From: a virus
Length of the DNA: 64,000 bases
Strand: one strand, 5' to 3'
IMG/VR virus record: IMGVR_UViG_3300024349_000035
Part shown: positions 1-64,000 of the stretch, one piece after another
How positions within the stretch are numbered: position 1 is the first letter of the stretch
How the letters are laid out: the number at the start of each line of letters is the position of its first letter
Notes under the pieces: generated by a model
What the model was told of the DNA's origin: nothing
Database searches by the model: none
What the model saw: only the letters and a program-made list of their open reading frames with translations
Made by a program: the position numbers and the translations under genes

Positions 1-135
1 TGCGTGTTCAACAATGTCGCGGTTGGTCAGGTTGTTGATCGCGCGCTGCATCTTCCGCTGCGCCTCGGCTAGATTGCTTGCCTCTACCCGAACCTCAATC
101 TCCAGCGTGACCGTACCGAGCAACATATACTGCAT
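1..135 (-). CDS. hypothetical protein, partial (runs off window start)
   Basis: ATG at 135 with GGAG RBS; open frame MQYMLLGTVTLEIEVRVEASNLAEAQRK... to position 1. Confidence 0.55.
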   Translation of the reverse strand, partial: MQYMLLGTVTLEIEVRVEASNLAEAQRKMQRAINNLTNRDIVEHA

Positions 136-162
136 GAGTAGACTCCTGTTAGATGTGCGAAG

Positions 163-783
163 CTAACCTTGCTGGACTTTGGGCTTGCGTGGGCGGATTG
201 CCGCTGTTGGCCCATACGCCGCCAAGACCTTGACTGATGTCAGGGATACCTTGTACGTGTTGGCGACTTCCTGATACCACGCGGTCTTGGTCACGCCAGC
301 GGGAATGTCAAGCGCATCCCGGCAGATGGCCTCGCGTGTAGGCATGGGGATTTTGAGCATCGATTTTCCTTCGTCACTCTGCCCCAGGATACGTTCGGCC
401 TCCTGCGCGATTGCTTCAACTGCACGCTCCGCTGCTGTATCCAGAGCGACCTTCGCCTGCACTTGCGGCGTATCCCGCAGGACGATCTTGATGTCCTCCT
501 GATACCCGTCTACCAAGCGGTTCGCCTGATCCAGCCAGCCTTGCCAGCGCCGGGTTGTGATCCCGTCCAGGCCAAGTCCCACGACCAGTTCTGCGCGAAG
601 CTGCGCACGCAGGGCGACAGTGTAGCCCAAACTGATCCACTTCTCGTTGTGCGCTGACAGTGACCCGCCCGCGTGGTTCAAGTCCTCGCGCTCTCCCCGT
701 TCCCACGTCGATAAATCCAGCGGAGCCGTGTGAAGGGATAGATGTCCGTTGCCGTTGCTGTGTCCATTACCGTTGTTCTGCAT
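163..783 (-). CDS. hypothetical phage protein, possible C-terminal HTH
   Basis: 206 aa ORF with GGAG RBS; C-terminal helical segment TKTAWYQEVANTYKVSLTSVKVL is HTH-like. Confidence 0.65.
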   Translation of the reverse strand: MQNNGNGHSNGNGHLSLHTAPLDLSTWERGEREDLNHAGGSLSAHNEKWISLGYTVALRAQLRAELVVGLGLDGITTRRWQGWLDQANRLVDGYQEDIKIVLRDTPQVQAKVALDTAAERAVEAIAQEAERILGQSDEGKSMLKIPMPTREAICRDALDIPAGVTKTAWYQEVANTYKVSLTSVKVLAAYGPTAAIRPRKPKVQQG

Positions 784-813
784 GTTACTCTCCTGATAGA
801 TGATATAGAACGT

Positions 814-1047
814 TTACTGTGCCGCGCCTGATGGCAGGCTGGCGTACCACAACACAAACGCCAAGACCAGAGCAGCAATCGTCATGGTCGCGGCGCATCC
901 GACGAACTCTTTGGCTTCATTCCAGCTATCTTCACGCCAGAGGATGATGCCAACCGCCCATATTGCGATATTGATGGTCGGGTAGCCGATGATGATGGCG
1001 TACTTGAGGATGTCCCCGATGATCCGGTTCACGTCTGCCTGTGTCAC
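814..1047 (-). CDS. small membrane protein (2 TM)
   Basis: Probable GTG start at 1047 overlapping the upstream TAG; two hydrophobic stretches. Confidence 0.55.
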   Translation of the reverse strand: MTQADVNRIIGDILKYAIIIGYPTINIAIWAVGIILWREDSWNEAKEFVGCAATMTIAALVLAFVLWYASLPSGAAQ

Positions 1048-1244
1048 TAGTCCTGATCCTTCTGCTTCTTGAGTTCGGCTTTGATCTTGCGCACGAGATC
1101 GCCCGTACTGATCCCGTCCCAAATCAGGGTGAAGTGAAGCTGATCCCCTTCCCACCAGTAGCGCATACGCACACCATCGGGTAGATAATGCAGGATGGCT
1201 TGCTCCAGATACTTCTCGACGTTCTTGCGTTGGGCTTCACTCAT
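1047..1244 (-). CDS. hypothetical protein
   Basis: MSEAQRKNVEKYLEQ...; ATGA overlap with the upstream stop at 1241. Confidence 0.6.
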   Translation of the reverse strand: MSEAQRKNVEKYLEQAILHYLPDGVRMRYWWEGDQLHFTLIWDGISTGDLVRKIKAELKKQKDQD

Positions 1245-1519
1245 GTACGCCGTTGACCCCTGTGTACTGCATTGTCCTGATAGTGGTGACGCATATTCTG
1301 GACGCGCGGCCTGCCCATGAAACCACAGCGCTGACAGGTGAACTCCATCTGACGGTAGCCGACTTCCTGCCGCATGTTGCAGCGTGGACAGGTCACGATC
1401 CATGTGCGCGCCTTACACAAGCGCACGTATCGCACCTGATGGGCCTCACGCTGAAACGCGGCACGTGGGGTAGGTGTGTAATATTGGCGCTGGTGGATGC
1501 CTTTCGGCTTGTCGCTCAT
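1241..1519 (-). CDS. zinc-ribbon protein
   Basis: CPRC...CQRC motif pair. Confidence 0.65.
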   Translation of the reverse strand: MSDKPKGIHQRQYYTPTPRAAFQREAHQVRYVRLCKARTWIVTCPRCNMRQEVGYRQMEFTCQRCGFMGRPRVQNMRHHYQDNAVHRGQRRT

Positions 1520-1647
1520 TGAGAAGGGGTCATCTTTCTGTGTAGCTTCCTGTGGAAGATGGGGGAGCCGGACTAGTATCCCCGGCCCTACGCTTGTTCT
1601 AGAATTGCGCGTGCGTATTGCCTAGCCTTTCCACACTGTCCCCCAAC

Positions 1648-1722
1648 GGTAGATGCCGTGCTATCCCGCTTACACCAGACTGCTTACGCGGCATGGGCCT
1701 CGAACCCAAACCTGCATCTACC
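1648..1722 (-). ncRNA. YrlA/Y-RNA-like circularly permuted tRNA mimic
   Basis: Minus strand reads GGTAGATGC-AGGT-TTGGG TTCGAGG CCCAT-GCCGC GTAA GCAGTC-TG-GTGT AAGCGGGAT AGCAC-G-GCATCTACC: 9-bp terminal stem, T arm, loop-closed imperfect acceptor stem, then D arm. Confidence 0.7.
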
Positions 1723-1727
1723 CAAAG

Positions 1728-1793
1728 CATCCCGGCAGGAATTGAACCTGCGCACTCACCCGCTATATTCATCGGGGGCTTCCCTTCGGGATG
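1728..1793 (-). ncRNA. tRNA-like element lacking a D arm
   Basis: 7-bp acceptor stem CATCCCG/CGGGATG, T arm GCAGG TTCAATT CCTGC, CCCG/CGGG stem with 10-nt loop; no D stem, no encoded CCA. Confidence 0.6.
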
Positions 1794-1878
1794 ACATGCC
1801 CGGTTGCTTTTATACGAGTGCAGCCGACAAGTGTCTCGTTGTCATAAGTCTCGAACCGTCCCGGCGAGATGCCGGAAG

Positions 1879-1966
1879 TGCGCTGGCGGGAGTCGAACCC
1901 ACACCTGTCTGCGGCTGTTGTTGCCGACATTGCAGACCGTACTCGCCCCACCTATACGACAGCGCA
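1879..1966 (-). ncRNA. tRNA-like element with a 19-nt anticodon loop
   Basis: Acceptor TGCGCTG/CAGCGCA, D arm GTAT/GTAC, stem GTCTGC/GCAGAC around AATGTCGGCAACAACAGCC, variable loop AGGT, T arm GTGGG TTCGACT CCCGC. Confidence 0.7.
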
Positions 1967-2037
1967 ATCCATCAAACAGTACAACCAACACCCTACTGTC
2001 ACACGCAACAGGTAAAGGAGGAAACCCTGCTGCGAAG

Positions 2038-2092
2038 GCGCTGGCGGGACTCGAACCCGCATCTTTTCATTCTGCCCGTTGAACTACAGCGC
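2038..2092 (-). ncRNA. 55-nt tRNA-like element with no anticodon arm
   Basis: GCGCTG-TA-GTTC AACGGGCA GAAT-GAAAAGAT-GCGGG TTCGAGT CCCGC-CAGCGC; only 8 nt between the D and T arms. Confidence 0.7.
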
Positions 2093-2147
2093 ACTCTCAG
2101 ACCATGAAAAACCAGCTTCACGGCGGGAGGATAAGCCCGCCGCTAGA

Positions 2148-2214
2148 GCGCTGGCGGGGACTTGAACCCCGCATCACCATGAACTACGGCGCTTTTACCG
2201 TTAAACTACAGCGC
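2148..2214 (-). ncRNA. degenerate tRNA-like element (paralog of the 1879 and 2038 elements)
   Basis: GCGCTG/CAGCGC acceptor, 6-bp T stem GCGGGG TTCAAGT CCCCGC, non-canonical anticodon loop (TAGTTCA; no U33 or purine 37), 2-nt variable region. Confidence 0.65.
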
Positions 2215-2338
2215 ATCCCGCTTCTACCCGCTGCGACTCGCTCAGTCCTGCTTGTGCATCTGTGAGTCGTGCGCCGCACGGCGCTTTTACAGTTGGGATA
2301 GATACGTCCCACCCACTTGTTAACGTTCACCGGGCATG

Positions 2339-2412
2339 ACACCGAAGGAAGGATTTGAACCTTCCGCCACTGATTTGCGTTAGTAGCGCTCCGTTCTACG
2401 TCATCGGCGTGT
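2339..2412 (-). ncRNA. degenerate tRNA-like element, Cys-like loop (GCA)
   Basis: Acceptor ACGCCGA/TCGGTGT, T arm GGAAGG TTCAAAT CCTTCC, bulged anticodon stem around ACGCAAA; no CCA. Confidence 0.5.
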
Positions 2413-2493
2413 GCATGGGCTTGAACCATGCCGCTGTCGTGTATCCTCAGATCGCCCTTGAAGCACCAGACGCTCCAACAACAACCTCAAGTT

Positions 2494-2522
2494 ATATTAG
2501 CATAGCTAACCTAACTTGTCAA
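2494..2522 (-). promoter_or_regulatory. sigma70-type promoter driving the tRNA-like array
   Basis: TTGACA-17 nt-TAATAT with extended -10 TG; spacer contains GTTAG twice. Confidence 0.75.
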
Positions 2523-2580
2523 TGAGATTTCCTTATAAGGTTCTCCATCGCAGCATAGCTGTAAATCCATTTTGCGAAGT

Positions 2581-3336
2581 CTACTGATCTTCCGAGGTAA
2601 CAATTCTCTGCATAGTCATAAACTGCCGCGCAGGAGCAACAAGCATTTGGGTAAGATGAGTGGCAACCTGGGTACTCAATTGCTGCTTGGTATCGGGTGA
2701 AGACAACAAAAGGATGTTAGCAATTTGAGCCGTTCGCCATGTTTTGAAGCGTGGCGCGTGACTGGTTCTAAAGAGGTCAATACTGGCTTGTGCAGGCGAG
2801 GCATAACTCAAGAGGATAAACACCCCTTTGTCGTTTCCCGTCAACACGTCGAACTGTACCCCTTGCTGTGCGTTCCACGCAGCATCTGGCACTGTAAGCG
2901 AACGTAGATTGGACACCGGAATCTCTGCCGCGACCAGCGAGTTGACTGATTCTTGTGCGCTTGCTGCTAGAAGCGGCACAACTGTTATGGTCGGCAGGAT
3001 CTCAGATGCTTGCCGCACGAGAAAGGCTGTTCCAAGACAGACGGCAACGATCAACAACGCGCTGATACCAATAATCGCCAGTTCTTGTTGTCGGCGGGGA
3101 TAGGATGGCTTTGAAACGGATAGTGTTTGCGCAGAACGAGCGGGAGTAGCTACTGCTGGGGTGCGCTTCGGCTCGATTACTTGTGCGGTGGCTGTTGCGG
3201 ACTGGAGGGACACGCTCGATCTTGAAGCTGAGGGTCGTGTTGTCTGCCGCGTTTCAATCACCCGCAGCATTTCCTGGGTCTTACGCTTCTTGATTTCCTG
3301 GTTCAGCGAGAACTTCTCAGGTTGTTGTACGGTCAT
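2581..3336 (-). CDS. single-pass membrane protein
   Basis: Probable start MTVQQPEK at 3336 (ATGA overlap with the upstream stop); one TM segment LAIIGISALLIVAVCLGTAFLV. Confidence 0.65.
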   Translation of the reverse strand: MTVQQPEKFSLNQEIKKRKTQEMLRVIETRQTTRPSASRSSVSLQSATATAQVIEPKRTPAVATPARSAQTLSVSKPSYPRRQQELAIIGISALLIVAVCLGTAFLVRQASEILPTITVVPLLAASAQESVNSLVAAEIPVSNLRSLTVPDAAWNAQQGVQFDVLTGNDKGVFILLSYASPAQASIDLFRTSHAPRFKTWRTAQIANILLLSSPDTKQQLSTQVATHLTQMLVAPARQFMTMQRIVTSEDQ

Positions 3337-3824
3337 GGGATCACTCGTGCCGTGACGGGGGATACTGCAATTGAGCCATCTTTGGCCTGAATAACAATCG
3401 ACTTTGGGCAAAGTGTCAGGTCGGCTTTCGCTTCGGAGAGGAGGGGATTAAACAGGAACGTCCTTGCCACCCCCTCATTGCTTGTGACCGGACGAGGATC
3501 GCCATATAACCCTGTGCCAACCGCTTGCTCGGTACTGCCTGTCAGGGTTGTCACATCTTCATCGGTTGTCCCGTACACAACCAGTCCGGTCAAGTGGGTT
3601 GATGGTTGTGCCATACATTCGGCGCTTTCGATAACAATCTGGTGTGTTCCAGTCGTGTCGTGCTTTACGCCAAGTGCGCCACCAACGACACCCGTGACGC
3701 GCTGTGTTGCGAGGCCAAGTAAGAAGGCGGCGAGAATCACGACAACCGCGACGAGTGCGAGGATGAGAGCGTACTCGACAAGCGCTTGTCCTGTTTGGTA
3801 TTGCCGAAAGTACCTGTACTTCAT
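3333..3824 (-). CDS. Flp/type IVb pilin-like N-terminus with C-terminal globular extension
   Basis: GQALVEYALILALVAVVVILAAFLLG matches the Flp prepilin signature G|xxxxEY plus hydrophobic helix. Confidence 0.75.
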   Translation of the reverse strand: MKYRYFRQYQTGQALVEYALILALVAVVVILAAFLLGLATQRVTGVVGGALGVKHDTTGTHQIVIESAECMAQPSTHLTGLVVYGTTDEDVTTLTGSTEQAVGTGLYGDPRPVTSNEGVARTFLFNPLLSEAKADLTLCPKSIVIQAKDGSIAVSPVTARVIP

Positions 3825-4079
3825 TAGACCAACCTTCTTGCGAGTCGTAAAACTACTCTTACCCTAAGTGTAACGAGCGCAGCAATACCCTTTAGTGACA
3901 AATATCACATACTCGTATGACATTTATCCTTGCGCGCCCGGTAAGAGTGCTTAATATGTCTGACAAGAAATAATGTTTTCTCTGCGCCGCCTTACTGTTA
4001 CGTTACTGCACATACTATATTTCCTCCGCTGCTCCCTGTCCGTGCCGTAACGAACAGTCCCCTCCTCCGGGAGAATTTT

Positions 4080-6485
4080 ATGCAGTCGTCACTCAAGCGC
4101 TGGATCGTGTTCGGACTGACCCTCGTTCTTCTTGCAACCATCAGCTTATTGTTACTCCCAATGAGTATCGCCGCACTCGAACCCACACCTGATCCGTGTG
4201 GAGATACTGGCCCACTCGCACCGACCTTCCAACCGCCTTTTATAACGCCGGGCGGGGCAGGAGCAACACAAGGGGTAGTAGCACCATGTCCGACGAAGCC
4301 GCAGAACGCGGGAACTGCGACTCGTACCCCAGTTTTCAAGAATCTAGCCACAAGTTCAAGTGGATCCCGTATCCCTCTCGTAGGACCATTGTCAAATACA
4401 GAGATAGTAAATCAGTCCCAAATTGCCTTCACCCAGTTAGGTGCTACAGGAAACTATTGGGCTGATGAAATTTTTGTAATCAATCCGGACGGGACTAATC
4501 TAATACGGCTTACCCAAGACCCCGGTCACACTGGAAAGGATTATCCGGCGTGGGCTCCTGACAGACAGCGAATTGCATACGTCTCAGCCACCAGCGGTAT
4601 TGCTATAGTAGACCTTCAGAATAACATTCGTATCCTCTTTGAGACTAATTCTCCTCAAATGTTTGAATATACCTACCCTGTTTGGATCGATAATGATCGT
4701 TTAGCTTTCTTAGGACGAGTCTATCTATCGTCTACTGGTTTTGAACTTTTCACGGTTGATTCGCGTAGTAGCAACCCTCAACCGCAGCAACTTACACACA
4801 CAAATTATACTATATATGGATATGGAGGACTGGCAATTGCACCTGATGGGAGCAGATTTGCTTATGTGACTCTCAAAGATACTGCTCAGTCTTGGGTAAA
4901 GCTCTACGGAATCTATGTAATTAAAACTGATGGCACTGATGCTAACAATCCTGTTGCTCTCTATCCAGATGCTACGACACTTGGTATATCATCTGTTACA
5001 TGGTCGCCAGACGGAACAAAGCTGCTTTTTATAAGCGGATCACCTTCAAATAACATCTACACCATACCGACCTCTGGCCCTGTAGTTCCTACAACAATCC
5101 GTGTAGGAACTAGCCATCATACAAGTGTCGCGTGGTCTTCAGATAGTACACGAATTGCCTTTACATCAGACGAAGCGGATGGATTCCATGTCCGTGAGGA
5201 TCTCTATGTAATGAATGCTGATGGAACTAGTGCAACTATGGTCTACCAAAATGTCTTCAGAGGGATTAGTTGGTCATCCTCTAATATTGTTCCTGAGTAT
5301 TGGTACATCACTTGTCACAATCTTCATGTGGTGGCTAACGGTGAGGACATGTTAGGAAAAATGAATGTTTATGCTCAACCTAAAAGTGAAACCGCAGACG
5401 GTAAGCCAATAAAAGCGATAGCGCAACTTCCAGTAGGTACACGTGTGTTACGTATGAACCCAATGGAAGAATTCACTGATACTCATGTAGATGGACGAGT
5501 GATTAAGCGGGTTGCAATTCTTTGGCCTCCTAGTGGCACAAGTATTGCGTACATAGCAATTAGCGACTCGAACTATCCTAATGATGGAGCCTATCTAACC
5601 CGAACCCGCGATCCTCTGTGTCCACTTGAAGAACTGCCCACACCTGTTCCTCCTACCTTTACCCCAACGCCAAGACCGGGAACTCCTACTCCTACATTTA
5701 CTGGCCCTCTCGATTTAGGCGATAATTGGGGACAGTTACAATATACACCTGCTTCAATATTTGGTGAAGGATATAACCCAATTGCGTTAGTAGGCATTGG
5801 TCAACTCGAAGTGTTACCTATTAGAAATTATACTGTCGCGGAAGTGGATGCGATGGTTCATTTAGAGGGCACAATTGATGTTATGCCTGCAAGTTTTGAA
5901 AAGTGTGTGGACAAATTCTTACCTTGTCGACAAGAAGTAATCTCGGTTTATTCACCCTTTTGGGGCTGTGTTTATTACCCAGGCAGTGGAACAACTGTAG
6001 TAATCCACGTTAGTCGTGCGCCATTAGTCGATTCGAATACCAATGAACCCCTAGCTAAATGTACCACATCAGTATGGAACAATTCTGCCAATGGAATGGA
6101 AGGTGTTCCACCCAACAATCCACAAATACAATTTATTCTCACACACCTCAATCCTTCTAGTATCAGAGCTGATATACAGAATAAGCTAATTGGGCCCAAG
6201 AAGGTACTGCTAATCAAACCTGGTGACAAAATTGGGGAATTATGTCTTCCCGACCCGGTGATATTTGCTGCTAATTGTGGAAATCCACTTCCACATTTAG
6301 CAATGCAACTTCGCTATCATCAAGGGTCGAAAAAAGGATTTTTTGCTGCAACTCGAACTCAGTTCGCCGCAGTTTTCAGTGCATATTGCTTTTTCAACCG
6401 TTACCGAAACACCACATCTACGACAATCGAGGCCGATGAGAAAACATTCTTTAGTTCTTGGAATACCTGTTATCGAGCAGGATAG
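4080..6485 (+). CDS. secreted protein: TolB/PD40-type beta-propeller, possible SH3-like region, Pro/Thr linker, degenerate M23-like domain
   Basis: Signal/TM N-terminus; repeats PAWAPDRQRIAY, SVTWSPDGTKLLF, SVAWSSDSTRIAF, LYVMNADGT; C-terminal VYSPFWGCV...THL...IKPGDKIG...PHLAMQL. Confidence 0.75.
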   Translation: MQSSLKRWIVFGLTLVLLATISLLLLPMSIAALEPTPDPCGDTGPLAPTFQPPFITPGGAGATQGVVAPCPTKPQNAGTATRTPVFKNLATSSSGSRIPLVGPLSNTEIVNQSQIAFTQLGATGNYWADEIFVINPDGTNLIRLTQDPGHTGKDYPAWAPDRQRIAYVSATSGIAIVDLQNNIRILFETNSPQMFEYTYPVWIDNDRLAFLGRVYLSSTGFELFTVDSRSSNPQPQQLTHTNYTIYGYGGLAIAPDGSRFAYVTLKDTAQSWVKLYGIYVIKTDGTDANNPVALYPDATTLGISSVTWSPDGTKLLFISGSPSNNIYTIPTSGPVVPTTIRVGTSHHTSVAWSSDSTRIAFTSDEADGFHVREDLYVMNADGTSATMVYQNVFRGISWSSSNIVPEYWYITCHNLHVVANGEDMLGKMNVYAQPKSETADGKPIKAIAQLPVGTRVLRMNPMEEFTDTHVDGRVIKRVAILWPPSGTSIAYIAISDSNYPNDGAYLTRTRDPLCPLEELPTPVPPTFTPTPRPGTPTPTFTGPLDLGDNWGQLQYTPASIFGEGYNPIALVGIGQLEVLPIRNYTVAEVDAMVHLEGTIDVMPASFEKCVDKFLPCRQEVISVYSPFWGCVYYPGSGTTVVIHVSRAPLVDSNTNEPLAKCTTSVWNNSANGMEGVPPNNPQIQFILTHLNPSSIRADIQNKLIGPKKVLLIKPGDKIGELCLPDPVIFAANCGNPLPHLAMQLRYHQGSKKGFFAATRTQFAAVFSAYCFFNRYRNTTSTTIEADEKTFFSSWNTCYRAG

Positions 6486-6615
6486 CCATACACTATAGTA
6501 GTGAATGGATGAGATAAATGAAGTCAATGCCTCTCTATACCACCACAACAACTTGTTGTCAAAATACTTCCAGATGACTATCAGCGCCCTTATGCATGAA
6601 ATGAGAGGACTTGTA

Positions 6616-8529
6616 ATGAGGTCTAAATTCGCGAAGCACATTAAGACATTCTTGATTGCATTTATGCTAGTATGTTCTATGCTTGTCAGAACATCAACTA
6701 TGACGGCTCAAACATCCGCAAATTCATATCGGTATGCCTATACTCTTCGTCAGCTGGGATCGATAAATATTAATCTTATTGATCCGGAAAACCTTGGCAA
6801 TCCTCCAACTAGTCTAAGTATTCCCATACCATCAAATTATCTAATTGCAAAAGCTTATGCAAGTCCATCTACTGAGTGGATAGCATTATTGTTTAGTATT
6901 CAGGGGTTCCCTAATACTAATATCAAACTGATAAATACTCACTCTAGCGCAATACGTAGCCTTCCTGAATTTTTTTCATTGTCCGATACATCAGGATCAG
7001 GAGAACCAGAACAAATTTTAGCTTGGTCACCTGATAGTCAATATATAGCTTTTCGAGGGAAGCTTGATGATACGCAAGGACAATCTGATATCTATCTGTA
7101 TTCTCTTGCTTCCGATAGTGTTGTCAACCTAACACATGATGCCGCAACACAGTACCAAATTTCATGGTCAAGGGATAGTCACAGCCTAGCTGTATTCAGC
7201 GAACAGTGTTCAGCTACGTGTCAACCAAACATCGATATTTTCAACATCCCATCTACTAATCGACAATCCTCAGTTAATTTGACTTCTCTTATAAGCCTTG
7301 TGTCTACTATGACAGTTCCCAGTCGAACCACACTTTGCCACTTCGATTGGTCTCCCGACGGGCAGTATATCAGTTTCATAATGGGGTGTGGAATAGACGA
7401 CCTGTATTTCTCAGAAATCTATCTTCTAACTGTTGGCTCTGGCTCGCTGACTGCTTTAACAAGTTTTACAACCTCACCTGCACAGTTGGCGCAGGGGCCT
7501 TCGTCAGAATTCTCCACTATGTATGCTCCTTTTTGGATTAATGCAACTACCCTTTTGCTAGGGGCATACATTCAAGAACACGTCTTGGATCAAGTTCAAA
7601 GAACAGTACAACAAACATCTTCCTACACCCCACCCAACAACACTCCCACTATCCTCAACAATGCAATAAATGAAGAATGGTCAGCTAATCCTGTAACAGG
7701 AGAATTAGCTTTACGATCCTTTAGCCTTGATGCAGCAGAAACAGTTCAAAATGCCTCAGTACAGCTTGCAACACTCAATGGATCAATATTGACTGTATCA
7801 AGAAGTATGCAAGCAGGGTGTTCCTTAAGTTGGACGCCAGATGGGAATATCCTATCATATTACGTTCCTTCTAATTCATATATAAGATGCAAAAGCGCAA
7901 ATTTTGCATCATCGTTGATGTTCTTTAACAAAACAACGGGGCAAGTCACAAGCTACTCTACATTAGGGCAAAATCCGTTAGGGATAGGTTGGGTGTCGAT
8001 TTCGCAGGCTGCTCCCACTAACACACCGACCCCAACACCCACCCACACCAATACGCCCGTTCCAAGCACCTTGAAGATGCAATACTTCGCAATGGCAGAT
8101 GAGCGTGGCACAGTCTGGGAAGCCATTGGCCCTGAACTCAACATCGTGAATACGGGTGCGAGTAGCGTTCCCTTAAATCAGTTAAAAGTCCGCTACTACT
8201 TCACCCGCGAAGGCACATCCACGCTGCGATTCGTGTGCTACTACACCGACTTGCCGGGGGGCTGTGGCTCCATCACCAAGCAATTTGTCACGATCACCCC
8301 TGCCGTCTCCGGTGCAGATACTTATCTTGAGTTGGGCTTTTCCAGTGGTACGCTCGCGGCGAACAGCCAGACCGGGGAGATTTACTTCAATATCCATAAA
8401 GCTGACTGGAGCAACTTCGACCAAAGCAACGACTACTCCTTCAACGGAACGTTCACGGATTATACGGACTGGAACAAGATAACGCTGTATCGTAATGGTA
8501 GCCTCGTGTGGGGTGTTGAGCCGCATTAA
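6616..8529 (+). CDS. secreted PD40 beta-propeller protein with Pro/Thr linker and C-terminal CBM3 cellulose-binding domain
   Basis: WSPDSQYIAF, WSRDSHSLA, WSPDGQYISF, WTPDGNIL repeats; PTNTPTPTPTHTNTP linker; LKVRYYFT...ADTYLELGF...DWSNFDQSNDYSF...ITLYRNGSLVWGVEP is a classic CBM3; start placed at the RBS-preceded ATG 6616. Confidence 0.85.
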   Translation: MRSKFAKHIKTFLIAFMLVCSMLVRTSTMTAQTSANSYRYAYTLRQLGSININLIDPENLGNPPTSLSIPIPSNYLIAKAYASPSTEWIALLFSIQGFPNTNIKLINTHSSAIRSLPEFFSLSDTSGSGEPEQILAWSPDSQYIAFRGKLDDTQGQSDIYLYSLASDSVVNLTHDAATQYQISWSRDSHSLAVFSEQCSATCQPNIDIFNIPSTNRQSSVNLTSLISLVSTMTVPSRTTLCHFDWSPDGQYISFIMGCGIDDLYFSEIYLLTVGSGSLTALTSFTTSPAQLAQGPSSEFSTMYAPFWINATTLLLGAYIQEHVLDQVQRTVQQTSSYTPPNNTPTILNNAINEEWSANPVTGELALRSFSLDAAETVQNASVQLATLNGSILTVSRSMQAGCSLSWTPDGNILSYYVPSNSYIRCKSANFASSLMFFNKTTGQVTSYSTLGQNPLGIGWVSISQAAPTNTPTPTPTHTNTPVPSTLKMQYFAMADERGTVWEAIGPELNIVNTGASSVPLNQLKVRYYFTREGTSTLRFVCYYTDLPGGCGSITKQFVTITPAVSGADTYLELGFSSGTLAANSQTGEIYFNIHKADWSNFDQSNDYSFNGTFTDYTDWNKITLYRNGSLVWGVEPH

Positions 8530-8541
8530 CGAGCCTTTATT

Positions 8542-8566
8542 GGGCTGAGGGCTACTCTCTCAGCCC
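8542..8566 (+). terminator. probable intrinsic terminator
   Basis: GGGCTGAG/CTCAGCCC stem just after the CBM3 gene stop. Confidence 0.5.
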
Positions 8567-8582
8567 GTTTCCGTCAGAGCGC

Positions 8583-9413
8583 GTGATGGCATACGTTGAG
8601 AAAGTGATACGACCCATGAAACGAGTAACAATAACACTAGGTATCACAATAGTTGTGATACTTTGCACCGTATTGGCACTGTCCACGCAAACACCGATCT
8701 ACGCTTCGGTTGCGACCAACCAGCCTACACAGGTGGCCCTCCAAAGCACCGCCAGTCCTGACTTGGCACGGCTCGTGACCGCGCTGTTAATTCCGCCTGC
8801 CCAATGCGTTTCGCCGTGCATCTGGGAGTTTCAGCCGGGGAAACAGACGCTGGCAGACTTCAAGGGTTTGGTACTCTCGGCCTTTGGCAATGCTGCTCAA
8901 GCCTACGCTGCACCGGATCAGGTCGTTACTGGTTTCTACAGCAGCGGGGTCGCCCTCCATACGGCTCCGATTACCAATCCAACCCCTAGCTCGGTAGTCG
9001 CGTATCTCTATGTTCGGGTTGCCCCTGCCGAAGCGCGGGCAGCCGCCGTAAACTTTGATGCACTCGCGCCAGCATCCGTGATTAAAGCGTTTGGAAAACC
9101 CGCCGACGCATTTCTTCTCTTTGACAAGAAGTTGCGGCGTTTCACGCTGTTCTTGTACTATCCCGCGCAAAGTTTGGTCTATGCGGTGCGTAGCGCCTTT
9201 GAGAACGGGAAAGCGTGCCTCACCCTGACAAATGTGGAAACGCTGACCGTCTATCGTTTCAAAGATGCTGCCTCAGCCCAGCAATTCATCAAAGAAGGGA
9301 CTGGCCCTGGCGATACCTTGCCGCCATCCATTTCCACTAACACGCGGCAAACTGTTAACGACTTCACACAAATCGCGCAATCACCGACTACCAAGTGCCT
9401 TAGCCCCAAATGA
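8583..9413 (+). CDS. secreted or membrane-anchored hypothetical protein
   Basis: N-terminal hydrophobic helix; CxxxC (CVSPC) near the N-terminus; true start may be 8616. Confidence 0.65.
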   Translation: MMAYVEKVIRPMKRVTITLGITIVVILCTVLALSTQTPIYASVATNQPTQVALQSTASPDLARLVTALLIPPAQCVSPCIWEFQPGKQTLADFKGLVLSAFGNAAQAYAAPDQVVTGFYSSGVALHTAPITNPTPSSVVAYLYVRVAPAEARAAAVNFDALAPASVIKAFGKPADAFLLFDKKLRRFTLFLYYPAQSLVYAVRSAFENGKACLTLTNVETLTVYRFKDAASAQQFIKEGTGPGDTLPPSISTNTRQTVNDFTQIAQSPTTKCLSPK

Positions 9414-9444
9414 TGGGCGATCATTGCTAGAAGCGTGTGAAAAT

Positions 9445-9464
9445 GAGGAGCATTCTTGCTCCTC
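9445..9464. terminator. hairpin between convergent genes (cargo/phage boundary)
   Basis: GAGGAGCA-TTCT-TGCTCCTC perfect 8-bp stem. Confidence 0.55.
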
Positions 9465-9518
9465 GTTTAATTTGCGAGACATATCACTTGTTCTGTTACC
9501 GTTCCTTCCTGATGTTTC

Positions 9519-9809
9519 CTACGGCAAAATCTCTCGCAGCGTATTCACAACCAGATCGTAGTCGGCCTGCGACTGGAACATCCGGTTCTGCGCCTGCCAG
9601 CCGACATGACGGGCGGCGCGTCCCCGTAGCTCATCGAAGACCCGGCGAAAGTTGTAGCGCTCGTCGTAGCGCGTCGTGACCGCCTGATTGATGATGCTGC
9701 GCATCTCCGGTATGACGGTCATGATCTGCTGCAAACGTCTGTTGTAGCCTAACCGGTTAATCGCCTGCTGGCGGGAACGTTCGCTCTTGGCTTGTGTCTG
9801 TACCTGCAT
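9519..9809 (-). CDS. hypothetical protein
   Basis: 96 aa ORF with GGAGG RBS. Confidence 0.65.
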   Translation of the reverse strand: MQVQTQAKSERSRQQAINRLGYNRRLQQIMTVIPEMRSIINQAVTTRYDERYNFRRVFDELRGRAARHVGWQAQNRMFQSQADYDLVVNTLREILP

Positions 9810-9825
9810 GGATACCTCCTATCTG

Positions 9826-10374
9826 TTATGTGCGGGGTAGAGTAATCCCTACCGAGTCCTGATACTTGCCTGCCCGCTTGTTGTACGGCACGCGGGGTGT
9901 CGCTGCGCCCTGCCAGAAGATCACCTGACAGATGCCCATGTTGGGATGCACACGGATCGGGAAGGGCGTGAGATTGGATAAGCTAACGGTCAGTTGCCCG
10001 CGCCAGCCCGGTTCCAGCACCGCCGTAGTCATGTACAGGCCGATGCGGTTGTAGGTAGACTTGCCGATGCTAATGCCCATGATGTTGTCCGGCATGGTGA
10101 ACGTTTCTACCGTATGCCCCAGGGCAATGCTCTTGGACGGGATGATCCAGTCCTTCGCTTCCACAAAGTCCTCTGGCTGCGGCGGCTCAAGCGGGTCAAG
10201 CACAGCGCCCTTCGGCAGTTTCATGATCTTGAGGTCTTCCCCCAAGCGCGCGTCGTAGCCAACAGCGCTCAGGCCATAAGACACCCCTACCCGAACCTGC
10301 GAAGGCTCGTAAGGCGTGATAAGCTCACTGGATTGCACCAATGAATCGATCAGGTGATCAACATACAGGGTCAT
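9826..10374 (-). CDS. dcd: dCTP deaminase
   Basis: GLSAVGYDARL, GKSTYNRIGL, LEPGWRGQLTV, GICQVIF motifs of the trimeric dUTPase/dCTP deaminase fold. Confidence 0.9.
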   Translation of the reverse strand: MTLYVDHLIDSLVQSSELITPYEPSQVRVGVSYGLSAVGYDARLGEDLKIMKLPKGAVLDPLEPPQPEDFVEAKDWIIPSKSIALGHTVETFTMPDNIMGISIGKSTYNRIGLYMTTAVLEPGWRGQLTVSLSNLTPFPIRVHPNMGICQVIFWQGAATPRVPYNKRAGKYQDSVGITLPRT

Positions 10375-10386
10375 TCCAATTCTCCG

Positions 10387-10788
10387 TTAGATGTCTTCTT
10401 CGTCGTCGTAGCTCATGGCCTTGTAGCGGCCCGCCATTGAAGCCTGAACTGCGTCCAGCTTCACCTTGATGTCATTGTGTAGGTCTTTCGCCGCCTGCTG
10501 GTTGGCAGACGTGAAGGAGCCGCTTTCGATGATCTTCTTGAGGCTCTCGATCTTGCTGGTTAGCTCGGTGAACGCCGTGCGTACCAGGGTGTTCACATCT
10601 TCCATCGGGGGAAGTTCCATACCTTCCTGTTCAGCCAGCGCGCGCACGCCCCAAAAGATTATCTGCTTCTGCGACCAGCCTGCTTTCTTGAACCTGTCAA
10701 CCAGTTCAAGAAACGCCTGCTCATTCGGGTCGGCAGGATCGAACCAAGCCTGAATCTGCTTCTCGCGTAACCTCTTGGAGCGTGCCAT
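10387..10788 (-). CDS. ParR-like partition adaptor (putative)
   Basis: Directly downstream of the actin-like ATPase; N-terminal strand-helix-helix (RHH-like) segment and acidic C-terminal tail. Confidence 0.6.
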   Translation of the reverse strand: MARSKRLREKQIQAWFDPADPNEQAFLELVDRFKKAGWSQKQIIFWGVRALAEQEGMELPPMEDVNTLVRTAFTELTSKIESLKKIIESGSFTSANQQAAKDLHNDIKVKLDAVQASMAGRYKAMSYDDEEDI

Positions 10789-10789
10789 G

Positions 10790-11950
10790 CTACTTCCCCT
10801 GACTGGCTAAAAAAGGGATAAGCCCCTTGCTTGCGCCGCGTACTGCGCTGAACCGAATCTTGGTCATGTCGATCTCGGTAGGCGATACATACGGGTGTTC
10901 CAGCACGCGCTCCTTGAGGAACTCAAAGGAAGATGCGGCACCACCGCCACCGACCACGATCAGGCTGTAGGGCAGACCATCGGCGTACCGGTTATGATAC
11001 GCATCGGCAATCGGCGCAACGATGGCCTGCATTGCGTTGGCGACCTGCGGCTTGCAGTCCTTCTCCTCGCCCTTGATCACGATCTTGCCGGATACCAGCG
11101 CATCGTGCATCAGCCGGATCGGGATGCGGGTCGTCGTGGCGAGTTCCTTGAAGCCCGCCTTTAGCTCTTCCTCAAAGATGTCGATGACGTTCTGGATGCC
11201 CTTGTGGATCGGCGGCGCGTCAGACAAGTTGATGTCGATGTTGCCGTAGTCGTCAATGGCGCACGGCACGAACGCAGACAACCCGCCGCCGATGTCCAGC
11301 ACCAGCACTTCATCGCCGGGTTGAAGCTGCTTCCCGGTGTTCGCATACGTTTCGCCCTTCGTGTTGAACAGGAACGTTTGCAGCGCGGCAACCGGCTCTT
11401 CCAGCGGGACGATCTCGGTGACGTTGTACTCGATGTTGCGCCCGTCTGCGGTCTTGATCTTGTGTACACCCTTGAGCGACTTCCACATGCGGCGGCGGTT
11501 CGCTTCGTCCAGGCGGGGCGGGTGCAGCGCGACCACATGCACGTCAGGATGGCTCTGCGGGTAGAGTTGCAGGAGCGCCGCTACCAGCATTGCGCCGTAG
11601 TGGTTGCGCTCGTACTTACCCGGCCCGACAATGCGCTGGCCTGAGCCGACCTGCGTGGCGTGCTTGCCGACCACATACCCGCCCTGCCCATCGTACTTGA
11701 AGATCGCTGTCCCCCGGTGATCAGACGGACGGTTGGAGTATGCCGCCGCGACGTTGGCGTACTCGCTGCTGGTCATCTGCCTGACCATGTGGGGGAAGAC
11801 GATTTCCTCACCGAAGCGTCTGTGGATCATGGCCTTGATGTCGGTGTTTCCACCGTCAAACAAGAACCACAACGGTTCTTTGTCACTGACCTGCGCGTAC
11901 TTGGAACCCGTCAGGTCGTGACCCGTATCCCATACCTTTACCTCTGTCAT
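10790..11950 (-). CDS. ParM/StbA-family actin-like ATPase
   Basis: Phosphate-1 FDGGNTDIK, connect LEEPVAA, phosphate-2 VLDIGGG, adenosine VVGGGGA. Confidence 0.85.
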   Translation of the reverse strand: MTEVKVWDTGHDLTGSKYAQVSDKEPLWFLFDGGNTDIKAMIHRRFGEEIVFPHMVRQMTSSEYANVAAAYSNRPSDHRGTAIFKYDGQGGYVVGKHATQVGSGQRIVGPGKYERNHYGAMLVAALLQLYPQSHPDVHVVALHPPRLDEANRRRMWKSLKGVHKIKTADGRNIEYNVTEIVPLEEPVAALQTFLFNTKGETYANTGKQLQPGDEVLVLDIGGGLSAFVPCAIDDYGNIDINLSDAPPIHKGIQNVIDIFEEELKAGFKELATTTRIPIRLMHDALVSGKIVIKGEEKDCKPQVANAMQAIVAPIADAYHNRYADGLPYSLIVVGGGGAASSFEFLKERVLEHPYVSPTEIDMTKIRFSAVRGASKGLIPFLASQGK

Positions 11951-11966
11951 GTGTTACCTCCATATT

Positions 11967-12010
11967 GCGGTATACCGTGTGTATACCGCCGTATACCGTG
12001 TGTATACCGC
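11967..12010. repeat. parC-like iterated GTATAC boxes
   Basis: GTATAC at 11970, 11981, 11991 and 12002 (11/10/11 spacing); 21-bp unit duplicated; outer GCGGTATAC/GTATACCGC inverted; sits between the upstream stop and the ParM RBS. Confidence 0.7.
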
Positions 12011-12014
12011 GAAG

Positions 12015-12269
12015 TCAACTGCGCTGGTCGTCGTCCATAAACGACCAGAAATCGTACAGGTTATGCTCTTCCAGCCGTTCGTGTTCGGCTTTCAGAATGG
12101 CTTGCTCAACGTCCATCACTTCCTGTGGAAGCGCCATGACCTTGCGTGTGTTGGTCGGCGCTGGCGTGCGCGTCACGCTGATCCGGTGGATCACGATCAC
12201 ACATATCCAGAACAGGAACGTGCTGGTCAGAAATGCCGTGAGCATGAGTTTGAGTGTTTCGAGTGTCAT
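12015..12269 (-). CDS. small membrane protein
   Basis: N-terminal TM helix; overlaps the upstream stop. Confidence 0.6.
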   Translation of the reverse strand: MTLETLKLMLTAFLTSTFLFWICVIVIHRISVTRTPAPTNTRKVMALPQEVMDVEQAILKAEHERLEEHNLYDFWSFMDDDQRS

Positions 12270-12502
12270 ACAACCTCCCCGCTGTCTATAGCCGACAGTT
12301 CTTCATCTTCGCATCTGCGTATCTCCCGCTGCACCAATCTGAGGGTTTTATTGAGTTCACGCTGCTTGAGTTGGTAGAGGATCATCTGATAGTGCCGATG
12401 TTCCCGCTCCGTCAGCAGCCCGTCTTTAGCTTCCAGATGATCCAGAATGGCGTGTAGCTCTGTCTCTGGTCGCCAGTTGTACGTATAGATCGGTCTGAGC
12501 AT
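12266..12502 (-). CDS. hypothetical protein
   Basis: Tightly packed ORF in operon. Confidence 0.6.
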   Translation of the reverse strand: MLRPIYTYNWRPETELHAILDHLEAKDGLLTEREHRHYQMILYQLKQRELNKTLRLVQREIRRCEDEELSAIDSGEVV

Positions 12503-12504
12503 GG

Positions 12505-12771
12505 CTACTTCTGCGCCATGAGATAGCTGACCGTTGTGATCGCCGTGCCAGATTTCAGCGCTTCCCGGCCCGTCGCGTTGATGACGTAGATGCCCGGTGC
12601 ATCACCCGCCTTCACGTAATCGACCAGACTCAGCTTCCGCAGGATACGTGCGTCAGTGGTCACATCCAGATCAAACAGCGTGAGCATGTGATTTGCTTCG
12701 ACCAGATATGCGCCCTCTTCCAGCTTGGTCAGGATGACGATCTGGTTATACGAAAGAACGATCCGATCCAC
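12505..12771 (-). CDS. hypothetical protein, winged-helix-like
   Basis: LRKLSLVDYV...YVINATGREAL resembles a wHTH wing pattern. Confidence 0.55.
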   Translation of the reverse strand: MDRIVLSYNQIVILTKLEEGAYLVEANHMLTLFDLDVTTDARILRKLSLVDYVKAGDAPGIYVINATGREALKSGTAITTVSYLMAQK

Positions 12772-12773
12772 AG

Positions 12774-13061
12774 CTACCTCTTCTTCGGCAATGCCGGTGG
12801 CTTCTTACGATAATGTTCCAGTATCGTGTGACCCAGTGGGGTCATCACGAACCATTGGGCGCGACCCTGCTCCGACTTGCGGATCGCGCCGACCAGATAC
12901 AGGGCGCGGAGAGCCGAGTCCCGGCTCTCACGCGAATTGGATAGAGCGTTTCCCAGTGCGCGTACTGCCTTGCCGCTTGCCGCATGATTGGTCTGCTCTG
13001 CCATGTGTTCAAGGATGCGGTGGGCGATATAGGCCGTGACTGCGCTGGTAACACGTGCCAT
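12774..13061 (-). CDS. winged-helix DNA-binding protein (putative)
   Basis: ALRALYLVGAIRK...WFVMTPLGHTIL wHTH pattern. Confidence 0.6.
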   Translation of the reverse strand: MARVTSAVTAYIAHRILEHMAEQTNHAASGKAVRALGNALSNSRESRDSALRALYLVGAIRKSEQGRAQWFVMTPLGHTILEHYRKKPPALPKKR

Positions 13062-13063
13062 GT

Positions 13064-14215
13064 TTATTCCTCAGTCTCTTCCATCGGTAACGGCTCTTCT
13101 TCTTCGTCGTAGGCGAACGCATCCACGCCCAATGATTCCATGATGCGGGCTTCCAGATAGGCCACAATTTCCGGCGCGTCGATCATCATGTCCCGCAGGG
13201 GTTGTGTGCCGACAATCTTGACCTCTTCCCCGTCATAGCCGAACCACTTGTACGTAGACCCGGCACGGATCACGATCTTGGCGGTCTGACCGATTTGCAG
13301 GATTTCGCTGGCCCGGTCAATACCGATGTTGTGGTCGTACCGGAGCGGGTAAGAACCCGTCAGACCAGGCAAGAAGCTGTTCTTGCTCTTCTCGATGATC
13401 CACTGAATCTGATTGCCGACCTTCTGCTTGCTGACGGTCAACTGCTTGTACGGCTTGAGGAAGATACGCAGCTTCGCCTCATGCGCCAGCGCGTACCCGC
13501 CGCTTGGCTTCTGCAAGACGTACCGCCCGCCGATGTTCGCCCGCACCTGCTGGATGAACACCAGCCCCGATTGCGTCCAGCGGAGCATCGGGACAATCCC
13601 GGTCTTGAGCCAGCGGGTCGTGATGGTGGACGCACTGGCAATCTTCCGGTCTGTCACATCAGCCTTGAGTTCATCCTTCGTGGGTAGGCGATCCAGACTG
13701 TCGATGATGATCAGCGCGTGTTGCCCGGTCTTCTTCATCTCAGCCAGATAGTTCGTGATGATGGCAATCGTGTCATCGTAGGTCAGGATGTCATCGACAC
13801 TGGCAATCACGTCTACCCGATCCACGTCCAGCCCGTTGCGCTCCGCAATATGCCGGATCAGGCTTTCTTCCGCGTCAATCCACAGCACCCGGTAGCCCTG
13901 ATCCAGCGCGTTCGCGGCGAGGCGCATACACAGGGTCGTCTTGCCGGACATTTCTTCGCCCCAAATGCGCGTGACAACACCCATCGGCAAGCCGCCCTGC
14001 ATGGCTACGTCGAGCGAGAAACTCCCGGTGGAGATGCGCTTCGTCACCTGCTTGAGTTCACCGCTGGAGATGAACCGCCCGTACAATTTGCGCCAGTCAC
14101 CCTTCTTGCCGGACTGCTTGGGCTTGGGCGCGTCCAGTTCATCGAACGCACTGTCTGCCGTGTCCTCCATCTGTTCCAGCATATCGGCTATGCTGTCAGC
14201 CGTGATGTCAGTCAT
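13064..14215 (-). CDS. recA: RecA-like recombinase
   Basis: ISTGSFSLDVAMQGGLPMG, Walker A GEEMSGKTT, WIDAEES, IIIDSL, FIQQVR, SGGYALAH; start MTDITADS at 14215. Confidence 0.92.
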   Translation of the reverse strand: MTDITADSIADMLEQMEDTADSAFDELDAPKPKQSGKKGDWRKLYGRFISSGELKQVTKRISTGSFSLDVAMQGGLPMGVVTRIWGEEMSGKTTLCMRLAANALDQGYRVLWIDAEESLIRHIAERNGLDVDRVDVIASVDDILTYDDTIAIITNYLAEMKKTGQHALIIIDSLDRLPTKDELKADVTDRKIASASTITTRWLKTGIVPMLRWTQSGLVFIQQVRANIGGRYVLQKPSGGYALAHEAKLRIFLKPYKQLTVSKQKVGNQIQWIIEKSKNSFLPGLTGSYPLRYDHNIGIDRASEILQIGQTAKIVIRAGSTYKWFGYDGEEVKIVGTQPLRDMMIDAPEIVAYLEARIMESLGVDAFAYDEEEEPLPMEETEE

Positions 14216-14903
14216 GCGCCCTCTCTTTCTTGAGTATGTGACGGTCAAACGCCTCCGCAGTCCAGGGCAACAGTTCGCAGAAGTCAACGTACAGCGCCCT
14301 TGCGTACTGCTGGATTTCCCATTGCGCGTGTGAGTCCAACCGCTGCTTGAGGAAGAACATCAGGTTACGCAGGTTGGTCTTGGCGATAACGGTTGTGTAC
14401 AAGCCGAACGCGGGCAAGAACAGCCGTGCCTCTTCCCGCGCCACACCCATCCTGAGCGCCTCTTTGTAATACTGCACGCCCATGTAGTACATGGTCTGCA
14501 AGCGCTCATCCAGATACCGCTGATCCAGCGCGTTTAAGACTTCACCGGAGCTACCCTGCTTGTTGCTGGTAGATTGGATGCGCCACACCTCCGGCATGTA
14601 GAACTCATCTTCCTGCGCTTCCGTGTATCTGAAACTCTGTTCATTAAAATCCCAATCGTGCCGCATCCACTGACGGGCTACCATGATCGGCAGCTTGACG
14701 CGCCACTTGAACTCGACCATCTGGAAGGGCGACCAGTGTTCGTTGCGCATCAGGTAGCCGATAAGGTTCTTGTCCTTCTCCGCGCCCTTCGTGTCCCCCA
14801 GGAACGACGATCTGGCGGCGTTGACTACCGCCAGATCGTCCCCCATCACACTTTGCAGGGATACAAATCCCTTGTCCAGTACCGTATGCTGATCGATGAT
14901 CAT
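14208..14903 (-). CDS. thyX: FAD-dependent thymidylate synthase
   Basis: VVNAARSS, EHWSPFQM, ARQWMRH...NEQSFRY, NLRNLMFFLKQR, HAQWEIQ. Confidence 0.92.
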   Translation of the reverse strand: MIIDQHTVLDKGFVSLQSVMGDDLAVVNAARSSFLGDTKGAEKDKNLIGYLMRNEHWSPFQMVEFKWRVKLPIMVARQWMRHDWDFNEQSFRYTEAQEDEFYMPEVWRIQSTSNKQGSSGEVLNALDQRYLDERLQTMYYMGVQYYKEALRMGVAREEARLFLPAFGLYTTVIAKTNLRNLMFFLKQRLDSHAQWEIQQYARALYVDFCELLPWTAEAFDRHILKKERAHD

Positions 14904-15661
14904 TAGCCTGCCTTCTTCGCCAAATCCCGCTGTGCCTGAATGTGTGTGTAGCGCCCGGTGTAGATGTGGTTCATGCCGCCGAGCCGTGCGTACACCTGCT
15001 TGAGCGCCGCGCTGATTGCCCCACGAATGGCGTAGGACATTTCACCGAGGTTGTCGCTCATGTCGCAGACGGTGATGCCGGGGTTCCATGTGATCTCGTT
15101 GGTGTGCTGATCGACAATCGCGTACCGGAAAGTGTAGTTTTCCAGCACGCAGACCTGCCACGTCTGCACGTCACCCTTGCTGTTCTTGCGTTCTTCGGTG
15201 TAGGTCTTGATGCCGCCGTTGGTTTCTGCCGCGAACGACCAGCCAATGCCGCACGCGCCGAACACCGCGTCAAAGCGATCCCGCACCGCACGAGGGTCAA
15301 CGTCCGTCTTGCCCTGCATCACGCCGAACTTGATGGGGTCATACGCATCGGCGGGAAGCCGTGCATCCAGCGCGTGCGTGATGTCGCTGATCGGGATGCC
15401 CACCAGCGTCGTGTAGCGGTTGCCGACAACCTGCGCCGTGCGCAACCGCAGTTCCAGACGACCCCCAATCATGTCCACGATCTGCTGAGGCGGGATGCCA
15501 CGCGCCTCAGCTTCCGCCAGCGTCAGGCCCGTCATGGCTTCGATGTCGCTGTTGGTCGGGTAACGGTAGATGGTGGTCTGGAACAGTTCCACGATCTTCG
15601 CCCGCGCTTCGTTGTAGTTGGTCAGTCCCTGCTCTACCTTCTCGATCACCGTTTCGCTCAT
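14903..15661 (-). CDS. Rad52/Sak-like single-strand annealing protein
   Basis: VRDRFDAVFGACGIGWSF and GAISAALKQVYARLG pattern of the Rad52/Rad22 family; sits in the recombination module. Confidence 0.7.
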   Translation of the reverse strand: MSETVIEKVEQGLTNYNEARAKIVELFQTTIYRYPTNSDIEAMTGLTLAEAEARGIPPQQIVDMIGGRLELRLRTAQVVGNRYTTLVGIPISDITHALDARLPADAYDPIKFGVMQGKTDVDPRAVRDRFDAVFGACGIGWSFAAETNGGIKTYTEERKNSKGDVQTWQVCVLENYTFRYAIVDQHTNEITWNPGITVCDMSDNLGEMSYAIRGAISAALKQVYARLGGMNHIYTGRYTHIQAQRDLAKKAG

Positions 15662-15688
15662 GTATACCTCCTGATAGCTTATCTCAGC

Positions 15689-16093
15689 TTACTTACGTGA
15701 ATAGAACTCTTCCAGCTTGTATTCCTGCAACACTTCTTCGATGTAATCCACGCGCTGTGTACCTGTGCGCCGGATAAACAGCAGGTACGCCGCCAGGACA
15801 TTGTTGATCCCGTACTGCTTGATCTTGCGGTGCATCAGCTTGTGCCGCGCCCAGTGGCTTTCACCATGCCGGATGTTGCACTCGTTACACAAGAGCGCCC
15901 GTAGCTGCCGGGGGACTTCTTCCTGATGCTCCCGCGCCACCCGCGCCTTGTTAATGATTTCGTGCAGGTTGGTGGCGGGCGCTTCACCACAGAGTTCACA
16001 CACCGGGTTCAGCGGGTCGTCCTGCGTTTCCAGCGCGATCTCCTGATACATCTGCCGCCGCGCAATCGTGTCATCCCCCATCGGCCTACGCAT
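15689..16093 (-). CDS. Zn-binding HNH-like / NinG-like protein
   Basis: CELC...LHEI...LCNECNIRH. Confidence 0.6.
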   Translation of the reverse strand: MRRPMGDDTIARRQMYQEIALETQDDPLNPVCELCGEAPATNLHEIINKARVAREHQEEVPRQLRALLCNECNIRHGESHWARHKLMHRKIKQYGINNVLAAYLLFIRRTGTQRVDYIEEVLQEYKLEEFYSRK

Positions 16094-16403
16094 ACTTGAT
16101 TTTGCCCTCCGCGACTGCCTGTGCGTACCGATACCCGTAGTAGAGCGAGAGCCGGAGCAGCATGGTCAAATCCATGCGCTTGCCCTCTTCCGTGCGGGAA
16201 AACCCGAATATCATCTGGCTCATACAGTGGAACGCCATGCTGTCTTCCGGTGAAGCGATCAGTTCATCGTTGTGCGACTCGCTTTCCAGCCAGTCCGTCG
16301 CCACATCATGCACCCGGTCATGCAGTCTTTCAAGCGAGGCATTTTCCAGCGCTTCATTGAGCGCTTGCTCGATCCAATCATCTCTGCGCATCGGGTCGAT
16401 CAA
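16086..16403 (-). CDS. hypothetical protein
   Basis: ORF with GAGGAG RBS downstream of a promoter. Confidence 0.6.
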   Translation of the reverse strand: MIDPMRRDDWIEQALNEALENASLERLHDRVHDVATDWLESESHNDELIASPEDSMAFHCMSQMIFGFSRTEEGKRMDLTMLLRLSLYYGYRYAQAVAEGKIKYA

Positions 16404-16436
16404 TGTATTCCTCCTTGTTAGGTATGCTCTCCTAAC

Positions 16437-16464
16437 ATTATAACAGAAATTGGTAGATAGGCAA
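16437..16464 (-). promoter_or_regulatory. sigma70-type promoter
   Basis: TTGCCT-16 nt-TATAAT (TG-extended) followed immediately by GTTAG; GGACACCC/GGGTGTCC hairpin just upstream. Confidence 0.65.
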
Positions 16465-16498
16465 GGACACCCATGATTAGGGTGTCCTCAACGGTTGG

Positions 16499-16777
16499 TT
16501 AATCCTGATCGATGCGCGGTTTCTGCTCTTCCATCATCTTGAAGCGCATCCCCATATTGGCAACTGAACGGCCTAGCTTGGCCTGTTCTTCTGCCAGCCA
16601 ATCCTTCGCCCCGCGTAGCATAAGGTTCAGGCGCATGATCTCCTCGCGGCTGCGCACCTTCTCTTTGCCACCTTCAGCAATCTCAGCCTGTATCTTGTCG
16701 ATCCATCCCTGCGCCTGCTGAATACCTATCCATTCATCCTCGAATGTGTTGCTGAGATGGGTCAGTAGACTTGTCAT
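16499..16777 (-). CDS. coiled-coil hypothetical protein
   Basis: Start MTSLLTH after a GGAGG RBS. Confidence 0.6.
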   Translation of the reverse strand: MTSLLTHLSNTFEDEWIGIQQAQGWIDKIQAEIAEGGKEKVRSREEIMRLNLMLRGAKDWLAEEQAKLGRSVANMGMRFKMMEEQKPRIDQD

Positions 16778-16794
16778 GTGTTTACCTCCATTCA

Positions 16795-18444
16795 CTAAAA
16801 CGGAATTTCCACAGTCGGTTCGTCGCTGGCGGGCGGTTCTGACTGCTCCGCTGGCTTCTTACCGTTGGGCTTCGGCTTAGGATGCGGTTTAGCTTCCTGT
16901 GGAAGCGGGTTGCCTGACTTGTTCAGCTTATCGAACGCAGTCAGCCGCGCATGATGCTGATCCAAAAACTCCTGTGTCGGCGCTGCGGCAGGCGGGGGCT
17001 TGGGATACTCCATGCCGGGATGGGTCTGCTTCCACTCACGATAGCTGAGTGCCTCGAACATAAATCTGCCGCCGACATGCACGCACTCTACCGTGCCGCC
17101 GCGCCCTGCGCCGTCGCTGTTCTTCTCGACCACCAGCTTGACGAACGGCGACCACTGACCCGGCTCTGCCAGTGTGATCCCATCGACTACAATCGGCTCA
17201 CCCTCCACGCGCTGCGCCTGAATACGGATCAAACCCTGAGCCTTGACCTCAATATCCCGGCTATCCTTCGTACCCGTCCGACCTACCACCTGCCCCTTGA
17301 ATGTCTCGTATTCGGCCTCTTGCGAAGCCAGAAACATGATGGTCTTATGGGCAGGAGACTCAGCGCGGCGCTTGAGAATTTCGACGCTTTCCGATAGAGC
17401 AGCAGCGCGTGTTCCCAAAACTTTCTGCAAGGCCGTTGTGTCCAGCTTCTGCGCGTAGTCAATGAACACAGCATAGGGCTTCATAACAGCGATCTTCTGC
17501 GAAATCCAGGCTGCTGTTGCACCGGGACAATGAATGTACTTGATCTTGCCGGGAAAGCCCTTCTTCATCCGGTACGCCCTCATCATCATGTTGCGCGGAT
17601 CACCGTTGCGGAGTTCCTTCATACTTGCGCTCGTTAGGCGTGCAGCAGCGCGTCGGATAACCCGCTCATGGTCGTCTTCCAGATGAAAGATTGCGATAAC
17701 AGGCTGCGACCCGTCAGGGTTGAGTTTCGCGCCGCGCGCCATACCCTCTGCGATCTGGTGCAAGAGGCTTGACTTCCCGGTAGAGTTCAAGCCCGAAACG
17801 ATGTACAGCAAGCCGGGAATGAGTTCATCAAACATCTCAACCAGCTTGCCCAACTCATAGGGCAGATACGGGGGGACTTCCTTGCGGGCAATGCGATCTT
17901 CCCCCTCCTGCTTGAGTCTGGTGATGAGTTTGAGTTCGCCGTCATCGTCCAACACCTGACTGTCCGCGAAGTCAGGCCGCACCTCGTCCAGCGCTGCGGC
18001 AAGTTCGCCCCACCGAGTATTCGCCGTACCGATGTCGCTGGTAACAATATTCTGCGCCTTCCTGATGAAGTCGCTCTTCATGCGATCTTCGATGTGCAGT
18101 TCATTCAGCGTAGCCGCTGTACCCTGCAACCAGTCCAGCGTGTTACCGCCATGACCCGCCAGCTTGTGTAGCTCTGCCGTAATGGTATCGATCTCGGAGT
18201 TAGCAAGCCCTTCGACAACGATGATCTTGGCGAGAAACTCAGGGGTTGGCGCTTCCCCGGCGTACCGGGGATCGTCGTTCGCCAGTTCCAGCGCCTTGAG
18301 CGTGATCTTGCACACCTGATCGGTGATGAGTTTCGCATCCCAGTTGACGTGCGCCAACTGGCTGTACATGCCCTGTGGACGCTCAGGGGTGGCAATCAAG
18401 CTGCCCACGAATGACCGTTGATTGGGAAGACTGCTCTCGTTCAT
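16795..18444 (-). CDS. DnaB-like replicative helicase
   Basis: Walker A SGLNSTGKSS, IFHLED, FIDYAQKL, FLASQ; Pro-rich C-terminal tail ending in EIPF. Confidence 0.85.
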   Translation of the reverse strand: MNESSLPNQRSFVGSLIATPERPQGMYSQLAHVNWDAKLITDQVCKITLKALELANDDPRYAGEAPTPEFLAKIIVVEGLANSEIDTITAELHKLAGHGGNTLDWLQGTAATLNELHIEDRMKSDFIRKAQNIVTSDIGTANTRWGELAAALDEVRPDFADSQVLDDDGELKLITRLKQEGEDRIARKEVPPYLPYELGKLVEMFDELIPGLLYIVSGLNSTGKSSLLHQIAEGMARGAKLNPDGSQPVIAIFHLEDDHERVIRRAAARLTSASMKELRNGDPRNMMMRAYRMKKGFPGKIKYIHCPGATAAWISQKIAVMKPYAVFIDYAQKLDTTALQKVLGTRAAALSESVEILKRRAESPAHKTIMFLASQEAEYETFKGQVVGRTGTKDSRDIEVKAQGLIRIQAQRVEGEPIVVDGITLAEPGQWSPFVKLVVEKNSDGAGRGGTVECVHVGGRFMFEALSYREWKQTHPGMEYPKPPPAAAPTQEFLDQHHARLTAFDKLNKSGNPLPQEAKPHPKPKPNGKKPAEQSEPPASDEPTVEIPF

Positions 18445-18450
18445 AGTGTT

Positions 18451-19902
18451 CTACCTCCTCTGTGCCGCTTTCCACTTCGCGTATTCTTTCTCGCCCAAAC
18501 CTTCACGCATCATTGCGTCAACTTCTTCGTCGGTCAGGTCTGGTACTGCATCCACCGATGAAATGCCTTCGGCCTGCTGACGGAGCGCCAGCGCCGTAAT
18601 CTCCGCGTCCCGCTGCGCACGCTCACGCTGCGCCACTTCCAATGCCCGCCGTTCGGCCTCGACCCGCGCCTTGTACTCGTAGAAGCCCTTGCCGCCGTTC
18701 CGCAACTTGCAGACCAGCTTGACCAAATGATCCTCAGCGTCCCAATACTTCGTCTTGAGCGGCAACTGCGTTTCCCTGTACCACAGCAGCGCGTCCTTCT
18801 CAAGCCATTCCCGGTAGAGCGGGTCGGTGTGCCACAGGTCTTCCGGCGACGGGTCGGTGTGACCGGCGCTCACGACCTTGAGTTTCAGCTTGCCCCGCGC
18901 GTCGTCGCTCAACCGCGCGCCCATCTTCGGAAACTTGTGCGAACCCTTCAAGACAGACACCAGCAGGCTTTCCAGTTCCGTGATCGGGGGTAGAACCTTC
19001 TTGCCCTCGTCACCCACCTGTACCTCGTCATCAGCCGGAATCCCGCTGCTGGCGAGTGCCTCTGCCACATTGACTTTGGTAGAGGCTTTGCGCGCCCGGT
19101 CTTCTGCCCGCTTCTTCGCACGTAGCGCCGCTTGAGAGGTGGGGGTAGAGGTTGAGGCGGGCGCGGCGGCTGTCCTCGTTTCTACCCCGCCCTTGAACAT
19201 CCCCAGTCTGGAGGGGGGAGCCTGCGGAGCAGGCGACGGGCCTGCCTCGCGTGTACCTGCACGCGCGCGCGTGGGGTCTTCCTCCTCCGAAGATGGGGGG
19301 ACTAAAGGGGGGAAAGAAGAGGGGGTGTGGGGGAGAGGAAAGGGGGGAACAAGGGGGGAAGGAACATAACCGCTGCGGTCAGCCGCAGAGGTCGCATCGT
19401 CCTCTACCCCTTCCTCGGCTATATCAGACAGTTCCTCGACTTCACGGCTCTCTTTGACGAGTACCGGAATCCCGCTCTGCCCGACTTCCCCGGTCAGAAT
19501 GTAGTCCTCGAACTGCGCCCGATTCTTGCGGGTCATCAGACTGTAATCAATTTCGTCTGCCCGCTTGCAGTATTCGGCAAACACATCCCAGTTGATCGAG
19601 ATTAGCTTACGCGGGGCGCGGCCTTCGGTTGCGTCCAGAACGCGAACCAGATTACGGGCTTTCAGCACGTCAAGCGCCGTGCGTGCTTCGCTGGTGGTGA
19701 GGTTTGCCAACTGGAACCAGTCTTCGTGATTGACAATGATGTACAGCACGTCATCGATCCAGATGTACGGAACATCCGGCTCTTGCCGGCTCGTTAAATC
19801 CGCGATGCAGTCAAACATCCAATGTGCGTTGATGCTGCCCATGATCAGTGACAAGCCTGCTTTGGGCATATTCTTGGCTGCGCGATACACATAACCAAAC
19901 AT
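18451..19902 (-). CDS. phage replication initiator (putative)
   Basis: N-terminal wHTH-like region (ARTALDVLKARNLVRV), low-complexity Pro-rich linker, position between primase and helicase. Confidence 0.55.
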   Translation of the reverse strand: MFGYVYRAAKNMPKAGLSLIMGSINAHWMFDCIADLTSRQEPDVPYIWIDDVLYIIVNHEDWFQLANLTTSEARTALDVLKARNLVRVLDATEGRAPRKLISINWDVFAEYCKRADEIDYSLMTRKNRAQFEDYILTGEVGQSGIPVLVKESREVEELSDIAEEGVEDDATSAADRSGYVPSPLVPPFPLPHTPSSFPPLVPPSSEEEDPTRARAGTREAGPSPAPQAPPSRLGMFKGGVETRTAAAPASTSTPTSQAALRAKKRAEDRARKASTKVNVAEALASSGIPADDEVQVGDEGKKVLPPITELESLLVSVLKGSHKFPKMGARLSDDARGKLKLKVVSAGHTDPSPEDLWHTDPLYREWLEKDALLWYRETQLPLKTKYWDAEDHLVKLVCKLRNGGKGFYEYKARVEAERRALEVAQRERAQRDAEITALALRQQAEGISSVDAVPDLTDEEVDAMMREGLGEKEYAKWKAAQRR

Positions 19903-19919
19903 CTATCTACCTCCGTGCC

Positions 19920-21161
19920 TCAGGCGATTGCCTGTGCTTGTTCCAGTAAGTAGGGGCGCACGATTACGCTGATCCGCTGTAGCCAGTTGTTCAGCACCAC
20001 CAGTCCGTGCTTCTCCGCAATCTCGCCAGGGTCTTTGTAGCCCGCATCTGCGATCACCACGTAAGCTGCGCTAACCTTACCAGCCTTGATACTGTCGCGT
20101 ATCTTCTTGGCAATCGCCATACCCTTGCCCTTGTTGTTGGCCTGATCATCCCGATCCGCAATAATGAAGACATTCTCGATTCTGCGGAACACTTCGGGCA
20201 GGTGTGCGTTCCAGTCGTTGCGCTCCTTATAGGCAAACGCCGGATAACCCATCTGCCGGAGCAGGATTGCATCGGCCTTGCTCTCGACCACCAGACCCGC
20301 CTTGAAGCGCGGGCCGATCCGTGAGCTATCCGGCAAACTCAGGAGATCGTCGCCCCAAATGCCATGCTGCGACGTAGCGAGTTCCTTGTATTTGTCCCAC
20401 TTCCACTCAACCAGTTCCTGCGCCGATGGTTCATGCAGCCAACTTGCGTCCATGTGACCGTCCCTGACCTGTGCCTGCCAGAACGCTTCCAGTTCTTCCG
20501 CCCACTTGATGACGGTTTCCGAAGGCAGCGCCGCCAGATAATCCCGGCAATATTTGTCGTCGCGCCGCAGGTCTACCGCCCGCACATACGGCTGGCAGTT
20601 CTCATCCAGCGCAATGTTCGGGATGGTGTACCCGGCAGGCAGCTTGCAGGTCGTGGGATGCTCGACGTAGCCGAGCAGGTACTTGTCTACCGACTCCGCA
20701 TTGATGCCGCGCTTGCCCCAATAGGCAATCGCTTTCGCGCGCCCGCGCTTGTGCATGGCGATCACATCTTCCAGCGTGACCTTGACGTTCGCCTTGTCTT
20801 TGGCAGGGGTCGGCGGCTCAAGTTCGGGCTTCTTCCGCTCCGTTGTGCGCTGAAACGAACCGCGATCCCACCCTGCCCATCGTTCGCCTGTGAGGATCAT
20901 CCACAGGTTTTCCCCGACCCAGTAGGCCGGATTATCGACAGGTAGACCGCGCTCATAGCCTTCGTGAGCGCTGATGTTTCGGTCTGCCTCACGACACCAC
21001 CACAGGCAGTAATCCCCGAAGTCCGTGATGTAGCACCGATCCTTGCCGCCGCACACCGGACAATACCCGTAATACCGCGTGTACCCGTCAGGGCCGTTGT
21101 ACTGCCGCGTCCAGTTGAGATGCGCCAGCAGATCGCCCGCGCCAACCCGATCTTGAGGCAT
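19920..21161 (-). CDS. DNA primase (Zn finger + TOPRIM)
   Basis: CPVCGGKDRC...WWCR zinc module; VVESKADA and IADRDD TOPRIM motifs; YKDPGE. Confidence 0.85.
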   Translation of the reverse strand: MPQDRVGAGDLLAHLNWTRQYNGPDGYTRYYGYCPVCGGKDRCYITDFGDYCLWWCREADRNISAHEGYERGLPVDNPAYWVGENLWMILTGERWAGWDRGSFQRTTERKKPELEPPTPAKDKANVKVTLEDVIAMHKRGRAKAIAYWGKRGINAESVDKYLLGYVEHPTTCKLPAGYTIPNIALDENCQPYVRAVDLRRDDKYCRDYLAALPSETVIKWAEELEAFWQAQVRDGHMDASWLHEPSAQELVEWKWDKYKELATSQHGIWGDDLLSLPDSSRIGPRFKAGLVVESKADAILLRQMGYPAFAYKERNDWNAHLPEVFRRIENVFIIADRDDQANNKGKGMAIAKKIRDSIKAGKVSAAYVVIADAGYKDPGEIAEKHGLVVLNNWLQRISVIVRPYLLEQAQAIA

Positions 21162-21177
21162 GGTGTATACCCTCCTT

Positions 21178-22110
21178 TTAGTTTTCGTTCAGGCTTGACA
21201 GATAGCCCGACAAATCCAGTTTGCTCTCGCCATCCGGCGTGAGGTCAGCCGGAGTCCGGTAACCCAGTTCTTCGTACACGTCGCCAACGGTGACTTCCTT
21301 GAAGTCCACCGCCGCGCCGAGCATCTTGATGATGCGTTCATCCTCTTTCTCGTTGCGCGGCACGATGATATAGGCTGTGCCGTTGCCAATTGGGATCGGG
21401 AGCGACATGCCCGCGATAGCTTTCTTCGCGTTGCCGCCCGTCTTGGGGATGGTCTGGTAGACGGTACGCACGTGATCGCGCACCTGTACATCAGGGTTCA
21501 CGGTACTCTGCAAGAGCGGGGTCATCTTCGCCATGTCCGGCTTTTCCAGTCGGCGTGCCGCCCGCAGCGTTTCCCGCAGCTTGCCTTGTTCGGCCTCTGC
21601 CAGATTATCCAGCGTGACCCCCGGCACTTTGTTCTGCACAATCGCACCCAAGAGCCATGTCACGCCCATCTGCTCCGTCAGCAGCATACGCAGGATCAAC
21701 TCTTCGTGATACTTCATGCCGGAGTTCTCGATCACGCTGGTCAGCCATTCCTCAAAGTCCTCGAACTGGACTTCGGTAGACTCGCCTGAGTTGATGTACA
21801 TTGAAGGCAGGCGCGTGTGCATCCATGTCCCGTTCCTGAACGCATGGATGACACGCTTGCGCATGGCGCTGGATGACGTGTCTGCCAGTCTGCCCAGGAA
21901 GATCGAGATGATGTAGTCCTTCGTGCCTTGAAAGACTTCGGGGTTCGACGTATCTACCCCATGCTTGCGGAGTTGCAGCGTGACCAGCCCATCGACCAGC
22001 GTATCAATCGGCTGCGTGTCTGTGCCTTTTGAGGAGAGCGCTTCGGTCAGCGCGTTCAGAATCTGCTTGACGGTTGATTCGTTTGACGGTACAATACTCT
22101 TAACTGACAT
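21178..22110 (-). CDS. hypothetical protein
   Basis: 310 aa ORF, codon usage like its neighbours. Confidence 0.7.
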   Translation of the reverse strand: MSVKSIVPSNESTVKQILNALTEALSSKGTDTQPIDTLVDGLVTLQLRKHGVDTSNPEVFQGTKDYIISIFLGRLADTSSSAMRKRVIHAFRNGTWMHTRLPSMYINSGESTEVQFEDFEEWLTSVIENSGMKYHEELILRMLLTEQMGVTWLLGAIVQNKVPGVTLDNLAEAEQGKLRETLRAARRLEKPDMAKMTPLLQSTVNPDVQVRDHVRTVYQTIPKTGGNAKKAIAGMSLPIPIGNGTAYIIVPRNEKEDERIIKMLGAAVDFKEVTVGDVYEELGYRTPADLTPDGESKLDLSGYLSSLNEN

Positions 22111-22438
22111 GGGATACCTCCGTGTCCAGTGATACCGGGGTGAACGCTACTTCACCCCGTTTTGCTTTCGGTTTCCTGCTCAACTTACGGCGCTGTTCTG
22201 CGCGTTTGGCGACCAGCGTCCGCGCACAACCCTGACATATCCTGCGCTGGTACTCTAGTGCCATCTTGGGTTCTATCGGGCGTTTATGCTGCATCGGCTG
22301 TTTACACAACGGACGCTTCTTCTCAATGTCCTTGTCCGACCCGTCTGCCATGACCAGATGCGCAATGCGATCTTCCGGGCCATATACAGACGATACGATG
22401 TATTCCGTGCCATCGGGTGCAGGGGGTAGTTTATACAT
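22100..22438 (-). CDS. hypothetical protein (Cys/His motif), probably leaderless
   Basis: AHL...PLC...ICQGC; ATG lies 7 nt downstream of the -10 box at 22445-22450. Confidence 0.6.
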   Translation of the reverse strand: MYKLPPAPDGTEYIVSSVYGPEDRIAHLVMADGSDKDIEKKRPLCKQPMQHKRPIEPKMALEYQRRICQGCARTLVAKRAEQRRKLSRKPKAKRGEVAFTPVSLDTEVSHVS

Positions 22439-22444
22439 GAGATT

Positions 22445-22473
22445 AGATTAGCACACCTAATCCTTTCTGTCAA
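22445..22473 (-). promoter_or_regulatory. sigma70-type promoter
   Basis: TTGACA-17 nt-TAATCT with extended -10 TG. Confidence 0.7.
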
Positions 22474-22529
22474 ATGCAATGGGGGTGACGTGATCACCCC
22501 CATGATTGACTCGTTACGAACGGTAGATG

Positions 22530-23003
22530 TCAGTCTGTGTACTCTTCCGACTGCTTTTCTTCAGCGGCGACCCAATCCGGCACACCATCTTCCACAGGAA
22601 CGATGACAGGCCAGTTGATCGGGTCTTCCCCGTAGCGCCGGATGATCTCGTTCACGAAGTCAACGCCCGCCTTCGTCGGCAGCAGCGTCCGGCTAGATGT
22701 CCCGGTCAGCTTGATTAGCCCTGCGACCACCAGTTCGTCACGGATACGCTTGATCTGGTTAGGCCACTTGAGCGGCGAACCAAGACCGGGGTGTTCCTCA
22801 AGGTATTCGTTGAGCGCACCACGTTCGTCGCGCTCGGAGAACAGGTAGCCCGTTGTCGGCGGGTTGTACATGCTCGGTTTCATTTCATCTGGCACGCCTT
22901 CAAGCTGCTTGGTTTGCTGGCGGTTGTACTGAATCAACAGTGTTAAGGCAATGATGCCCCTGCGGGGTACTCTGATTTGTCCACTGGTCGGTAGTTTGCT
23001 CAC
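22530..23003 (-). CDS. winged-helix-like hypothetical protein
   Basis: IRDELVVAGLIKL...LLPTKAGVDFV wing pattern. Confidence 0.6.
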   Translation of the reverse strand: MSKLPTSGQIRVPRRGIIALTLLIQYNRQQTKQLEGVPDEMKPSMYNPPTTGYLFSERDERGALNEYLEEHPGLGSPLKWPNQIKRIRDELVVAGLIKLTGTSSRTLLPTKAGVDFVNEIIRRYGEDPINWPVIVPVEDGVPDWVAAEEKQSEEYTD

Positions 23004-23091
23004 TTACGTATCCTCCTCGTCTGCGCCTCTCCACTTCACATAATTTTAGGTGTGATACCCTTACGTGTCAACCCAAATCATGTGAGATCAC

Positions 23092-23133
23092 CTAACATTA
23101 TACCATCTCTCAACATGATGACAATGGTATAAT
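23092..23133. promoter_or_regulatory. overlapping divergent promoters
   Basis: Minus strand: TTGTCA-16 nt-TATAAT then GTTAG; plus strand: TG-extended TATAAT at 23128-23133. Confidence 0.65.
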
Positions 23134-23152
23134 TGTGGAGAGGAGTGTTGTG

Positions 23153-23773
23153 ATGCCAAGAAAACCGAAAGTACCACCGCCTGTTGAGCAGGCATTAGAA
23201 GTTCATGAATCTCCCATGCCGCTCGAAGAAATGAGCGAACGGCTGAGGTCGCTTAACCTCAAGCCGAACGAGTATGGAGATTTCATGAAGGCCGTTGATG
23301 TGTGCGTCCTGCTGCGCCAGGGGCAGACATGGGATCAGGTCAGCGCCGCCGTTGGTGTTCCCAAGCGCACGCTGCAATGGGATCGCTGGCAAAGCCTGAT
23401 TCGCAAGGCTATGACCTACCTGATCGACAGCGAAACCACACAGGTAAGAGCCGCCGAAGCAGCGGCGCTTGCAGAGTGGACAAACATTGTAAATATTCAG
23501 GTACACGTTGCGAAACACGGCAAGCTAGATCGGGATCGCATTGAGGCGGCGAAGTTCCTGCATGAAGCCATCGTGTCGAAGGTCAAAGAGATGCCCGATG
23601 TGTCGTCGCAGAAGAAGTACCTTGAGATGATGAATATGGACCCGACCAAACAATCCAACCAGCACGCGCCGATGAATGTCCTGCATGTGATCCACCATCA
23701 TCAGGCCGACGATCTTCCACAGGAAGATGACGATGCTGACATTATTGATGCAGCGACAGGACAGGTTGAATAA
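23153..23773 (+). CDS. HTH protein, terminase small subunit-like (putative)
   Basis: GQTWDQVSAAVGVPKRTL HTH; DRIEAAKFL helix; acidic disordered tail; the only plus-strand gene in a leftward block. Confidence 0.5.
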   Translation: MPRKPKVPPPVEQALEVHESPMPLEEMSERLRSLNLKPNEYGDFMKAVDVCVLLRQGQTWDQVSAAVGVPKRTLQWDRWQSLIRKAMTYLIDSETTQVRAAEAAALAEWTNIVNIQVHVAKHGKLDRDRIEAAKFLHEAIVSKVKEMPDVSSQKKYLEMMNMDPTKQSNQHAPMNVLHVIHHHQADDLPQEDDDADIIDAATGQVE

Positions 23774-24290
23774 CCTCTGCCCCTTCGTCGTTGACCCGTT
23801 GCCCGGTAATCATATCGTGGATAGATTCAAGCGCGGGTGCAGCGTCACGCAGGCGGTCTTCCCACCGCTGGTACTCTGACTCAAGGAGCAACCGGAAGGT
23901 GGGAATACCCCGATCATCGATCTGGTACTCAACCAGATACCCCTCATCCCACGTGATGAACGCGCTCCACGATTTGATCAGCTTGTAGGCTTCCCGAAAC
24001 GCATCCTGCCATTGCTCAGGGGGCTTGAAGGACGTAAGCATGTCCAACCCTGCCCCGGTGATCAGCGGGATAAGGTTGTGGCACTCGGTTGTATAGACCG
24101 ACACCACGCCCATTGTGTACGGGTTCAGGGCGAGTACCGTACCATATTCCCATGCCAGCGTTCTGCGCCTAAATGGGCCTTCCCACGTCTGAAACTGATG
24201 CAGGTAGGGGTACTTGTCCTTGAACTGTACCTGCGTCTTCTTAGCGCTCTTGCGCGCCTTCTTTTGCTCCTTGATGGTTGCCTTCGCCAC
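23742..24290 (-). CDS. hypothetical protein
   Basis: 182 aa ORF with GGAGG RBS. Confidence 0.65.
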   Translation of the reverse strand: MAKATIKEQKKARKSAKKTQVQFKDKYPYLHQFQTWEGPFRRRTLAWEYGTVLALNPYTMGVVSVYTTECHNLIPLITGAGLDMLTSFKPPEQWQDAFREAYKLIKSWSAFITWDEGYLVEYQIDDRGIPTFRLLLESEYQRWEDRLRDAAPALESIHDMITGQRVNDEGAEVIQPVLSLHQ

Positions 24291-24292
24291 AT

Positions 24293-24775
24293 CTACCTCC
24301 TTGTCTGTTTGAATCCCTTCCAGTCCTTCATGTCCTTCGGCAGATCACGCACGAAGCCGAACAGCGTGACCTTGCCAGCCGGGTAGAAGTGGTCATCGAT
24401 GACCGAGATGAACTTGCCACCACGCCAGTACACGTACTTGAGCAGGTGGAAGTCCTCCATGCCGATAGGTGTTCCCCACAACTGGAAGAAGTCCCCCACC
24501 GGGCGCGAGTCCATGTACGACACCCGCGTAATCGTCCGATCCGGGCCGACGCTGAAACTGATGGTGAAGTCCCGGCTGTAACAGGGCAGGTCGGGGTTGT
24601 TGCTGTATATCTGGTACTGGTAGTAGCAGTTGTAGGGTACGTAGATGTCGCCCAGTTCCATCCCAACCATGACCGACAGCTTCAGGTCAATCGGCTGCCG
24701 TTTGGGTGACAGCAGCCGCAGACCGTAGATTGTCCCGGCAATGACGACGATTAACGCGAGTGCGATACGCTTCAT
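24293..24775 (-). CDS. secreted or membrane-anchored hypothetical protein
   Basis: MKRIALALIVVIAGTIYG signal-like N-terminus. Confidence 0.65.
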   Translation of the reverse strand: MKRIALALIVVIAGTIYGLRLLSPKRQPIDLKLSVMVGMELGDIYVPYNCYYQYQIYSNNPDLPCYSRDFTISFSVGPDRTITRVSYMDSRPVGDFFQLWGTPIGMEDFHLLKYVYWRGGKFISVIDDHFYPAGKVTLFGFVRDLPKDMKDWKGFKQTRR

Positions 24776-24801
24776 GATCCGTTACCGTTAGGTATGATAA
24801 C

Positions 24802-27800
24802 CTAATTATACATGCCATACAGATGTTCCCGCCAGATACGGCGGGAATCTGCATCGACCACTTCGGTTACACGCAGGACGGACAGCCGTGCGTCGTGAGG
24901 CCACAGGAAGCCCAAGACCTCTTCCACGTCCGGCACGTAAGGGGCAGGCTCAGGCTCCGGTTCGGGATCAAGTTCGTGATCGTCCGGTACGACCTCCGGC
25001 TCAGGCTCTACGACAGCTTCCGGTGCAGCTTCCACAGGAAGTTCCGGCGCGATCACTTCCGGCTCAGGCCAGTCCATGACCTCAACCACGATCTCCTGAT
25101 CCTCTTCCTGACCGTTCAAGTCCGTGCGCTGGATGAAGTCGCCGTGAACCTGCGCCAGATCAGCAATGCTCGTCGGCTCGAACTCGAAGTCGCGCACACA
25201 CTGAGCCTCTTCCAGTTCCGACAGCGAGAAGTCCCCACCTTCAAACACGAACCCGGCGACCCATCCGGTCAGCAGGTCGGTGTTGTTGACACGTCCCTGC
25301 ACGTACCAAATCCAGTTCGTTTCGGGGTTGTAGATGCGGTAGAGCGCCGGATTGTTCTCGCCCCGCGCCAAATCTTCCAGCGTCGGCAGCGCCGCCCATT
25401 CGTCATCCGTGAGCAGGCGGTAGCGCCCGTCCTCGTGTTCAGCGGCAGCGAAGGCTTCTTCCACCACCTGATCGACACTCGCCGGGATCAGGGCTGGAGC
25501 GTCCTCCACCCACTCCGCATCTACCGTATCCGGTTCAAGGTCGAAGGTGTCCACACGGCGCACCTTGTCCGTGAAGCCGATCCGGTAATCGTCACGCTCT
25601 TCCAGCAGGTCACGGACGTAATCCAAGAACGGGTTGTCTTCTACCTTGCTCTCAAAGAGCGCTTTGTTGTCGTCGGAGAACTGTGGCAGTTCATCCTTCA
25701 ACACCGCCTTACGGACAACCTGTGTGATGTCATCCTGACCCGCCGACAGAGCCGACAGCGCTTCACCCACATTGCCCATGACGACAGCAGCGGCCTTCAT
25801 CTTCTCAGCCATTGCCAGCGCCGCCAAAGCCTGAATGTGGTTGTCCTTCTGGCTCTGGCTCTTGCGGGGGTCTTCCCCGTATGCCCACGTGTGGATGATG
25901 ACCTTCTTGTTCTGACCAGGACGCACCACACGGCGCATCGCCTGAGCGATCACGAACAGGGAACGATGTGGCACGCCGACCAGATGCACGTGGTTGAACA
26001 TGATCAGGTTCAGACCGGTAGCGATCAGTTCGGGATTGCAAATCAGCACGTTGTAATCCCGGTCAACCGCGTCACGGATCGCCGCTTCGCGTTCATCCCG
26101 ATCACAATCGGCGTAGTCTTCCTTCTCGCACCACGTCTTGATCGTCATGTCGCTCTTGGTGGTCAGGACGAACGGCTTGAGTCCGGCTGCTTTGCACATC
26201 TTGTAGATGCTCTTCGCCGCAGGCCGCTTCTGACCAGATACGAAGATGATTGCCCTGTCGCCCAGCGCTGCGTCCTGTGCTATCCTTGCAGCGACTTCCG
26301 AGGTGAGGCGGGGGGCAGGCCAGTCCGCAGAGAACAAGCGTGCCTTGAGCCACACTTCGGTAGTCTTAACCCGGTGTTCCTCGGCGATCTTGAGATACTT
26401 GTCAGCCTCGTCCGCATTGCCTTCGACCATGTACTTCGCCGCGAGTTTCTCGTACTCTTCGACGCGCTCCCGGTCTTTGGGGTGTATCCACGTTTCATCC
26501 TGATCGGGCGCGAGTATCCAGCCGATTGCCGCCTGAATCCACGCTGACAGCTTGGACATATCACCCTTCACCGCGTCAGATGAAGCGTCCTCACGGATTT
26601 TCTTGAGAACATCCATCTCTGGCTGCACTTCGGGGTCTACCGGAACCCAGTGAAACTCGCTCACGGCAGGCGGCAGTTCGATGTTCAGGTCTGCCAAGTC
26701 CATGAAGGTCGCATACGGCAGCAGCCATTGAACGATGTCCGGCATACAGCCGTTGGCTTCGCGCTTGCTGACATGCTCCACGAACGCCTTGCCGCCGAAG
26801 CCCTTGACCCCGGCCTTGACCTTCGCCTTCTGCATGGTGATGTAGATGTCATTGACACCGTACTCGTCCACGAACTTGCTCACCTGATCGTAGCGGTACA
26901 GGCGACGGAACTCCGGTGACATGCGGTGCAGCAGGTAGAACAGGCCGGAAGCCTTGCCGTTGTAGATCGTCCCGGTCAGGCCGAGCGTCCACTTGCTGTT
27001 CGTCGCCAGCTTGCCCATGATCATGCCCCTAGAACTGTCTCCACTCTTAAAAATTTGAATCTCGTCCGCGATCAGCGCGTAGCGCCGAGCGTAGCGGGCG
27101 GCAATGTATTCCCCGATGCTGGCGCGCGCCGATCCGGTCTTGGCCTCGACCAGTTCGCCCTTCTCGAAGTCGTAGTTGGGCTTGAGGGTGAACCGACGCA
27201 CGTGCTTCCCGGTAGACAGGGCAATGGTTTCTGCCTCAAACTGCTCCATGTTGTCACCGAACCGGGTGAAGCTGAACATGGGCGTGCCGCACGCTTCATC
27301 CTTGCGGGCAGGCTGCACCACTTCCATGCTGATCGCCTGCCACTCGATATTCTTCCCGGTGCTGAGGTACTTCGTACCGGGACGGTACTCGACCATGCGC
27401 GGCGACCCATCATCATTGAACAGCGGTTCGCCCGTCTTCACGTCGATGTCCTGTACGAACTCGACGTTGGCAGGCACGCGCACTTCCACAGGAAGCACTT
27501 CCATCATGACCCGCCCCTCTTCGTCGTACTCACGCCTGGTCTGCACGGTGTTTTGACAGAACAGCTTCTGGCGGTTGGCGGGCCGCTTCTCGTAGTGGAC
27601 GAACGGATCGTCAATGATGTCGCCCTTGCTGGTTTTGATGATGTGGATGCCGCCGCAGGTCGGGCAGGTCATCACCGGTTCTTCCGCCAGCGCCCGCGAC
27701 ATGACTTCGCGCTTGTGTTCCAGCTTCGGCACAAAGCTGTACCGCCAGGGCGCACCCAACTTGGCGTGAGTCTCCGACAGGATCAGGATACCCAACCCCG

Positions 27801-29658
27801 GCGCGGCAAACAGGTCGTCAATGTCCTGATAGACCGTGCTGTAGCGGGCGAACATGGTCTTGCCGCAATGTTCGCAGTTGACCATGTTGCGGCGTTCCAG
27901 CTTGCCCTCAACCTCTTCGTGTGTCTTCCCGCTGATCTTGTTGATCGTGCCGCAATGCCCGCAGGTGATCTTCTTCTTGGACGCATCGTACCCGTAGGCA
28001 CGGTGGAAGCGTTCGACGTGACCGGGGATGACAATCGGCACATCCACGCGGTAGGCTTCTTCCAGCTTGGACAGGACAGCCTTCGCTTCGCGCGTCCAGT
28101 TATGCACCAGATGACCCGGCATCAGGATGATGATCTTCTCGCTGTCCTCACCCTTCATGATCTTGTCGATGCGGTTTTGCAGTTTCATGATCAGAGTGGA
28201 CATGGCAATCGACGTTTTGCCTGATCCCATCTCAGCGATTACGGCGGCGTACTTGTTGTTGGTTAGGTGGAACGCGGCAGCGCTGGCGTGCAGGAACTGA
28301 GCGGGCAGGGGCAGGCGGTACACGTGCGAAATATCTTCCAGCGTGCAGCCGACCACGCGCCCATCATCCAGCTTCACCGCCGTTGGGACACGTTCGCCGT
28401 TCTCGTTCTTCTTCACATCGGCTACCGTCGCCTTCGTGCCATCTGCCATACGCACGCGGGTCAGGTTCGACACCACACCGGGCGAACCGATCCACCCGGC
28501 AATATCAAGGAACTTCGGCGCGTGCTTGGTCACTTTGAATTGTGGCGGGAAATCGCGGTGGATCGTGTCACGGAACACGTCCAGATGACGCATCACGAAA
28601 TCGGTCATGACACCCGGTTCTTTGGTGCTGAACGTATGCACCTTCCCGTCATCGATGTTCATGGCGTTGATGGTGATGACAGGCTGCTCATGCACCACGA
28701 ACTTCTGCTCTTCCCCGTCATTCACGCGCTCAGGGGTAGAGCGTTCTTTGGTGCTGCTCCCGGTGATGATCAGGTTGCCCAGTTCAGGGTCACGCATGGT
28801 CATGGAGTCCATCATGCCGCCCGCGATCAGATTGGCGGTATGCCCATCCCGCAGTTCGTCAAGGATCGGCTGACGCTCCGCGAACGTGCGCGGGACGATC
28901 AACTGATTCCACTCGCCTGATGCGGTCACGCCGAACTCATCCAGCGCCTTGAGCGCCGTGCTGAGATCAGGCATGGCGACAATGAACTTCTCTACCGCCC
29001 GCTCGACAGCCGGAACCATGAACGGCGCGACCTCTGCCAGCGCCAGCGTCGGGTAATCCTTCTTCTCCAGCGACTGATCCCACGACGAGATGTTGCGCTC
29101 ACGCTTGCGCCCGAAGACGATGACCTCATCGTACTTGCTGTACTCTTGGGGGACGTAGAACTGCCCCAACCACTCGTAAATCTGCGTGAACTCGTAGGAC
29201 GTGGTACGCTTCGACGCATGGGCATGGGTCGTCACGAAGATGACCACGCCACCCGTCTTAACCCACTTGCTCGTAAAGTCCAGCCAGCGGAGTTCTTCAT
29301 TCCCGTCATTGTCGAACGGCGGGTTGAGGTAGAGGACGCTCAGGGAGTGCGCCGAGATATGGGCGAACTCAGCCGCGCCGCACAAGAACCGGGATTTGCC
29401 CTTCCCGGTTTCGTCGGTGAAGCGCTTGAGCATCTTCCGGTGACGCTCCGACGACAGTTCAATCCCGTAGGGGATAACCTTCTTGTGCTTCGCCGCCAGC
29501 GCCAGCGTCAGGTGATAGAGCATCTCGCCCTCACCCGCGCACAGGTCGGCAATCGTGATCGTACCTTCCGGTTGCAGGAACAGTTGCGAGGCAATCAGCG
29601 GTGCAACGGCGGAGTTCATCGGGTAATAGCCGAGGTTCGCTCTTCCTTGATCGCGCAT
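24802..29658 (-). CDS. N6-adenine-type DNA methyltransferase fused to SNF2-like helicase, with Zn ribbons and a DUF2958-like C-terminal domain
   Basis: MTase motif I DLCAGEG and motif IV NPPF; helicase AEMGSGKT, DEIQ, GLTGT, ATGLNL, QAMRRVVRPGQ; CGHC/CEHC/CPTC; NPETNWIWYV...EGGDFSLSELEE near 25200-25360. Confidence 0.85.
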   Translation of the reverse strand: MRDQGRANLGYYPMNSAVAPLIASQLFLQPEGTITIADLCAGEGEMLYHLTLALAAKHKKVIPYGIELSSERHRKMLKRFTDETGKGKSRFLCGAAEFAHISAHSLSVLYLNPPFDNDGNEELRWLDFTSKWVKTGGVVIFVTTHAHASKRTTSYEFTQIYEWLGQFYVPQEYSKYDEVIVFGRKRERNISSWDQSLEKKDYPTLALAEVAPFMVPAVERAVEKFIVAMPDLSTALKALDEFGVTASGEWNQLIVPRTFAERQPILDELRDGHTANLIAGGMMDSMTMRDPELGNLIITGSSTKERSTPERVNDGEEQKFVVHEQPVITINAMNIDDGKVHTFSTKEPGVMTDFVMRHLDVFRDTIHRDFPPQFKVTKHAPKFLDIAGWIGSPGVVSNLTRVRMADGTKATVADVKKNENGERVPTAVKLDDGRVVGCTLEDISHVYRLPLPAQFLHASAAAFHLTNNKYAAVIAEMGSGKTSIAMSTLIMKLQNRIDKIMKGEDSEKIIILMPGHLVHNWTREAKAVLSKLEEAYRVDVPIVIPGHVERFHRAYGYDASKKKITCGHCGTINKISGKTHEEVEGKLERRNMVNCEHCGKTMFARYSTVYQDIDDLFAAPGLGILILSETHAKLGAPWRYSFVPKLEHKREVMSRALAEEPVMTCPTCGGIHIIKTSKGDIIDDPFVHYEKRPANRQKLFCQNTVQTRREYDEEGRVMMEVLPVEVRVPANVEFVQDIDVKTGEPLFNDDGSPRMVEYRPGTKYLSTGKNIEWQAISMEVVQPARKDEACGTPMFSFTRFGDNMEQFEAETIALSTGKHVRRFTLKPNYDFEKGELVEAKTGSARASIGEYIAARYARRYALIADEIQIFKSGDSSRGMIMGKLATNSKWTLGLTGTIYNGKASGLFYLLHRMSPEFRRLYRYDQVSKFVDEYGVNDIYITMQKAKVKAGVKGFGGKAFVEHVSKREANGCMPDIVQWLLPYATFMDLADLNIELPPAVSEFHWVPVDPEVQPEMDVLKKIREDASSDAVKGDMSKLSAWIQAAIGWILAPDQDETWIHPKDRERVEEYEKLAAKYMVEGNADEADKYLKIAEEHRVKTTEVWLKARLFSADWPAPRLTSEVAARIAQDAALGDRAIIFVSGQKRPAAKSIYKMCKAAGLKPFVLTTKSDMTIKTWCEKEDYADCDRDEREAAIRDAVDRDYNVLICNPELIATGLNLIMFNHVHLVGVPHRSLFVIAQAMRRVVRPGQNKKVIIHTWAYGEDPRKSQSQKDNHIQALAALAMAEKMKAAAVVMGNVGEALSALSAGQDDITQVVRKAVLKDELPQFSDDNKALFESKVEDNPFLDYVRDLLEERDDYRIGFTDKVRRVDTFDLEPDTVDAEWVEDAPALIPASVDQVVEEAFAAAEHEDGRYRLLTDDEWAALPTLEDLARGENNPALYRIYNPETNWIWYVQGRVNNTDLLTGWVAGFVFEGGDFSLSELEEAQCVRDFEFEPTSIADLAQVHGDFIQRTDLNGQEEDQEIVVEVMDWPEPEVIAPELPVEAAPEAVVEPEPEVVPDDHELDPEPEPEPAPYVPDVEEVLGFLWPHDARLSVLRVTEVVDADSRRIWREHLYGMYN

Positions 29659-29663
29659 AGTTG

Positions 29664-29846
29664 TTACGCTCCTTTCAACACATACATGAGGGATAAACCA
29701 GCCATGAGGGAGAAGCCGACCAGCGCCGCGAATGCCTTGAGGTAACGGCGCGGGTCGTGGGAATAGGCGGCATCGCTGAGATCAGCGAGTGCCGCGAACA
29801 GGCCGACAGCAGCCACGATGAAGACAATCAGGCTGTAATACGCCAC
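29664..29846 (-). CDS. small membrane protein (2 TM)
   Basis: Two hydrophobic helices. Confidence 0.55.
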   Translation of the reverse strand: MAYYSLIVFIVAAVGLFAALADLSDAAYSHDPRRYLKAFAALVGFSLMAGLSLMYVLKGA

Positions 29847-29855
29847 AGTAAACCT

Positions 29856-30578
29856 CTAGAACTTGATGTGCTTTGCCCGGTTGGGATTGTTGGTGATATA
29901 CGTGCGCCAATTCCTATCGGCAGCATCGCAGACCAACTTGTACGCCCCGGTTTCGATGCGCGGCTGCGCGTTGACCTCATACAGTTCGGGCGACACGTGA
30001 CCGGGATACCATTGCATCATCCAGCTTGGCGCACTCTTGAACAGGTAGGGCATCCACGTAGGATGTACCGGGATGCTCAGACGGTTCTTGAGCGCCACGA
30101 AAATCCGGTACAGGTCTTCGCACCAGAGCGGGCGGGGATACTCAGGGGCGCGGGCGTGCTGTACGAAATCTACCCATTCCAGTTCACGTGCCTCGAAGTC
30201 CTGCTTGCCGAACTCAATCTTCTCGCGCACCAGCACGTAGCACGTGTCCTGCATGTTGGACGTGTTCTGATCCGCGTCCTTGTGGATGATCCGCCCTTCG
30301 TACAGGTGGGTCTTGCCCAGGCGGATCGGCATGATGCGACGGTAGTTGTCGTGGGGCAGCGTGAAACCCGACTCATAGCCGGTGCTGTTCTTGCCAGAGA
30401 TGGTGAACGCATGGCTAGAAGCCTTCGGCCCCTGATTGTATTTGAGCATAGCCCGCGCCATCATCTGATTGACAGCGGCTTTCGCACCGATCAGGCTGAT
30501 CATGATCGGTGTGCGGTAGTTCTCCTCGATCAGCACAGACACAATGGCCTTCGCGTCACCGGAAGATGCTTGCAGCAT
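29856..30578 (-). CDS. hypothetical protein
   Basis: 240 aa, GGAG RBS; co-transcribed upstream of the MTase-helicase. Confidence 0.65.
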   Translation of the reverse strand: MLQASSGDAKAIVSVLIEENYRTPIMISLIGAKAAVNQMMARAMLKYNQGPKASSHAFTISGKNSTGYESGFTLPHDNYRRIMPIRLGKTHLYEGRIIHKDADQNTSNMQDTCYVLVREKIEFGKQDFEARELEWVDFVQHARAPEYPRPLWCEDLYRIFVALKNRLSIPVHPTWMPYLFKSAPSWMMQWYPGHVSPELYEVNAQPRIETGAYKLVCDAADRNWRTYITNNPNRAKHIKF

Positions 30579-30580
30579 GA

Positions 30581-31072
30581 TTACTTCGCTCCTTTCGCTA
30601 CACAGTCAGGGCAATAGCGGGTGTCGATATGACCCTGCGGGACTTCCATATCGATCAGTTCATGCGGCGCGAACAGGCGGTTGCATTTGTGGTTGCTGCA
30701 CATGGCAGGCAGGTACAACCCGGTAATCACCTTCACGTCCTGATACTCCGCAACCTCAAAGCGAATCCACGCCTTGCGCTGCATCAGCCAGTCCAAGCGC
30801 TTCTGTAGACCGTCGCCGGAAATCTCTTCCACGTCGCCGTTCATGAGAATCTTGTAGCCCGTATAGCTGTCCATATCGCGGGTGTTCCAGACCAGTTCCG
30901 CGACGGGGATTTTGGTTTCCCGATCCGGCATGGGTTCGTCGGGCAGATCAGCCGGGGGCTTGATCGGGCAGATCATCTTGCTGGCGGACAGGTCGTACTT
31001 ATGCCAGCCCCAACGCACGCCACCCGACACGGAATACGGCAGAGAAATGACTTGCTGTGCGACTTGTTGCAT
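30581..31072 (-). CDS. hypothetical protein with C-terminal Zn finger
   Basis: CSNHKC...YCPDC; start MQQVAQQ after GGAGG. Confidence 0.65.
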   Translation of the reverse strand: MQQVAQQVISLPYSVSGGVRWGWHKYDLSASKMICPIKPPADLPDEPMPDRETKIPVAELVWNTRDMDSYTGYKILMNGDVEEISGDGLQKRLDWLMQRKAWIRFEVAEYQDVKVITGLYLPAMCSNHKCNRLFAPHELIDMEVPQGHIDTRYCPDCVAKGAK

Positions 31073-31088
31073 GTGATACCTCCTGTGG

Positions 31089-31286
31089 TTAGTACCAGAA
31101 CCGACTATGGGGATTGTTGGCGCGTTCAAAGCGCCGATATTCATCACTGGCGAGAGTCTCAGCGCGTAGACCACTCAGCCATTCTTCGCGCTCGTTCTGG
31201 ATGCGTTCCAGCCGATCCAGTTCCGCATTGCGCAATTGCCGCTTGAGGTCGTCGTCTTGATGCTCGACGGTAGGTAGATACATCAT
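31089..31286 (-). CDS. hypothetical protein
   Basis: GGAGG RBS; 65 aa. Confidence 0.55.
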   Translation of the reverse strand: MMYLPTVEHQDDDLKRQLRNAELDRLERIQNEREEWLSGLRAETLASDEYRRFERANNPHSRFWY

Positions 31287-31368
31287 GGGGATACCTCCAT
31301 CTATGACACGAAACGGGCGTTAGGTTTGCACAGCTAACGCCCGTCAATGCGATCAGAAGCGAGTCAGG

Positions 31369-31815
31369 CTAGAAGGGGTACTTCTCGTCCTCGACCTGTT
31401 CCCCGCCTTCCTGCTCGGTGATGTCTTCCTGCGGCAGCGGCTTCTTGTTTCCTGTAGAAGCGGCAGCGCCTTCTTCACCCTTACGCGGCAGGGCGATGTC
31501 CATAGCCGTGATCTGCAAGCTGGCGCTCGTTTCGCCCGTCTTCTTGCTGGTGAACAGGTTCAGGCTGTCCAGCTTGCCGATGACCGTCACCTGCTGGCCC
31601 TTCTTCAAATACTGGCTGAGAGCCTCAGCGCGTTCACGCCAGATGCTGACCTTGCACCAGAAGGTCTTGGCTTCGTCGCCGTTCTGGAAGGTGGTGCTGA
31701 ACGACAGCACGGCGATCCCCTGTGGCGTGTACTTGAACTCCGGCTCGGTCAATACCGTGCAGACCATCGTGAGCGAATTGGTGGTGTAATACTTCTTGCC
31801 CTGATTGTTTGCCAT
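31369..31815 (-). CDS. ssb: single-stranded DNA-binding protein
   Basis: PEFKYTPQGIAVLSFS, WCKVSIW, YLKKGQQVTVIGKL OB-fold pattern; acidic tail ending in EKYPF. Confidence 0.92.
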   Translation of the reverse strand: MANNQGKKYYTTNSLTMVCTVLTEPEFKYTPQGIAVLSFSTTFQNGDEAKTFWCKVSIWRERAEALSQYLKKGQQVTVIGKLDSLNLFTSKKTGETSASLQITAMDIALPRKGEEGAAASTGNKKPLPQEDITEQEGGEQVEDEKYPF

Positions 31816-31874
31816 TTGAACACTCTCCTTATGCTATATGCGGATACTGGAAATTGGTACGTGAAATTAGAATA

Positions 31875-31914
31875 GCTCATCTAACATTGTACCAAAAAAG
31901 TGTTAGATGAGCAA
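31875..31914 (-). promoter_or_regulatory. promoter overlapped by a 12-bp inverted-repeat operator
   Basis: TTGCTC-17 nt-TACAAT; GCTCATCTAACA (31875-31886) and TGTTAGATGAGC (31901-31912). Confidence 0.7.
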
Positions 31915-31920
31915 GTCCGG

Positions 31921-32517
31921 CTACTGGATGCTGTAGGTCATCTCCCGCAGCGCCAGCCGATCTTCTGCCCACAACCGATGCTCCCGGCGCACGTGTTCCG
32001 TCACGTCACTGGTGAACGTGACCCGGTAAATGGCGAACCCGTCCTTGTTGAGAACGAAGTGTGCGGTGTAGACGATCTCGCTGGTGTTGACGTGTTCAAC
32101 GCATACCGTCCGGCGATTGATCCATGCAGCTTCGCGGGCAGCGTCTTTCGCCTCATCCAGCGTGCTGTATTCACCGCCGATCTCTTCCTGCTGCGTTTCA
32201 TCAACCAGCATGTAGAGCGCTTCATCGTCATCGGGGAAGACCATGATTGCGGCTTCCTGCGGTGTGCAGACCAGCACGTTGCCGAACAGCGGGCCAATGC
32301 CGCAGGTTAGACTTGCGGCTTTGTTGTACGGCTTGCCCCGCAGCGCTGCATCTTCATCGACCACAAACACCCGGCCTTCGATGGGGAAGCAGGCCACATA
32401 ACCGCTCACGTAGCCCTGCAATTCAACCATCGTGAACTTGCCATCATCCTGAGCAGGCGTGATCGTCAGCGTCTGCTCTACCCCGTTCTGCGTGTCAACC
32501 ATATACCAATCAGCCAT
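31921..32517 (-). CDS. hypothetical protein
   Basis: Start MADWYMV; includes YSTLDEAKDAA. Confidence 0.65.
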   Translation of the reverse strand: MADWYMVDTQNGVEQTLTITPAQDDGKFTMVELQGYVSGYVACFPIEGRVFVVDEDAALRGKPYNKAASLTCGIGPLFGNVLVCTPQEAAIMVFPDDDEALYMLVDETQQEEIGGEYSTLDEAKDAAREAAWINRRTVCVEHVNTSEIVYTAHFVLNKDGFAIYRVTFTSDVTEHVRREHRLWAEDRLALREMTYSIQ

Positions 32518-32548
32518 TTGTGCTATACCTTTCTGCTTCCTGTGGAAG

Positions 32549-32917
32549 CTATTGCTGGACGTAGCTGCTAAAGACAGCTTTCCAGATGATCTCCAGTTCG
32601 CCCCACATGCCCCACCAGTCACCGGCCTTGACGAAGTTCAGCAGCTTGCGGGTCACGTTGTCGCCAAACGTGCAGTCCCTGAGTTCTTCGATGTCCGTGT
32701 TGACGGTCAGCCAGCCATGCGCGTTGTCTGCCAGTTCAAGCGTCATGGCCTGATTCGTGCCGATGTCGAAGCTGTAGGCCGGGACATACAGGATCAGCGC
32801 GTTCTGGTTCAAATCATCGGTAGGCGATACGACGAACTCAACGCACAGGCTGACCTCAGTCCCCCACCCGATCTTCGGTTCACGCAGTTCCGCGTCGATG
32901 TGTGTCAGGTGGTTCAT
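32549..32917 (-). CDS. hypothetical protein
   Basis: ATGA overlap with the upstream stop. Confidence 0.6.
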   Translation of the reverse strand: MNHLTHIDAELREPKIGWGTEVSLCVEFVVSPTDDLNQNALILYVPAYSFDIGTNQAMTLELADNAHGWLTVNTDIEELRDCTFGDNVTRKLLNFVKAGDWWGMWGELEIIWKAVFSSYVQQ

Positions 32918-33327
32918 GACTTCTTCTGCTCCCACGCCAGCGCCCCGGCCTCATGGATGAACTCAAGGTCGTAGATCGTCCTGAGAACGTTCCAGAACTT
33001 CATCATGCTGGCGTTCATGCGGAGCATCTCTACTGCGACCTCTGACAGCGTATCGGCGGCTGTCCCCATGTCGAAGATGCCGCTGTCATCAACGTAGTGC
33101 GCGCCCGCAAAGCCGATCTCAACCTCATCCTGATTGACCAGCCCGAATTCGCCTACATTGGTGTTCATGCTCAGGATCATTACCTCGTCGCACGTCGCCC
33201 GCACCACCACAGCGTCCGTGCCGATCTCGTAGCGGAACTCAACCTCTACCCCATGATTGCCATTGGGATGTACCCGCACGATCCGCTTTGCCTGCTGGTG
33301 GTTCACTTCTCGTTTCGCTTCTGCCAT
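32914..33327 (-). CDS. hypothetical protein
   Basis: GGAGG RBS; acidic 137 aa. Confidence 0.65.
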   Translation of the reverse strand: MAEAKREVNHQQAKRIVRVHPNGNHGVEVEFRYEIGTDAVVVRATCDEVMILSMNTNVGEFGLVNQDEVEIGFAGAHYVDDSGIFDMGTAADTLSEVAVEMLRMNASMMKFWNVLRTIYDLEFIHEAGALAWEQKKS

Positions 33328-33608
33328 ATCTGTGTCATCCTCCGTTTCTTCCTACGTTCAAGAATGTCCTTGCGGTTACGTTCGTAATATGCACGGTTCC
33401 GCGCCCGCGCCTGTGTCAAATTCGCTTGATAATCACCTTCCCGCCGATCTTCATTCTGCGTGGCGGTACACATCTTACATTCGCTGCGGTATCTGCCCGT
33501 CTTTCCGCGTCGGTAGAACCATTTGACTTCCCACCACAATCCACAGCGGGAGCAGCGTAGCTCAAGCGTCCCGTCAGACCGGGTACGCTGTGGTCTTTTG
33601 AGGGTCAC
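33303..33608 (-). CDS. Zn-finger protein
   Basis: RCSRCG...FYRR...RSECKMC followed by a basic helix, as seen N-terminal to phage endonucleases. Confidence 0.6.
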   Translation of the reverse strand: MTLKRPQRTRSDGTLELRCSRCGLWWEVKWFYRRGKTGRYRSECKMCTATQNEDRREGDYQANLTQARARNRAYYERNRKDILERRKKRRMTQIWQKRNEK

Positions 33609-33831
33609 GCTTGGCTAATGCCGAATATCTGAACCGTGCGACAAACGCCCCCCATAGATACGCTTGTCGTAGGATTTGCCACACCGTACCCCGCAGTTCA
33701 TACGGGATCGGCTGGCCTTGCACGCACGCTTTCACCGTGAGTCCGGTGAATGTCGGGACTTCCCGATCATCCAGCTTGCCCAGGCTGAACGCACGCATGA
33801 TGAGTTCTTCCAACTGCTCAGATGTCATCAA
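33574..33831 (-). CDS. hypothetical protein
   Basis: Overlaps the upstream stop. Confidence 0.55.
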   Translation of the reverse strand: MMTSEQLEELIMRAFSLGKLDDREVPTFTGLTVKACVQGQPIPYELRGTVWQILRQAYLWGAFVARFRYSALAKRDPQKTTAYPV

Positions 33832-34205
33832 TCAACCTTCCATTGGATAACGATAGGTGTTTCGACGGAGTGCAGCAGCGAACCGTAGGTAGAGAGCATG
33901 GCACGCTGGATCACTATCTGTTCATCGATCAGATCAAGGTGTGTTGCCGCCGTGCCTGCGAATACGCGCACAAGGATCAGGCCGTTGGGATAGAGGTTGT
34001 GCTTGCGTATCACGCTCACGGCACAGGCAATGTTGCGCTGCACAAGCTGAATCTCGACGCGCTCATGCTCTACCGGGCGCACGGACTTCCAGCCATCGTA
34101 GAAGTCGCCCGTAGGGATAGGCGACTTCCCCATAAGATAGGAGCGAAGGGCGAATGAGCGCCCTTCCTCGAACCTGATCTCTGCCTGCGTCGGCGTGAGT
34201 TCCAT
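33828..34205 (-). CDS. hypothetical protein
   Basis: TAATG overlap with the upstream stop. Confidence 0.55.
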   Translation of the reverse strand: MELTPTQAEIRFEEGRSFALRSYLMGKSPIPTGDFYDGWKSVRPVEHERVEIQLVQRNIACAVSVIRKHNLYPNGLILVRVFAGTAATHLDLIDEQIVIQRAMLSTYGSLLHSVETPIVIQWKVD

Positions 34206-34831
34206 TAGTTGAGATACCCATCTTCGTCCTTCGGGATGATGATGAATGGCGGGCGTTGTTCATCATCCTGCTGATCATCTTCCTGTTGCGCTTTGCCCAT
34301 CAGGATGTTGTCCAGCGCACCACGAATCGCGCCGAGCAGGTCATTCAGTTCGGCCTCGTTGTATTCGTAGTTGATGGTCACGGTGAAGCCTTCCTTGCCC
34401 TTGCCCGTAACCTTCAGCTTGCCGCCTTTGATCATCTGCGGCGGCACAGGCAGCAGTTGGAGCGCCGCATCGATCACGTAGCTGCTGATCCACGTATCGC
34501 TATCCTGATCGCCGTATTTGGCTGCGGCCTCAACGATAGAGGCGAAGGCGGTGTGCATGAATGTTGCGAAATTGAGCGGCTGTTGCAGTTCCATGAACGC
34601 TTCCTTGAGCGCTTCGCCCATTAATGGCAGAGAGTTATCAATCTGGCGGAAGATCGTGCCGAGCATCGCCATCCGGCGATCCGCCTCACTCATTTGCTCT
34701 ACCTCAGCACGGAACATCTCAAGGTCAACTTCTACCCCGTCGAAATGCAATCCATCTTCCGCCCGCCGTGCGCTTTCGTAGCCTGCACGGAACGCCGCGT
34801 TCTTCATGAGTTCGCTCTGATCAAAGTGCAT
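34205..34831 (-). CDS. hypothetical protein
   Basis: GGAGG RBS; first gene after the promoter at 34876-34904. Confidence 0.7.
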   Translation of the reverse strand: MHFDQSELMKNAAFRAGYESARRAEDGLHFDGVEVDLEMFRAEVEQMSEADRRMAMLGTIFRQIDNSLPLMGEALKEAFMELQQPLNFATFMHTAFASIVEAAAKYGDQDSDTWISSYVIDAALQLLPVPPQMIKGGKLKVTGKGKEGFTVTINYEYNEAELNDLLGAIRGALDNILMGKAQQEDDQQDDEQRPPFIIIPKDEDGYLN

Positions 34832-34870
34832 CGGGTGTTCACCTCCTGTGTGTGAAAATATGTGAAGATA

Positions 34871-34925
34871 GTTAGATTATCTATCCTAACGTCAATTTTG
34901 TCAAGGTTAGGTCTGGTCAGCTAAC
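34871..34925 (-). promoter_or_regulatory. sigma70-type promoter flanked by four GTTAG/CTAAC boxes
   Basis: TTGACA (34899-34904)-17 nt-GATAAT; boxes at 34871, 34886, 34906, 34921. Confidence 0.7.
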
Positions 34926-35187
34926 AGAGCCGTAGCCCGTCAATCACCGCCTGCCCCACGTCATGAATGTCGCTTCCTGTGGAAGCAACCACGATGTACG
35001 AATACTGGTATGCGCTCTGTTGCGACAGGAGGGTTACACTCCCAATCATACACAGGCAAGCGCTCACTTCGCCTGCGCAATCGATCTGGTAGGTGCGCCG
35101 ATCCAGCTTCACGATATGATACCCGCGCCCTACCACTTCCTTCGGTTCACCTTTACCGGGTAAACCCATAATTGATCTCAGTTCCAT
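34921..35187 (-). CDS. hypothetical protein
   Basis: GGAGGG RBS; 88 aa. Confidence 0.55.
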   Translation of the reverse strand: MELRSIMGLPGKGEPKEVVGRGYHIVKLDRRTYQIDCAGEVSACLCMIGSVTLLSQQSAYQYSYIVVASTGSDIHDVGQAVIDGLRLC

Positions 35188-35429
35188 GTAAGCCCTCCGT
35201 TACCATGCAGTTTACATAACTTGTTCATAGAAGTGGTAGCAAACAACTTTCATCACTGGTTTATACCACTTCTGCCCAACGATCTTAACGATAGCATTGT
35301 ACAATCGTTGTACTCCCTTAACGCCCCAACAGATGTTAGGTGTGATACACTAACAGTGTCCTTGAGCGTTGCCATTCGGGATACCGCGATCTCCAAATAG
35401 CCGCGCATCTGTGTGTTATACCTCCATAA

Positions 35430-35465
35430 ACGAAAGAGCCGGGATGCGACCCCCGGCTCTTTCGT
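35430..35465. terminator. intrinsic terminator hairpin
   Basis: 14-bp stem ACGAAAGAGCCGGG/CCCGGCTCTTTCGT. Confidence 0.7.
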
Positions 35466-35520
35466 GTTATATGGGCTGTGATGCAAAGCAGCAGCGTTTA
35501 CAATAAATGACGTGTTCCCG

Positions 35521-35715
35521 TTAATTACTGCTGCCGGGATATTGCGGGTGCAGGTTGCTCAGGTTCGCTTCCAAACGTTCGATCACATCAGCGACGGAGA
35601 GTTCTAGATACAGGGCTTTGAGCAAGACTGCGGGATCAATGGCGGTGATAGCGTCGTCAAGTTCAGGGTCTGGTGGTGGCTCTGACGTGTAACGACGCAT
35701 CCAACGAACATTCAT
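35521..35715 (-). CDS. hypothetical protein
   Basis: 64 aa ORF with purine-rich RBS. Confidence 0.5.
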   Translation of the reverse strand: MNVRWMRRYTSEPPPDPELDDAITAIDPAVLLKALYLELSVADVIERLEANLSNLHPQYPGSSN

Positions 35716-35900
35716 GATTTACCCCTATGGCCTTTGTTGCGTAACAAGATTCATTGTACCACGCTGCATAAGGATTGCACATACTTACACGACTACGCGC
35801 GAGAAAAATTTACAAATTTCACGAAAGATTCATGAAATTCTGTAACACATCTGTGATATAATCGTAGCGCTCCCGTGAAGTATGCGCAACGGCTAGACCC

Positions 35901-36353
35901 CTACGATCCGCTTCCTGTGGAAGCTGGCTTGGGAATGAACTCTAACCCACAGTTCGGACAACGGTAGTACGCATCCCCGATCTCATCTTCATGCAGCGCA
36001 TGGGCTTCGATCAGGCAACCACACCCCGGTTCATGCTGCCACTCGCCGTTCGCATCCAGATAATCATCATCGGGACAGCGCACGAAGCCCCCCGGTTCAC
36101 TTCCTGTGGAATCACGGCGGCGTTCAAAATGCTGCCGGAAGAGGTCGGCCTGTATTTGCTGCTTGCGGCATTCAATCCACATGCGTTCCGCGAAGGTGCG
36201 GGCCTGTTCATCCTCTTCCCGTTCATCCAGTTCATGCCACACCGGACTCCAGAAGAAGTCATGCTTGCCATCAGGGAACGTGACGCGGTACTGGCTCGAC
36301 GCAATGCTGTACACCAGCCCGGACGCTCTACCTTGATGTATTTCTGCGACCAT
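35901..36353 (-). CDS. hypothetical protein with C-terminal Zn ribbon
   Basis: CGC...YRCPNCG; overlaps the 36011-36625 frame, so boundaries are uncertain. Confidence 0.5.
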   Translation of the reverse strand: MVAEIHQGRASGLVYSIASSQYRVTFPDGKHDFFWSPVWHELDEREEDEQARTFAERMWIECRKQQIQADLFRQHFERRRDSTGSEPGGFVRCPDDDYLDANGEWQHEPGCGCLIEAHALHEDEIGDAYYRCPNCGLEFIPKPASTGSGS

Positions 36354-36625
36354 TCACGTGTCAGCCGCCGCAGGACTGCCCACTCATCCTCATCAGTAGC
36401 AATGCTCATCATCTGTGTCGCGCCATCAGGGTAGGTGATCTTGTACAGCAGATGGCCTTCCGGCTGCCCACCGTACTCATCATCTATAAGCTGCATCATC
36501 ACGCCGAGGTCATTCGTCTTGACCTCATAGCCCAGTGTGGGATCATCCGCTTCGGGGTCAAGCGTCAGATGCACATGCGCTTCCTGTGGAAGCTGCTCAA
36601 GCTGCTTCGGCTCTTTCTTGTACAA
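36011..36625 (-). CDS. hypothetical protein (only the 5' half looks coding)
   Basis: TTG start; protein-like up to about 36350, then overlaps the better-looking 35901 frame. Confidence 0.35.
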   Translation of the reverse strand: MYKKEPKQLEQLPQEAHVHLTLDPEADDPTLGYEVKTNDLGVMMQLIDDEYGGQPEGHLLYKITYPDGATQMMSIATDEDEWAVLRRLTREWSQKYIKVERPGWCTALRRASTASRSLMASMTSSGVRCGMNWMNGKRMNRPAPSRNACGLNAASSKYRPTSSGSILNAAVIPQEVNRGASCAVPMMIIWMRTASGSMNRGVVA

Positions 36626-36888
36626 CGGATGAGACCCGCCGCCCGCTTGCCCTTCCCCGTAATCTGCACGATCTTCACTTCCATAGGAAGCTCACCTATC
36701 GGCGTATCCGTCACCGTGATCTCATTCGCAGCAAGTAGAGGCCATTTCACCGGAGCAGGCAAATCCCACGCTTCCGGTGTCTGGAACAACGTGTCGAAAT
36801 CTTCCGGCGTGGTGTTGATCACCATCGGTTCACTCCGGTACTGGATGTCCTCAATGTCATGGATCACCACGCGATTCTCCGGTAACAT
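36565..36888 (-). CDS. hypothetical protein
   Basis: 107 aa; the last ~20 codons overlap the next frame. Confidence 0.5.
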   Translation of the reverse strand: MLPENRVVIHDIEDIQYRSEPMVINTTPEDFDTLFQTPEAWDLPAPVKWPLLAANEITVTDTPIGELPMEVKIVQITGKGKRAAGLIRCTRKSRSSLSSFHRKRMCI

Positions 36889-36954
36889 GATGCTGCTCAG
36901 GGGAATATCCTTGTTGATGGTCGGCGTGCTAAATGCCGCATCCAGCAGCGCCCG

Positions 36955-37500
36955 TTACACATTTGTCGGTATATCCAGCATATCCCAGGGATGATCCATG
37001 CCATCCACATCGAAGTCAGGTGTGGACTGTGGCGCAGATTGTGGTGCAGGGGTGTCCTGTTGTGCGTGCAGGGTGTCACCCTCCACCACCCCCGTCGCGT
37101 GCGCGGGTGTCCCGGCTTCAACCTTCAGCGCGTGCCAGCGCGTGCGCAGGTATGCTTCTACCTCAGCCATGTTCACCATGTTGGGTGCAGGAAACAGGAT
37201 GTTGAACGTGGGTTGCAGCATCAGGCGGGACGTGAAGTAGCACGGTTCATCGTGCAGGTACTCACACTGGTTGAACATATCGTAGTGCGAATCACCGTGT
37301 TCGCTGGTGTGGGGGTAGACGCTGTGCGTGGTGATGCTTGGAAGTCTGCCCGATAACGCCACAGGCGAGGCCGGATCAGCGGTTTCACTGTAGAACACGA
37401 TCACAACGGCGTGCTGGTCATCACCGTAGATGTAATCCAGCAGGAACACGTCTTCATCACCATCGTAGCGGGTATCGATACGTAATGTGGGTTGCTGCAT
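36955..37500 (-). CDS. hypothetical protein
   Basis: Start MQQPTLRID after a GAGG RBS. Confidence 0.65.
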   Translation of the reverse strand: MQQPTLRIDTRYDGDEDVFLLDYIYGDDQHAVVIVFYSETADPASPVALSGRLPSITTHSVYPHTSEHGDSHYDMFNQCEYLHDEPCYFTSRLMLQPTFNILFPAPNMVNMAEVEAYLRTRWHALKVEAGTPAHATGVVEGDTLHAQQDTPAPQSAPQSTPDFDVDGMDHPWDMLDIPTNV

Positions 37501-37543
37501 GTGTGTATACCTCATTTCAACTGGAACAGATTATGGTTACAGG

Positions 37544-37680
37544 GCGTAGCCGGGATGCAGCTACGCAGAGCGGAATCACCATACCGTGCGTCGGGCTATG
37601 CCCTTCGGTTGAGCGCGTGGCTGTGCAATGCAGGTCTGTTACCTGCGGGTGGGGATAGCCCTACTGGATCACGGTATGGT
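37544..37680 (-). ncRNA. structured intergenic RNA candidate
   Basis: Nested stems ACCATACCGTG/CACGGTATGGT, GGGCTAT/ATAGCCC, GCAGGT/ACCTGC, plus a flanking GCGTAGC/GCTACGC hairpin. Confidence 0.45.
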
Positions 37681-37723
37681 ACTGTAAGCATAGCTCACCT
37701 AACGCAAATGCGCAAGGGATGAG

Positions 37724-38707
37724 CTACTTGACGAAGCCCTCAACGTAGTCCAGCGCGGGGGCGATCAGGTCAACCACTTCGGTATCTTCCTCGTACTTCT
37801 TGACCGAGCAGTTCTGGCAGGTGCATTTGCGGGCCACATGCACCAGCTTCGCCACGTTGATGCTCTTCCCCGGCTTGATGTTCATGATCTCAGCCAGGAG
37901 CGTAGCAGTCTTCTCGGTCAGGCTGTCGAACTCGCGTTCCGTGTACACGATGCCGATCAGGTTCGGGATTTCTTCCCCAATCGCCTGCAATGCGCCGATC
38001 TTGAGCAGGAAGTGAACCAGACCGCAAGCGTCGTTGTGCTTGTTGTCGAACCCGTCTGTCCAGCGCACATGCTTCGGGGCAGCAGGCTTGGCGGGCAGCT
38101 TCTTGATCTGCGGCTTGACCTGAACCTTCTGCTGCTGCTTGCGGGGCGCGGGGCTGGTGGTGCGACGCGCGGGCTGCTGCTTCTGCTTCTTGCTTCCTGT
38201 GGAAGCGATCTGCTTGCGGGTAGAGGCGGTGCGCTTGGCCTGCTTCTTCTCGATGGGCTGCGTGCCACGCCCGATGTCCTTGTTGCGGAACGCGATCACG
38301 AAGCCGTTGATCGCTTCCTTGCTGACATGCACGTGCATCGAGCCGAGCGTGTTCATGGCGTTGAAGATCGCCTGCTTGTTGTGATCGCCGCCCTTGAGGA
38401 CATACGCCTTGCACGCGGCGTACAGCGAACGGAACGCATTGCGGGTACGGGGATTGCGTTCAGCGTTCATGGCGTTCCAGAGCGTGCCAGCATCGTTGAT
38501 GTAGGACTCGGACACGTTGCCTGCACCCTTGACGAAGTTCCCGTTCTTCATCTGTTCTCCATTCTGGCGGTCACGTTCTGCCCGTTCCCGAATCTTGTTC
38601 GCGTCCACCATGTGCTTGAGCTTGTAGTTGGTCGCGGCTTTGCTGTTGGTGTTGGCGGGGGCAGTCTTCTTGGCATTGCGATTGAAGATATTGGCAAAGA
38701 ACGTCAT
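37724..38707 (-). CDS. hypothetical protein with Lys/Gln/Pro-rich basic linker
   Basis: Start MTFFANIF after GGAGG; central KKQAKRTAS...KKLPAKPAAPK segment. Confidence 0.7.
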   Translation of the reverse strand: MTFFANIFNRNAKKTAPANTNSKAATNYKLKHMVDANKIRERAERDRQNGEQMKNGNFVKGAGNVSESYINDAGTLWNAMNAERNPRTRNAFRSLYAACKAYVLKGGDHNKQAIFNAMNTLGSMHVHVSKEAINGFVIAFRNKDIGRGTQPIEKKQAKRTASTRKQIASTGSKKQKQQPARRTTSPAPRKQQQKVQVKPQIKKLPAKPAAPKHVRWTDGFDNKHNDACGLVHFLLKIGALQAIGEEIPNLIGIVYTEREFDSLTEKTATLLAEIMNIKPGKSINVAKLVHVARKCTCQNCSVKKYEEDTEVVDLIAPALDYVEGFVK

Positions 38708-38878
38708 GTGGGTATCCTCCATTTGGGGTATCAATCAACTTGGGGAATAGTCCATGTGGCAGGCATGGCCCATCTATCCAACGTGAACCGGACACGGTAG
38801 ATGCGTGATCCGCCACCACGCTACGCGGTGTGCGCTGTGCATGGGGCTTGTATTCAGTTATGAGCGTGAAACAGGGGG

Positions 38879-39142
38879 TTAGAACTGGAAGTACGGCTGC
38901 GTGATGAGGTTGTAGTGCAGCACGAACGCCTTGACCTCTACCTCATCCAGCACAATGTTCATGCGGTGTGCGGAGTAGGCAATGTCCTGGTGGATCGTGT
39001 CGAGTGATGCGAGATCACCCGTCACAATGTCGCAGTTTGCCATCTGTGCAATGTACTTGGCGATTGCGTTCATCACATCCTGCTTGGTCATGACGAACAC
39101 ATCCAGCGGGTCAGACTCCATGATCAGGGCTTTGTCAACCAT
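38879..39142 (-). CDS. hypothetical protein
   Basis: GGAGG RBS. Confidence 0.6.
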   Translation of the reverse strand: MVDKALIMESDPLDVFVMTKQDVMNAIAKYIAQMANCDIVTGDLASLDTIHQDIAYSAHRMNIVLDEVEVKAFVLHYNLITQPYFQF

Positions 39143-39144
39143 AT

Positions 39145-39342
39145 CTACCTCCGAATGTGCTGGCGCAGTTCCGAACGGGACGCATGACGATTGGCGCGGC
39201 TGTGCAGGCGCTTGATCTTACGCCTGCCCTCATGGTGGCGGCGCTCTTTACCACCCTTGCGGCTCCACTTCTCCGCAAGCTCCTCCTTCTCAGCGTCGGC
39301 TACAATGATTTCATCGGCAATGGTGTATACCTTGTACGACAC
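39145..39342 (-). CDS. small basic protein
   Basis: GTG start after GGAGG; Arg/Lys/His-rich C-terminal half. Confidence 0.55.
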   Translation of the reverse strand: MSYKVYTIADEIIVADAEKEELAEKWSRKGGKERRHHEGRRKIKRLHSRANRHASRSELRQHIRR

Positions 39343-39367
39343 AGATACCTCCGTAAGATAAGATAAG

Positions 39368-39685
39368 CTAACGTTCATCGGGATAGACAGATTTGCCGGG
39401 GTTACGGGCGCTGGTCTGGTGATCGCCAGCATCGATGACCGCCACCATCACCAAATCCTCAATGATCTGGTAGACCAGCCGCAAGCCTTTGGGCCAGGAT
39501 TGCTTGCTGACCGCGTGCGTGTCGCGCTTGAACGTTTTATGCTCGTAGCTCCACACACGCTCTGCGGCAAGGTAAGGATCGGCTGCAATCGCCCGCATGA
39601 GCGCCTTGACCTCTTCCTGATCGTCCAGTGACAACGCTTTAATGAGCGCTGTCACATCCGGGTGCGTCCTGACTTGGTAGGTCAT
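39368..39685 (-). CDS. RelE/ParE-superfamily toxin-like protein
   Basis: MTYQVRTHPDV...ALMRAIAADPY...GLRLVYQIIEDLVMVAVIDAGDH matches the RelE-fold pattern. Confidence 0.75.
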   Translation of the reverse strand: MTYQVRTHPDVTALIKALSLDDQEEVKALMRAIAADPYLAAERVWSYEHKTFKRDTHAVSKQSWPKGLRLVYQIIEDLVMVAVIDAGDHQTSARNPGKSVYPDER

Positions 39686-39936
39686 AGCTCCACCGTCCAG
39701 TCATCCCATGTCAGGATTTCAGCAAGCGTCGGTTCTGGCACGCCCTTCAACATGCGGTTGGCAACCAACCATGTGTCAACGCTGTTCAGAATGGCGTTGA
39801 TTTCAGGGTTCGTGTCCCACAGCTTATCGTATGCAGCGTTGTAGAAGGCCAGCACCTTCTCGGTGTCGCCACCATAGAAGGCCACGATTGCGTCCACAAT
39901 GACGCTGACGGGGATCAAGACTTCGATCTTATCCAT
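39682..39936 (-). CDS. acidic protein upstream of the RelE-like gene (candidate antitoxin)
   Basis: ATGA overlap with the toxin start; 84 aa, acidic. Confidence 0.5.
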   Translation of the reverse strand: MDKIEVLIPVSVIVDAIVAFYGGDTEKVLAFYNAAYDKLWDTNPEINAILNSVDTWLVANRMLKGVPEPTLAEILTWDDWTVEL

Positions 39937-39967
39937 GTGACACCTATCCTACTCATGAACGAATGAT

Positions 39968-39991
39968 AGTATAGCCCGGTTTGCACCGGGC
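39968..39991 (-). promoter_or_regulatory. promoter with inverted repeat in the spacer (candidate TA operator)
   Basis: -10 TATACT at 39968-39973; GCCCGGT-TTGC-ACCGGGC directly upstream. Confidence 0.5.
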
Positions 39992-40000
39992 CAGCGAAGC

Positions 40001-40480
40001 CTACAGGGGCAGTTCGACCCAGTTGCCATCCGGGTCTTGCAACCAACGATGACCAGCGCGGGCAGGCCGCAGGAAGTCAGGCAGTTTACCATTGCCGTTG
40101 CTTCCATTGGAAGCTACGGCTTGCGCCTGCTTCTGCTTCTTGGTATCATCAGACTTGGCTTTGCGTGAGGCAGCAACCTTTTCCGCGTACCCTAATACGC
40201 GGTTAGGGTCTGCCTCTACCTCATCCTCTACCCCTGCAATGGTGATGATCTGATAGATATTGTCGTCGGTGATATGGTACTTCTCATCACCAATAGGTAT
40301 GACAATACCCCCATTATTGTGTGTCTTGCTTCCTGGTATGAGCATGAGTAGTGCATACGGCACATACCAACGCTCTACTGCTTGCTCAATGGTCTTGACA
40401 ACAGGGTAACGACGAGAGAGTGCTGCACCAACAGCCATCGATAGGAAGCACAGAACAACGAGTGTAGTGAAGTCGATCAC
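40001..40480 (-). CDS. membrane-anchored hypothetical protein
   Basis: N-terminal TM helix; GGAGG RBS. Confidence 0.6.
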   Translation of the reverse strand: MIDFTTLVVLCFLSMAVGAALSRRYPVVKTIEQAVERWYVPYALLMLIPGSKTHNNGGIVIPIGDEKYHITDDNIYQIITIAGVEDEVEADPNRVLGYAEKVAASRKAKSDDTKKQKQAQAVASNGSNGNGKLPDFLRPARAGHRWLQDPDGNWVELPL

Positions 40481-40621
40481 GGCCTTAATCCTCCTTCTGC
40501 GTGTAGATACGGTACGAATGGGTCTTTACCTGGCGCTTGATGGTGATGCAGCCAAGCCCGACGACGACTGCTATGAAGAGCAGTCCAAACAGGGTCGATA
40601 GCAGGACAGGATGCAGGTACA

Positions 40622-40846
40622 TTAGCGTGTCCTCCCACCTGTACGCCCTGCGTATGAAACGTTGTCATTGATGGGGAAAGGCAGCACATTGAGCAGATCG
40701 CGTACACCTGCTTCTTGGCATTTGCGTGTGACGTACTTGCCCTCAGCAGAGTAGCAATTGCCCTCTACCTTAATGGTGACGGTACGCTCTAACGTACCCA
40801 TCGAAGGAACGTACACCTTATGCGTAGCCTTGATAAACTGAGCCAT
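40622..40846 (-). CDS. hypothetical protein
   Basis: 74 aa, GGAG RBS. Confidence 0.55.
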   Translation of the reverse strand: MAQFIKATHKVYVPSMGTLERTVTIKVEGNCYSAEGKYVTRKCQEAGVRDLLNVLPFPINDNVSYAGRTGGRTR

Positions 40847-41090
40847 TGCGAGACACTCCTTGTACAGAACAGACAGATAGGGTCAGAGAACAACAGCACG
40901 GTGATATGCGTATGAGACATATCGGTGTGTGTTGTAGTGGGTATTGGCCTGCGGGTACGCCCGACCTATGGCCTCAAGGAATCATTCATGTTCCTGCTCT
41001 CTACCCTGCTTCCTGTGGAAGCAGAACAGAGAGCAGAACAGGTGCTTTCGCACCTGCCCATTGCAGTATTCGATTGTTAGATGTGATAAG

Positions 41091-41372
41091 CTAACGAATG
41101 AAGCCCATTTGCTGTTTGCAATAGCGCACCAGTTCGGGGTCTGTCTCGTTAGCCTTGAGCCACCACGACCAGAGTGCGTAGTTGAACTTCTTGTCAGGTG
41201 ACTTACGGCACTCCGCAACTGCCACAATATCCTTCTTGAATTGTGACAGTTCCTTGCGCATCCCGTTATCACTGATCTTGCCCTCTACTTGCTCAATGAA
41301 GGCTTCTACAACGGTGCAAGCTAGGGATAGGGACCGTTTGTTGTCGAGTTGAACAGACTGGAAATCGAACAT
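41091..41372 (-). CDS. hypothetical protein
   Basis: 93 aa, GGAGGG RBS. Confidence 0.6.
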   Translation of the reverse strand: MFDFQSVQLDNKRSLSLACTVVEAFIEQVEGKISDNGMRKELSQFKKDIVAVAECRKSPDKKFNYALWSWWLKANETDPELVRYCKQQMGFIR

Positions 41373-41417
41373 GGTGTATACCCTCCACTCGTGAACACAT
41401 GAATTAGTGTTCCCACC

Positions 41418-41457
41418 TATGCAAGAAGCCTGTCATATATGACAGGCTTCTTGCATA
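41418..41457. repeat. perfect 40-bp palindrome
   Basis: TATGCAAGAAGCCTGTCATA|TATGACAGGCTTCTTGCATA, no spacer, intergenic. Confidence 0.9.
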
Positions 41458-41479
41458 ACGCACTGTGCTTGAGGGCTAT

Positions 41480-41830
41480 TTAGAGCCGCACAGTCGGCTT
41501 GACACTGGCACGCCAGAATGTGACCCAACCGTTCTTGGTAGGCTTGTCATCGAACCACGTCGGCTCTGTCCAATCGCCCATGATTGGCAGGTCTAGATTG
41601 AGGCGCTTGAGCGTGCCTGGATAACAGCAAATGATGTGATCGCATAGCCCCTGTGCCTGAATATTTCGCACAAGGTTAGGCATCTGGAACGCACCATTCG
41701 CAAGGCCATGTGCCATGAGATAGCGCACACCTTTGTTGTCAGTGAATATGGCATAGCCATACGTATCGAAGTCCGACAACAGATCGTCAAATATCCGCTT
41801 CGACATACGGATTGAAAACTTATCAGCCAT
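41480..41830 (-). CDS. hypothetical protein
   Basis: Start MADKFSI; HG...ICCYPG. Confidence 0.6.
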   Translation of the reverse strand: MADKFSIRMSKRIFDDLLSDFDTYGYAIFTDNKGVRYLMAHGLANGAFQMPNLVRNIQAQGLCDHIICCYPGTLKRLNLDLPIMGDWTEPTWFDDKPTKNGWVTFWRASVKPTVRL

Positions 41831-41899
41831 TCCCCTACCCTCCACTCATGCGAACCCACCTGTGCAGTACAAGACTGCACAACGCTCTGAGCCTAAGGG

Positions 41900-42061
41900 C
41901 TATTTCACGTCGCTCAGACGACGATAGACGCTGTGCTTATCGCACAGCGCCACGATGACCTCATCGGCCTTGATGTTCTTCGCATCAGCAATAGCCAGTT
42001 GCTTCAAGCTGTAGCGACGGACACTAATCGACACGCCATTACGAACGATGAGCGAGAACAT
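41900..42061 (-). CDS. small hypothetical protein (53 aa, below the track cutoff)
   Basis: MFSLIVRNGVSISVRRYSLKQLAIADAKNIKADEVIVALCDKHSVYRRLSDVK after a GGAGG RBS. Confidence 0.55.
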   Translation of the reverse strand: MFSLIVRNGVSISVRRYSLKQLAIADAKNIKADEVIVALCDKHSVYRRLSDVK

Positions 42062-42181
42062 TGTTACCTCCGTGAACGAGGGGGCATGTTCACTTTTGCC
42101 TCCTCATAAATAGTCAGTTACACACTCCCACACACCGGGGGCTGTCCCATAGCCGCCTGTCAGTTCCAAAATTTCGGGGGG

Positions 42182-42209
42182 TGGTATAATATAGGTGAGC
42201 TAACCTAAC
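42182..42209 (+). promoter_or_regulatory. rightward promoter at the start of the virion module
   Basis: TG-extended TATAAT at 42185-42190 followed by CTAAC twice (42200, 42205). Confidence 0.6.
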
Positions 42210-42225
42210 GAAAAGAGCCGCAACC

Positions 42226-42531
42226 GTGAAGAAGATTCCCGGCAACCTCTATGACTACTGGAAGGGTCACAAGATGAGCGATAAGCCAACGCCGCCCCTG
42301 CCCCCACTCGGCAATGACGATGACGGGGAATACGACGAGATCACCGCGCCGTTCGCGCCGAATGACGTGATGGGGATTGCCATCAATGCCGCGCAGTTCT
42401 ACGTCGCGGCGCTGGAAGTATTGGGGCCGGGTAACGAGTACACAGCGATCAAATTAGCAGAGGGGTGGACGCACGTCGAACATGCGCGACTCATCACCGC
42501 CAAACTTACAGCGTCGGAAGAAGGGGAATAA
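42226..42531 (+). CDS. hypothetical protein
   Basis: First rightward ORF; true start may be 42274. Confidence 0.6.
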   Translation: MKKIPGNLYDYWKGHKMSDKPTPPLPPLGNDDDGEYDEITAPFAPNDVMGIAINAAQFYVAALEVLGPGNEYTAIKLAEGWTHVEHARLITAKLTASEEGE

Positions 42532-42802
42532 GCACTACGGGGAGATCAGACCGTCCCTGCGGATCGTGCTGATCTACGAAGAACTCCGTACAGGCGTGCC
42601 GTTTCGGGTCGGGGAATATCACCAGCGTACCAGCACACCACGCGGAACCATCTACCGGATACTCAACATTCTGTCCGAGGCGTTCCCGGTGGTGAACTAT
42701 CAAGGCGCATGGACACTCTTACAGTTCGTGCCAGTCGATCAACAGGGAAAGTATGAGCGGCAGAATCGTTTACGGCAGCGAAGACTTCGAGGGGATATAT
42801 AG
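42482..42802 (+). CDS. winged-helix protein (putative)
   Basis: TSTPRGTIYRILNIL recognition-helix pattern; start uncertain. Confidence 0.5.
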   Translation: MRDSSPPNLQRRKKGNKHYGEIRPSLRIVLIYEELRTGVPFRVGEYHQRTSTPRGTIYRILNILSEAFPVVNYQGAWTLLQFVPVDQQGKYERQNRLRQRRLRGDI

Positions 42803-42977
42803 GGCGTGGCTGGCTGACGGACAGGGCAGCACGGTCACGGTGGGGAAGTCGGTATACATGGCGCTCCGCGACAATGACGGGGTGTACTTCATTCGCAAGG
42901 GTGAGAGGGGCGACGTGTTCAAAGACTCTTACGGCAGCACGTCATGGAACTTCAACCGGGACAAGAGTGATCAGTAA
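42753..42977 (+). CDS. hypothetical protein
   Basis: TAATG overlap with the TerL start. Confidence 0.55.
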   Translation: MSGRIVYGSEDFEGIYRAWLADGQGSTVTVGKSVYMALRDNDGVYFIRKGERGDVFKDSYGSTSWNFNRDKSDQ

Positions 42978-45172
42978 TGCCTGTTAATCGTCCCCGCACG
43001 CTGGACACCGAGGAGAACGTACAGGGCCAGCTAATCACCGATGAAGATTTGCAGATATTTCAGGCAGGCAAGACCGACCTGAATTATCTGACAGATTTCT
43101 ACCTGCGTGGGCCGCGCTCCGGCACGTTCTGGCGCAGATTCCCCGCGCCACCTGATCCTGAGCGCGAGGCAGTCTGGAAAGCGCTGTACAAGGAATGGCG
43201 GGCGCAGGGCAAACCCGATCCGGTATTTGCCTACACCGGGGTCGTCTACAACATCCAGTGGGACGATGATGGAGCGCCGGTGTTCTGGCATCATCACGGC
43301 TGGTTGGCAATGCCCTGGCAGAAGCAGGCGTACCACGATCCGCGCCCCGAGCAGACGATTGTGGGCGGTATGGGGTGTCTGGATTGGAACGCCCGCATCT
43401 GGAATGAAGATACGCAGCAATATGAGGCAATCGGCGCTCTGTGTGAAGCGCAACGAGCGCCGACTGTGTTAGCGTGGAATGGGCAGGCGTTAGTACCTGC
43501 GAAGGCAACCGTACCCTTCAAGAAAGGGCGCGATCATTTGTACACCGTGACTACCGCTTCCGGCAGGCGGATCACGGCGACGGGTCATCACCGCTTCCTG
43601 ACTCCGCAGGGGTACAAGATGCTGTCTGACCTTGCTTGCGGCGATTGGCTGCTTGGATGCGACACTGTAGTTATGAGATCGGGGATTTCGCCAGATCAGA
43701 TCGTGTCTATTAGCTATGTGGGCGAACGCGACTACTACGACCTGCATGTGCCGATCTACGAGAACTACGTCGCAGAAGGGTTGGTGTCTCACAATTCGGG
43801 CAAGACGGCATACATAGCCGTATCACTAGCTTGTATGGCAATGACTATTCCGCACTTTCGCGGGTTCAACTTCGCTCCGCAGATGGTACAGGCGCAGGAA
43901 GTGTATTCGTACATCAAGAATCATTTCATGGACACGCCGTTTTGGGAACGGTTCGTGGTGGCAAGTCCGCTGCGGCCTTATCCGCGCATCACGGTCAAGA
44001 ACTCATTTGTCGGGGAGTCCACCATTGAAATCTACTCCATCGAGAAGGACACCGAGAAGATCAGAACCATTGAAGGCGACGTGGCCTTTGTCGATCAGGG
44101 CGAGAAGTTCGACAACCTGGACGACGTGGTGCGCGACATTGGTTCACGTTTGCGCGGGCAGGTGGCAAACCGTCCCCGCGTCGGCAGATTGTGTATCGTG
44201 GCAAACGCAGGTGACAACCCGCAACTCTGGACTCGTTACGATCAGGGTGAGTACCAGCCTAAATACTTCATGTCGCTCAACCCGTCGTCCTACGACAACA
44301 TCTATCTGACTGATGTAGACCGGGACAACTTGAAGCGACGTGTCTCGTCCGACGCGAGCGCCGACGAGATCGACCAGTGGATGCACGGTAGAAGGCCGCT
44401 CGGCAAGGGCGAACACTTCCCCGGCTATCAGGTTAAGGCGGCTACCGATGAAGGGCTTGACCGGATCATGATCGAACGCATTGAAGCAGGCGATCCCGGC
44501 TATGTCCGGCTGGAAAGCCCGCCGCTGCATATCTACCGTTGGGAGATGCCGCCTGATTTTGCGGGCAAGCGGGTGTACTGCACGATTGGCGATCCCGGTC
44601 AGGGCAATCCACCAGATCGCAATTCGGCTCCGATCATGGTGTGGGACATTACCGACTTCCCCAAAGCGCCTGCGGTCATGCGGGCGTTCTACTGGGTCGC
44701 CGGGAATGGAAGCATCATGCCGTTCTTTCAGGAGATGCTCCGGCTCAACGACATCTACCAGACGAAGGACAGATGCGCCTTTGACTCTACCGGGACGCAG
44801 AAGGGGCAGAACGAACTCGCCTTCGCCAACTTCGGCATTATGGCAGAGCCGATGGACATGGCGGTGAACGGCAAGATGTTCGCCATCAACTCGCTCAAGA
44901 TGTTTCTCGGACGGGGGCTGATCAAGTTCCCGTACATTGCCCATCTCGGCAACCAGCTAACCAATTACCGGATACCGGACAACAAGATCAGGCAGGATTT
45001 GGTCATGTGCATTGCCATGTCTGCCAGCTACATCCGGCGTTACTTCTACTACGACGCGGTGGCGGCTGACGAGGAAGAGCAGGCCCGCGTCCGGTCATCC
45101 GTCTTCACGACAGATCGTTATCACCGTAATCCGTATGACAGATATTACAGGGGGTCAGGTAGACCACGATGA
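42977..45172 (+). CDS. terL: terminase large subunit (intein-containing)
   Basis: WQ Q-motif, Walker A GGMG|SGKT split by an intein, Walker B AFVDQG, coupling motif ANA, nuclease IGDPG...DST...DLVMC; directly upstream of the portal. Confidence 0.9.
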   Translation: MPVNRPRTLDTEENVQGQLITDEDLQIFQAGKTDLNYLTDFYLRGPRSGTFWRRFPAPPDPEREAVWKALYKEWRAQGKPDPVFAYTGVVYNIQWDDDGAPVFWHHHGWLAMPWQKQAYHDPRPEQTIVGGMGCLDWNARIWNEDTQQYEAIGALCEAQRAPTVLAWNGQALVPAKATVPFKKGRDHLYTVTTASGRRITATGHHRFLTPQGYKMLSDLACGDWLLGCDTVVMRSGISPDQIVSISYVGERDYYDLHVPIYENYVAEGLVSHNSGKTAYIAVSLACMAMTIPHFRGFNFAPQMVQAQEVYSYIKNHFMDTPFWERFVVASPLRPYPRITVKNSFVGESTIEIYSIEKDTEKIRTIEGDVAFVDQGEKFDNLDDVVRDIGSRLRGQVANRPRVGRLCIVANAGDNPQLWTRYDQGEYQPKYFMSLNPSSYDNIYLTDVDRDNLKRRVSSDASADEIDQWMHGRRPLGKGEHFPGYQVKAATDEGLDRIMIERIEAGDPGYVRLESPPLHIYRWEMPPDFAGKRVYCTIGDPGQGNPPDRNSAPIMVWDITDFPKAPAVMRAFYWVAGNGSIMPFFQEMLRLNDIYQTKDRCAFDSTGTQKGQNELAFANFGIMAEPMDMAVNGKMFAINSLKMFLGRGLIKFPYIAHLGNQLTNYRIPDNKIRQDLVMCIAMSASYIRRYFYYDAVAADEEEQARVRSSVFTTDRYHRNPYDRYYRGSGRPR
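43376..43795 (+). mobile_element. 140-aa mini-intein (no endonuclease) in the TerL Walker A motif
   Basis: Starts CLDWNARI, block B TGHHRFLT, block F YYDLHVPIYENYVAEG, ends SHN followed by Ser +1. Confidence 0.92.
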
Positions 45173-45336
45173 GAGCCACCATTGCATCCCGGCTGGTCGC
45201 GTTTGCCGACTGGCTGATGATTCCACATAAGTTTCCGCGCCTCCTGTACTGGCTGGCGCGCAGGATTGACCGCGCCAACACGCCCTCTGCCTTCGTGGGA
45301 AGTGTTCGGATCAACGCCAACTACAGGAACCGATGA
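45169..45336 (+). CDS. small hypothetical protein (55 aa, below the track cutoff)
   Basis: ATGA overlaps with both the TerL stop and the next start. Confidence 0.6.
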   Translation: MRATIASRLVAFADWLMIPHKFPRLLYWLARRIDRANTPSAFVGSVRINANYRNR

Positions 45337-45554
45337 ACGATCAGGCGCAGAAGCTACTCAATCTGTTTAAGGCAGCACTGGAAGCCGATCAGGACGTGAA
45401 GCAAGCCGGGGAGATGGTGCTGGCTTCGCACATCAAGCGACAGAAGGCCGAACAGCAATCAAAGTCTGCCTGGAAGAAGTTTGCCGACGCAATGGCAGAG
45501 AACACGCTTGTACCGGAAGACATCAAGGCAAAGTTCAGGAGCAATGGTAAGTAA
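45333..45554 (+). CDS. helical hypothetical protein
   Basis: TAATG overlap with the portal start. Confidence 0.65.
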   Translation: MNDQAQKLLNLFKAALEADQDVKQAGEMVLASHIKRQKAEQQSKSAWKKFADAMAENTLVPEDIKAKFRSNGK

Positions 45555-47167
45555 TGCCTGAGACACTCGACATCAGACTCAAGCGCCAGTTCTCGGCAGG
45601 CATGATCCTGTCGGAACTGGATCGTGAGAATCTACCCCAAAACTTCCCGTTCACCGTCTGGAATGAACAGGCGCGACGGTATATCCAGTATTGGGACTAC
45701 TTCGACGGGACGGTGTGGGAAGAGATGATCGAAGTGCCGCCCGATCAGGACGGTGAACCGACCCTCAAGTATCCCCTACAGCTTAACCCGATCAAGACGC
45801 TGGCCTTCAAGCAGTCCTACGTCATCTTGGGCGAAGTCAGCGACAACCCCGGCCCGATGATCCCCTGCCGGATTGAGCCGCGCACGTTCAACGTCAGCAT
45901 TGACGATGAACAGGAAACCGACGAAGCCCTCAAGAAACAGGCCATGCAGATTGAGGAGTTCGTCAACCGGGTGTGGATCGAGAACAACGGGCGCGCGCTC
46001 CAGACGGAGAATGTGCTGGTGCAGCAGCCGATGGGCGGGTGCTGGTTCAGGATGATCGAAACCGACGACCCTGAAATCCCTACCGGTATTCGCATCGAGA
46101 ACGTCATCCCTGACTTCGTGTTCGCCACCCATGATTCCGGCAGACCGGACAACCTGCTGGAAGTCTTCATGTGCTACCGCGTCCCGGCGCGCGAGGCTCA
46201 GTTGAAGTATGGGTACGTATCCGACAACAACTCTGGCCTGAACCAACCCCTGTACGTCGAACACTGGACGAAGAAAGCCGTGTCGATCTACATGAACGGT
46301 GAAATTCTGGATTGGGAAGGGGTGCATTGGGATGAAGTCGAACACGACTGGGGCAGGATACCCTTCTTCTACATCCCGCGTGAACGGGCAGGGGGCTTCT
46401 ACGGATACTCCATCGTAGATGACCTCAAGGGATTGGCGCGGGAGATCAACGCCCGCCTTGCTGACATGGGTGACGTGATCGCAGAGAACGCACACCGCGT
46501 CTGGTTCGTGCGCAACGTTGGCCCAACCGTGCGTACCCGCAATGTCGGCGGGAAGACGATGATTGACCTGGGGACGCAAGCTCCCGGTGTGAGCAATCTA
46601 CCCGAAGCCTTCATGCAAGACCCGCCCGACATCCCGACGACACTGGGCGACTACCCCGAAGTTCTGCATGAGCAGTTCGGGCGCGACGGTTTCCTGCCTG
46701 CGGTGGCAGAAGGTAAGGATGAGGGGTCACAGCGCAGCGCTCTAACCCTTGCCTTCCGTATGTGGCCTTTGACCAGCAAGGCGCGGGCGATCCGCACGTA
46801 CTGGACGAACGCGCTGAACCGTATGAACCGCACAATCGCAGAGATGGGGATCAAGCGCAAGCAGCTTAAAGTGCCTGTCACGGTACTGGATGAAGTGCAA
46901 TGGCTGTGCGAATGGTCGCCCATGATCCCGCGTGACCGCGAACAGCTTGTGAACGAGGCGGTGCTTGCCGTTTCTACCGGATTTATGGCTCCGCTCACGG
47001 CGATCCGTATTCTCGGACAGGTGACAGACCCGATTGCAGAGTACGAAGCGATCCGCGAACACAAGGAATGGGAGAGCGAACTGCAAGCGCAGAACGCCAT
47101 GCAGGACAATCTTGCCAAACCGACCACACCGAAAGCGACCTCCGGCGTAGACGAAAGCCAGAACTAG
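45554..47167 (+). CDS. portal protein
   Basis: 537 aa between TerL and scaffold; YWDYFDG, LNPIK, SALTL...WPL and W...IPRD patterns typical of SPP1-like portals. Confidence 0.8.
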   Translation: MPETLDIRLKRQFSAGMILSELDRENLPQNFPFTVWNEQARRYIQYWDYFDGTVWEEMIEVPPDQDGEPTLKYPLQLNPIKTLAFKQSYVILGEVSDNPGPMIPCRIEPRTFNVSIDDEQETDEALKKQAMQIEEFVNRVWIENNGRALQTENVLVQQPMGGCWFRMIETDDPEIPTGIRIENVIPDFVFATHDSGRPDNLLEVFMCYRVPAREAQLKYGYVSDNNSGLNQPLYVEHWTKKAVSIYMNGEILDWEGVHWDEVEHDWGRIPFFYIPRERAGGFYGYSIVDDLKGLAREINARLADMGDVIAENAHRVWFVRNVGPTVRTRNVGGKTMIDLGTQAPGVSNLPEAFMQDPPDIPTTLGDYPEVLHEQFGRDGFLPAVAEGKDEGSQRSALTLAFRMWPLTSKARAIRTYWTNALNRMNRTIAEMGIKRKQLKVPVTVLDEVQWLCEWSPMIPRDREQLVNEAVLAVSTGFMAPLTAIRILGQVTDPIAEYEAIREHKEWESELQAQNAMQDNLAKPTTPKATSGVDESQN

Positions 47168-47260
47168 CTTCCACAGGAAGCGAAAAGTTGTCACTCCTAG
47201 TGAGACAGTCCGTTGGGAATATAGAGCCTGACGTAATTGTTTCATTAGGAGTGTTTTGTC

Positions 47261-47959
47261 ATGCCAAAAGCCGACCTCAACATTGACGACGAACTGGACA
47301 GCAGCACCAGTGACTCCTCAACTGATGAATCGGGGCGCTCTTCCGATAAAGACGTGGATTACAAGTCCAAGTACATCGGCCTGAGCCGCGTCAACACGCG
47401 CTTGACCAACGAGAACAAGCAACTCAAAGACAAGCTGGCGAACCTGTCGGAAGAATACGAAGGCAAGCTGGCGGAAGCGACGGGCAGCGCGTCGGACGCA
47501 ACCAAGCGGATCAAGGAACTCGAACAACTTCAAAAGGCGGCAGAGGATCGGGCGACCAAGTGGGAGCGCGAAGCAACCAAAGCTGTCACACGCACGGAGA
47601 AGGCGGCTGAAATCTCCGAGAAGTTCCCCGCGCTGGCGAATGCCTTCTTGCGCGGCGATCTCAAGGACATCAGCGACTTCGACAAGCCGGAAGATTTCGA
47701 CGCTTACCTTGAACGCATGAGCAAGCTGGCGGGCTTTGCCCAACAGCAGCAGGAAGAGGATCAGCAGATCGACACCGAGGACGTTGCGCCGCCGCGCAAG
47801 CCCACACCTCCCGGCGCAGGGGCAACCCGTACCGGAAACGGCAAGGGCGCGAAGATGACCGCGCAGCAGATTCGGGATCGCCTGATGGAACTCAACCCAA
47901 GCAACCCCAAACATCAGGACGAATACGACCAACTCATGGATCAGCTTGAGTTGGTCTAA
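47261..47959 (+). CDS. capsid scaffolding protein
   Basis: Acidic N-terminus, coiled coil, Pro/Gly linker and short C-terminal helix; directly upstream of the capsid gene. Confidence 0.75.
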   Translation: MPKADLNIDDELDSSTSDSSTDESGRSSDKDVDYKSKYIGLSRVNTRLTNENKQLKDKLANLSEEYEGKLAEATGSASDATKRIKELEQLQKAAEDRATKWEREATKAVTRTEKAAEISEKFPALANAFLRGDLKDISDFDKPEDFDAYLERMSKLAGFAQQQQEEDQQIDTEDVAPPRKPTPPGAGATRTGNGKGAKMTAQQIRDRLMELNPSNPKHQDEYDQLMDQLELV

Positions 47960-47986
47960 CAAGCATTTGAGGAGAAGTAATCAGCC

Positions 47987-48396
47987 ATGACACTTGGCGA
48001 TTTCGACAGTTACTACGGGCAATCGCCCTGGGACAACCTTGAACTGAACCAGCGCCAGTGGTACGACCCGTACCTGCTGGACGTGTGGCGCAAGCACAAT
48101 GTCTACGGGCAGTTCACGACCTTCGTGCAGAACTTGGCGAACCGCAATGCCAAGACGATGACCTTCAACGGTCTGTACGACATTCACCCCAACACGGACG
48201 CACTTGGCTTGCGTACTATGTGGCTTGATGCAGCATGGGTCGATTCTTTCCAGATCGACATCACGTTTAGTCGCTACGGTGGAAAAATCTCTTATCATCG
48301 CTATGACGATCTAATTACATATTGGCGTGACGGGGGTGGCTCTGAGAAGGGTGTCATCCGGCGCGTCCTGAATGGTAAGCTGGGAAGACAAATGGT
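47987..48396 (+). CDS. major capsid protein, exon 1
   Basis: Follows the scaffold gene; the frame runs into the intron after ...LGRQM-GT. Confidence 0.8.
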
Positions 48397-49329
48397 AAAC
48401 AAAACTGCCCACTAATGCGGTAACGCATTAGTGAATCCTCTCTGGTATCGGAGAAACTCTGGAAGCAGACAACTCCGAGGGAAGCGCAAGCGCCCGTAAC
48501 GACTGAGTGAGAGGCTCCTGTAAATACAGGATGAAGCTACAGTCTGAACTCCGCGTATAACTGAGGCAAGAAGGCGGAGAGGTGGGCAGAAATGACCCAC
48601 CCACTAGCACTTTAATAATGTTTCATATTGCTCAGTGCAACACGGTAGCCATCCAGAAGGGCGTACTCATCTGGTGATAGGCAAAAGGACAACTGACGAC
48701 GCAGTTCGCAGGCCTCACGCAGCAACTTGATTTCCTCAAGTTTACGCGACGGCAAGGTTTGCTCAGGCCATACAAGCAGCAGTCCATGAACCGACTTCCA
48801 GCCACGAATAGCCCAACGCACATAGCGATGTCTTGGTGGCTTAGGTGTGTGATAGGTCAGATGACCACCAAGTTTCGCCTGAACATCGTTCAACAGTTGC
48901 GTATCGTCATCGCGCAACGAAATGTTGAGTGTCGGATAGATGTGTTTGCGTGAAAGCGGTTCGTTGGTGCGGTTTGAGCGCATCTGATTGGCGTACAGGC
49001 CAAGATTGCCCTCACCGTAGAACAAGCCAGCGAACGCCTGCATCCACCAAGGTTCGACATAACTGTAATCAACAGGCGGGGTGCGATAGTTGGAGCGCAC
49101 GCGGATACCGTGTCTAGCGAGTGAGCCACGAATTGACTCCTTCGGGATGCTTAATTGCTGCGAAATCTGTTCAAGGGTTAACCCTTGCTGTTGCAGCAGG
49201 CTCATTTGCTCAATTTGCTCAGGTGTGTACTTTGGTTTTCCGGTCATGAGAACCCTATCTTCGGTAAACATATTGTACCACATGAGACATATTTGCACGA
49301 GCATGAAACGTGCTAGGGGTAACAGATTG
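48397..49329 (+). mobile_element. group I intron (933 nt) in the major capsid gene
   Basis: Exon ends in U, intron ends in G; P2 48410-48433, P3 CCTCTC/GAGAGG, P7 GACTG/CAGTC, P8 CCTGT/ACAGG, P9 CTCCGC/GCGGAG; splicing restores RQMV-DVFDLLSRNA. Confidence 0.88.
48612..49247 (-). CDS. HTH + single-motif LAGLIDADG homing endonuclease, antisense within the intron
   Basis: FAGLFYGEGNL motif, ISLRDDD...LLNDVQAKLGG; N-terminal GLTLEQISQQLSIPKESI HTH; own TG-extended TACAAT at 49272-49277. Confidence 0.85.
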   Translation of the reverse strand: MTGKPKYTPEQIEQMSLLQQQGLTLEQISQQLSIPKESIRGSLARHGIRVRSNYRTPPVDYSYVEPWWMQAFAGLFYGEGNLGLYANQMRSNRTNEPLSRKHIYPTLNISLRDDDTQLLNDVQAKLGGHLTYHTPKPPRHRYVRWAIRGWKSVHGLLLVWPEQTLPSRKLEEIKLLREACELRRQLSFCLSPDEYALLDGYRVALSNMKHY

Positions 49330-50269
49330 GGATGTTTTCGACCTGCTCTCGCGTAACGCGCTCCTGTCTGTCCCGTACAAGCGCTACGCAGTCGGGCGCA
49401 GCGACTTCAACAGCATCACCGTCACCGACAAGTTCTCGATCCCGATGCTGGATGACATCCACCTCGGCATGTCATATCGAGATGTACCCTACGCGAGTTC
49501 GCCAAGCGGCGACGTGGGAACGATTGTCGGCATCATCTCGCCCGGTGTCTTCTACGACATCCAGCGCAATTCCAGCGACAAGGATTGGTTGATCCCGATG
49601 GCGTACTCGCGTCCGGTCAGCCTGCTCCGCTATGAAGTCGGGACGTATCGCAACGTCCGCTGGATCGTCACGCCGAAGCAGACCTTGTGGAATACGGGCA
49701 GCATCACCGAACAACGGACGATCACCAGCAGCGCCGTTGCGGGCGCAGGTTCGCCATCCACGAAGGTCGATGGCGTGTACCGTGTGGGTCAGACCAGCGC
49801 GGCGAAGTACCTGCAACTGGACGCAGGGCCAACCGACATTATGGCGAACGACATCATCACGATCCACAAGACGCGCTCGAACACCAACGGTGTCACCAAC
49901 GGTGTTGACTACACCGAAGGCACGCTGATGAATCGCCGCGTCATCTCCGTCGATACGGTCAATCACCGGATCACCCTGGATCAGCCGATCATGGTAGATT
50001 TCGACACCGACCTCGGCGGCGGTGTGTACGGCTATGTGACGAAGGGCGTTCATATCCACGCTAGTACCTTCATTGGTGGGCCGGACGCAATCGTGACAGG
50101 GGTTGGTAGACCAGTTGAGTTGCACACGCCTCCGCCCGTCGATGACTTCGACAGCGTGTACAGGTACAGTTGGGATTCTTATCTTGGTCATCAAGTTTAT
50201 AATCCCAAAGTAGCAGAAACCGTCTTCTCGGCTGGCTCCGTCCGTATGGTTGGCGAGATGCTCCAGTAG
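49330..50269 (+). CDS. major capsid protein, exon 2 (spliced product 449 aa)
   Basis: GIISPGVFYDI, YEVGTYRNVRWI, DDFDSVYRYSW HK97-fold-like patterns; beta-rich inserted domain. Confidence 0.8.
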
Positions 50270-50312
50270 CATCTTCCGTTAGCTGATATACGCTAACAGA
50301 AAGGGATCATCC

Positions 50313-51041
50313 ATGACAACTTGGCTGACGATGAAAGACTACATCCTTGAGGGGTTGCTCAAGGATGATCCCGCTGCTACGGTTGAAGATCGCCGTTATA
50401 CGGATGCACAGCTTCTGATATGGGCGCGGTGGGCCTGCAATGAACTCTCCCTGCACACCGCGCAGTACACAACTGCAACATTCACTGGAACTGGCACGGC
50501 TCATACCTTTACCGCGCCTGCCGACTCGGTAGAACCGCTGTCGAAGGGCAGCATGATGGTCTATCTGGAAGACGCTTCTACCGCCAAGTATCTGCTCTAC
50601 CGCGAATCACGCCCGAAAGCATCTTGGCCTACGGGACTTGCGCCTGCCAGTGACAGTAAAACCCGGTACTACAGCGAGTATCCATCCGGCACGATCTGTT
50701 TATCCTTCATCCCTGCCGCTGGTACGTCGCTCAAACTCTCGTATTTCAAGATTTGGGATGCGCCTGTCAATGACAACAGCGTGATTCCGTTCCCGACGAT
50801 GCTGGAACAGCCGTTTGCGTATCTCGTGGCGGCGCTGGCAATGGAGCCGCTTGGCGTGCAGGCCAGCAACATCCGGCAATGGAATCGGAAGGTTGACTCT
50901 GGTACGCCTGAACATAATCCCCTGCTGCGGCAGCAGGAACACTTTATCAAGGAAGCCTATCGGTTCTTGGCGAAACTACCGCCGCAAGACCGTGAAACAT
51001 TCTTCCGCCTGGACGAGAACGATCAGGTGAAATATGGCTGA
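50313..51041 (+). CDS. head-tail adaptor (putative)
   Basis: Position after the capsid gene; RRYTDAQLLIWARWA and FAYLVAALA helices with a beta insertion. Confidence 0.6.
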   Translation: MTTWLTMKDYILEGLLKDDPAATVEDRRYTDAQLLIWARWACNELSLHTAQYTTATFTGTGTAHTFTAPADSVEPLSKGSMMVYLEDASTAKYLLYRESRPKASWPTGLAPASDSKTRYYSEYPSGTICLSFIPAAGTSLKLSYFKIWDAPVNDNSVIPFPTMLEQPFAYLVAALAMEPLGVQASNIRQWNRKVDSGTPEHNPLLRQQEHFIKEAYRFLAKLPPQDRETFFRLDENDQVKYG

Positions 51042-51573
51042 CGAGAGCATCCTGAACCTGATTGTTGACTACGCGAACGAACAACTTCTGTACAACCTGC
51101 AATATCTGGTTGAACAGAGCGACGAAACGCGGGGCGGACTGGTTCGAGCCGGGTTGCTACAGGATGACCCGCTCAAGAACGGCATCAACATCCTGACACA
51201 TATTGGCGACCCCGAAGACGAACTGGGGTGGCGACACACCATTGTCCGTGCGGATACCCTGCCGCATCACTCACCCCCGCCCTACATGCTCGGCGGCGGC
51301 GAGATGTGGCACAGGAAGTTCACGACAGAACTGATGCAGTTCTTCAAGACATCGGTGAAACGCGCACGCGCACGCGAACTCGCCAGCGTCATTCTGTCCC
51401 GAACCGAACACGCGATCCGCACGATGAAACTGGGGGTCGGGCCAGATAGCTTTGGCGAATTTGCCTTCAAAGCCTTCGTCCATTCGAGCATCAACACCGA
51501 AGCAGGTGGGGATGGGCAATTTATATGGCGCGGGCGCATTTGGTGGATTTGCTTGACAGAAATAAACTACTGA
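51034..51573 (+). CDS. head closure or tail terminator protein (putative)
   Basis: Position between the adaptor and tail tube genes. Confidence 0.5.
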   Translation: MADESILNLIVDYANEQLLYNLQYLVEQSDETRGGLVRAGLLQDDPLKNGINILTHIGDPEDELGWRHTIVRADTLPHHSPPPYMLGGGEMWHRKFTTELMQFFKTSVKRARARELASVILSRTEHAIRTMKLGVGPDSFGEFAFKAFVHSSINTEAGGDGQFIWRGRIWWICLTEINY

Positions 51574-52154
51574 ATTTGTAATCGATATATTATCTCATTG
51601 AGGCGTTCAATCTCAGATAATGCCTCTTGGTACTCCTGATAGTAGTCGCCGTGTCCTGGCCCATGTTCTTTTGCAGTAGTCAGCAGTCTCAAGTTTTCAG
51701 GACGGTTATCATGACGAACGCCGTTGATATGGTGAACGATCTCATGGGATTTCAATGGTCTACCAAGTTTGCGTGCCATTATCAGGCGATGCTCGGTGAT
51801 GTATTTTGCGCTCTTGTGACTGCTGCGTTTTACCATACTTGCGTACTTCTGTTGCTCTTCAGGCGACAGATGATCAATGTGAACCTGAATGTATCCGCTG
51901 TGTTTGCGGGTTACACCACCTGTCCATTTAACCGAACGCTTACCGCCCTGCGACATACCCTTGCAGTTGTTACACATACCTGTACAGGTATCTTTCAGGG
52001 CGTAGTTGTACTGGACACCGCGCTTGTACCCACAGCCGCCGCATGTGATTGGTACAAAACGAACGCGGCCTCCCGGCTTCTTGACGAAGTAGATTTCGTC
52101 CCAATGGAAGACCGATCCCAAAGCGTTCTTCTCTGGCTTGCCAGTGTTGTTCAT
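51567..52154 (-). CDS. free-standing HNH homing endonuclease
   Basis: EHRLIMARKLGRPL...VHHINGVRHDNRPENL HNH_3 motif; N-terminal CGGC...CNNC. Confidence 0.9.
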   Translation of the reverse strand: MNNTGKPEKNALGSVFHWDEIYFVKKPGGRVRFVPITCGGCGYKRGVQYNYALKDTCTGMCNNCKGMSQGGKRSVKWTGGVTRKHSGYIQVHIDHLSPEEQQKYASMVKRSSHKSAKYITEHRLIMARKLGRPLKSHEIVHHINGVRHDNRPENLRLLTTAKEHGPGHGDYYQEYQEALSEIERLNEIIYRLQIQ

Positions 52155-52191
52155 CTGGAATAGCACCTTTCTTTCTGTTCTATAACTGCTA

Positions 52192-52220
52192 ATTATACCG
52201 AAGCTCCTTGCACGGCGCAA
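52192..52220 (-). promoter_or_regulatory. promoter for the HNH gene
   Basis: TTGCGC-17 nt-TATAAT. Confidence 0.65.
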
Positions 52221-52338
52221 GCAGATTCGGTACATGAAGCAAAACGCGCTCACCCTCTCGCTGCAAACAGGCTGAGTGTGTCAATCGTAAATCTGTGGGC
52301 GACTGGACAGCCCATCTGAGTGATCGAGGAATACCGAA

Positions 52339-53829
52339 TTGACTATCCTGAGCCAAACCGGAACCTTCTCCTACGCCTTGCAGCCGACCAAATACGGGAG
52401 CGGCACGCTTGCGGCTGTGAAGGCGAAGGCCAAGATCGTTCTGTCTGCCAACCCTGCTGATGGGAATACCGTCACGGTTGGTTCAATCACCTATACGTTC
52501 AAGACCACGCTCACGCCTTCCGCCAACGAGGTCAAGATTGGCACATCGGCAAGTGTAACCGCCAGCAACCTCGCCGCCGCGATCAACGCGGGCGCGGGCG
52601 CAGGCACGGCCTACGGCACTGGCACAACCGCCAATACCGACGCAGTAGCGGTTGCCAGCAACTACACCGTCTTCCTGACTGCGGCAGCGGCAGGTGTGGC
52701 GGGCAATGCCCTCACCCTGAGCAGGGTCGGGGCGAACATCACGGTCACGGCTTTCAAGGGCGGCGTGACTGCGGGCGCGTTCCCGACGAGCAGCTTGTCG
52801 TGGGATCGCCACAAGGCCAGCGACATCGACTACGATCAGGCCAGTGATCAGCGCACGTTTCCGTTGGAAGTGGACGGGATCATCACCCCGACAGGCGCGT
52901 ACCGTGCAGGCGTGTTTGTGGGCGGCGGCGCGACCATCATCCCGCGTATGCAGGACAAGATTGGTGATCTGCTGCTGGCGCTGATGGGTTCTGCCACGAC
53001 TACGCAGAACAGCCCGGTGTCGGGCGCACACAAGCACGTCTTCAAGTTCGATCCGAACGATGTGAGCAACATCCCCTGGGTATCCGTGCGCAAGCACATA
53101 CCGGGGCGCGGCGGCATCTCCGGCGTGGGTCTGATCGGCTACGACAACATGCTGGCTTCGATGCGCCTGATGCTTCCGCAGAACGACATCGTGCAGGCGC
53201 GGGTAGACTTCGCAGGCCGCGTGCCTGTGCTGGACAACTACCCCGAAGCGTGGCTGTACGCCAACTCGTCCGAAGGGCCGAACTACGCCGCGCTGTCCTG
53301 CAAGGGCAGCTTCAAAATCCCGGCGTTCTCGGCAAATGCTCTGCCTGTGACCGGGGTTGTGATCGAGATGATCAACAACCTGACCACGCCGCGTGAGGAA
53401 ATGGTGGTGGGCAGCTACTTCATGGACGACATCGTGGTGCGGTCACGCGCCATGCAAATCCGGTTCGTCTATAAGTGGGCCGACCCGGATTTGTATCACC
53501 TGATCTTCTCTGGTTCTGCCTCCGGCACGGACTGGACACCGAGCGTGTACACCACCGCGTACAACAGCGGTGACAGCACGTATGCGTTCGAGGCCGAAAT
53601 CCAGTCTGCCGCCAACGTGACGGGGACGACCCCGTACAGCCTGACGATCCGCGCAGGGACGGTGGTGTGGCAACCGACTGGGCCTGTCCGTCTGCAAGGC
53701 GGCGGGATTCTGATGCAGGAATATGTCGGCACGGTCATCGAACCCGACGCAGGGTTGGGTGTTCCGTACTGTGAATTTATCCTGATCAACGGCAACAGCA
53801 GCGGCTACAGCGTCCCGGCGCAGTCCTAA
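52339..53829 (+). CDS. major tail (tube) protein with N-terminal inserted domain
   Basis: TTG start after GAGGA; HKHVFKF, PWVSVRK, GYDNMLASMRL, IEMINNL patterns; followed by a terminator and tail chaperones. Confidence 0.75.
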   Translation: MTILSQTGTFSYALQPTKYGSGTLAAVKAKAKIVLSANPADGNTVTVGSITYTFKTTLTPSANEVKIGTSASVTASNLAAAINAGAGAGTAYGTGTTANTDAVAVASNYTVFLTAAAAGVAGNALTLSRVGANITVTAFKGGVTAGAFPTSSLSWDRHKASDIDYDQASDQRTFPLEVDGIITPTGAYRAGVFVGGGATIIPRMQDKIGDLLLALMGSATTTQNSPVSGAHKHVFKFDPNDVSNIPWVSVRKHIPGRGGISGVGLIGYDNMLASMRLMLPQNDIVQARVDFAGRVPVLDNYPEAWLYANSSEGPNYAALSCKGSFKIPAFSANALPVTGVVIEMINNLTTPREEMVVGSYFMDDIVVRSRAMQIRFVYKWADPDLYHLIFSGSASGTDWTPSVYTTAYNSGDSTYAFEAEIQSAANVTGTTPYSLTIRAGTVVWQPTGPVRLQGGGILMQEYVGTVIEPDAGLGVPYCEFILINGNSSGYSVPAQS

Positions 53830-53871
53830 GCTAATCTGTCTCAGAGCGTGAGACATCACATCTGTATGATA

Positions 53872-53905
53872 GCGGGGAGTGGTCAAACACTCCCCGTTTC
53901 ATTTT
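53872..53905 (+). terminator. intrinsic terminator after the tail tube gene
   Basis: GCGGGGAGTG/CACTCCCCGT stem followed by TTTCATTTT. Confidence 0.7.
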
Positions 53906-53929
53906 CCCGTTGTATGAGGAAATTCGTAT

Positions 53930-54385
53930 ATGCCAGTCGTTCTACCAATTCCCATTGAACGCAAAGTCGCCCTGAACCTCCCTGTAGACGAAGACCCTGA
54001 ACAAGAGGCAACCGTCACTGTCAGGCAGGCAACGCAGGCCGAAGTCGAAGCGCGTGCGGAACTAAACGCGGAAACGTCGCGTGTGTTCCGTTCGGGGCAA
54101 CAAGCGGTAGAGGTGAAGGCGCGGTTCAGCTACGAAGAAGCCCGCCGTTTGGAAGTCTACCTCACGCTGTCCGGTTGCAACATCGACATACCGGATGAGA
54201 ACCATAAGGACAAGCAGCGTCCCTTGTTCACGTTCAAGAAGCAGTCCGGCAAGATGCGCTTGAACATGACGGAGAAGGAATTTGAAGAGGCATGGGGACA
54301 GCTTCCGGCGCATTGGGCAGAAGCGATCCACCAAGCCGTACTCAGCGTGAACCCGCAATGGAACCCTGATCTCGCGGGGGAATAG
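53930..54385 (+). CDS. tail assembly chaperone (G)
   Basis: Between the tail tube and tape measure genes; ends in the slippery G GGG GAA TAG. Confidence 0.8.
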   Translation: MPVVLPIPIERKVALNLPVDEDPEQEATVTVRQATQAEVEARAELNAETSRVFRSGQQAVEVKARFSYEEARRLEVYLTLSGCNIDIPDENHKDKQRPLFTFKKQSGKMRLNMTEKEFEEAWGQLPAHWAEAIHQAVLSVNPQWNPDLAGE

Positions 54386-54717
54386 TAACGGCTCTCCAAA
54401 GCCTTGAAGTTGACATTCTTGCGTACCTGAACGCTCAACTCAGCGCTTCCACAGGAAGCAAAGCCTCGCAATTCCTGTGGGACGCTGAGAATAAACAAGC
54501 CGTAATCCCCGACGCTTTTCTCCTGTACCGCAAGATGCAACTGTTTGGCGGGCCGAAGTCCCTCCCCCTCCCGGTAGAAGGCGGTTGGTACGACCAACCA
54601 TACCTGACGTGTTTAACGCTGGAGTCCTGCAAGAAGGCTGAAACATTATTCGAGTTGCAGTTAAAGGCACAGGTAGAAGCACCCAAAGATGGCTCTGTAC
54701 AACGCCCTGACGAGTAG
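54376..54717 (+). CDS. -1 frameshift extension of the tail chaperone (GT)
   Basis: GGGGGAA at 54376-54382; the -1 frame is open through IVTALQSLEV...LPVEGGWYDQPY to TAG at 54717. Confidence 0.78.
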   Translation, partial: GGIVTALQSLEVDILAYLNAQLSASTGSKASQFLWDAENKQAVIPDAFLLYRKMQLFGGPKSLPLPVEGGWYDQPYLTCLTLESCKKAETLFELQLKAQVEAPKDGSVQRPDE

Positions 54718-57700
54718 AATTGATGAGGTCAATCGCCGCCTGAATGACCAGTTTCAGAGCGGTACGATCACCGATCAGATGTTCCGCCGCTACCAGTTGG
54801 GATCAGGCGCTGATCCTGATGATGTACTGCGTTCGCTGTCGGCTGTCGGCAGCATGGAGCGTTCCCCGCAGCGCTGGCGGCGCGAGTCTGAACTGATCGG
54901 GCAGCGCAACGAAGCCACGCAGAACTTCTACCAGCAGGTGCTTTCCCCGATTGCCGATCAGTACAACGCCTCCGGTCAGGGGACACTTCGGTTCGATCAG
55001 GTAGATACGTTCGGCTCAATGGCCTACCGCGCCACCATGTACAAGCCCGGTGGCGAAGTGGCGTGGAGCGCGGACGTGTCTGCCCTTGCGCCGTTTGGAC
55101 GGGATCGGCAAGACCCCAACAATGTCGGGCGCATGGTCATCGGCAACCGCGTGGTCGATGTGGATGTGCCGATGGGCGGCTTTGAGAACCCGGCGAACAA
55201 GACGACGCAGTACGGCCTTGCCCAAAGCCTTCTAACCAGCTTCAACAGCCCGTACAAGTCCAGCGCCGTGCGGATCGACGGGCGCGACAAGGACTTTCAG
55301 GGCAATTACCTGAACCCGTTCGACACGGCTTCTGACAGTCCGTTCTATTCGCGCATCTCACAGAGCAACCGCGTTTCGCCCAATGTCTTCCTGACTCCGA
55401 AATACCGGGGCAGCACGATTGACCTGAACGCCTATGTCGGACAGACGGGCGGCGAACTGAACCCGCTCCTCGTCAGCTTGCAGAAGCAGGGCTACACCCA
55501 CCTTGCCGGGTACGATGATTACCTCGGCAGCGATTACACGCTCCGGCAGGGTACGCACACCATCTCTAACCAGTCATTTCTTGACATTCCCGGCTGGTAT
55601 CAGGGAGAAGATGGCAAGCTGTACACCGGGATTGGCAATGACCCGCTCAAGGCCATGTCCAAGTCCGGTCAATTGGGCGGCACACGTGAGTCCGCCAACT
55701 ACGGGCCACAGGCCGGTACATTCGCGGAGTGGCAAGAAGGCAACGTGCGTACCGCAGGCTCTAACGTCCTGACGGGCGGCTACAAGGAGCGCACGTTCAT
55801 TGCCCTGACGGGCATGGGTATCGGTGAAGGGCAGGGGCTTGTCAATACGAACCGTGCTGGCACGATTTGGGAACGCCGCCAGCAGCGGGTAGAGGTTGGC
55901 CTTGATGCGAACGGCAACCTGATGCTGGATCGGGACACGCAAAGCCTGATGACGCAGCTACAGGGCGGGCAGCAGGTGAGCGCAGGGCGCAGCGTGTGGG
56001 ACATCTCCGGTAAGCGCGTGAACTTCGCCGGATCGTGGGGTGACGCGACCCTGATGGGTGTCCAGACCGACATCCGTGAAACCGACAAGGGCAAGCGCGG
56101 CTATCTGGTCTTTGACGTGATGCGATCCGGCGCTGAAATGTCCACCAAGAGCGCAGGTACAAAGTCCTTTGATGTACGGGAAGATTTCGGCGCGTTCGGT
56201 GATGGGTGGGATCGGTTTGACCGGATCATTACCAAGCCCAAGAACCTGAATACCTTCGCCGCCAGAGTGTTCGATGCTATGAGTGACGACCAGTTCCGGT
56301 CTGTCATGGCAGAACACAGCCGCAAGTTCGGCAACCCGCAGAACGTCGATCTATCGCAGGGCGCAGTCGAAAACGGTGTGTACATCCCGGCGCGGCATGG
56401 TTCGCAGGCGACCCCCTACCTGATGGACGTGTTCCGTAAGACCATCGTGCCAAGTGCGCTTGAGATGCGTACCATGCACCGCAACTTCGATGAAGCCTTC
56501 TTCGACAATGTGATGGGTGTGGATAATCCCTGGGTGAAGGAACTGGGGCGGGCAAACGGTCAGGTATCAGTAGAAATGACCGTACCCGGCCTCAATCTGG
56601 AGATGCTGGTCAACAAGTCGCCGGAACTCTCACGCGGCGGCGGGCGCATGAACTTTGAGGACATCACGAACCGTCTGTGGCTGGCAGACAAATCCGGTGA
56701 CACTGTTGCGCGGGATGTACTGGGCAGCTTGTTTAACGGCGGGCAGGCCGCACGGATAGATGTGGCAAAATCTGCCATGTTGTCTGACAAGACCGCGCAG
56801 CAGTACATGGAAACGCCCACCAACACCTTTGCTCTGTCGGGGATTACGCAGCAGCAGCGCGAACGCTACCGCGACGTGGTGCGCTCCATCGGTACGGATG
56901 CGTCCGAGCCGAATGTGATGGCACAGCAGCTTGCCGCGCTCCAAGAGATCGTCGGGGACAACCTGATCGACACCGGAACAGGGACATTTCTACCCTCGCC
57001 GGATGTGATGGGCAAATTCTCCGTTGCCAGCGCCAATCGGCAGCAGAGTAATTACGTGCGCCAGTATGCCAGCGTAATGCACGAAGCCATGATGAGTGAC
57101 GAGGCGCTTCCTGTGGAAGCGTTTGATAAGGTCTACCGGGCGCAGGCCAAACTCGCCAAACAATCCGGCTTCCGCAAGAACATTCTGAGCAACCGCAATC
57201 AGGCCGTGTTTGGCAATGTCTATACCAGCGACCAGTTGCTTGCGCCGAACCAGATGGTTATGCGCGAGAGCGAGATCGTGACCCGCCTGCACAAACTGGC
57301 GCAGAACGAAGGGGTCGATGCGACCAAAGACGAAATCAAGGCAATGCTGGCAGAGATGCGGGCGGGCGGCGAAGGGCTATCTGCCTATGTCGAACGCAAC
57401 CCGGTGTCAGAAGGCCACACGCAGCGGGCGCTCACCCTGCAAATCCTGAACGAACAGGAATACAAAGCAATGGGCGGCACGAAGCGAGTAGGCCGTTCGC
57501 CCATTGTCTCAGATTACTTCGCTTACGCATCGGGCGGCGACGTGGACGCTGACCGTCTGATGGGTATCTTCGCCGCGTCGATCAGCCGCGATCAATCCGG
57601 CAAGCTGACCGCACAATGGGGCGACGTGACCAGCAATGATCGGATGAAGACCATTGCAGCCGGGAGCGTGGCTGGCGAACTCATGAAGCACATTGCTGAA

Positions 57701-60700
57701 CAGCGCGGCGACGATGTGCTGGCTGGCATGAAACCAGCCGACATCCAGCGGATCATCCAGAACAAGGATGTGGGGGCGCTGGCAGATTTGCTCATTGCGC
57801 CGGACGGGATGCTGAACAGCCGCAAGAAGGCCGAAGGTATCGACATGCAGGACTTGGCGGGTGCGTCACGCCGCCTGCAAACCGCGAAGTCTAACATGGG
57901 CATGGCTTACAACCTGGGGCGTATGCTCACGCCGAACGCAATGGCGAACGAAGAATCGTATACCGCCGCCAGTAAGTTCATGGGTGCGCTCTACCAGCCC
58001 GCGCTCGACAAGGAGTTTGTCAAGGGGACGGACGACACGATGAGCAGCAGGGCGCGTGACCTGATGAAACTGATGAAGACGAACCTCGTCACAGGCAGTT
58101 TCTTTACTGGCTATGACACCAAGCCTGAGTCGTGGCCCGGTATGAAGTCCGGTTCGTACCGCGCCGCCAACCGGAGCGCGGCTGAGAACATCCCTGAGTT
58201 TGCATCACGCACGGTCAAGTCGCTCCTGTCGGCTACGGAGATGGCAGGCGATCCAGACTCGATTGCCGCCCTGCTCACACCAAGCTATGCCAGCGACGAT
58301 ACCAAGACCAGCATCCGCGAGAGCGTGGAACTGGGTCTATCCTACGCCGGGGACAAGAATCTGGATGCTGATGCAATCGACGCAGGGGTAACGCAGGCGG
58401 CAGATGCGATTATTGCGGCAATCGGTGGGGATGCAGGCTCTATCCAAGCGGCTGAGAACCGGATCGGGGCAGATAAGATTAACGCCGTGACCTCCGACTC
58501 TCGACGCGCCGGGTACGTTGCGGCGCTGTCCGATGCCCCCATCCTCGAAACCATTATGTCGGCGGCGGGCTTGCACACGCAGCGGGCAGACAAGAACCGG
58601 GCGTTCATCGGCAAGGGCAGACCGGATAACATCGTCAACTCCATCATCGGCGCGTTGGGGCAGGAAGGCTCTATCCGTGAGAGCATCGTCCGTGCTGTGT
58701 CACGCGGCGCGAAGATGGATACGGTAGCTGATCTGACCCGTACCCTGATGCAGATGCGGGCAGGGTTCGCACAACAGAAGGGTGGCGCAGCGGCAGCGCA
58801 ATATGTGGATTCGCTGCTCGGTCAACTCGGCATGAACCTCAATGACGATGGTCTGGTGGCACAGGCGGCATCTGAAAGTCTGAATAGCTACCGGGCTTCT
58901 CGCACGGCACGCTCCAAGCAGTCCCGCGAACAATACGAAGCGCGGATCGCCAGCCAGCAGCAGCGGCTATCCGGCATGAACCTCGGCGCAGGGATCGATG
59001 TACTGGGCGCAATTCACGGCGCGTCAAACATCAACTTCGGCAACGTGTCGTTCAGCCCGTCATCTATCGGTAAGCCCGAAAGCCTCTTCCTGACGGGTCT
59101 AACTGGCTCTGGCTTGATGGATATTCCAGTCAAGGGCGGGGGCGGATCAGGCTCAGGGGTAGAGTTCGGGTCGAAGGTTCACGGCATTGCCGAACGCGCC
59201 TTCGGGCAGGATGCAGAATTGGAACAGCGCTACGGCAAGCGCATCCGGCATGAGTTCGGTGTACAGGGTGAACTCGGCGGGGTGAAGTGGGCGGGCCGCG
59301 CCGATATGCTGGCAGACCAGAACGGCAAGCGTGTTCTGTACGACATCAAATCACACGGCGCGGGTGGGATCAACCCCGACCTGATGGAACACTATCAGGC
59401 GCAGATGGAACTCTACGGGCATCTCATGACCAACGCCGGGGAACAGGTCGATGAGATGGCGATCATCCCGGTAGACCGCGAGAAGTATCAGGAGAAGTAC
59501 GATGAACTGATACAAGGCTCTGGCCTGTCCGAAGAAGAGATGCAGAATATCGCGCTCCGTGAAGCCTCTGGTGCGCCGATACCCGTTCCCTTCACACCGG
59601 GTCAGGTATCGCCGCAGCTACAGGGGATGCTTGATCAGGTGAAGGGTATCTCTGACCTCATTGGGGCAGATGCGGGGCGCGTGCGCCTGAACAATAATGC
59701 GAAGGCAACGCCAGCAGACCGCAAGGCAGCGCTGGCGAACGTCCATCAGGTCTTGGCAAAGGTCGGCGCAAGTCTGCCCGATGGCGGGTCGGCAATGGGT
59801 TTGCCCAAAGCTGAACTCGCACAGGGTCTTGCTTCGCCTGCTGTGCGCCAGCGGCTAGGGATCAGTCCCGACTCGCATCCCGAATTGGGTGATCTGCTGG
59901 CGAACGCGGGTAACGGCGGCGCTGGTTCTGGTGGCGGCGGGGTAGCTTCCACAGGAAGCGTCGATCCGTCTTCCGGTGGCGGCGGCTCTGGTGGCGGTGG
60001 GAACAATAACAATCTCGTCCTCGCTTTGCAAGATATGGTGCAGCAGCTATTTGACCGTCCCGCCGCGCCAATCCGCGAAACGGCGCTATCAGACACCAAG
60101 CGTACCATCGGCACGCTCAGACCGCAGTCCGGCTTCAAGACGCTCGATGCTGAACTGGCGCACTACAAGGCGCAGGCCGACAAAGGTACGCTAACCAAGC
60201 CGATGATCCAGCGCATCAAGGCCATTGATCAGGCTATGCGCAAGGGGATTAGCCTTGAAGATTCAGCCGGAAAATGGAAGAGCCAGAACGACCCGATTGG
60301 GCAACAGGTGTTGGGGGCGTTGTCCGGCAATGAAGGTATGTCAGCCGCCCGCGCCCATCTACTTGACATGGATGCGCAGGGTACATCCGATTTCAGCAAG
60401 CCCGGTTTGCTCGATATGGCGGTGGAACAGGAGCAGTCACAGCGGCTAACGGCGGGCGAGAAGGCGCTGGCGCGGGAAAGCCAGCGGGACATTGACGCTG
60501 AAACAAAGCGGCTGGAACGGCTGGAAGTCATGCAAGCGCCGTATATGGCACGCACAGATCGGGATACGATGCTGCAAGACCTTCAATCGCGGGTCATGGA
60601 AACCGACGAAGGGACTGCCCTCACGTCGCATGAACAGCGCTTGATGAAGGTGCTTCAAGCCGCCAATGCGCGGGAAGATGCGGGTGTCAAGAAGCTGGCA

Positions 60701-63700
60701 GGCGACAAGAAGCGCATCGGCACACGCGCAGCAGAGGCAGACTACATTCAGATGTCGGCAGCGGAACGGCGCAGCTTCCGCTCGGCAGTCCTGAGCGATC
60801 CCAATGCGCGGGATACGTTCGATGAGGGCTTCGTCAACAAGCTGTCGTCTGAACGGGAGCGCATCATCAGCGGGCCACAGCGGGCGGGCTTCGATACACG
60901 CGAACTGGATGAACTGTCGGGGCAGGTCAACGCGCTCGGCGGTGTCCTCAAGAACCTGGGCAAGATCAGCGAAGACGCATCGAAGGGTGTTGAAAAGCTG
61001 ACCGATCAGCAGGTCAAGTACATCGGCATGTCTGCCAAGCTGTACGACACCATCAATAAGTCCTTGACTGACCACCAGAAGATCGCTGACGAAGCCGAAC
61101 CGAACGATCCACGTGCCGCGCTGTCACGTGCTGTCATTGAGAGCGCGGAGAAGGCGGGCGTGTGGTCGCAGGGTGAAGCATCCGGCAGGCTCAAGACGCT
61201 TCGGACGGGTCTATCCAAATCCAACCTGTACAGCCGTGCCGTGCAGCAGCAGCTTGATGACATGCTGGAAGAAGCTGCACCGCAGGAGCTATCTACCACT
61301 GACAAGTTCTCGGCCTTCCTGAGTAGAGGCAAGGCGGGGCAGAAGGCACGTGACATGCTCCGCGACACCGGGCAACTGGGCGCAGAAGGGTCACTCCAAC
61401 GTGCCGCATGGGAAGGGCTTGCGCCAATCGCCGCTGCACCGTATCACCTGCTGCACGCCCGGTATGAACTACAGGGCTTGCAGAACATGGTCATCGGGCC
61501 AATGCAGCAGGCGCAGCAAGCCTACCTTGCCAACCAGCAGCAGGCGTTCATGCAGAATGTCCAATACAACGGCTTCGCGGCCTTCCAATCGCCAAGCTAC
61601 ATGAACGCCTTCGGGTCTGCCATTGCCATGCAGAACCAGCAGTATTACATGGGCGAACAGGCCAACGCCGTTCTCGGTGGCTTCCAGCGGGGTATCGCCG
61701 GGGTGATGGGCAACCGGAATGTGGCAGGCGCAACAACCGCAGGCCAGATGATCATCGGCGCTGCTGCTGCTGGTGGTATCGCTACGGGCTGGAACCCCTT
61801 CGCCATTGCCGCAGGCGGGATCGTCGGGGCGGGCGCGTTTGCCGCAGGGCAGGCATTTGATGTTGCCAGCAATGCAGATCGCAGACTCAACGCGATTGCC
61901 GATCCCGGCAGCGACATTACCGGAGCGTTCGGCAATGTCTTCAACCGCTACATCGTCAACCGGATCGGCGCAATATGGGATCGCGGCGGCTACGACCAGC
62001 GCGAAGGCCAGTTCCAGCTTGATGACAAGCGGGCAAGCATCTTGAAGGGCGCACTCGATACAGGTATCAAGGCGACCATCGACGGGGTAGGCTTCGCAGA
62101 GGGGTCTGTTCAGTCGGCCTACAAGTCAAAGATGCGCGAACGGATGCAGAATGGCGATCTGAACTTCATGTCGATGGACATGATCAACGCGCTATCAGGC
62201 CGCGCCGAAGCCATTGTTGGCACGGACTGGGCCGCGCCGGGTGTTAACAAAGAGGGTGAGTATCAGGACATCCTCGGCATCCTGGGGCGGGGCGCGATCT
62301 CTGGTGTCAAGACCGACGAGATGGCGCTGCAAGCAATGGAAATTGCAGGCGGGTCGGCGGCAAACATCCGGTCAGCGGGCTACCGGAGTGCGCTCAAGGG
62401 AATCGACAGTCTGATTGCCGACAAGGAGAACGGCGGCTACTATGCCCGCGCGCTACCCGGTATCATGCAGCAGATCGGGAATATCACCGAAGTTCAGCGG
62501 GCAATGGGCTTCAAGACGACCTACGGCAACAATGCACAGGGCGTGATCGACAACTCGAAGAAGATTGCCGATGCCATGAAGGGCATTGACGACCTGTACG
62601 AGTCAGGCCGGATCAGCGCCGAAGAACGGGATGCACAAAAGCGCAAGATACAGGAATCGCTTGATGCGGATAGCCTGTGGGCAAACCTTGCGCCAACCTC
62701 TAGCCTGTTCTCGCAGAGCAATCAGGGTGGGGCCAGCCGCATCTATAACTTCCTGACCAGTCAAACGGGCGCGGCGTTCCAGAACGTCAAGTCATGGATG
62801 GGGGTCGGCGGCGGGATTGTCAACGCCTACGAAACGCGGGGCAGCGCAGCAGAGGGTGACTATCTCGGTGGCGCGGTCATGGCAGGTCTACCGACAACCG
62901 CCAATCAGAACGCCGTTGGTGGGATCGCCAATTACCTGATGCAGACGGGGTTGGCAGACCGCATGATGAACCGCAACGATGCGGCGGGCATCTCGCGCAT
63001 GAGCCGCCAAATCTACGGGCTTGACCAGAACAACATCAACTACGAAGGCTTTGCGGGTTCACTGGCGGCAATCCAGCGCTTCAACGCCAACGACCCTACA
63101 CAGATGGGCAATGCCCGCGTCCAGAGCATTGAAGGACTGAGCGCCATGCTCACAGCGCGGGATGGACGTGGATCAAGCATGTACTCGATTGCCGACATCA
63201 ACGCCTTCATAACCAGTATGGGTTACGCAGGACAGGCCGCGAACGCCGCAGGCATGGGCGGTATCCGGTTGACAACTGGCGAAGTCAATCAGTTCAGGGG
63301 GCTACGGGCAGAGAACGCAGCCGGAATCATCGGTTCGTACCAAGCCGCCGCAGGGCAGGCGCAGACCGGACTTGGGTTCATGGGTGGGCTTGCCAGCCGG
63401 ATCAATGCGGTCTACGGCGCGAACACCGATGAAGGCTTGCGGCTCGGTGCGCAGTTGTCCAACCAGCGGGATCAGGTCTATCAGCAGTTTGCCGCTGGCG
63501 CTCGGTATGGTGTGGCTGATGCAGGGGCGCGATCAGCGTTTGAACGGATCGGCGCAATCACCGATGCCAACCAGTTCGGCATGTACAGCGCCGCCGCTGG
63601 TGGTGACATGCGGGCAATCTCGCAACTTGCCGCACAGGGCGCTCTACCAAGCTGGATGCAGCGTGTCCAACTGACAGGCGAATACGCCGGGGCAGAGATG

Positions 63701-64000
63701 GGCTACGCGCAGGTGTCCGGCGCAATGCAGAGCCGTAGGTTGTCGATGAACGCCGCCGCTGGTGGGGTGTTCATGACCGGATCAGGCAGATACAGTGTGG
63801 GTCAGCTTGCGGGCATGAGCGAACTGGATGTGCAGCGCGAGAGCCGTTCGCTTGAGATTGAGGGGCGCGAGTACGACTTTGCGCTCCAGAACACGCAGAT
63901 GCGGCGGCGGCGGGCGCAGATGACCGGATCAGGACTGAGCGAGTTCGGCCTGACCGAAGGGCATGGCGACTACTGGTTTGAGGATGTGAACGTTTCGCTG
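54689..64000 (+). CDS. giant tape-measure-position protein (>3104 aa, truncated) with N-terminal two-barrel RNA polymerase and PD-(D/E)XK nuclease domains
   Basis: Open frame from ATG 54689 to the window end (translated and spot-checked by hand); EGQG (E380), K487-SAGT-K492, R903-N-P, GG-D951-V-D953-A-D955, KSNMGMAYN, YQPALD; G-x-x-V-H, D1539, D1552-I-K1554, Q1572-xxx-Y1576; Gly-rich linker near 59910-60010, then Ala/Gly/Gln-rich helical TMP-like sequence. Confidence 0.85.
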   Translation, partial: MALYNALTSRIDEVNRRLNDQFQSGTITDQMFRRYQLGSGADPDDVLRSLSAVGSMERSPQRWRRESELIGQRNEATQNFYQQVLSPIADQYNASGQGTLRFDQVDTFGSMAYRATMYKPGGEVAWSADVSALAPFGRDRQDPNNVGRMVIGNRVVDVDVPMGGFENPANKTTQYGLAQSLLTSFNSPYKSSAVRIDGRDKDFQGNYLNPFDTASDSPFYSRISQSNRVSPNVFLTPKYRGSTIDLNAYVGQTGGELNPLLVSLQKQGYTHLAGYDDYLGSDYTLRQGTHTISNQSFLDIPGWYQGEDGKLYTGIGNDPLKAMSKSGQLGGTRESANYGPQAGTFAEWQEGNVRTAGSNVLTGGYKERTFIALTGMGIGEGQGLVNTNRAGTIWERRQQRVEVGLDANGNLMLDRDTQSLMTQLQGGQQVSAGRSVWDISGKRVNFAGSWGDATLMGVQTDIRETDKGKRGYLVFDVMRSGAEMSTKSAGTKSFDVREDFGAFGDGWDRFDRIITKPKNLNTFAARVFDAMSDDQFRSVMAEHSRKFGNPQNVDLSQGAVENGVYIPARHGSQATPYLMDVFRKTIVPSALEMRTMHRNFDEAFFDNVMGVDNPWVKELGRANGQVSVEMTVPGLNLEMLVNKSPELSRGGGRMNFEDITNRLWLADKSGDTVARDVLGSLFNGGQAARIDVAKSAMLSDKTAQQYMETPTNTFALSGITQQQRERYRDVVRSIGTDASEPNVMAQQLAALQEIVGDNLIDTGTGTFLPSPDVMGKFSVASANRQQSNYVRQYASVMHEAMMSDEALPVEAFDKVYRAQAKLAKQSGFRKNILSNRNQAVFGNVYTSDQLLAPNQMVMRESEIVTRLHKLAQNEGVDATKDEIKAMLAEMRAGGEGLSAYVERNPVSEGHTQRALTLQILNEQEYKAMGGTKRVGRSPIVSDYFAYASGGDVDADRLMGIFAASISRDQSGKLTAQWGDVTSNDRMKTIAAGSVAGELMKHIAEQRGDDVLAGMKPADIQRIIQNKDVGALADLLIAPDGMLNSRKKAEGIDMQDLAGASRRLQTAKSNMGMAYNLGRMLTPNAMANEESYTAASKFMGALYQPALDKEFVKGTDDTMSSRARDLMKLMKTNLVTGSFFTGYDTKPESWPGMKSGSYRAANRSAAENIPEFASRTVKSLLSATEMAGDPDSIAALLTPSYASDDTKTSIRESVELGLSYAGDKNLDADAIDAGVTQAADAIIAAIGGDAGSIQAAENRIGADKINAVTSDSRRAGYVAALSDAPILETIMSAAGLHTQRADKNRAFIGKGRPDNIVNSIIGALGQEGSIRESIVRAVSRGAKMDTVADLTRTLMQMRAGFAQQKGGAAAAQYVDSLLGQLGMNLNDDGLVAQAASESLNSYRASRTARSKQSREQYEARIASQQQRLSGMNLGAGIDVLGAIHGASNINFGNVSFSPSSIGKPESLFLTGLTGSGLMDIPVKGGGGSGSGVEFGSKVHGIAERAFGQDAELEQRYGKRIRHEFGVQGELGGVKWAGRADMLADQNGKRVLYDIKSHGAGGINPDLMEHYQAQMELYGHLMTNAGEQVDEMAIIPVDREKYQEKYDELIQGSGLSEEEMQNIALREASGAPIPVPFTPGQVSPQLQGMLDQVKGISDLIGADAGRVRLNNNAKATPADRKAALANVHQVLAKVGASLPDGGSAMGLPKAELAQGLASPAVRQRLGISPDSHPELGDLLANAGNGGAGSGGGGVASTGSVDPSSGGGGSGGGGNNNNLVLALQDMVQQLFDRPAAPIRETALSDTKRTIGTLRPQSGFKTLDAELAHYKAQADKGTLTKPMIQRIKAIDQAMRKGISLEDSAGKWKSQNDPIGQQVLGALSGNEGMSAARAHLLDMDAQGTSDFSKPGLLDMAVEQEQSQRLTAGEKALARESQRDIDAETKRLERLEVMQAPYMARTDRDTMLQDLQSRVMETDEGTALTSHEQRLMKVLQAANAREDAGVKKLAGDKKRIGTRAAEADYIQMSAAERRSFRSAVLSDPNARDTFDEGFVNKLSSERERIISGPQRAGFDTRELDELSGQVNALGGVLKNLGKISEDASKGVEKLTDQQVKYIGMSAKLYDTINKSLTDHQKIADEAEPNDPRAALSRAVIESAEKAGVWSQGEASGRLKTLRTGLSKSNLYSRAVQQQLDDMLEEAAPQELSTTDKFSAFLSRGKAGQKARDMLRDTGQLGAEGSLQRAAWEGLAPIAAAPYHLLHARYELQGLQNMVIGPMQQAQQAYLANQQQAFMQNVQYNGFAAFQSPSYMNAFGSAIAMQNQQYYMGEQANAVLGGFQRGIAGVMGNRNVAGATTAGQMIIGAAAAGGIATGWNPFAIAAGGIVGAGAFAAGQAFDVASNADRRLNAIADPGSDITGAFGNVFNRYIVNRIGAIWDRGGYDQREGQFQLDDKRASILKGALDTGIKATIDGVGFAEGSVQSAYKSKMRERMQNGDLNFMSMDMINALSGRAEAIVGTDWAAPGVNKEGEYQDILGILGRGAISGVKTDEMALQAMEIAGGSAANIRSAGYRSALKGIDSLIADKENGGYYARALPGIMQQIGNITEVQRAMGFKTTYGNNAQGVIDNSKKIADAMKGIDDLYESGRISAEERDAQKRKIQESLDADSLWANLAPTSSLFSQSNQGGASRIYNFLTSQTGAAFQNVKSWMGVGGGIVNAYETRGSAAEGDYLGGAVMAGLPTTANQNAVGGIANYLMQTGLADRMMNRNDAAGISRMSRQIYGLDQNNINYEGFAGSLAAIQRFNANDPTQMGNARVQSIEGLSAMLTARDGRGSSMYSIADINAFITSMGYAGQAANAAGMGGIRLTTGEVNQFRGLRAENAAGIIGSYQAAAGQAQTGLGFMGGLASRINAVYGANTDEGLRLGAQLSNQRDQVYQQFAAGARYGVADAGARSAFERIGAITDANQFGMYSAAAGGDMRAISQLAAQGALPSWMQRVQLTGEYAGAEMGYAQVSGAMQSRRLSMNAAAGGVFMTGSGRYSVGQLAGMSELDVQRESRSLEIEGREYDFALQNTQMRRRRAQMTGSGLSEFGLTEGHGDYWFEDVNVSL

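Follow-up and report, generated by a model that had tools for sequence, protein, structure and literature searches.

What is a 13-bp word for when a phage repeats it along its whole genome, in short gaps and inside genes alike? The question is raised by CTTCCACAGGAAG, a dyad-symmetric word of the design (G)CTTCC-ACA-GGAAG(C), in a 64,000-nucleotide stretch of viral DNA (the window) taken from a 79,856-bp phage record. The carrier is a temperate phage of ~80 kb, uncultivated and of bioreactor origin, and the sequencing runs that contain it are DNA runs only.

Abundance, coding context, and strand

A recount over both strands of the window confirmed the 16 exact copies reported in the initial annotation and raised its two near-exact copies to three, each with one mismatch (22589, 36100, and 36678). 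The full record holds 22 exact copies, or ~1 per 3.6 kb; four of the six that lie outside the window fall within a single repetitive fibre-like gene. At every length from 9 to 16 nucleotides, the word is the commonest in the record by a wide margin. Its mismatch spectrum falls off abruptly (22 exact copies, 3 with one mismatch, and 4 with two), and the flanks carry information only at positions -1 (G, 15/22) and +13 (C, 19/22), such that the full 15-mer is present at 13 of the 22 sites. The copies in the window are distributed as follows.

1546..1558, minus strand: exact; non-coding, downstream of a tRNA-like array unit, with a basic zinc-ribbon ORF of 92 aa (1241-1519, minus strand) following after 26 nt
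12119..12131, minus strand: exact; in the upstream region of the gene for the actin-like partition ATPase, gene model ambiguous (either LPQE, from an 84-aa ORF on the minus strand, or FLWK, from a 142-aa ORF on the plus strand)
16893..16905, minus strand: exact; sense, LPQE, C-terminal tail of a DnaB-like helicase
22589..22601, plus strand: one mismatch (last base C); VPVE, antisense to a 157-aa gene
23714..23726, plus strand: exact; LPQE, close to the 3' end of a 212-aa HTH-like gene on the plus strand, where this gene and the leftward early operon converge
25029..25041, plus strand: exact; LPVE in antisense, close to the 3' end of a 1618-aa methyltransferase-helicase gene
27483..27495, plus strand: exact; antisense LPVE, middle of the methyltransferase-helicase gene
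32536..32548, minus strand: exact; non-coding, begins at base 1 past a TAG stop, with 18 nt between its end and the ATG of a DUF3846 gene
34973..34985, minus strand: exact; sense, ASTGS in an 88-aa ORF, ~35 nt upstream of a promoter-like GTTAGCT...CTAAC motif
35911..35923, minus strand: exact; sense, C-terminal tail PASTGSGS-stop of a 150-aa ORF
36100..36112, minus strand: one mismatch (first base A); sense, DSTGS, same 150-aa ORF as 35911..35923
36580..36592, minus strand: exact; sense, LPQE at the ORF start or FHRK in the tail of an overlapping upstream ORF
36678..36690, plus strand: one mismatch (centre ATA); antisense, LPME
38193..38205, minus strand: exact; sense, ASTGS, middle of a 336-aa ORF
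41009..41021, minus strand: exact; early operon, in a non-coding gap of ~245 nt, at the tip of a longer, imperfect inverted repeat; a GTTAGCT...CTAAC motif lies ~70 nt upstream of it
47168..47180, plus strand: exact; non-coding, begins at base 1 after the portal gene TAG
54446..54458, plus strand: exact; sense, ASTGS, open frame extending the tail-chaperone gene (frameshift product), with a partial inverted copy 11 nt further on
57107..57119, minus strand: exact; antisense LPVE, inside the 3475-aa giant tail gene
59946..59958, plus strand: exact; sense, ASTGS, Gly/Ser linker of the giant tail gene

Chance does not account for these numbers. Dinucleotide shuffles of the window lead to an expectation of ~0.04 matches, and none of 100 shuffles reaches 19. 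The initial annotation had claimed that selection acts on the nucleic acid, and this claim survives synonymous-codon shuffling with every protein kept: 500 shuffles gave a mean of 0.14 coding copies and a maximum of 2, against 19 observed. The same conclusion follows from the peptides. The frames LPQE, (A/T)STGS, and LPVE, as well as the starts directly after a TAG at 32536 and 47168, are as first described, and the motif encodes four of the five LPQE, five of the six LPVE, and eight of the nine STGS peptides. Because it accounts for nearly all of them, selection is on DNA and not on protein. The absence of copies from the 2.6- to 9.4-kb cargo block is also true but not significant, since ~1.9 would be expected there (P(0) ~0.15). 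A comparison with host frequency had been proposed as well; among the 120 matches listed from a scan of 596 Gb of prokaryote genomes, the 15-mer appears as scattered single chance matches, which is weak evidence for its rarity.

The initial annotation had read a functional signal into the 14 of 18 copies with ACA on the transcribed strand. Nevertheless, CTTCCACAGGAAG occurs in antisense as three exact and two near copies, where ~0.002 are expected by chance, and LPQE (sense) and LPVE (antisense) copies stand at 4 to 3, which indicates that either orientation functions or is selected for. The STGS-reading copies are all sense (10/10) because the antisense frame would give Cys (SCGS), which is not tolerated. 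Coding tolerance thus appears to be the main cause of the strand bias. Among clearly non-coding copies, ACA lies on the transcribed strand in five of five (two-sided P ~0.06), so an orientation-dependent or RNA-level role of some kind may exist. Also, the central ACA is invariant, which would be unusual for a non-contacted spacer.

One word per lineage

Relatives with a common gene order and a giant tail gene each have their own 11- to 14-bp dyad word, for instance, as counted over whole records:

G001: AGAACCGGTTCT, 17 copies in 54 kb
G002: GGGAAWTTCCC, 15 copies in 24.7 kb
G003: TGGGAATTCCCA, 12 copies in 48 kb
G004: TTCTGCSGCAGAA, 24 copies in 69 kb
G005: TTCGGCRYGCCGAA, 17 copies in 90 kb

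Further dyad words occur in L004, L005, L017, L025, L026, L048, L058, L085, and L210. The spacing at the centre varies from 0 to 4 bases and includes perfect even-centred palindromes. Nine of 15 words begin with TTC and end with GAA, which suggests that their readers are related to each other. In G001, two ORFs resembling LexA DNA-binding domains are each directly preceded by AGAACCGGTTCT, whose half-site, GAAC, equals that of the Gram-positive LexA box.

Words change while the genomes around them remain similar. L210 has 73% DNA identity to the phage studied here and a wholly different word. Most site positions differ between relatives too: L210 lacks the 33-bp stretch that contains the copy at 25029..25041 and has no site at the position equivalent to 27483..27495, and the helicase tail holding the copy at 16893..16905 is without a counterpart in the G005 orthologue. 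One position is conserved: at the 3' end of one orthologous plus-strand gene, at a convergent junction, all three phages (L210, G005, and the one studied here) have a site, each with its own word.

What is conserved within a genome is sequence rather than structure. Compensatory stem variants were looked for in this phage, G001, G004, and G005, and none was found; paired stem changes are limited to the outermost pair in G002 (three sites) and one inner pair in G003. Moreover, folding energies give no stable fold for the G001 word and are marginal for the others. Across six genomes, 22 of 107 sites lie 10 to 35 nt upstream of plausible starts, compared with 7.8 expected, and sites are also enriched in intergenic gaps. 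In each of the six, sites are spaced more evenly than at random (combined P ~0.003).

Candidate roles for the sites

Our leading, still tentative, interpretation is that a dimeric binder encoded by the phage may use the words as dyad sites on duplex DNA, which would make them dispersed operators or roadblocks. That a phage protein recognises the word was among the possibilities first listed, together with a repressor and the stoperator analogy, and is probable. Under the operator model, a sequence-specific, probably dimeric phage protein would read the 13-bp word on double-stranded DNA at some twenty single sites along both genome arms. The sites would occupy short intergenic gaps where available, often directly 5' of a ribosome-binding site or right after a stop codon, and would otherwise be written into tolerant protein tails and linkers. 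The bound protein would form a genome-wide network of operators, roadblocks, or insulators that stops or dampens transcription at unit boundaries, the convergent junction included, and such a block could be effective against any polymerase from either direction.

Several features are those of a temperate phage: a large serine recombinase gene, with a motif site 41 nt ahead of its ATG, a partition ATPase of the actin-like type, and classification as "provirus" in IMG/VR. An immunity-repressor role cannot hold for the whole family, as the complete relative G005 has no detectable integrase. Searches of the early proteins against Pfam and PHROGs were blank for almost all and yielded no candidate binder in this phage; no HTH_3 or LexA-type domain was detected in it, nor was a ParB_N domain in it or in G005. 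The HTH-like neighbour protein was ruled out as the specificity determinant, as its recognition helix is identical in L210 despite the different word there.

An architectural or self-marking role, in which a phage protein binds the same duplex sites for ends other than transcription, seems unlikely. The sites might anchor or load a spreading clamp-like protein, mark DNA for condensation or packaging, or distinguish own from host DNA for a nuclease and polymerase that arrive with the giant tail protein. The KorB operators (OB) of the IncP plasmid RK2 and the ParB-parS and Noc-NBS systems use 13- to 16-bp palindromes, some odd-centred, in ~10 to 70 dispersed copies, genes included, with a dimeric reader acting at a distance. 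The dispersed palindromic sites described here, some inside genes, resemble them; however, the missing ParB_N domain does not fit, and the partition system of this phage is actin-like (type II). Single sites over both arms, structural genes included, with even spacing and mostly unshared positions, are what an architectural role would lead one to expect. The giant tail protein is also common to the family and carries a PD-(D/E)XK nuclease domain, but some relatives have its gene without an obvious word. Authors working on Cluster O mycobacteriophages judged most of their sites not to be promoter associated (PMC4351075). Against this, there is an excess of sites at gene boundaries and just 5' of the ribosome-binding sites of early-gene clusters, and the conserved site at the convergent junction fits transcription control better.

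A role in RNA is a weaker candidate, and we consider it quite unlikely. Here, a transcript stem-loop would be recognised by a sequence-specific RNA-binding protein or endoribonuclease, for cistron separation, end stabilisation, or translation gating beside the ribosome-binding site. The strand of the five non-coding copies agrees with this, as does the 15-mer's fold as RNA (-6.7 kcal/mol), and some copies form the tip of longer inverted repeats. Yet in RNA the three exact antisense copies, like the many mid-gene ones, would serve no purpose or do harm, the exact sequence is kept without covariation where a stem would matter, and the G001 word is unfolded as RNA, with several others no better than shuffles. 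Words of relatives often abut a Shine-Dalgarno sequence or directly follow a stop codon, but a 13-bp word in a 25- to 35-nt gap necessarily adjoins the ribosome-binding site.

The initial annotation had framed the word as a hairpin to be read by an RNA polymerase, either N4-like or tail-fused. As a promoter or terminator, the word would be extruded as a single-stranded DNA hairpin (5- to 6-bp stem, 3-nt loop) for a phage polymerase, proposed to reside in the N terminus of the giant tail protein by analogy with N4 virion RNA polymerase. That enzyme uses three oriented hairpin promoters at one genome end, and the geometry of the word in this phage matches them. Copies also cluster in the small-gene early region. 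In Thermus phage P23-45, whose genome layout and giant tail gene this family shares, a tail-fused virion RNA polymerase has many repeated promoters; these are asymmetric and AT-rich and lie only in the pre-early cluster (bioRxiv 10.1101/2022.12.01.518664). In contrast, the word studied here is genome-wide, in both orientations, and largely intragenic, with copies in late genes, mid-gene, and antisense. Loop-less palindromes replace it in relatives, where centres of 0, 1, 2, or 4 bases provide neither direction nor a constant loop. DNA folding energies are marginal to zero (0 to -4 kcal/mol), and only 11 to 17 nt separate word and ATG in G001, G003, and G005, which leaves little or no space for a leader before the ribosome-binding site. 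The repeated hairpin-plus-T-run elements of P23-45 resemble ordinary intrinsic terminators, and a separate, always oriented intergenic motif, GTTAGCT-N6-8-ATCTAAC, is a better promoter fit in this phage. The N-terminal 1200 aa of the giant tail protein match no solved structure by sequence and no Pfam family, so the polymerase itself is unconfirmed here. The hairpin promoter is, on this evidence, improbable.

Least probable is a methylation target, whether for the 1618-aa DUF6094 methyltransferase-helicase or another modification enzyme, accumulating through methylation-linked selection or biased repair like HIP1, the iterated palindrome that cyanobacteria write into coding sequence in several frames: the 11 to 14 fully specified positions (~26 bits) far exceed usual methyltransferase specificity, iterated palindromes are far denser, an invariant, asymmetric centre such as ACA is atypical, and the methyltransferase-helicase gene is ~73% identical in the part covered by L210, outside which the N-terminal methyltransferase domain lies, while the word is entirely different.

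Precedents and meaning

The nearest precedent is the 17-bp dyad repeat TGTTCGG-NNN-CCGAACA of Corndog and other Cluster O mycobacteriophages, of which at least 30 single copies are spread across a ~70-kb siphovirus genome, ~40% of them intergenic and others near 5' ends or within genes (PMC4351075). Invariant arms around a 3-bp centre, single dispersed copies, and no meaningful orientation are features in common, and the authors predicted binding by a dimeric protein (PMC4351075), as we do for this phage. However, neither the phage family nor the host is related, the arms have 7 bp rather than 5 to 6, the centre is variable in Corndog where it is invariantly ACA here, and the intragenic share is larger in this phage. 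Also, the five Cluster O genomes share one word, whereas the lineages related to this phage differ in theirs.

Cluster A stoperators (L5 gp71 and relatives) are 13 to 14 bp long, with 20 to 30 dispersed copies on both arms, and silence by blocking elongation; their specificity coevolves with the repressor between lineages (PMC9283540, PMC6550527). Site length is similar, as is dispersal over both arms in short intergenic gaps and some genes. Nevertheless, stoperators are asymmetric, bound by a monomeric repressor, and oriented with transcription (PMC9283540, PMC6550527), whereas the sites of this phage are dyad-symmetric, in both orientations, and without a repressor found.

This kind of feature is already known from other phages. 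The presence of a different word of the same design in each relative indicates that the sites are most likely docking sites for a paired phage protein, and lineage-specific words point to coevolution or module swapping of binder and sites, as with immunity specificities.

Selection on a repeated dyad word

The repeated dyad word of this phage, CTTCCACAGGAAG, is a genuine feature under strong selection, and having such a word is characteristic of the phage family. Sixteen exact and three one-mismatch copies occur in the window, where dinucleotide shuffles give 0.04. The whole source record (79,856 bp; IMG/VR class provirus; about 80% complete) holds 22 exact copies, 3 copies with one mismatch, and 4 with two, and the word is by a wide margin the commonest 9- to 16-mer of that record. 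The phage occurs in no RNA sequencing run. Information in the flanks is limited to a G at position -1 (15/22) and a C at position +13 (19/22), which together extend the 13-mer to a 15-mer.

The initial annotation proposed that selection acts on the nucleic acid and suggested a comparison of k-mer enrichment with a codon-shuffled genome. The enrichment persists in that comparison, with 19 copies observed in coding sequence versus 0.14 in 500 protein-preserving synonymous-codon shuffles. Moreover, the word itself encodes most occurrences of its peptides in the proteome (LPQE, 4/5; LPVE, 5/6; STGS, 8/9). Selection therefore acts on DNA or RNA, and the proposal is borne out. Among the matches listed in prokaryote genomes, the 15-mer appears only as scattered single matches, which is a weak test of its abundance in the host. 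In a 159-aa protein, comparison with orthologues indicates that the word arose via substitutions and a 2-codon indel, which rules out insertion of a mobile 15-bp unit as its origin.

Placed on curated gene models, the 22 exact copies occupy both genome arms, 5 of them in noncoding sequence and 17 in ORFs. The coding copies are read as (A/T)STGS (n = 10), LPQE (n = 4), or, in antisense, LPVE (n = 3); the first class includes a C-terminal tail, a Gly/Ser linker, the frameshifted extension of the chaperone, and four sites within one repetitive fiber gene. The excess of sense copies noted in the initial annotation stands, at 19 versus 3 antisense (two near copies are also antisense), but it is largely a coding effect rather than a functional signal, because LPQE and LPVE occur 4 to 3 and SCGS, the antisense reading of STGS, has zero occurrences in the proteome; the STGS class is possible in sense only. 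What is left is a weak hint of orientation from the noncoding copies, all five of which are in sense (P about 0.06). Likewise, the word is indeed absent from the cargo block at 2.6 to 9.4 kb, as had been pointed out, but this absence is not significant because only about 1.9 copies are expected there.

Genome organization and the words of related phages

The left arm of the genome, transcribed leftward, carries early and replication genes for RecA-like, DnaB-like, and SSB proteins, an actin-like partition ATPase, and a 1,618-aa methyltransferase-helicase. The right arm, transcribed rightward, carries a terminase gene with an intein, an SPP1-type portal gene, capsid and tail genes, and a giant tail gene whose 3,475-aa product has a PD-(D/E)XK domain. 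This layout is the same as that of Thermus phage P23-45, in which the giant tape-measure protein begins with a virion RNA polymerase (bioRxiv 10.1101/2022.12.01.518664). Features of a temperate type are the provirus class, the partition ATPase, and a large serine recombinase. A six-frame search of the record found no tyrosine integrase, and no integrase was detected in the complete relative G005. Upstream of the recombinase gene, an intrinsic-terminator-like hairpin with TTTT comes first and a dyad site next, at 41 nt from the ATG.

Features of the genome (window coordinates, except for the first, which is on G000, the whole record of this phage)
G000:C1:1-1712, minus strand, just left of the window: large serine recombinase of about 564 aa with a Resolvase domain (E 1e-17), on the border of the provirus record
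42977-45172: large terminase with intein (Intein_splicing, E 8e-12); 731 aa versus about 615 aa in relatives
47987-50269: capsid gene in two pieces of 142 aa and 319 aa, with a minus-strand 230-aa ORF between them; both pieces match one gene that is uninterrupted in relatives (460-470 aa)
35900-36900, minus strand: overlapping ORFs of 107, 204, and 150 aa with apparent frame changes and a common repeated Y-K/R-I/V-T-Y/F-P-D-G segment
41380-41470 and 41850-41900, minus strand: gaps between the first early genes, which contain long hairpins with perfect stems (15 bp in one of them)

The split capsid gene is consistent with the intron noted in the initial annotation. The ORFs at 35900-36900 may reflect a pair of genes, frameshifting, or an error in the sequence; 800 bp within this stretch hold two exact and two near copies of the dyad word. 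The hairpins of the early gaps are flanked by common blocks, AGGTGGG and GAGTGGAGGGTA, directly before start codons and constitute another repeated element of the early region.

Portal homologues at 30 to 48% identity lie on contigs of 50 to 90 kb that match this phage in synteny and likewise have a giant tail gene; even the nearest of these homologues reaches only 48% identity. When orthologues were sought in six genomes with BLAST and phmmer, only structural genes and SSB proved to be widely shared. The word of the present phage is absent from the relatives, each of which has a dyad word of its own. Because high-GC controls reach 4 to 7 copies of some 11-mers, a word was counted as solid only with at least 8 copies in a locus or at least 12 in a genome.

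Dyad words of related phages (G, whole record; L, locus or contig)
G001: AGAACCGGTTCT, 17 in 54 kb
G002: GGGAAWTTCCC, 15 in 24.7 kb
G003: TGGGAATTCCCA, 12 in 48 kb
G004: TTCTGCSGCAGAA, 24 in 69 kb
G005 (complete, with terminal repeats): TTCGGCRYGCCGAA, 17 in 90 kb
L004: TTCGA-N4-TCGAA, 9 in 21.7 kb
L058: TTCCGTSACGGAA, 5 exact 11-mer cores

Additional dyad words occur in L005, L017, L025, L026, L048, and L085. L040, L041, and L042, considered as close relatives for tests of site conservation, are identical sequences. Nine of 15 words start with TTC and end with GAA. The odd-centered words of G002 and G004 are inconsistent in orientation.

A closer relative, L210 (ENA contig_61227), has the word AGCCCSGGGCT; its DNA matches that of the present phage at about 73% identity along 6.3 kb. 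Its contig is an inverted-duplication assembly in which the first half mirrors the second, with many broken ORFs and about 9 kb of unique sequence. At the 3' end of a plus-strand gene for a 212-aa protein, which converges on the leftward early operon, a site occupies one and the same position in the present phage, L210, and G005, written each time in the phage's own word; the remaining sites of the aligned stretch are not common to them. Three different words at one convergent junction point to a function at transcription-unit boundaries that would be independent of direction, and to a whole site set that may be swapped rapidly when its reader changes.

Duplex, hairpin, and promoter readings of the word

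We tentatively favor, at close to but short of an even chance, the reading that the words are docking sites on duplex DNA, bound by a dimeric protein of the phage that would use them as dispersed operators or roadblocks. Throughout the family, short gaps between genes are enriched in sites, which often come immediately after a stop codon and immediately 5' of a small early gene's Shine-Dalgarno sequence; in six genomes, 22/107 lie 10 to 35 nt upstream of a plausible start versus 7.8 expected. Many others lie mid-gene, and spacing between sites is more even than random in 6/6 genomes (Fisher combined P about 0.003), that of the present phage being at least as even as random. The same duplex binding could instead serve an architectural or self-marking role, which we regard as unlikely.

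Readings at the level of RNA, of a polymerase hairpin, or of methylation are less likely. Single-strand folding of the family's words is weak or absent (0 kcal/mol as RNA for the G001 word; -4.2 kcal/mol as DNA and -6.7 kcal/mol as RNA for the 15-mer of this phage), and their center spacing runs from 0 to 4 bases, so the loop is not conserved. Variant copies in this phage, G001, G004, and G005 have no compensatory stem changes; paired changes are confined to the outermost pair in G002 and a single inner pair in G003. The conserved property is a dyad-symmetric sequence and not a hairpin. The initial annotation had invoked, as one possibility, a hairpin of the phage N4 type, recognized by a polymerase. 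In N4, a T7-like virion RNA polymerase recognizes a small number of oriented template-strand hairpins that precede early genes, whereas the present sites are genome-wide, intragenic, and in both orientations; this proposal was not upheld. Neither Pfam nor a sequence search of solved structures detected an RNA polymerase domain in the giant tail protein. The promoters of the P23-45 virion polymerase are AT-rich, asymmetric, and clustered upstream of pre-early genes, whereas the present word is dispersed, has dyad symmetry, and is balanced in GC. Hairpins followed by a T run, which recur in that region of P23-45, look like ordinary intrinsic terminators. As for methylation, the phage does encode a methyltransferase domain, but HIP1-like palindromes, which have a cognate methyltransferase, are short and of very high density, whereas the present 13-mer occurs once per 3.6 kb.

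A promoter role for the dyad fits poorly with the distance from dyad to ATG, which is only 11 to 17 nt in G001, G003, and G005 and leaves little or no room for a leader before the ribosome-binding site. A better promoter candidate is a second motif, GTTAGCT-N6-8-(A)TCTAAC, which occurs about nine times, always intergenic, on the transcribed strand, and just 5' of the ribosome-binding site or ATG. The motif is itself an inverted repeat, with 5-bp arms about 10 nt apart, and is a candidate for a promoter or operator specific to the phage.

Occurrences of the GTTAGCT motif (window starts)
42204, 41095, 39372, 34925, 31338, 9987, 2510, and 167: minus strand
50278: plus strand

Finally, the words might be self-marks read by the virion-delivered giant tail protein, for which a polymerase has been proposed and in which the nuclease domain is present. 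Such marks would distinguish the phage's DNA, on entry or during replication, from that of the host or of rival phages and steer or restrain the injected enzyme, and the rapid word switching between close relatives would reflect an arms race among related phages that compete in the same host. We consider this highly improbable. Because nearly all relatives have the giant gene, its correlation with word presence is uninformative.

Candidate readers and known site sets

No reader of the word was found in this phage. Pfam and PHROGs scans of about 70 proteins returned no DNA-binding family, and almost all early proteins lack a match to any family; six-frame searches of the record found no HTH_3 or LexA_DNA_bind domain, and the search for a repressor homologue was negative. 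KorB operators resemble the present sites in design, but no ParB-family protein was detected: ParB_N (PF02195) has no six-frame match in the record, at its completeness of about 80%, or in G002 to G005, and only a sub-threshold match in G001. Genes just downstream of sites show no cross-genome homology to each other. The 212-aa protein at the convergent junction (window 23135-23773, plus strand) has a weak helix-turn-helix match, and this segment is nearly identical in L210; it was rejected as the specificity determinant because the recognition helix is identical in L210 despite an entirely different word.

The best lead comes from G001 (locus L075), in which two small LexA_DNA_bind-like ORFs (7510-7707 and 2739-3082, both minus strand) are each directly preceded by AGAACCGGTTCT. 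The GAAC half-site of this word matches that of the Gram-positive LexA box. These ORFs are candidate cognate readers in that lineage, where the reader would be a dimeric, autoregulated winged-helix protein. A weakly CopG-like ORF that follows a site in G004, and a 92-aa basic zinc-ribbon ORF and a DUF3846 gene just behind noncoding sites in the present phage, are leads only. In the present phage, such ORFs behind noncoding sites lie at window positions 1241-1519 and 31921-32517 and include the first early genes at 40.0 to 42.1 kb.

Among known site sets, we see the closest precedent in the 17-bp dyad repeat of Cluster O mycobacteriophages, which has 34 copies, about 40% of them intergenic, no orientation, and a predicted dimeric binder (PMC4351075). 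Both sets have invariant inverted arms, a short center, and tens of single copies genome-wide, intergenic and intragenic, mostly away from promoters. The Cluster O repeats have no orientation; the present word may likewise lack a functional one, given its 4-to-3 LPQE-to-LPVE ratio and an STGS class possible in sense only, although its 19-to-3 sense bias includes all five noncoding copies. The stoperators of Cluster A phages are similar in distribution; however, they are asymmetric 13- to 14-bp sites for a monomeric repressor in one orientation to transcription, whereas the present site is dyadic, has three exact and two near antisense copies, and corresponds to perfect palindromes in relatives.

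The word is therefore a further case of dispersed dyad repeats, a class already described but unexplained; the Cluster O repeats were reported in 2015 with no explanation of their function (PMC4351075). The family now offers a comparative series of at least 15 lineage-specific words of one design, most with TTC...GAA ends; a pair at 73% DNA identity in which the word is fully swapped and the convergent-junction site kept; and, in G001, a plausible LexA-like reader directly behind its own sites. Together, these turn the open question of what reads some 20 sites per phage, and to what benefit, into a testable one. Should the sites prove to be roadblocks that act regardless of the polymerase, they would also show how silencing remains possible in a phage that supplies an RNA polymerase of its own.

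Follow-up and report, generated by a model that had tools for sequence, protein, structure and literature searches.

YrlA RNAs have been defined by a tRNA-like domain whose modules run in the order variable loop (V), T arm, acceptor-like stem and D arm, by a Ro60-binding stem that is formed from the RNA ends and carries the motif GNCGAA(N0-1)G, and by a position no more than 4 kb from a Ro60 gene on the same strand (PMC4201824). [quoted passage not shown] Tandem-tRNA junctions, in which the T arm of one gene precedes the D arm of the next, are known false positives of YrlA searches (PMC4201824). In Cyanidioschyzon and some archaea, circularly permuted tRNA genes encode the 3' half upstream of the 5' half; they have an anticodon loop and a 7-bp acceptor stem, and bulge-helix-bulge splicing converts their products into real tRNAs (PMC3978253).

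We analyzed an element on the minus strand, at positions 1648-1722 of a 64,000-nt stretch of viral DNA (“the window”; coordinates refer to it unless stated otherwise). The window comprises bases 2855-66854 of a 79,856-bp IMG/VR provirus record (IMGVR_UViG_3300024349_000035) that originates from metagenomes of bioreactors and activated sludge. Its source contig is 121.9 kb long, and the record has a completeness of about 80%. A large serine recombinase ORF, the integrase (record positions 1-1752, minus strand), is truncated by the left edge of the record. The predicted prophage boundary therefore cuts the integrase gene, and the true prophage extends further.

A permuted tRNA-like module

Read on the minus strand, where RNA position equals 1723 minus the window coordinate, the element runs from 1722 to 1648 as GGUAGAUGC-AGGU-UUGGG-UUCGAGG-CCCAU-GCCGC-GUAA-GCAGU-C-UG-GUGU-AAGCGGGAUA-GCAC-G-GCAUCUACC. 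A first-pass annotation had proposed that the 5' and 3' ends pair in a perfect 9-bp stem at the anticodon-stem position of a tRNA, and this was confirmed on the minus strand. RNA 1-9 (GGUAGAUGC, 1714-1722) stands at the position of the 3' strand of the anticodon stem, with pair probabilities of 0.98-1.0. Its partner, RNA 67-75 (GCAUCUACC), follows directly on G26 (RNA G66), and the two together occupy 1648-1657; this arm was likewise assigned from the sequence and from pair probabilities.

Inside the closing helix, a 4-nt variable loop, AGGU (RNA 10-13, 1710-1713), supplies A44, G45, G46 and U48 in the geometry that the descriptor used below demands. It is followed by the T arm UUGGG-UUCGAGG-CCCAU (RNA 14-30, 1693-1709), whose stem has pair probabilities of 0.99-1.0. 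The T stem consists of four pairs, with G53-C61 in place and none at 49:65, where there is a U.U mismatch. The acceptor-like hairpin GCCGC-GUAA-GCAGU (RNA 31-44), with an unpaired C45, spans 1678-1692. It is weak (pair probabilities 0-0.13): the series G.U, C-G, C.A mismatch, G-C and C-G leaves about four pairs under a GUAA loop of the GNRA type. A U8-G9 linker (RNA U46-G47, 1676-1677) leads into the D arm GUGU-AAGCGGGAUA-GCAC (RNA 48-65, 1658-1675), which matches the descriptor and has an ensemble probability of 0.001. Every piece of the order first described (AGGT, T arm, GTAA-capped acceptor-like stem, U8-G9, D arm) was thus found in its place.

This order of V, T, closed acceptor-like stem and D, with the ends in the anticodon stem, agrees with the tRNA-like module of YrlA RNAs (PMC4201824; 10.1101/312249), as the annotation had stated. 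By inspection of the sequence, ten of ten classical tRNA tertiary-contact positions are correctly occupied (U8-A14, A15-U48, G18/G19, U54-A58, G53-C61, G26-A44, G45, G46, G9 and Y11-R24). The nucleotides of a tRNA core are present, then, in an element whose D arm is thermodynamically disfavored. We conclude that the element is a real, tRNA-derived, circularly permuted, acceptor-sealed module of the YrlA type.

Perfect 9-bp inverted repeats with a spacer of 40-80 nt occur 16 times in the genome, compared to 16.8 times in Markov simulations. By itself, the closing helix is therefore no evidence; what counts is its placement. We scanned 336 kb with a strict descriptor consisting of a T arm, a spacer, U8 and a D arm (A..GG..A) in the swapped order. 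In the phage genome there was a single match, the element, closed by nine Watson-Crick pairs. In the tRNA array of a control phage the descriptor matched four tandem-tRNA junctions, which were closed by 0-3 pairs. With a looser descriptor, the swapped order was joined to a strong closing helix only in the element and in an RNA of a related phage (G006, described below). A separate loose scan gave one tandem-tRNA junction, in G011, that closed with seven pairs including one G.U. The combination of modules is rare, and its geometry is non-random.

Computed folding gave a more complex picture. In the minimum free energy (MFE) fold of the element (-33.1 kcal/mol, z = -4.0), the 9-bp stem is preserved together with the T hairpin, but the D arm is not: RNA 35-66 pairs into a long hairpin instead. 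The tRNA-like fold scores -22.2 kcal/mol, with a D-stem pair probability of 0.001. The gap between the two folds is 10.9 kcal/mol, compared to a median of 2.15 and a maximum of 10.7 for 22 control phage tRNAs; among these genuine tRNAs, a tRNA-Gly and a tRNA-Ala have gaps of 7.5-8 kcal/mol. The domain folded independently when it was placed inside 291 nt of its context.

Other identities were considered and rejected. Neither the tRNA model (RF00005) nor ARAGORN detects the element, and its acceptor strands match at 3 of 7 positions, which speaks against a tRNA or a permuted tRNA gene. A tandem-tRNA junction is excluded since there are no tRNA halves outside the 9-bp helix and the control junctions of the strict scan close with 0-3 pairs. 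The ORFs over the element have no family and do not support a coding role; no U run follows the helix, as an intrinsic terminator would require; the integrase lies at the edge of the record and the geometry is wrong for an att site; and ARAGORN found no permuted or two-piece tmRNA.

The tRNA-like array and its variants

Aberrant tRNA-like units form an array on the minus strand (1648-2480), which ends with the element. The tRNA model matches four weak units in the whole record (38.1, 31.7, 27.0 and 19.5 bits), and all four are in this array. The acceptor and T arms of the units are good, but the anticodon regions are missing, expanded or otherwise odd; the units neighboring the element keep 6-7 of 7 acceptor pairs and near-perfect T stems. 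The immediately preceding unit (1725-1799, minus) places its discriminator 3-4 nt before the first base of the element. A promoter-like site, TTGACA-17-TAATAT with a TG (2494-2522, minus), points into the array and scores 10/12 plus the TG. We found no terminator-like site between the element and the next ORF, at 1519-1241.

ARAGORN calls just one unit of the array, a tRNA-Asn (GTT) at 2146-2214 on the minus strand. It scores 27.0 bits, which is under the Rfam tRNA threshold of 29, and its acceptor and T arm are near-copies of those of two adjacent non-decoding units. This gene may not encode a working tRNA.

No family could be assigned to the ORFs overlapping the array or the element, and the ORFs neighboring the element matched no Pfam family. 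The downstream genes encode a 92-aa zinc-ribbon protein and a 206-aa protein, both of them orphans; three other contigs carry these genes, all 100% identical. A copy of the hairpin motif CTTCC-ACA-GGAAG, which the first-pass annotation listed as genome-wide, is located at 1546-1558, in the interval that separates the element from the beginning of the 92-aa ORF. The sequence ACAGCAA does not occur close to the array; its nearest copy, at 2863, falls within an ORF. Farther along the window, two Pistol ribozymes are encoded on the minus strand at 41411-41499 and 41854-41923 (52.2 and 67.3 bits; Rfam threshold 34.5), about 350 nt apart and immediately upstream of the terminase region. The 731-aa ORF in the terminase position (42977-45172, plus) contains an intein splicing domain (Pfam Intein_splicing, 45.6 bits), and a separate HNH endonuclease ORF is found at 51567-52253.

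To the extent that copies of this phage were recovered, they did not vary: other assemblies of it are identical, and mapped contigs show no variation within the element. A distant blastn search of 1500-2700 against phage GenBank records gave no match. A pattern search of IMG/VR anchored on the T loop and D loop found no copy of the element, and the same anchors in JGI metagenomes gave 16 matches, all of them chance occurrences inside coding sequence. No RNA sequencing run was listed as holding the element.

Variants about 92-96% identical to the array region occur in two metatranscriptome assemblies. One RNA-library contig (X12), with about 92% identity, spans 1725-1899. Its divergence begins exactly at 1725, and the 26 bases beyond this point are therefore unlike the element; at its other end it diverges inside a T arm, at 1899. 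In a metatranscriptome contig (X14), the unit with a long anticodon arm (1880-1968) is replaced, 99 nt giving way to 58 other nt. Such replacement and divergence indicate that the array is modular and in flux, and exchange of its units seems to take place at the T-arm and acceptor sequences that they share. Because these contigs come from RNA libraries, they suggest that related arrays are expressed. An integrase relative (L011) has no tRNA array nearby.

Aberrant tRNA-like units also occur in other viral contigs (L037:896-971; L033:7760-7822; L035, about 3490-3300, minus; L036:9800-9850), where they share the acceptor and T arm (..GGGUUCGA.UCCC.CCAGCGC) with three units of the array. The unit in L037 has an anticodon loop of 8-9 nt and adjoins small zinc-ribbon ORFs, as in the window; that in L036 is scarcely more than an acceptor/T minihelix. 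The recurrence of the acceptor and T arm of array members in L037 argues that odd tRNA-like units of this sort are kept.

The element itself is not significantly similar to the other array units (best score 25, compared to 24 as the highest among shuffles). Among tRNAs, a tRNA-Glu(CTC) of a related phage (G005) matches its two halves best, with a summed score of 45 compared to a shuffle maximum of 40, which is a hint of tRNA ancestry.

Ro60 and YrlA-like RNAs in related phages

Relatives of the phage were identified through an alignment of portal homologs (41-48% identity), which yielded 67 IMG/VR records. Single-protein searches with the terminase or the portal returned nothing; only the portal alignment reached these relatives. 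The long relatives possess canonical arrays of 11-26 tRNA genes that score 50-71 bits each. Since the arrays of the relatives are canonical, the aberrant array of the present record is a derived state. No homolog of the element was found among the 68 related records.

Two of the relatives, G006 and G010, encode Ro60. In G006 (IMGVR_UViG_3300046671_000011; portal 45% identical), the protein (L145:845-2434, minus) scores 128 bits for TROVE and 170 bits for vWA_Ro60. It is 42-45% identical to Ro-like proteins of actinobacteriophages, and Ro60 representatives are at most 52% identical to it. DUF2828 was not found in 20 related records at E<=0.01. Ro60 together with Y-like RNAs, first described in actinobacteriophages, is therefore also carried by some members of this other lineage.

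G006 also encodes a YrlA-like RNA of 130 nt (25046-25175; L138:7047-7176, minus), located directly after a tRNA-Asn in its array and about 10 kb from the Ro60 gene. Its parts are a lower stem of 9 bp (AAGACGAGC/GUUCGUCUU) and an upper stem of 8 bp, then a variable hairpin, a T arm, a loop-closed acceptor-like stem of 8 bp, a UG linker and the D arm GUGU-AGUGGAA-GCAU. Its MFE fold reproduces this layout except for the D arm, which pairs differently. With the Rfam YrlA model (RF02553, gathering threshold 69 bits) it scores just 12.1 bits. A tandem-tRNA junction in a control phage scores 30 bits. The G006 RNA is a genuine, textbook YrlA-like RNA, and the Rfam YrlA model has low sensitivity within this phage lineage.

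G010 has two RNAs directly upstream of its Ro60 gene (L142:1244-1312 and 1461-1582, at about 54.2-54.6 kb). The RNA with the motif GCCGAAG scores 37.4 bits against the nematode Y-RNA family (sbRNA, stem-bulge), for which the threshold is 38. The second RNA is tRNA-like, with its modules in the normal order; its anticodon arm contains an insert of 63 nt that resembles a loop-capped Ro-binding helix.

The G006 RNA is like the element in its location, in a tRNA or tRNA-like array of the same portal lineage, and in the order of its modules. Its upper stem has 8 bp compared to 9 bp in the element, 13 of 17 T-arm bases are identical, and so is the junction UG-GUGU-A. On the other hand, the 9-bp lower stem, variable hairpin, 8-bp acceptor-like stem and Ro60 gene of G006 all lack an equivalent in the element. 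Outside the T arm, the shared motif, a 7-mer, was matched in 143 of 2000 shuffles and is not significant. A single-sequence model of the G006 RNA scored 5.7 bits on the element, all of it contributed by the T arm (match at 1693-1713); over the 68 related records it found just the G006 RNA itself, and in the window just T arms. That the element is the counterpart of the G006 RNA is therefore not statistically shown. The 8-bp upper stem of G006 would explain the long closing helix of the element without invoking chance.

The first-pass annotation had reported no GNCGAA-type Ro-binding motif near the stem, and indeed there is none in 1580-1800 (220 nt). No pairing extends the helix beyond the 9-bp stem, which means that the Ro60-binding lower stem is absent. 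The annotation had likewise seen no Ro60/TROVE gene in the window, and this extends to the whole 79.9-kb record, which also lacks genes for vWA_Ro60, DUF2828 (at E<=1), VWA_2 and RtcB; TROVE and vWA_Ro60 were not detected there even when stop codons were read through.

A cmsearch with the Rfam YrlA model, suggested at first pass as a check on the YrlA assignment, left the element unmatched at E<=10, even in a 131-nt search, and the Y_RNA and sbRNA models gave no match at this cutoff either. As the genuine G006 RNA receives only about 12 bits, this negative result with the Rfam model is weak evidence. The proposal that the RNA co-opts or titrates Ro60, PNPase or an RNA repair complex found no support: the GNCGAA motif, the lower stem and the partner genes are absent from the record, the Rfam YrlA model does not match, and no homolog conserving the element was found in IMG/VR, the JGI metagenomes or the 68 related records. 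On present evidence, the element is not a demonstrable member of the YrlA family and is not a Ro60 partner.

Possible roles and comparison with known RNAs

The explanation we favor, with a probability of roughly 40%, is that the element is a free, Ro60-independent mimic of the tRNA elbow, probably descended from a YrlA-like RNA of its lineage. The array and promoter context suggests that minus-strand transcription driven by the promoter would run through a non-decoding tRNA-like array and include the element as its final unit, and that 3'-processing of the preceding unit would free its 5' end. Its ancestor would have been a YrlA-like RNA in the arrays of Ro60-encoding relatives, from which the Ro60-binding lower stem and the variable arm were presumably lost. 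If functional, the RNA would act without Ro60: it would be stable and non-chargeable, and it would have no anticodon loop for a nuclease to cut. The elbow formed by its T loop and D loop would bind or titrate a host factor that recognizes tRNA elbows.

A bolder version of this proposal, which we regard as unlikely, is that the element is a YrlA-type elbow decoy without its handle, standing in an array of differently “broken” mimics and engaging a host tRNA-binding factor. YrlA RNAs are thought to tether a tRNA-elbow-binding effector to Ro60. The target of such a decoy could be a tRNA-targeting defense nuclease or the effector of the host's Ro60-YrlA particle. If this were true, a phage that has no Ro60 would supply the tRNA-like module by itself, as a minimal bait with which to find the Ro60-YrlA effector, and it would suggest that phages exploit the tRNA-shaped part separately. 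Along with its anticodon-less or altered neighbors, the element could form a decoy set against tRNA-directed host functions.

Nearly as likely as a free elbow mimic is that the element is a non-functional relic, left by reshuffling of the array and going back either to a YrlA-like gene or to tRNA genes that were rearranged; it may be transcribed but would do nothing specific. Decay of this kind would be consistent with the contrast between canonical arrays of 11-26 tRNAs in relatives and aberrant units of 19-38 bits in this record, with variants that replace or lack units (99 nt by 58 nt in X14; the divergence of X12 at 1725), and with the absence of the Ro60 gene and the Ro60-binding stem. 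The weak acceptor-like hairpin, the U.U mismatch in the T stem, the gap of 10.9 kcal/mol to the other fold and the failure to find a conserved copy in the databases searched point the same way. Against a relic speak the perfect closing helix, the intact D stem and the correct tertiary nucleotides. Only the acceptor part is altered, and even there the hairpin has a GNRA cap; moreover, the neighboring units keep near-perfect acceptor and T stems and a strong promoter. If the element is a mere relic, it is still an example of the reshuffling of tRNA arrays and Y-RNA genes, in a phage lineage from sludge bioreactors that has been poorly sampled.

It is rather improbable that the element acts in cis, as a clamped end structure marking the boundary between the array and the downstream operon that runs from the 92-aa zinc-ribbon ORF to the integrase. 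Such a structure could block 3' exonucleases on the array side or protect the 5' end of the mRNA after processing. Its position as the last unit, starting 3-4 nt past the preceding discriminator, would suit this role, as would the lack of a terminator before the ORF at 1519 and the independent folding in 291 nt. A plain hairpin would suffice for this purpose, however, and the full set of tRNA core nucleotides would be left unexplained.

We consider it less probable again that the RNA is not tRNA-shaped at all and instead forms a three-way junction of the 9-bp stem, an extended T hairpin and the 35-66 hairpin, so that its resemblance to tRNA reflects ancestry only. The folding energies favor this structure (-33.1 compared to -22.2 kcal/mol, D-stem probability 0.001), and the gap exceeds that of all 22 control tRNAs. 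On the other hand, energy models omit tertiary contacts and modifications, the tRNA-Gly and tRNA-Ala controls also show substantial gaps, and ten correctly placed tertiary nucleotides would not be explained by the alternative fold.

Finally, a true Y RNA bound by a host Ro60, or by one encoded outside the 79.9-kb record, is very improbable: the YrlA topology, the Ro60 genes and Y-like RNAs of G006 and G010, the incompleteness of a record (about 80%) that is cut in the integrase gene and the insensitivity of the Rfam YrlA model in this phage group (12 bits for the G006 RNA) would all allow for it, but the element has no GNCGAA(N)G, no stem of the CGAGCCG/UUGYUCG type found in G006 and G010 and no pairing beyond the 9-bp helix, its 5' flank is occupied by the preceding unit, no Y_RNA, sbRNA or YrlA model matches it at E<=10, and neither TROVE nor vWA_Ro60 appears even with stops read through.

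Compared with circularly permuted tRNA genes, our putative elbow mimic shares the placement of the 3' half before the 5' half; it differs in having no anticodon loop and acceptor strands that, aligned in the tRNA register, match at only 3 of 7 positions. Compared with YrlA RNAs, it lacks GNCGAA(N)G, the lower stem, a Ro60 gene within 4 kb or anywhere in the record, and a match to the Rfam model. Its D stem differs from the YrlA consensus GCUC/GAGC, and its acceptor-like stem has just about four pairs. These comparisons rest on a single sequence. The likeness to YrlA lies in the same order of modules, in the presence of the tertiary nucleotides and in the location among tRNA-type genes of a phage, and the modules are similar in size to their counterparts in Salmonella YrlA, which has a T stem-loop of 17 nt, an acceptor-like stem-loop of 15 nt and a linker of 2 nt. 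The element is therefore of a known kind, in an unusual variant.

Follow-up and report, generated by a model that had tools for sequence, protein, structure and literature searches.

The interrupted capsid gene

The window analysed here is a 64,000-nt stretch of the virus record IMGVR_UViG_3300024349_000035, which IMG/VR classifies as a provirus, about 80% complete. The gene studied (47987-50269) belongs to a portal, scaffold, capsid gene order. It is split by an insert that carries an ORF on the opposite strand, and the parts are the following:

47987..48396, + strand: first exon (major capsid gene), 136 codons and 2 nt with T as final base, from the ORF list
48397..49329, + strand: group I intron of 933 nt (divisible by 3), terminal omega-G at 49329, boundaries set by protein alignment
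49330..50269, + strand: second exon (major capsid gene), completing the split Val codon with its third base, then 312 codons and stop
48612..49247, - strand: homing endonuclease gene (HEG), 211 aa, predicted N-terminal three-helix HTH and one LAGLIDADG domain
49272..49280, - strand: candidate extended -10 element TGGTACAAT, 24 nt upstream of the HEG ATG, putatively functional

Both exons and the HEG ORF are uninterrupted. The product of exon 1 aligns with about the first 137 aa of N4-gp56-type capsid proteins that are uninterrupted. For the product of exon 2 we found 197 homologs, including P0002 with 62% identity over 100% of its length, and it also matches phrog_1357, a major head protein. 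Joining 48396 to 49330 restores the split codon GT|G within the peptide ...QMVDVFDLLSRNA... and gives a 449-aa product that aligns with 18 uninterrupted homologs (446-469 aa) with no gap across the junction; each of the unspliced ORFs starts to diverge from the homologs exactly at the intron boundary. The coordinates, intron length, codon junction and product size of the initial annotation all check out, and the interrupted gene is, judging from the sequence comparisons, that of an N4-gp56-type major capsid protein. Gene callers split it into two 'hypothetical' ORFs, and the 319-aa capsid fragment is stored as a separate protein in public collections, as happens also with related contigs; recognising the intron restores the complete 449-aa protein.

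The intron RNA and its family

The reading frame of exon 1 reaches a stop, TAA at 48413-48415, already six codons into the insert. The elements of the intron RNA were located as follows:

48394..48409, + strand: P1, GGU|A (48394-48397) with the guide sequence UGCC (48406-48409), ViennaRNA fold
48410..48433, + strand: P2 hairpin, 10 bp with a GUAA loop, from the fold
48431..48603, + strand: catalytic core P3-P9.1, matched by our RNA model R1 at 178 bits (the window is a seed sequence of R1)
48437-48442/48509-48514, + strand: P3, part of the core
48501-48505/48540-48544, + strand: P7 pseudoknot, GACUG with CAGUC, part of the core
about 48517-48530, + strand: P8, part of the core
48549-48554/48574-48579, + strand: P9, part of the core
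48581-48586/48596-48601, + strand: P9.1, part of the core
48604..49316, + strand: P9.2, CUAGCAC (48604-48610) with GUGCUAG (49310-49316), fold of the ORF-deleted intron

P8 and P2 were assigned by single-sequence folding and visual inspection only, and the pairing of P7 was counted by script. P1 has only 4 bp in the ViennaRNA fold and includes the U48396-G48407 wobble at the 5' splice site. In the related introns the P1 guides fit the local exons as well (CCGUG/CGCGG in L001, CGAU/GUCG in L003 and L004, ACGGAU/GUCCGU in L370); guide and exon change together from one insertion site to the next. The complement of P2 followed by a T-run forms a terminator-like site on the minus strand (48435-48408). 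We saw no P7.1/P7.2 extension between P3' and P8 of the intron. The CTAGCAC/GTGCTAG stem (48604/49310) described earlier is present as P9.2 and pairs in the fold; its loop holds the endonuclease gene, and equivalent stems with differing sequences were found in L001, L003 and the ORF-less L004.

The situation was less favourable for P10, which the initial annotation had proposed between AAACA at the intron 5' end (48397-48401) and TGTTT in exon 2 (49333-49337). Both sequences exist, but their pairing is shifted relative to the splice site, and nothing equivalent was seen in L003, L004, L367 or L369, with L001 alone offering GAACA/UGUUC. As a canonical P10 is essentially absent and the relatives mostly do without it, we did not accept this element as established.

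The search with group I models that had been suggested as a check gave a mixed outcome. RF00028 aligned over the full length of the model (48387-48566, E 1.1e-4 in a 1.2-kb search), but the score of 27.4 bits is under the gathering cut-off of 50 bits, which is a curation threshold and not a structural feature; at this cut-off there was no group I match in the window. The L001 intron scored 45.8 bits (E 4e-10) against Rfam group I. Because L003 and L004 gave no Rfam match even at E<=1, we built our own model, R1, from the window intron and three relatives. L003, L004 and the experimentally spliced intron of the phage LittleE all match R1, and the search recovered 208 related cores in phage and metagenome DNA. 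A pattern scan of genome contigs contributed about 20 true cores by R1 among the 80 loci listed (120 fetched), and the remaining loci are probably chance matches.

Covariation was scored on P3, P4, P5, part of P6, P9 and P9.1, with helices assigned via the Rfam alignment. Among 108 distinct relatives, 92.6% of positions were paired compared with 66.7% after shuffling and 33-44% after sliding, in an alignment fitted to R1, a model seeded with the window's own sequence; 32 of the 35 pairs show double (compensatory) changes in these relatives. P7 is paired in 94.3% against 11-31% when slid, and switches between AU and GC and between UA and CG occur. Covariation and exon alignment together back the earlier claim of a group I intron in the major capsid gene, and at the level of sequence we regard it as confirmed that the insert is a genuine group I intron with a complete core P1-P9.2 and a P7 pseudoknot.

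The antisense endonuclease gene

The minus-strand ORF spans 48612-49304. The likely start codon is ATG 49247, and an alternative in-frame upstream ATG at 49304 would give a protein of 230 aa. The three-helix HTH is located at residues about 9-45 and the LAGLIDADG motif reads FAGLFYGEGN. Residues F72, G74, F76, G78, E79 and G80 are invariant across the window, L001 and L003 HEGs, and G74 and G80 are invariant in 28 HEG relatives.

A word-based protein search returned the HEG alone, a PDB sequence search only I-PnoMI (E 0.26), and the GenBank phage collection had no match by blastn with the locus or tblastn with the HEG. An exhaustive HMMER search recovered 171 relatives. Against Pfam PF00961 (LAGLIDADG_1) the window HEG scored 16.6 bits with a cut-off of 23.1, its orthologs from L001 and L003 were above the cut-off (26.1 and 26.2 bits), and 14 of the 28 aligned family members matched at E<=1e-3. 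The AlphaFold model (pLDDT 92.8) has an alpha-beta-beta-alpha-beta-beta-alpha core, for which Foldseek gave a probability of 1.00 to I-CreI, I-MsoI, I-TnaI and I-OnuI, with a target TM-score of 0.71-0.74 to I-CreI. The predicted fold agrees with the initial description of an antisense HTH-LAGLIDADG ORF in a peripheral loop and supports its assignment to the single-motif, I-CreI-like LAGLIDADG enzymes, here preceded by an HTH at the N terminus.

The gene was also said to have its own promoter. A two-hexamer sigma-70 scan found none on the minus strand, but the extended -10 motif TGGTACAAT precedes the ATG. The window contains three copies of it where 0.21 are expected, each on the minus strand and preceding an ORF of that strand, and the L003 HEG is preceded by the same nonamer. 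By its sequence and position, TGGTACAAT is a plausible HEG promoter.

Spread within capsid genes

The closest HEG relatives, P0122, P0123 and P0125, are all antisense and lie inside split capsid genes of the same family. In related phages a stretch of about 95 codons in the capsid gene hosts such introns at six or more positions, with up to two per gene, and the introns at several sites include HEG-bearing and ORF-less ones. The same architecture is retained in at least seven related contigs. The identical intron-bearing allele was recovered in contigs from two studies; neither an intron-less allele of this phage nor a joint across the intron was seen in the DNA runs, where coverage was low and contig-based. 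A FastTree analysis of 129 core columns gave no clear answer on the monophyly of the capsid introns and is compatible with site-switching within the gene as well as with independent invasion.

Proposed mechanism and alternatives

We consider it highly probable that the locus harbours a mobile group I intron that splices the capsid mRNA and an antisense HEG that drives its homing. The N4-gp56-type capsid gene would be transcribed late, and ribosomes on the pre-mRNA would halt at the early TAA. The intron would fold into P1 with its U-G wobble, P2, the P3-P9 core with the guanosine-binding P7 pseudoknot, and P9.1, and the long-range P9.2 would loop out about 700 nt and bring omega-G 49329 to the core. 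Two transesterifications should then ligate the exons into the message for the 449-aa capsid protein, in line with RT-PCR for the homologous LittleE intron. The HEG would be expressed independently from within the P9.2 loop, probably from the TGGTACAAT-type promoter. Its protein, most likely a homodimer, may cut the capsid allele of co-infecting relatives that lack the intron, near ...CAAATGGT|GGATGTTTTC..., and repair of the cut allele would copy the intron in. The intron appears to be one of a related set that has colonised the neighbouring capsid-gene positions described above.

It is improbable that the antisense ORF is instead a domesticated maturase or DNA-binding regulator, or that the antisense transcript itself tunes splicing or, in the sense of the initial annotation, capsid expression. 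The convergent arrangement with a candidate promoter and the addition of an HTH to the nuclease domain would suit such a role, LAGLIDADG proteins can act as maturases in organelles, and we found no intron-less allele that would show ongoing homing. However, the window, L001 and L003 all keep the glutamate of the LAGLIDADG motif, the relatives retain the core fold residues, and the mixture of HEG-bearing and ORF-less introns is the pattern expected of homing and HEG loss. A maturase would moreover have to bind the complement of its own mRNA, a possibility for which we know of no precedent in phages.

The insert could also be a decayed, splicing-incompetent relic, with the capsid gene either dead in a defective provirus or expressed as two assembling polypeptides. 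The subthreshold Rfam score, the short P1 and the incomplete provirus status point in this direction, but we judge it very unlikely. All core helices are intact and match a covarying family, the exons and the HEG ORF are open, and the architecture is kept in the related contigs. The sole start codon in the exon 2 frame upstream of the junction is GTG 49310, which lies inside the 3' strand of P9.2, and the homologous LittleE intron splices efficiently (PMC3706429). Given the intact covarying core and uninterrupted exons, we rejected the gene in pieces. An intein, a group II intron or a free-standing HEG without ribozyme would account for the split gene only and is hardly conceivable, as the early in-frame stop excludes an intein, only the group I model matches, the core covaries, and no reverse-transcriptase ORF was present in the ORF list or domain search.

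The mobile intron with its homing endonuclease can be taken a step further, to a joint reading that we hold to be doubtful: the antisense arrangement would be functional and not accidental, the HEG would be a weapon in phage competition, and units with swapped modules would have hopped between sites. A promoter of the TGGTACAAT type would then drive the HEG, as it would two further leftward ORFs in this phage, and the enzyme would so be made independently of, perhaps before, late capsid transcription; it would never be translated from the pre-mRNA, which would spare the folding of the ribozyme. The capsid gene of co-infecting intron-less relatives would be cut, as with the intron endonuclease of PhiPA3, a weapon of interference competition (PMC11620839). 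N-terminal modules (HTH, zinc ribbon or none) would have been swapped across the six or more neighbouring positions, which would provide a natural series for the joint retargeting of LAGLIDADG enzymes and guide sequences.

Comparison with known systems

The homodimeric single-motif enzymes I-CreI, I-MsoI and I-TnaI are encoded by sense-oriented genes in rRNA introns. They resemble the window HEG in the predicted core (TM-score 0.69-0.74, rmsd about 3.3-3.8 A) and in having one LAGLIDADG helix with an acidic residue (GEG), at a sequence identity of only 12-16%. Unlike them, the window HEG has an additional N-terminal three-helix HTH and runs antisense to its own intron. The classical phage introns (T4 td/nrdB/nrdD, SPO1 DNA polymerase, Twort) are likewise of the self-splicing type, lie in essential conserved phage genes, and have an early in-frame stop and an HEG in a peripheral loop. 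Their HEGs are sense-strand GIY-YIG or HNH genes and their hosts are mostly nucleotide-metabolism or replication genes, whereas the window intron combines an antisense LAGLIDADG gene with a capsid gene.

The initial annotation regarded host gene, orientation and nuclease family as unusual. Orientation holds up in part, since few cores of the RNA family carry an antisense ORF (about 4-5 of 167, about 3%). A precedent for an HEG opposite to the ribozyme is known from group I introns in nuclear rDNA whose His-Cys box HEGs run antisense, e.g. at position L2066 (PMC9548176), cases that differ in the eukaryotic nuclear setting, the nuclease family, and the Pol II signals and spliceosomal introns required for expression. 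As a whole, the claim of unusualness goes too far: capsid genes from other families also host the closest RNA relatives, and in crAss-like phages the MCP genes are rich in introns, with multi-intron examples in the Delta and Zeta groups (PMC7886860).

The whole combination is found in LittleE, a Cluster J mycobacteriophage, in which splicing of the capsid-gene intron was shown by RT-PCR (Pope et al. 2013, PLoS One 8:e69273; PMC3706429). Its intron (GenBank JF937101) matches R1 with 59.1 bits (E 2e-18) and is directly followed by the antisense gene 14, whose product aligns to the HEG profile with an hhalign probability of 94.4%. Both introns reside in a major capsid gene, belong to the same RNA core family including the GGCAGAAAUGACC P9.1 hairpin, have an antisense gene for a homologous single-motif LAGLIDADG protein immediately 3' of P9.1, and share U as the final base of exon 1 and G as that of the intron. 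They differ in capsid protein family, phage lineage and insertion site. The two nucleases are distant (22% identity over 74 aligned columns), and in this comparison gp14 aligned to the nuclease domain only and not to the N-terminal HTH of the window protein.

The antisense-LAGLIDADG capsid intron is thus already known, having been first described in LittleE, and the element type here is the same. What we add is not a new mechanism but a new lineage and new sites for this element, which is no mycobacteriophage oddity, as it recurs, with up to two copies per gene and with ORF-less derivatives beside it, at six or more sites lying close together in an unrelated environmental phage lineage. This recurrence offers a compact natural data set on intron and HEG site-switching and yields a family of small LAGLIDADG enzymes in which the N-terminal DNA-binding domain is modular.

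The major capsid gene is interrupted by a 933-nt insert

The capsid gene (47987-50269) and the stretch upstream of it contain the following features:

45554-47167, portal, upstream of the capsid gene
47261-47959, coiled-coil scaffold-like ORF, between portal and capsid gene
47987-48415, plus strand, ORF of 142 aa
48612-49304, minus strand, ORF between the two capsid ORFs
49310-50269, plus strand, ORF of 319 aa

The order of portal, scaffold-like ORF and capsid, together with a match of the capsid gene to phrog_1357 'major head protein', supports the capsid assignment. Using the exon 2 translation, we recovered 197 homologues, some of them named 'N4-gp56 family major capsid protein', and since nearly all are 446-493 aa long, the capsid gene of the window is truncated on its 5′ side. 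With 48396 joined to 49330, the gene measures 1350 nt and encodes a 449-aa product, which aligned to 18 uninterrupted homologues (MAFFT) without a gap at the junction (KLGRQMV·DVFDLLSRNALL in the window, KLGRHLVDVQDLLSRNALL in the uninterrupted homologue P0002). Both unspliced ORFs diverge from the family precisely at the intron boundary in the MAFFT alignment. The last base of exon 1 is T and that of the insert is G, and the coordinates in the initial annotation turned out to be exact. The insert measures 3 × 311 nt, and an intein was ruled out because an in-frame TAA lies six codons into it.

Gene callers enter the C-terminal part of the capsid (49310-50269) as a separate 319-aa protein, P0001, starting from a GTG within the intron. 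Related contigs are mis-annotated likewise.

The insert has a covarying group I core

The group I nature of the insert, claimed in the initial annotation, was examined with Rfam: at the gathering score there was no group I match to the insert, and a local RF00028 search aligned the full model (positions 1-253) to 48387-48566 with 27.4 bits (E 1.1e-4), which taken alone would be suggestive rather than conclusive. The short capsid homologues proved to be split genes too. In locus L001 an antisense LAGLIDADG ORF comes after a group I core (45.8 bits, E 3.9e-10), an arrangement shared by L003; L004 has a 285-nt intron without ORF, and the contig of protein P0030 displays ORFs of 105 aa (plus), 247 aa (minus) and 332 aa (plus). 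The cores of these loci and the window align, sharing GACUGAG...GAGAGG, ACAGUCUG..CUCCGCGUAUAAC, GGCAGAAAUGACC and the 3′ tail GUAACA...G. A P9/P9.1 pattern with 17 specified bases had matches in all three public collections.

A covariance model built from four capsid-gene cores (R1) recovered exactly one core in the window (48431-48603) and at least 118 cores in 86 sources, namely the window plus 85 other loci, almost all of them viral contigs; at least 63 further cores came from metagenome loci and at least 27 from genome loci. Among 108 distinct viral sequences, in an alignment to a model whose seed included the window's own sequence, standard pairs occupied 92.6 % of cells, compared with 66.7 % in shuffles and 33-44 % with slid partners. 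Changes on both sides were seen in 32 of 35 pairs, and none of 500 shuffles reached any covariation measure. The P7 pseudoknot was counted by a script, as covariance models cannot encode pseudoknots: GACUG (48501-48505) and CAGUC (48540-48544) were paired in 94.3 % of cells versus 11-31 % when slid, with switches from A-U to G-C (57 vs 15 sequences) and from U-A to C-G (73 vs 10). The slid and shuffled controls, the Rfam matches and the co-variation of P1 are independent of the seeding.

In single-sequence folds, P2 directly follows P1 in all four capsid introns, each with a splice-site U-G wobble and a guide fitting its own exon (exon/guide GGU·A/UGCC in the window, CCGU·G/CGCGG in L001, CGAU/GUCG in L003 and L004, ACGGAU/GUCCGU in L370). 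The CUAGCAC/GUGCUAG stem named in the initial annotation forms in the fold and corresponds to P9.2, which in L001, L003 and L004 has other sequences that are still complementary; the P10 proposed there is an unproven candidate pairing. The intron is present, with zero differences, in contigs from three DNA runs (one of them belonging to a second study) that span the intron-exon boundaries. None of the DNA-run contigs examined joined across the intron, and no RNA run contained the locus. We infer splicing and homing at this locus.

Regarding other ribozymes, two minus-strand matches to the Pistol ribozyme RF02679 exceed the Rfam gathering score of 34.5, at 41411-41499 (52.2 bits) and 41854-41923 (67.3 bits). 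The former overlaps a perfect 40-bp palindrome (41418-41457), which may belong to the ribozyme or be inserted in it. Clusters of 3-5 intron-family cores within 1-4 kb occur in L137 (853-1571), L184, L179, L317, L048, L077, L024 and L084. The three cores of L137 lie just ~80-130 nt apart, with almost no space for exons between them, and may represent introns in tandem, separated by micro-exons, or introns nested in one another.

The intron encodes a putative LAGLIDADG endonuclease in antisense

The homing endonuclease gene (HEG) in the P9.2 loop probably starts at ATG 49247, giving 211 aa; the same protein is called in a public collection (P0121) and homologues align from its first residue. In Pfam it had a sub-threshold LAGLIDADG_1 match (16.6 bits) and weak helix-turn-helix (HTH) matches; the corresponding L001 and L003 ORFs (35 % and 28 % identity) reached 26.1 and 26.2 bits against a cut-off of 23.1. 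F72, G74, F76, G78, E79 and G80 are invariant in all three. Exhaustive HMMER searching turned up 171 relatives; LAGLIDADG_1 matched 14 of 28 aligned members and many had HTH domains. The AlphaFold model, built from the relatives' alignment (pLDDT 92.8), displays three N-terminal helices and an alpha-beta-beta-alpha-beta-beta-alpha core. Foldseek aligned it to I-CreI (target TM-score 0.71-0.74, rmsd ~3.3 Å over ~146 residues) and grouped it also with I-MsoI, I-TnaI and I-OnuI. From the domain, motif, family and fold results, the product is predicted to be a single-motif LAGLIDADG enzyme with an added HTH, presumably homodimeric. The N-terminal module varies: the window protein has an HTH, that of L003 a zinc ribbon, and that of L001 none.

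The initial annotation gave this gene its own promoter. A two-hexamer scan found none on the minus strand. Upstream of the ATG, at a distance of 24 nt, stands an extended -10-like motif, TGGTACAAT (49280-49272, minus strand). The window has three copies of this nonamer (31886-31894, 35753-35761, 49272-49280) where 0.21 would be expected; all are on the minus strand and precede the start of a minus-strand ORF by 24-70 nt. Besides the HEG copy, one sits in the gap 37 nt before the ATG of ORF 35521-35715 and one in the gap 70 nt before that of ORF 31369-31815. It also precedes the L003 HEG, and TATAAT stands at the equivalent place in L001. For the leftward genes of the phage, TGGTACAAT is a candidate extended -10 promoter motif, and its enrichment, placement and counterparts make an independent HEG promoter plausible at sequence level. 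Antisense regulation of capsid expression is unproven.

At the intron 5′ border, the P2 complement followed by the T-run CAGTTTTGTT resembles an intrinsic terminator of the HEG strand (48408-48435, minus), which could halt antisense transcription before exon 1; such sites are no commoner in the window than in shuffled sequence.

Insertion sites within the capsid family

Of the HEG relatives, the three closest (36-38 % identity) are all encoded in antisense within split capsid genes that belong to the same module of portal, scaffold, capsid and adaptor. We placed the insertions from mapped cores and exons.

Insertion sites in the capsid family (P0002 numbering)
A′, ~aa 96: L370 intron 1, ORF-less
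A, ~aa 107-109: L003 with HEG; L004 and L367 intron 1, ORF-less
B, V·D: window
B′, 4 nt 3′ of B: second intron of L370, HEG-bearing
C, R·DVP: L001
C′, 7 nt 3′ of C: second intron of L367, and L369, both HEG-bearing

Every insertion falls within a conserved motif, where homing elements would be expected. Phylogenetic analysis of the short cores did not resolve capsid-intron monophyly.

Comparison with known capsid introns

Capsid genes are common hosts of this RNA family; host genes of the closest RNA relatives match phrog_267, phrog_14242 and a head-protease fusion. Several introns are also known from MCP genes of crAss-like phages (PMC7886860). The uncommon feature is the antisense orientation. 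Among 167 distinct cores with enough downstream sequence, four (window, L003, L179 and L020, the last probably spurious) are followed directly on their 3′ side by a sizeable ORF in antisense; L001, from the HMM survey, is the third LAGLIDADG case, and all three belong to the window's capsid family. For three of the closest RNA relatives (L010, L024 and L045), the ORFs beside the core are sense-strand endonucleases of EndoVII/HNH/GIY-YIG type. L005 and L006 have a capsid-like gene with an intron lacking an ORF, and an HNH ORF in sense orientation.

In L006 (9852-12112; L005 is near-identical), a phage of another type, the ORF-less group I intron lies a few codons past the start of the capsid-like gene and the HNH ORF (10616-11221) between two capsid-like pieces, so the gene probably holds two introns. 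The 385-aa ORF of L179 (~1743-1948, minus, and downstream), directly 3′ of a group I core and with CxxC pairs, may represent another family of antisense intron-encoded proteins.

The mycobacteriophage LittleE has an RT-PCR-verified intron in its capsid gene (Pope et al. 2013, PMC3706429). R1 matched its locus (JF937101), GGCAGAAAUGACC hairpin included, with 59.1 bits (E 2e-18); antisense gene 14 starts directly after the core, and gp14 matched the HEG family profile (hhalign probability 94.4 %, motif LAGLFEGEGC). The window element is therefore of the LittleE type, with another phage lineage and another capsid family as its setting. The initial annotation was right in substance and overstated the novelty, as this capsid intron type was already known; what is added is that LittleE-type elements recur at many positions of one capsid gene family in environmental phages.

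Follow-up and report, generated by a model that had tools for sequence, protein, structure and literature searches.

A giant phage tape-measure protein with an embedded RecB-family nuclease domain and a probable N-terminal RNA polymerase module

An uncultured temperate phage encodes a giant tape-measure protein that probably combines three parts in one chain, i.e. an RNA polymerase module, a nuclease of the RecB type and a ruler/membrane part. The reading that we favor, and to which we give about even weight, is that this tape-measure protein, with its probable polymerase and its nuclease, is delivered at entry and processes the ends of the incoming genome.

Results

The window, i.e. the whole stretch of 64,000 nucleotides that was analyzed, belongs to IMGVR_UViG_3300024349_000035, a 79.9-kb provirus record of an uncultured phage that is ~80% complete. 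It contains most of a giant ORF of 3,475 codons (Table 1), which ends at a position equivalent to 65116 of the window (G000:C1:57543-67970) and is continuous, with no stop codon along its entire length. The encoded protein of 3,475 residues does not contain a single cysteine. Upstream of the ORF are the genes for terminase, portal, and capsid, the neighboring genes are tail and capsid genes, and the same gene order is repeated in relatives. The phage, known from metagenomes of bioreactors and activated sludge, is temperate and long-tailed, and the giant ORF codes for its tape-measure protein. That the phage is temperate follows from the provirus nature of the record and from the large serine recombinase found at its end. 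A scan with the integrase returned only relatives with 21-30% identity, and an exact-sequence look-up of the giant protein among contigs gave no match. The phage also encodes a RecA-like gene.

The middle of the giant protein matches the Pfam family PDDEXK_1, with 27.7 bits (E 3e-6) for the excised domain, 22.9 bits for the whole protein, and 25 bits in a six-frame search of the genome, all above the curated gathering cut-off of 22 bits. No other PDDEXK_1 match occurs in the 79.9-kb record. The domain also matches two PHROG families, the exonuclease family phrog_298 (E 9e-7) and the Cas4-like phrog_1706 (E 5e-5), and hhalign aligns it to a RecB/AddAB/Cas4/phage-exonuclease profile of 32 sequences, from which the query had been left out, with a probability of 95.9% and an E value of 6e-9. 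In a protein language model its features reach 0.96 against viral PDDEXK_1 clusters, and viral PD-(D/E)XK matches number 113.

The set of hallmark residues is complete (G1494, H1498, E1522, D1539, D1552, K1554, Q1572, and Y1576). Across 33 family members the G, H, D, and K columns are invariant and the E, Q, and Y columns are nearly so, at a sequence identity between our domain and members of the RecB clade of only 11-24%. The nuclease is probably catalytically active. Motifs I-IV (Table 1) had been quoted, from translation, in the original prediction of a RecB/Cas4-like nuclease within 59150-59480; they are in frame, with identical numbering, at 59168-59416. Membership of the RecB family and the intact catalytic set both hold, but the likeness to Cas4 is limited to the fold. 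Indeed, at the Cas4 cysteine columns, one N-terminal and three C-terminal, the query has gaps or other residues, and a domain with no cysteines is a domain without the Cas4 iron-sulfur cluster. It is Cas4-like in fold only and not Cas4 sensu stricto (PF01930). A short Gly-rich run lies inside the nuclease domain rather than at its edge, since the N-terminal P-S motif of the domain (aa 1457-1458) precedes it and motif I follows.

An AF2 model of the domain, computed with the family alignment, has a pLDDT of 77.2 and a pTM of 0.73, and displays the core order alpha-beta-beta-beta-alpha-beta of a restriction-endonuclease-like fold, as had been expected of such a nuclease. MGME1, Cas4, AddA, Exo5, and RecE match this model at Z 10-11.7, and the top PDB matches are all 5'-3' exonucleases of the Cas4/RecB/lambda-Exo clade (Z 8.6-11.7). 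Because RecB-family members were used in the alignment, the model is not independent of the homology claim. A single-sequence AlphaFold run on aa 1445-1660 gave an unusable model with a pLDDT of 40.

Table 1. Features of the giant ORF in the window (+ strand throughout; residues numbered from the start of the ORF)
Feature	Position	Strand	Residues	Remarks
Giant ORF	54689..64000	+		First 3,104 codons lie in the window; tape-measure position
Conserved N-terminal module	54761..58336	+	25-1216	27% identity to P0009 aa 226-1371
R903-N-P905 and G950-D951-V-D953-A-D955	57395..57553	+		RxP...GDxDxD signature
Variable middle region	58337..60994	+	1217-2102	886 residues; unalignable to any relative
RecB/Cas4-type PD-(D/E)XK nuclease domain	59036..59638	+	~1450-1650	Pfam, PHROG, hhalign, fold model
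Gly-rich run	59135..59158	+	1483-1490	Low-confidence loop
Motif I, G1494-x3-H1498	59168..59182	+		Invariant in family alignments A3 and A6
Pfam PDDEXK_1 (PF12705) match	59174-59542	+	1496-1618
Motif II aspartate, D1539	59303..59305	+		Invariant in A1, A3, and A6; metal ligand by homology
Motif III, D1552-I-K1554	59342..59350	+		K invariant in A1, A3, and A6
Motif IV, Q1572-x3-Y1576	59402..59416	+		Nearly invariant in A3; hhalign-aligned
Gly/Ser/Asn-rich linker	59903..60013	+	1739-1775	Separates nuclease-bearing and helical tape-measure parts
13-bp hairpin motif copy	59946..59958	+		Within linker; codes for A-S-T-G-S
Tape-measure core	60995..64000	+	2103-3474	26% identity to P0009 aa 2317-3746
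Gly/Ala-rich hydrophobic segment	61724..61858	+	2346-2390	Sole strongly hydrophobic window in the protein

The nuclease was found in none of the 16 related giant proteins (0/16), and the polymerase and ruler can thus function without it. Searches with the nuclease were equally bare: phmmer against 1.84 billion cluster representatives yielded repeat-protein artefacts only, word-indexed searches, including one of a 5.8-billion-sequence non-redundant collection, returned the query itself or nothing, and a PDB sequence search gave only noise. When 401 genomes were searched with profile A1, there were only seven matches, several of which, in frames of ~1,160-1,180 residues, are taken to be AddB-like; the A1 nuclease alignment is too divergent for a pattern scan. 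Contigs from an independent study of activated sludge cover the nuclease only in fragments with at most one letter changed. All 13 of the 13 differences listed, 12 of them counted for the middle region and one at 60961, are at third codon positions, indicating that the middle region is under purifying selection and agreeing with a single polypeptide. On sequence comparison, the nuclease was acquired within this lineage, in a slot that varies, and the middle region looks like a slot for exchangeable cargo domains.

Conservation among the related giant proteins, of which P0009 is the nearest, extends over the N-terminal 1,216 residues. An alignment of 10 divergent giant proteins shows no variation at P905, D951, D953, and D955 of the RxP...GDxDxD signature and hardly any at R903 and G950, and the spacing resembles that in beta-prime and in gp96 of phage P23-45. 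This module is probably a two-barrel virion RNA polymerase of the P23-45 gp96 type. Aligned to gp96 by hhalign, it pairs the right motifs at a probability of only 3%, and phmmer/BLAST detect no significant similarity to gp96. Sequence and profile searches of the PDB with the module gave no RNA polymerase match, tblastn in a phage collection and a pattern search in IMG/VR revealed no relatives of the polymerase region, and the atlas neighbor of the module, PF05183 at 0.82, is a lead only.

Downstream of the nuclease, a Gly/Ser-rich linker predicted at 59910-60010 was located at 59903-60013, and a hydrophobic stretch predicted near 61740-61860 at 61724-61858. The linker harbors one copy of a CTTCC-ACA-GGAAG hairpin motif that is over-represented genome-wide. 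The C-terminal 370-560 residues are common to P0007, P0008, and 14 IMG/VR loci, and these homologs are giant proteins of 80-95-kb phages. In the atlas, the C-terminal part has tape-measure families as its neighbors; when its alignment was scanned against GTDB, there was no match. By these resemblances, the C-terminal 1,370 residues are classed as tape-measure-like. As to the proposal that RNA polymerase, nuclease, and tape measure form one polypeptide, the single frame and the tape-measure-like C terminus bear it out, and the polymerase part rests on motifs.

Discussion

The closest parallel for the overall design is P23-45 gp96, with homologs in P74-26, G20c, and TSP4. It is likewise a giant single ORF in the tape-measure slot of an ~80-kb long-tailed phage, with a similarly spaced RNP...DxDxD in its N-terminal module and a hydrophobic segment in the ruler part toward the C terminus, although its sequence similarity to our giant protein is undetectable. 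In contrast to the Thermus phage P23-45, the present phage is temperate and mesophilic. P23-45 has its RecB-family exonuclease as a separate gene, gp9, and its only PDDEXK_1 match is a 294-codon frame and not gp96. The paper on gp96 describes metallopeptidase and transmembrane domains, and the word nuclease does not occur in it (PMC10770324).

In motif set, core fold, and domain size, the nuclease is like the C-terminal nuclease domains of RecB, AddA, AddB, and AdnA, and like Cas4, Exo5, MGME1, RecE, and lambda Exo. It differs from the RecB/Cas4 clade in having neither a helicase partner nor an Fe-S cluster and in being embedded in a structural virion protein. The nearest sequence neighbors are Lactobacillus phage c5 ORF28, Arthrobacter phage Eileen gp43, and a SIRV Cas4-like protein (tblastn E 0.02-7, 26-29% identity); c5 ORF28, whose gene adjoins SSB and NinB, is likewise devoid of cysteines. 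Stand-alone phage exonucleases (PHROG 298/1706) share the motif pattern but have 200-270 residues, whereas ours is built into a tail protein of 3,475 residues. Exonucleases of the lambda-Red/RecET type are found beside an annealing protein or SSB, whereas this domain lies inside a tail gene. In the genome of Bacillus phage 0305phi8-36, a search with PF12705 at E<=0.01 revealed only a stand-alone 272-codon frame. Injected polyvalent proteins from phages and conjugative elements share the concept of several enzymatic domains on one virion-delivered chain (Iyer et al. 2017, PMC5512222); in that paper the DNase domains are ParB-like, and tape measure, RecB, and REase fold have no occurrence each. 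We found no paper on a protein with polymerase, RecB nuclease, and tape measure, nor on a nuclease in a tape-measure protein, in line with the original prediction, in which the three-part combination is not known to have been characterized.

How might the nuclease be used? In phage 80alpha, the DNA end is capped by the tail completion protein, with which the N termini of the tape-measure trimer make contact (PMC11661146), and for gp96, the tape-measure-fused virion polymerase of P23-45, transcription during passage of the DNA through the pore has been proposed (PMC10770324). If, in the virion, tape-measure N termini lie beside the leading DNA end with its cap, and if infection releases tape-measure proteins from the tail, the nuclease would enter in a few copies with the first DNA or directly ahead of it. 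We propose that the domain then works as a Mg-dependent 5'-3' exo/endonuclease on the incoming phage genome, whose ends it would resect or trim to allow circularization or recombination, or so that the adjacent polymerase can load. Such action would precede any phage gene expression. A tighter coupling to the adjacent polymerase is also conceivable, in which the nuclease would be held where the tape-measure channel opens into the cytoplasm, strip back the 5' strand of the entering genome end, and so give the polymerase a single-stranded template, the CTTCC-ACA-GGAAG hairpins serving as N4-style promoters or pause sites. We regard this elaboration as quite unlikely.

The nuclease could instead work in the producing cell, where it would take part in recombination during the replication phase or in the processing of concatemers, or it could be removed at the Gly-rich linker while the tail is assembled. 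Some tape-measure proteins undergo processing, and large amounts of the precursor are produced at the late stage of infection; cleavage at the Gly-rich linker could keep the nuclease out of virions. Several observations would suit such a role, namely the flexible linkers close to the domain, the RecA-like gene, the stand-alone RecB-family exonuclease that P23-45 has beside its DNA polymerase, and the weak tblastn neighbors, which are recombination-module exonucleases adjoining SSB and NinB genes. That the domain is the sole PDDEXK_1 match in the 79.9-kb record points the same way, but the record is ~80% complete and another exonuclease may exist. Moreover, no single-strand annealing partner is nearby, and fusion to a late structural protein would be an odd supply route for a replication enzyme. 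On balance, we find a role in the producing cell unlikely but credible. Chance resemblance of motifs, with no nuclease domain at all, is by comparison very improbable. It would account for the failed single-sequence fold and for the lack of any sequence homolog in the 1.84 billion cluster representatives and the 5.8-billion-sequence collection, but it is at odds with the agreement of four independent profile methods, with the residue-by-residue conservation of eight hallmark positions, and with top structural matches that all come from one nuclease clade.

Two further readings concern what the nuclease does. It may be an injected weapon that cuts host, plasmid, or rival-phage DNA, or defense-related nucleic acids, at infection. 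Polyvalent proteins are thought to turn their DNases on host or rival DNA (PMC5512222), and a lineage-specific domain in a variable slot is what would be expected of conflict genes. We are nevertheless fairly doubtful of this use, because the phage is temperate and lysogeny would fail if the chromosome of the host were damaged, and because there would be few copies per virion, tethered to a membrane-associated protein. Alternatively, the nuclease fold might only bind DNA ends, holding the leading end, shielding it from RecBCD/AddAB, or tethering it to the polymerase. The domain would adjoin the site of the DNA end in the virion, and other phages have end-protecting virion proteins (DNA end protector, PMC7824862), but all catalytic residues are intact, which would be unexpected for a pure binding module and leaves this clamp a slim prospect.

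Tape-measure proteins have long been regarded as passive rulers, until P23-45 revealed that such a protein can deliver a polymerase. If processing of the incoming genome ends by a delivered tape-measure protein is the correct reading, DNA would in some phages be processed by a ready-made enzyme ahead of gene expression, which would bear on how incoming genomes circularize, how they escape RecBCD/AddAB, and how transcription starts. Giant GDxDxD-bearing proteins occupy the tape-measure slot in many 80-95-kb environmental phages, and if the polymerase reading is true, the P23-45 design would be far wider than the four described Thermus phages.

The giant ORF and its genomic context

The window corresponds to bases 2855-66854 of a 79,856-bp IMG/VR record, which is classed as a provirus with a completeness of about 80%. 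In the full record the giant ORF comprises 3,475 stop-free codons. It is preceded on the same strand by the large terminase, portal and major head protein genes and then by several ORFs without assignment, and is followed by large ORFs without assignment, one virion structural protein and an endolysin-like peptidase. Because head/terminase genes lie upstream and structural and endolysin-like genes downstream, the ORF occupies the tape-measure position. A large serine recombinase at the record start indicates that the phage is temperate.

Other features were noted in the window. A 13-bp hairpin motif (CTTCC-ACA-GGAAG) is present in 19 copies at ≤1 mismatch, versus 0.04 expected, between positions 1546 and 59958. 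An ORF of 1,618 residues matches DUF6094 (methyltransferase-like) at its N-terminus and, weakly, a helicase C-terminal domain, and GC content falls to 41-46% in a block containing two large ORFs that match PD40/beta-propeller and CBM_3 cellulose-binding domains.

Coordinates of the features discussed (window positions unless a record is named)
Feature	Coordinates	Strand	Remark
Large serine recombinase (Resolvase, Recombinase, Zn-ribbon domains)	G000:C1:1-1752 (full record)	-	Left of window, at provirus record end
PD40/beta-propeller and CBM_3 ORFs	4080-8529	+	Low-GC block
DUF6094 methyltransferase-like ORF	24802-29658	-	
Hairpin motif copy	54446-54458	+	Directly upstream of giant gene
Giant ORF	54689-65116 (window-equivalent)		Continues beyond window end
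Hairpin motif copy	57107-57119	-	Within polymerase module
Hairpin motif copy	59946-59958	+	In Gly-rich linker downstream of nuclease
P0009, closest relative of the giant protein	L072:101-11353	-	3,751-residue ORF, IMG/VR contig
P23-45 gp9, RecB-family exonuclease	NC_009803.1 4066-4902		Two genes from DNA polymerase gp11

The middle region contains a RecB-type nuclease domain

The original prediction placed a RecB/Cas4-like nuclease between polymerase and tape-measure regions of a single polypeptide. The RecB-type motifs on which it was based are found in the translation with identical numbering, and profile searches agree. Pfam PDDEXK_1 matches residues 1496-1618, at 27.7 bits when the domain is excised and at 22.9 bits in the whole giant protein (cut-off 22); a six-frame search with the same profile gave 25 bits and no other match in this record of about 80% completeness. 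PHROG exonuclease (E 9e-7) and Cas4-like (E 5e-5) families were also matched, language-model features group the segment with viral PDDEXK_1 clusters of ~180 residues (score 0.96), and tblastn returned weak matches exclusively to phage exonucleases and Cas4-like proteins. When the query was aligned with three of these tblastn matches, P1457, S1458, G1494, H1498, E1502, D1539, K1554, Q1572 and Y1576 were invariant. In a broader alignment of the query with 32 RecB-family domains from genome and IMG/VR loci (AddA/AddB-like, Cas4-like and stand-alone phage exonucleases), G1494, H1498, D1539 and K1554 are invariant, whereas E1522, G1536, Y1569, Q1572 and Y1576 are nearly so. A query-free profile of the 32 domains recovers the query with a probability of 95.9% (E 6e-9). 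Since all 3,475 residues of the giant protein include no cysteine, the iron-sulphur cluster of Cas4 is absent. Judged by its sequence, the domain is therefore of RecB type rather than Cas4 proper.

AlphaFold gave no usable model from the single sequence of the domain (pLDDT 40). Guided by the family alignment, it predicted a restriction-endonuclease-like fold (pLDDT 77.2, pTM 0.73) with the core order helix, three strands, helix, strand. Foldseek and VIA-align agree, with top ranks consisting exclusively of PD-(D/E)XK exonucleases: MGME1 (Z-score 11.7), Cas4 (11.5), DinG-fused nuclease (11.4), SSO0001 (11.1), AddA (10.5), AdnA and Exo5 (10.2), RecE (9.6) and lambda Exo (8.9). The P23-45 RecB-family exonuclease is among 113 viral models that match at E≤0.001. 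The model is consistent with homology and does not count as independent proof, because the family alignment was used in building it. Among the BFVD matches are several fragments of very long proteins from crAss-like phages and siphoviruses, one of them annotated 'Structural protein', which suggests that large virion proteins in other groups of phages also contain PD-(D/E)XK domains.

The flanking modules and the polymerase question

The closest relative, P0009, aligns to query residues 25-1216 (27% identity) and 2103-3474 (26% identity). The C-terminal region is also common to the related giant proteins P0007 and P0008 and to 13 further IMG/VR loci. The C-terminal part has one strongly hydrophobic segment, which is Gly/Ala-rich, and the atlas neighbours of this part are tape-measure families (0.90-0.92).

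In the N-terminal module, one DxDxD motif, usually preceded by Gly, is found at residues 820-1200 in P0007, P0008 and 10 of 14 IMG/VR loci; three of the others gave only short or 5'-truncated frames, and L062 has no such motif. An alignment of ten giant proteins shows no change at P905 or at the aspartates D951, D953 and D955, and hardly any at R903 and G950. This RxP...GDxDxD pattern is the beta-prime-type signature by which P23-45 gp96, a Thermus phage tape-measure protein fused to a virion RNA polymerase, is recognised (PMC10770324). In hhalign the same motifs pair with RNP...DFDGD of gp96, at a probability of 3%; PDB searches for polymerase similarity were negative, and the atlas led to PF05183 only. 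Thus, within the three-part polypeptide originally proposed, the nuclease and the tape-measure-like C-terminal part stand, and the motifs make the N-terminal module a probable RNA polymerase.

The nuclease is a lineage-specific insertion

The 886 query residues between the two aligned blocks do not align to P0009. There the equivalent stretch (residues about 1560-2300) has no nuclease and contains Pro/Ala-rich linkers together with a repeat of ~150 residues in three tandem copies. P0009 also repeats internally a short N-terminal peptide (R-Y-K/R-H-P-x-T-G-K/R-F-I-S-K-A). PF12705 was found in the giant gene of none of 14 related viral records, one of which has a match in a separate 314-codon frame outside that gene. 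A phmmer search of the domain against all giant proteins collected gave no match, and in nine relatives the middle region yielded no Pfam domain. By these comparisons, no homologous tape measure carries the nuclease, which is a lineage-specific insertion, a cassette acquired by the present lineage alone.

The middle region is real coding sequence, since the listed differences from a ~10% divergent contig of an independent activated-sludge study all fall at third codon positions (12/12 at window 58440-58641, and one more from that study at 60961). Nuclease-covering pieces from the same study are either exact matches or carry a single-letter difference, and the phage therefore occurs beyond its source sample.

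Possible roles of a tape-measure nuclease

According to a published proposal, P23-45 gp96 is located at the tape-measure pore, where it transcribes pre-early genes during DNA entry (PMC10770324). The tape-measure trimer of phage 80alpha touches, with its N-termini, the tail completion protein capping the DNA end, and its C-termini reach the tip of the tail (PMC11661146). If the giant protein is arranged likewise, its polymerase and nuclease half would adjoin the leading DNA end and exit the virion just before it, probably in three copies. There the nuclease could process the end of the incoming phage genome for circularisation, recombination or polymerase loading. We favour this role on the basis of the virion-position analogy, the structural neighbours, all of which are DNA-end-processing 5'-3' exonucleases, and the temperate lifestyle. 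That lifestyle argues against wholesale destruction of host DNA. Alternatively, the nuclease might be a weapon against the host or against rivals, the fold might act as a clamp binding the DNA end, or the nuclease might have a late cytoplasmic role or be removed by proteolysis. The original observation is confirmed and its interpretation partly supported, own-genome end processing being the favoured inference.

Components of this arrangement have precedents: tape-measure-polymerase fusions in four Thermus phages and peptidase domains in tape measures (PMC10770324), injected polyvalent proteins with ParB-like DNases (PMC5512222), and the virion-associated REase-fold gp4 of T4-like phages (PMC7824862). 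In the literature searched, we found no description of a nuclease domain within a tape-measure protein. A brief Pfam search of phage 0305phi8-36 did not confirm a nuclease in a giant virion protein there: PF12705 (E≤0.01) matched only a stand-alone frame of 272 codons. P23-45 encodes its RecB-family exonuclease as a separate gene, whereas the present phage carries the nuclease inside the tape measure. From its sequence features, the giant protein is best described as a P23-45-type tape measure that carries enzymes and has gained a RecB-type nuclease cassette.

In uncultured phages on IMG/VR, NCBI and Logan contigs (loci L057-L070, L004 and L005), the tape-measure slot is filled by a family of giant proteins, 2,300-3,800 residues long. 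Several of their contigs measure 80-95 kb, and most of the proteins have one GDxDxD at residues 820-1200. If these GDxDxD giant proteins are polymerases, the P23-45 design would be widespread beyond Thermus phages.
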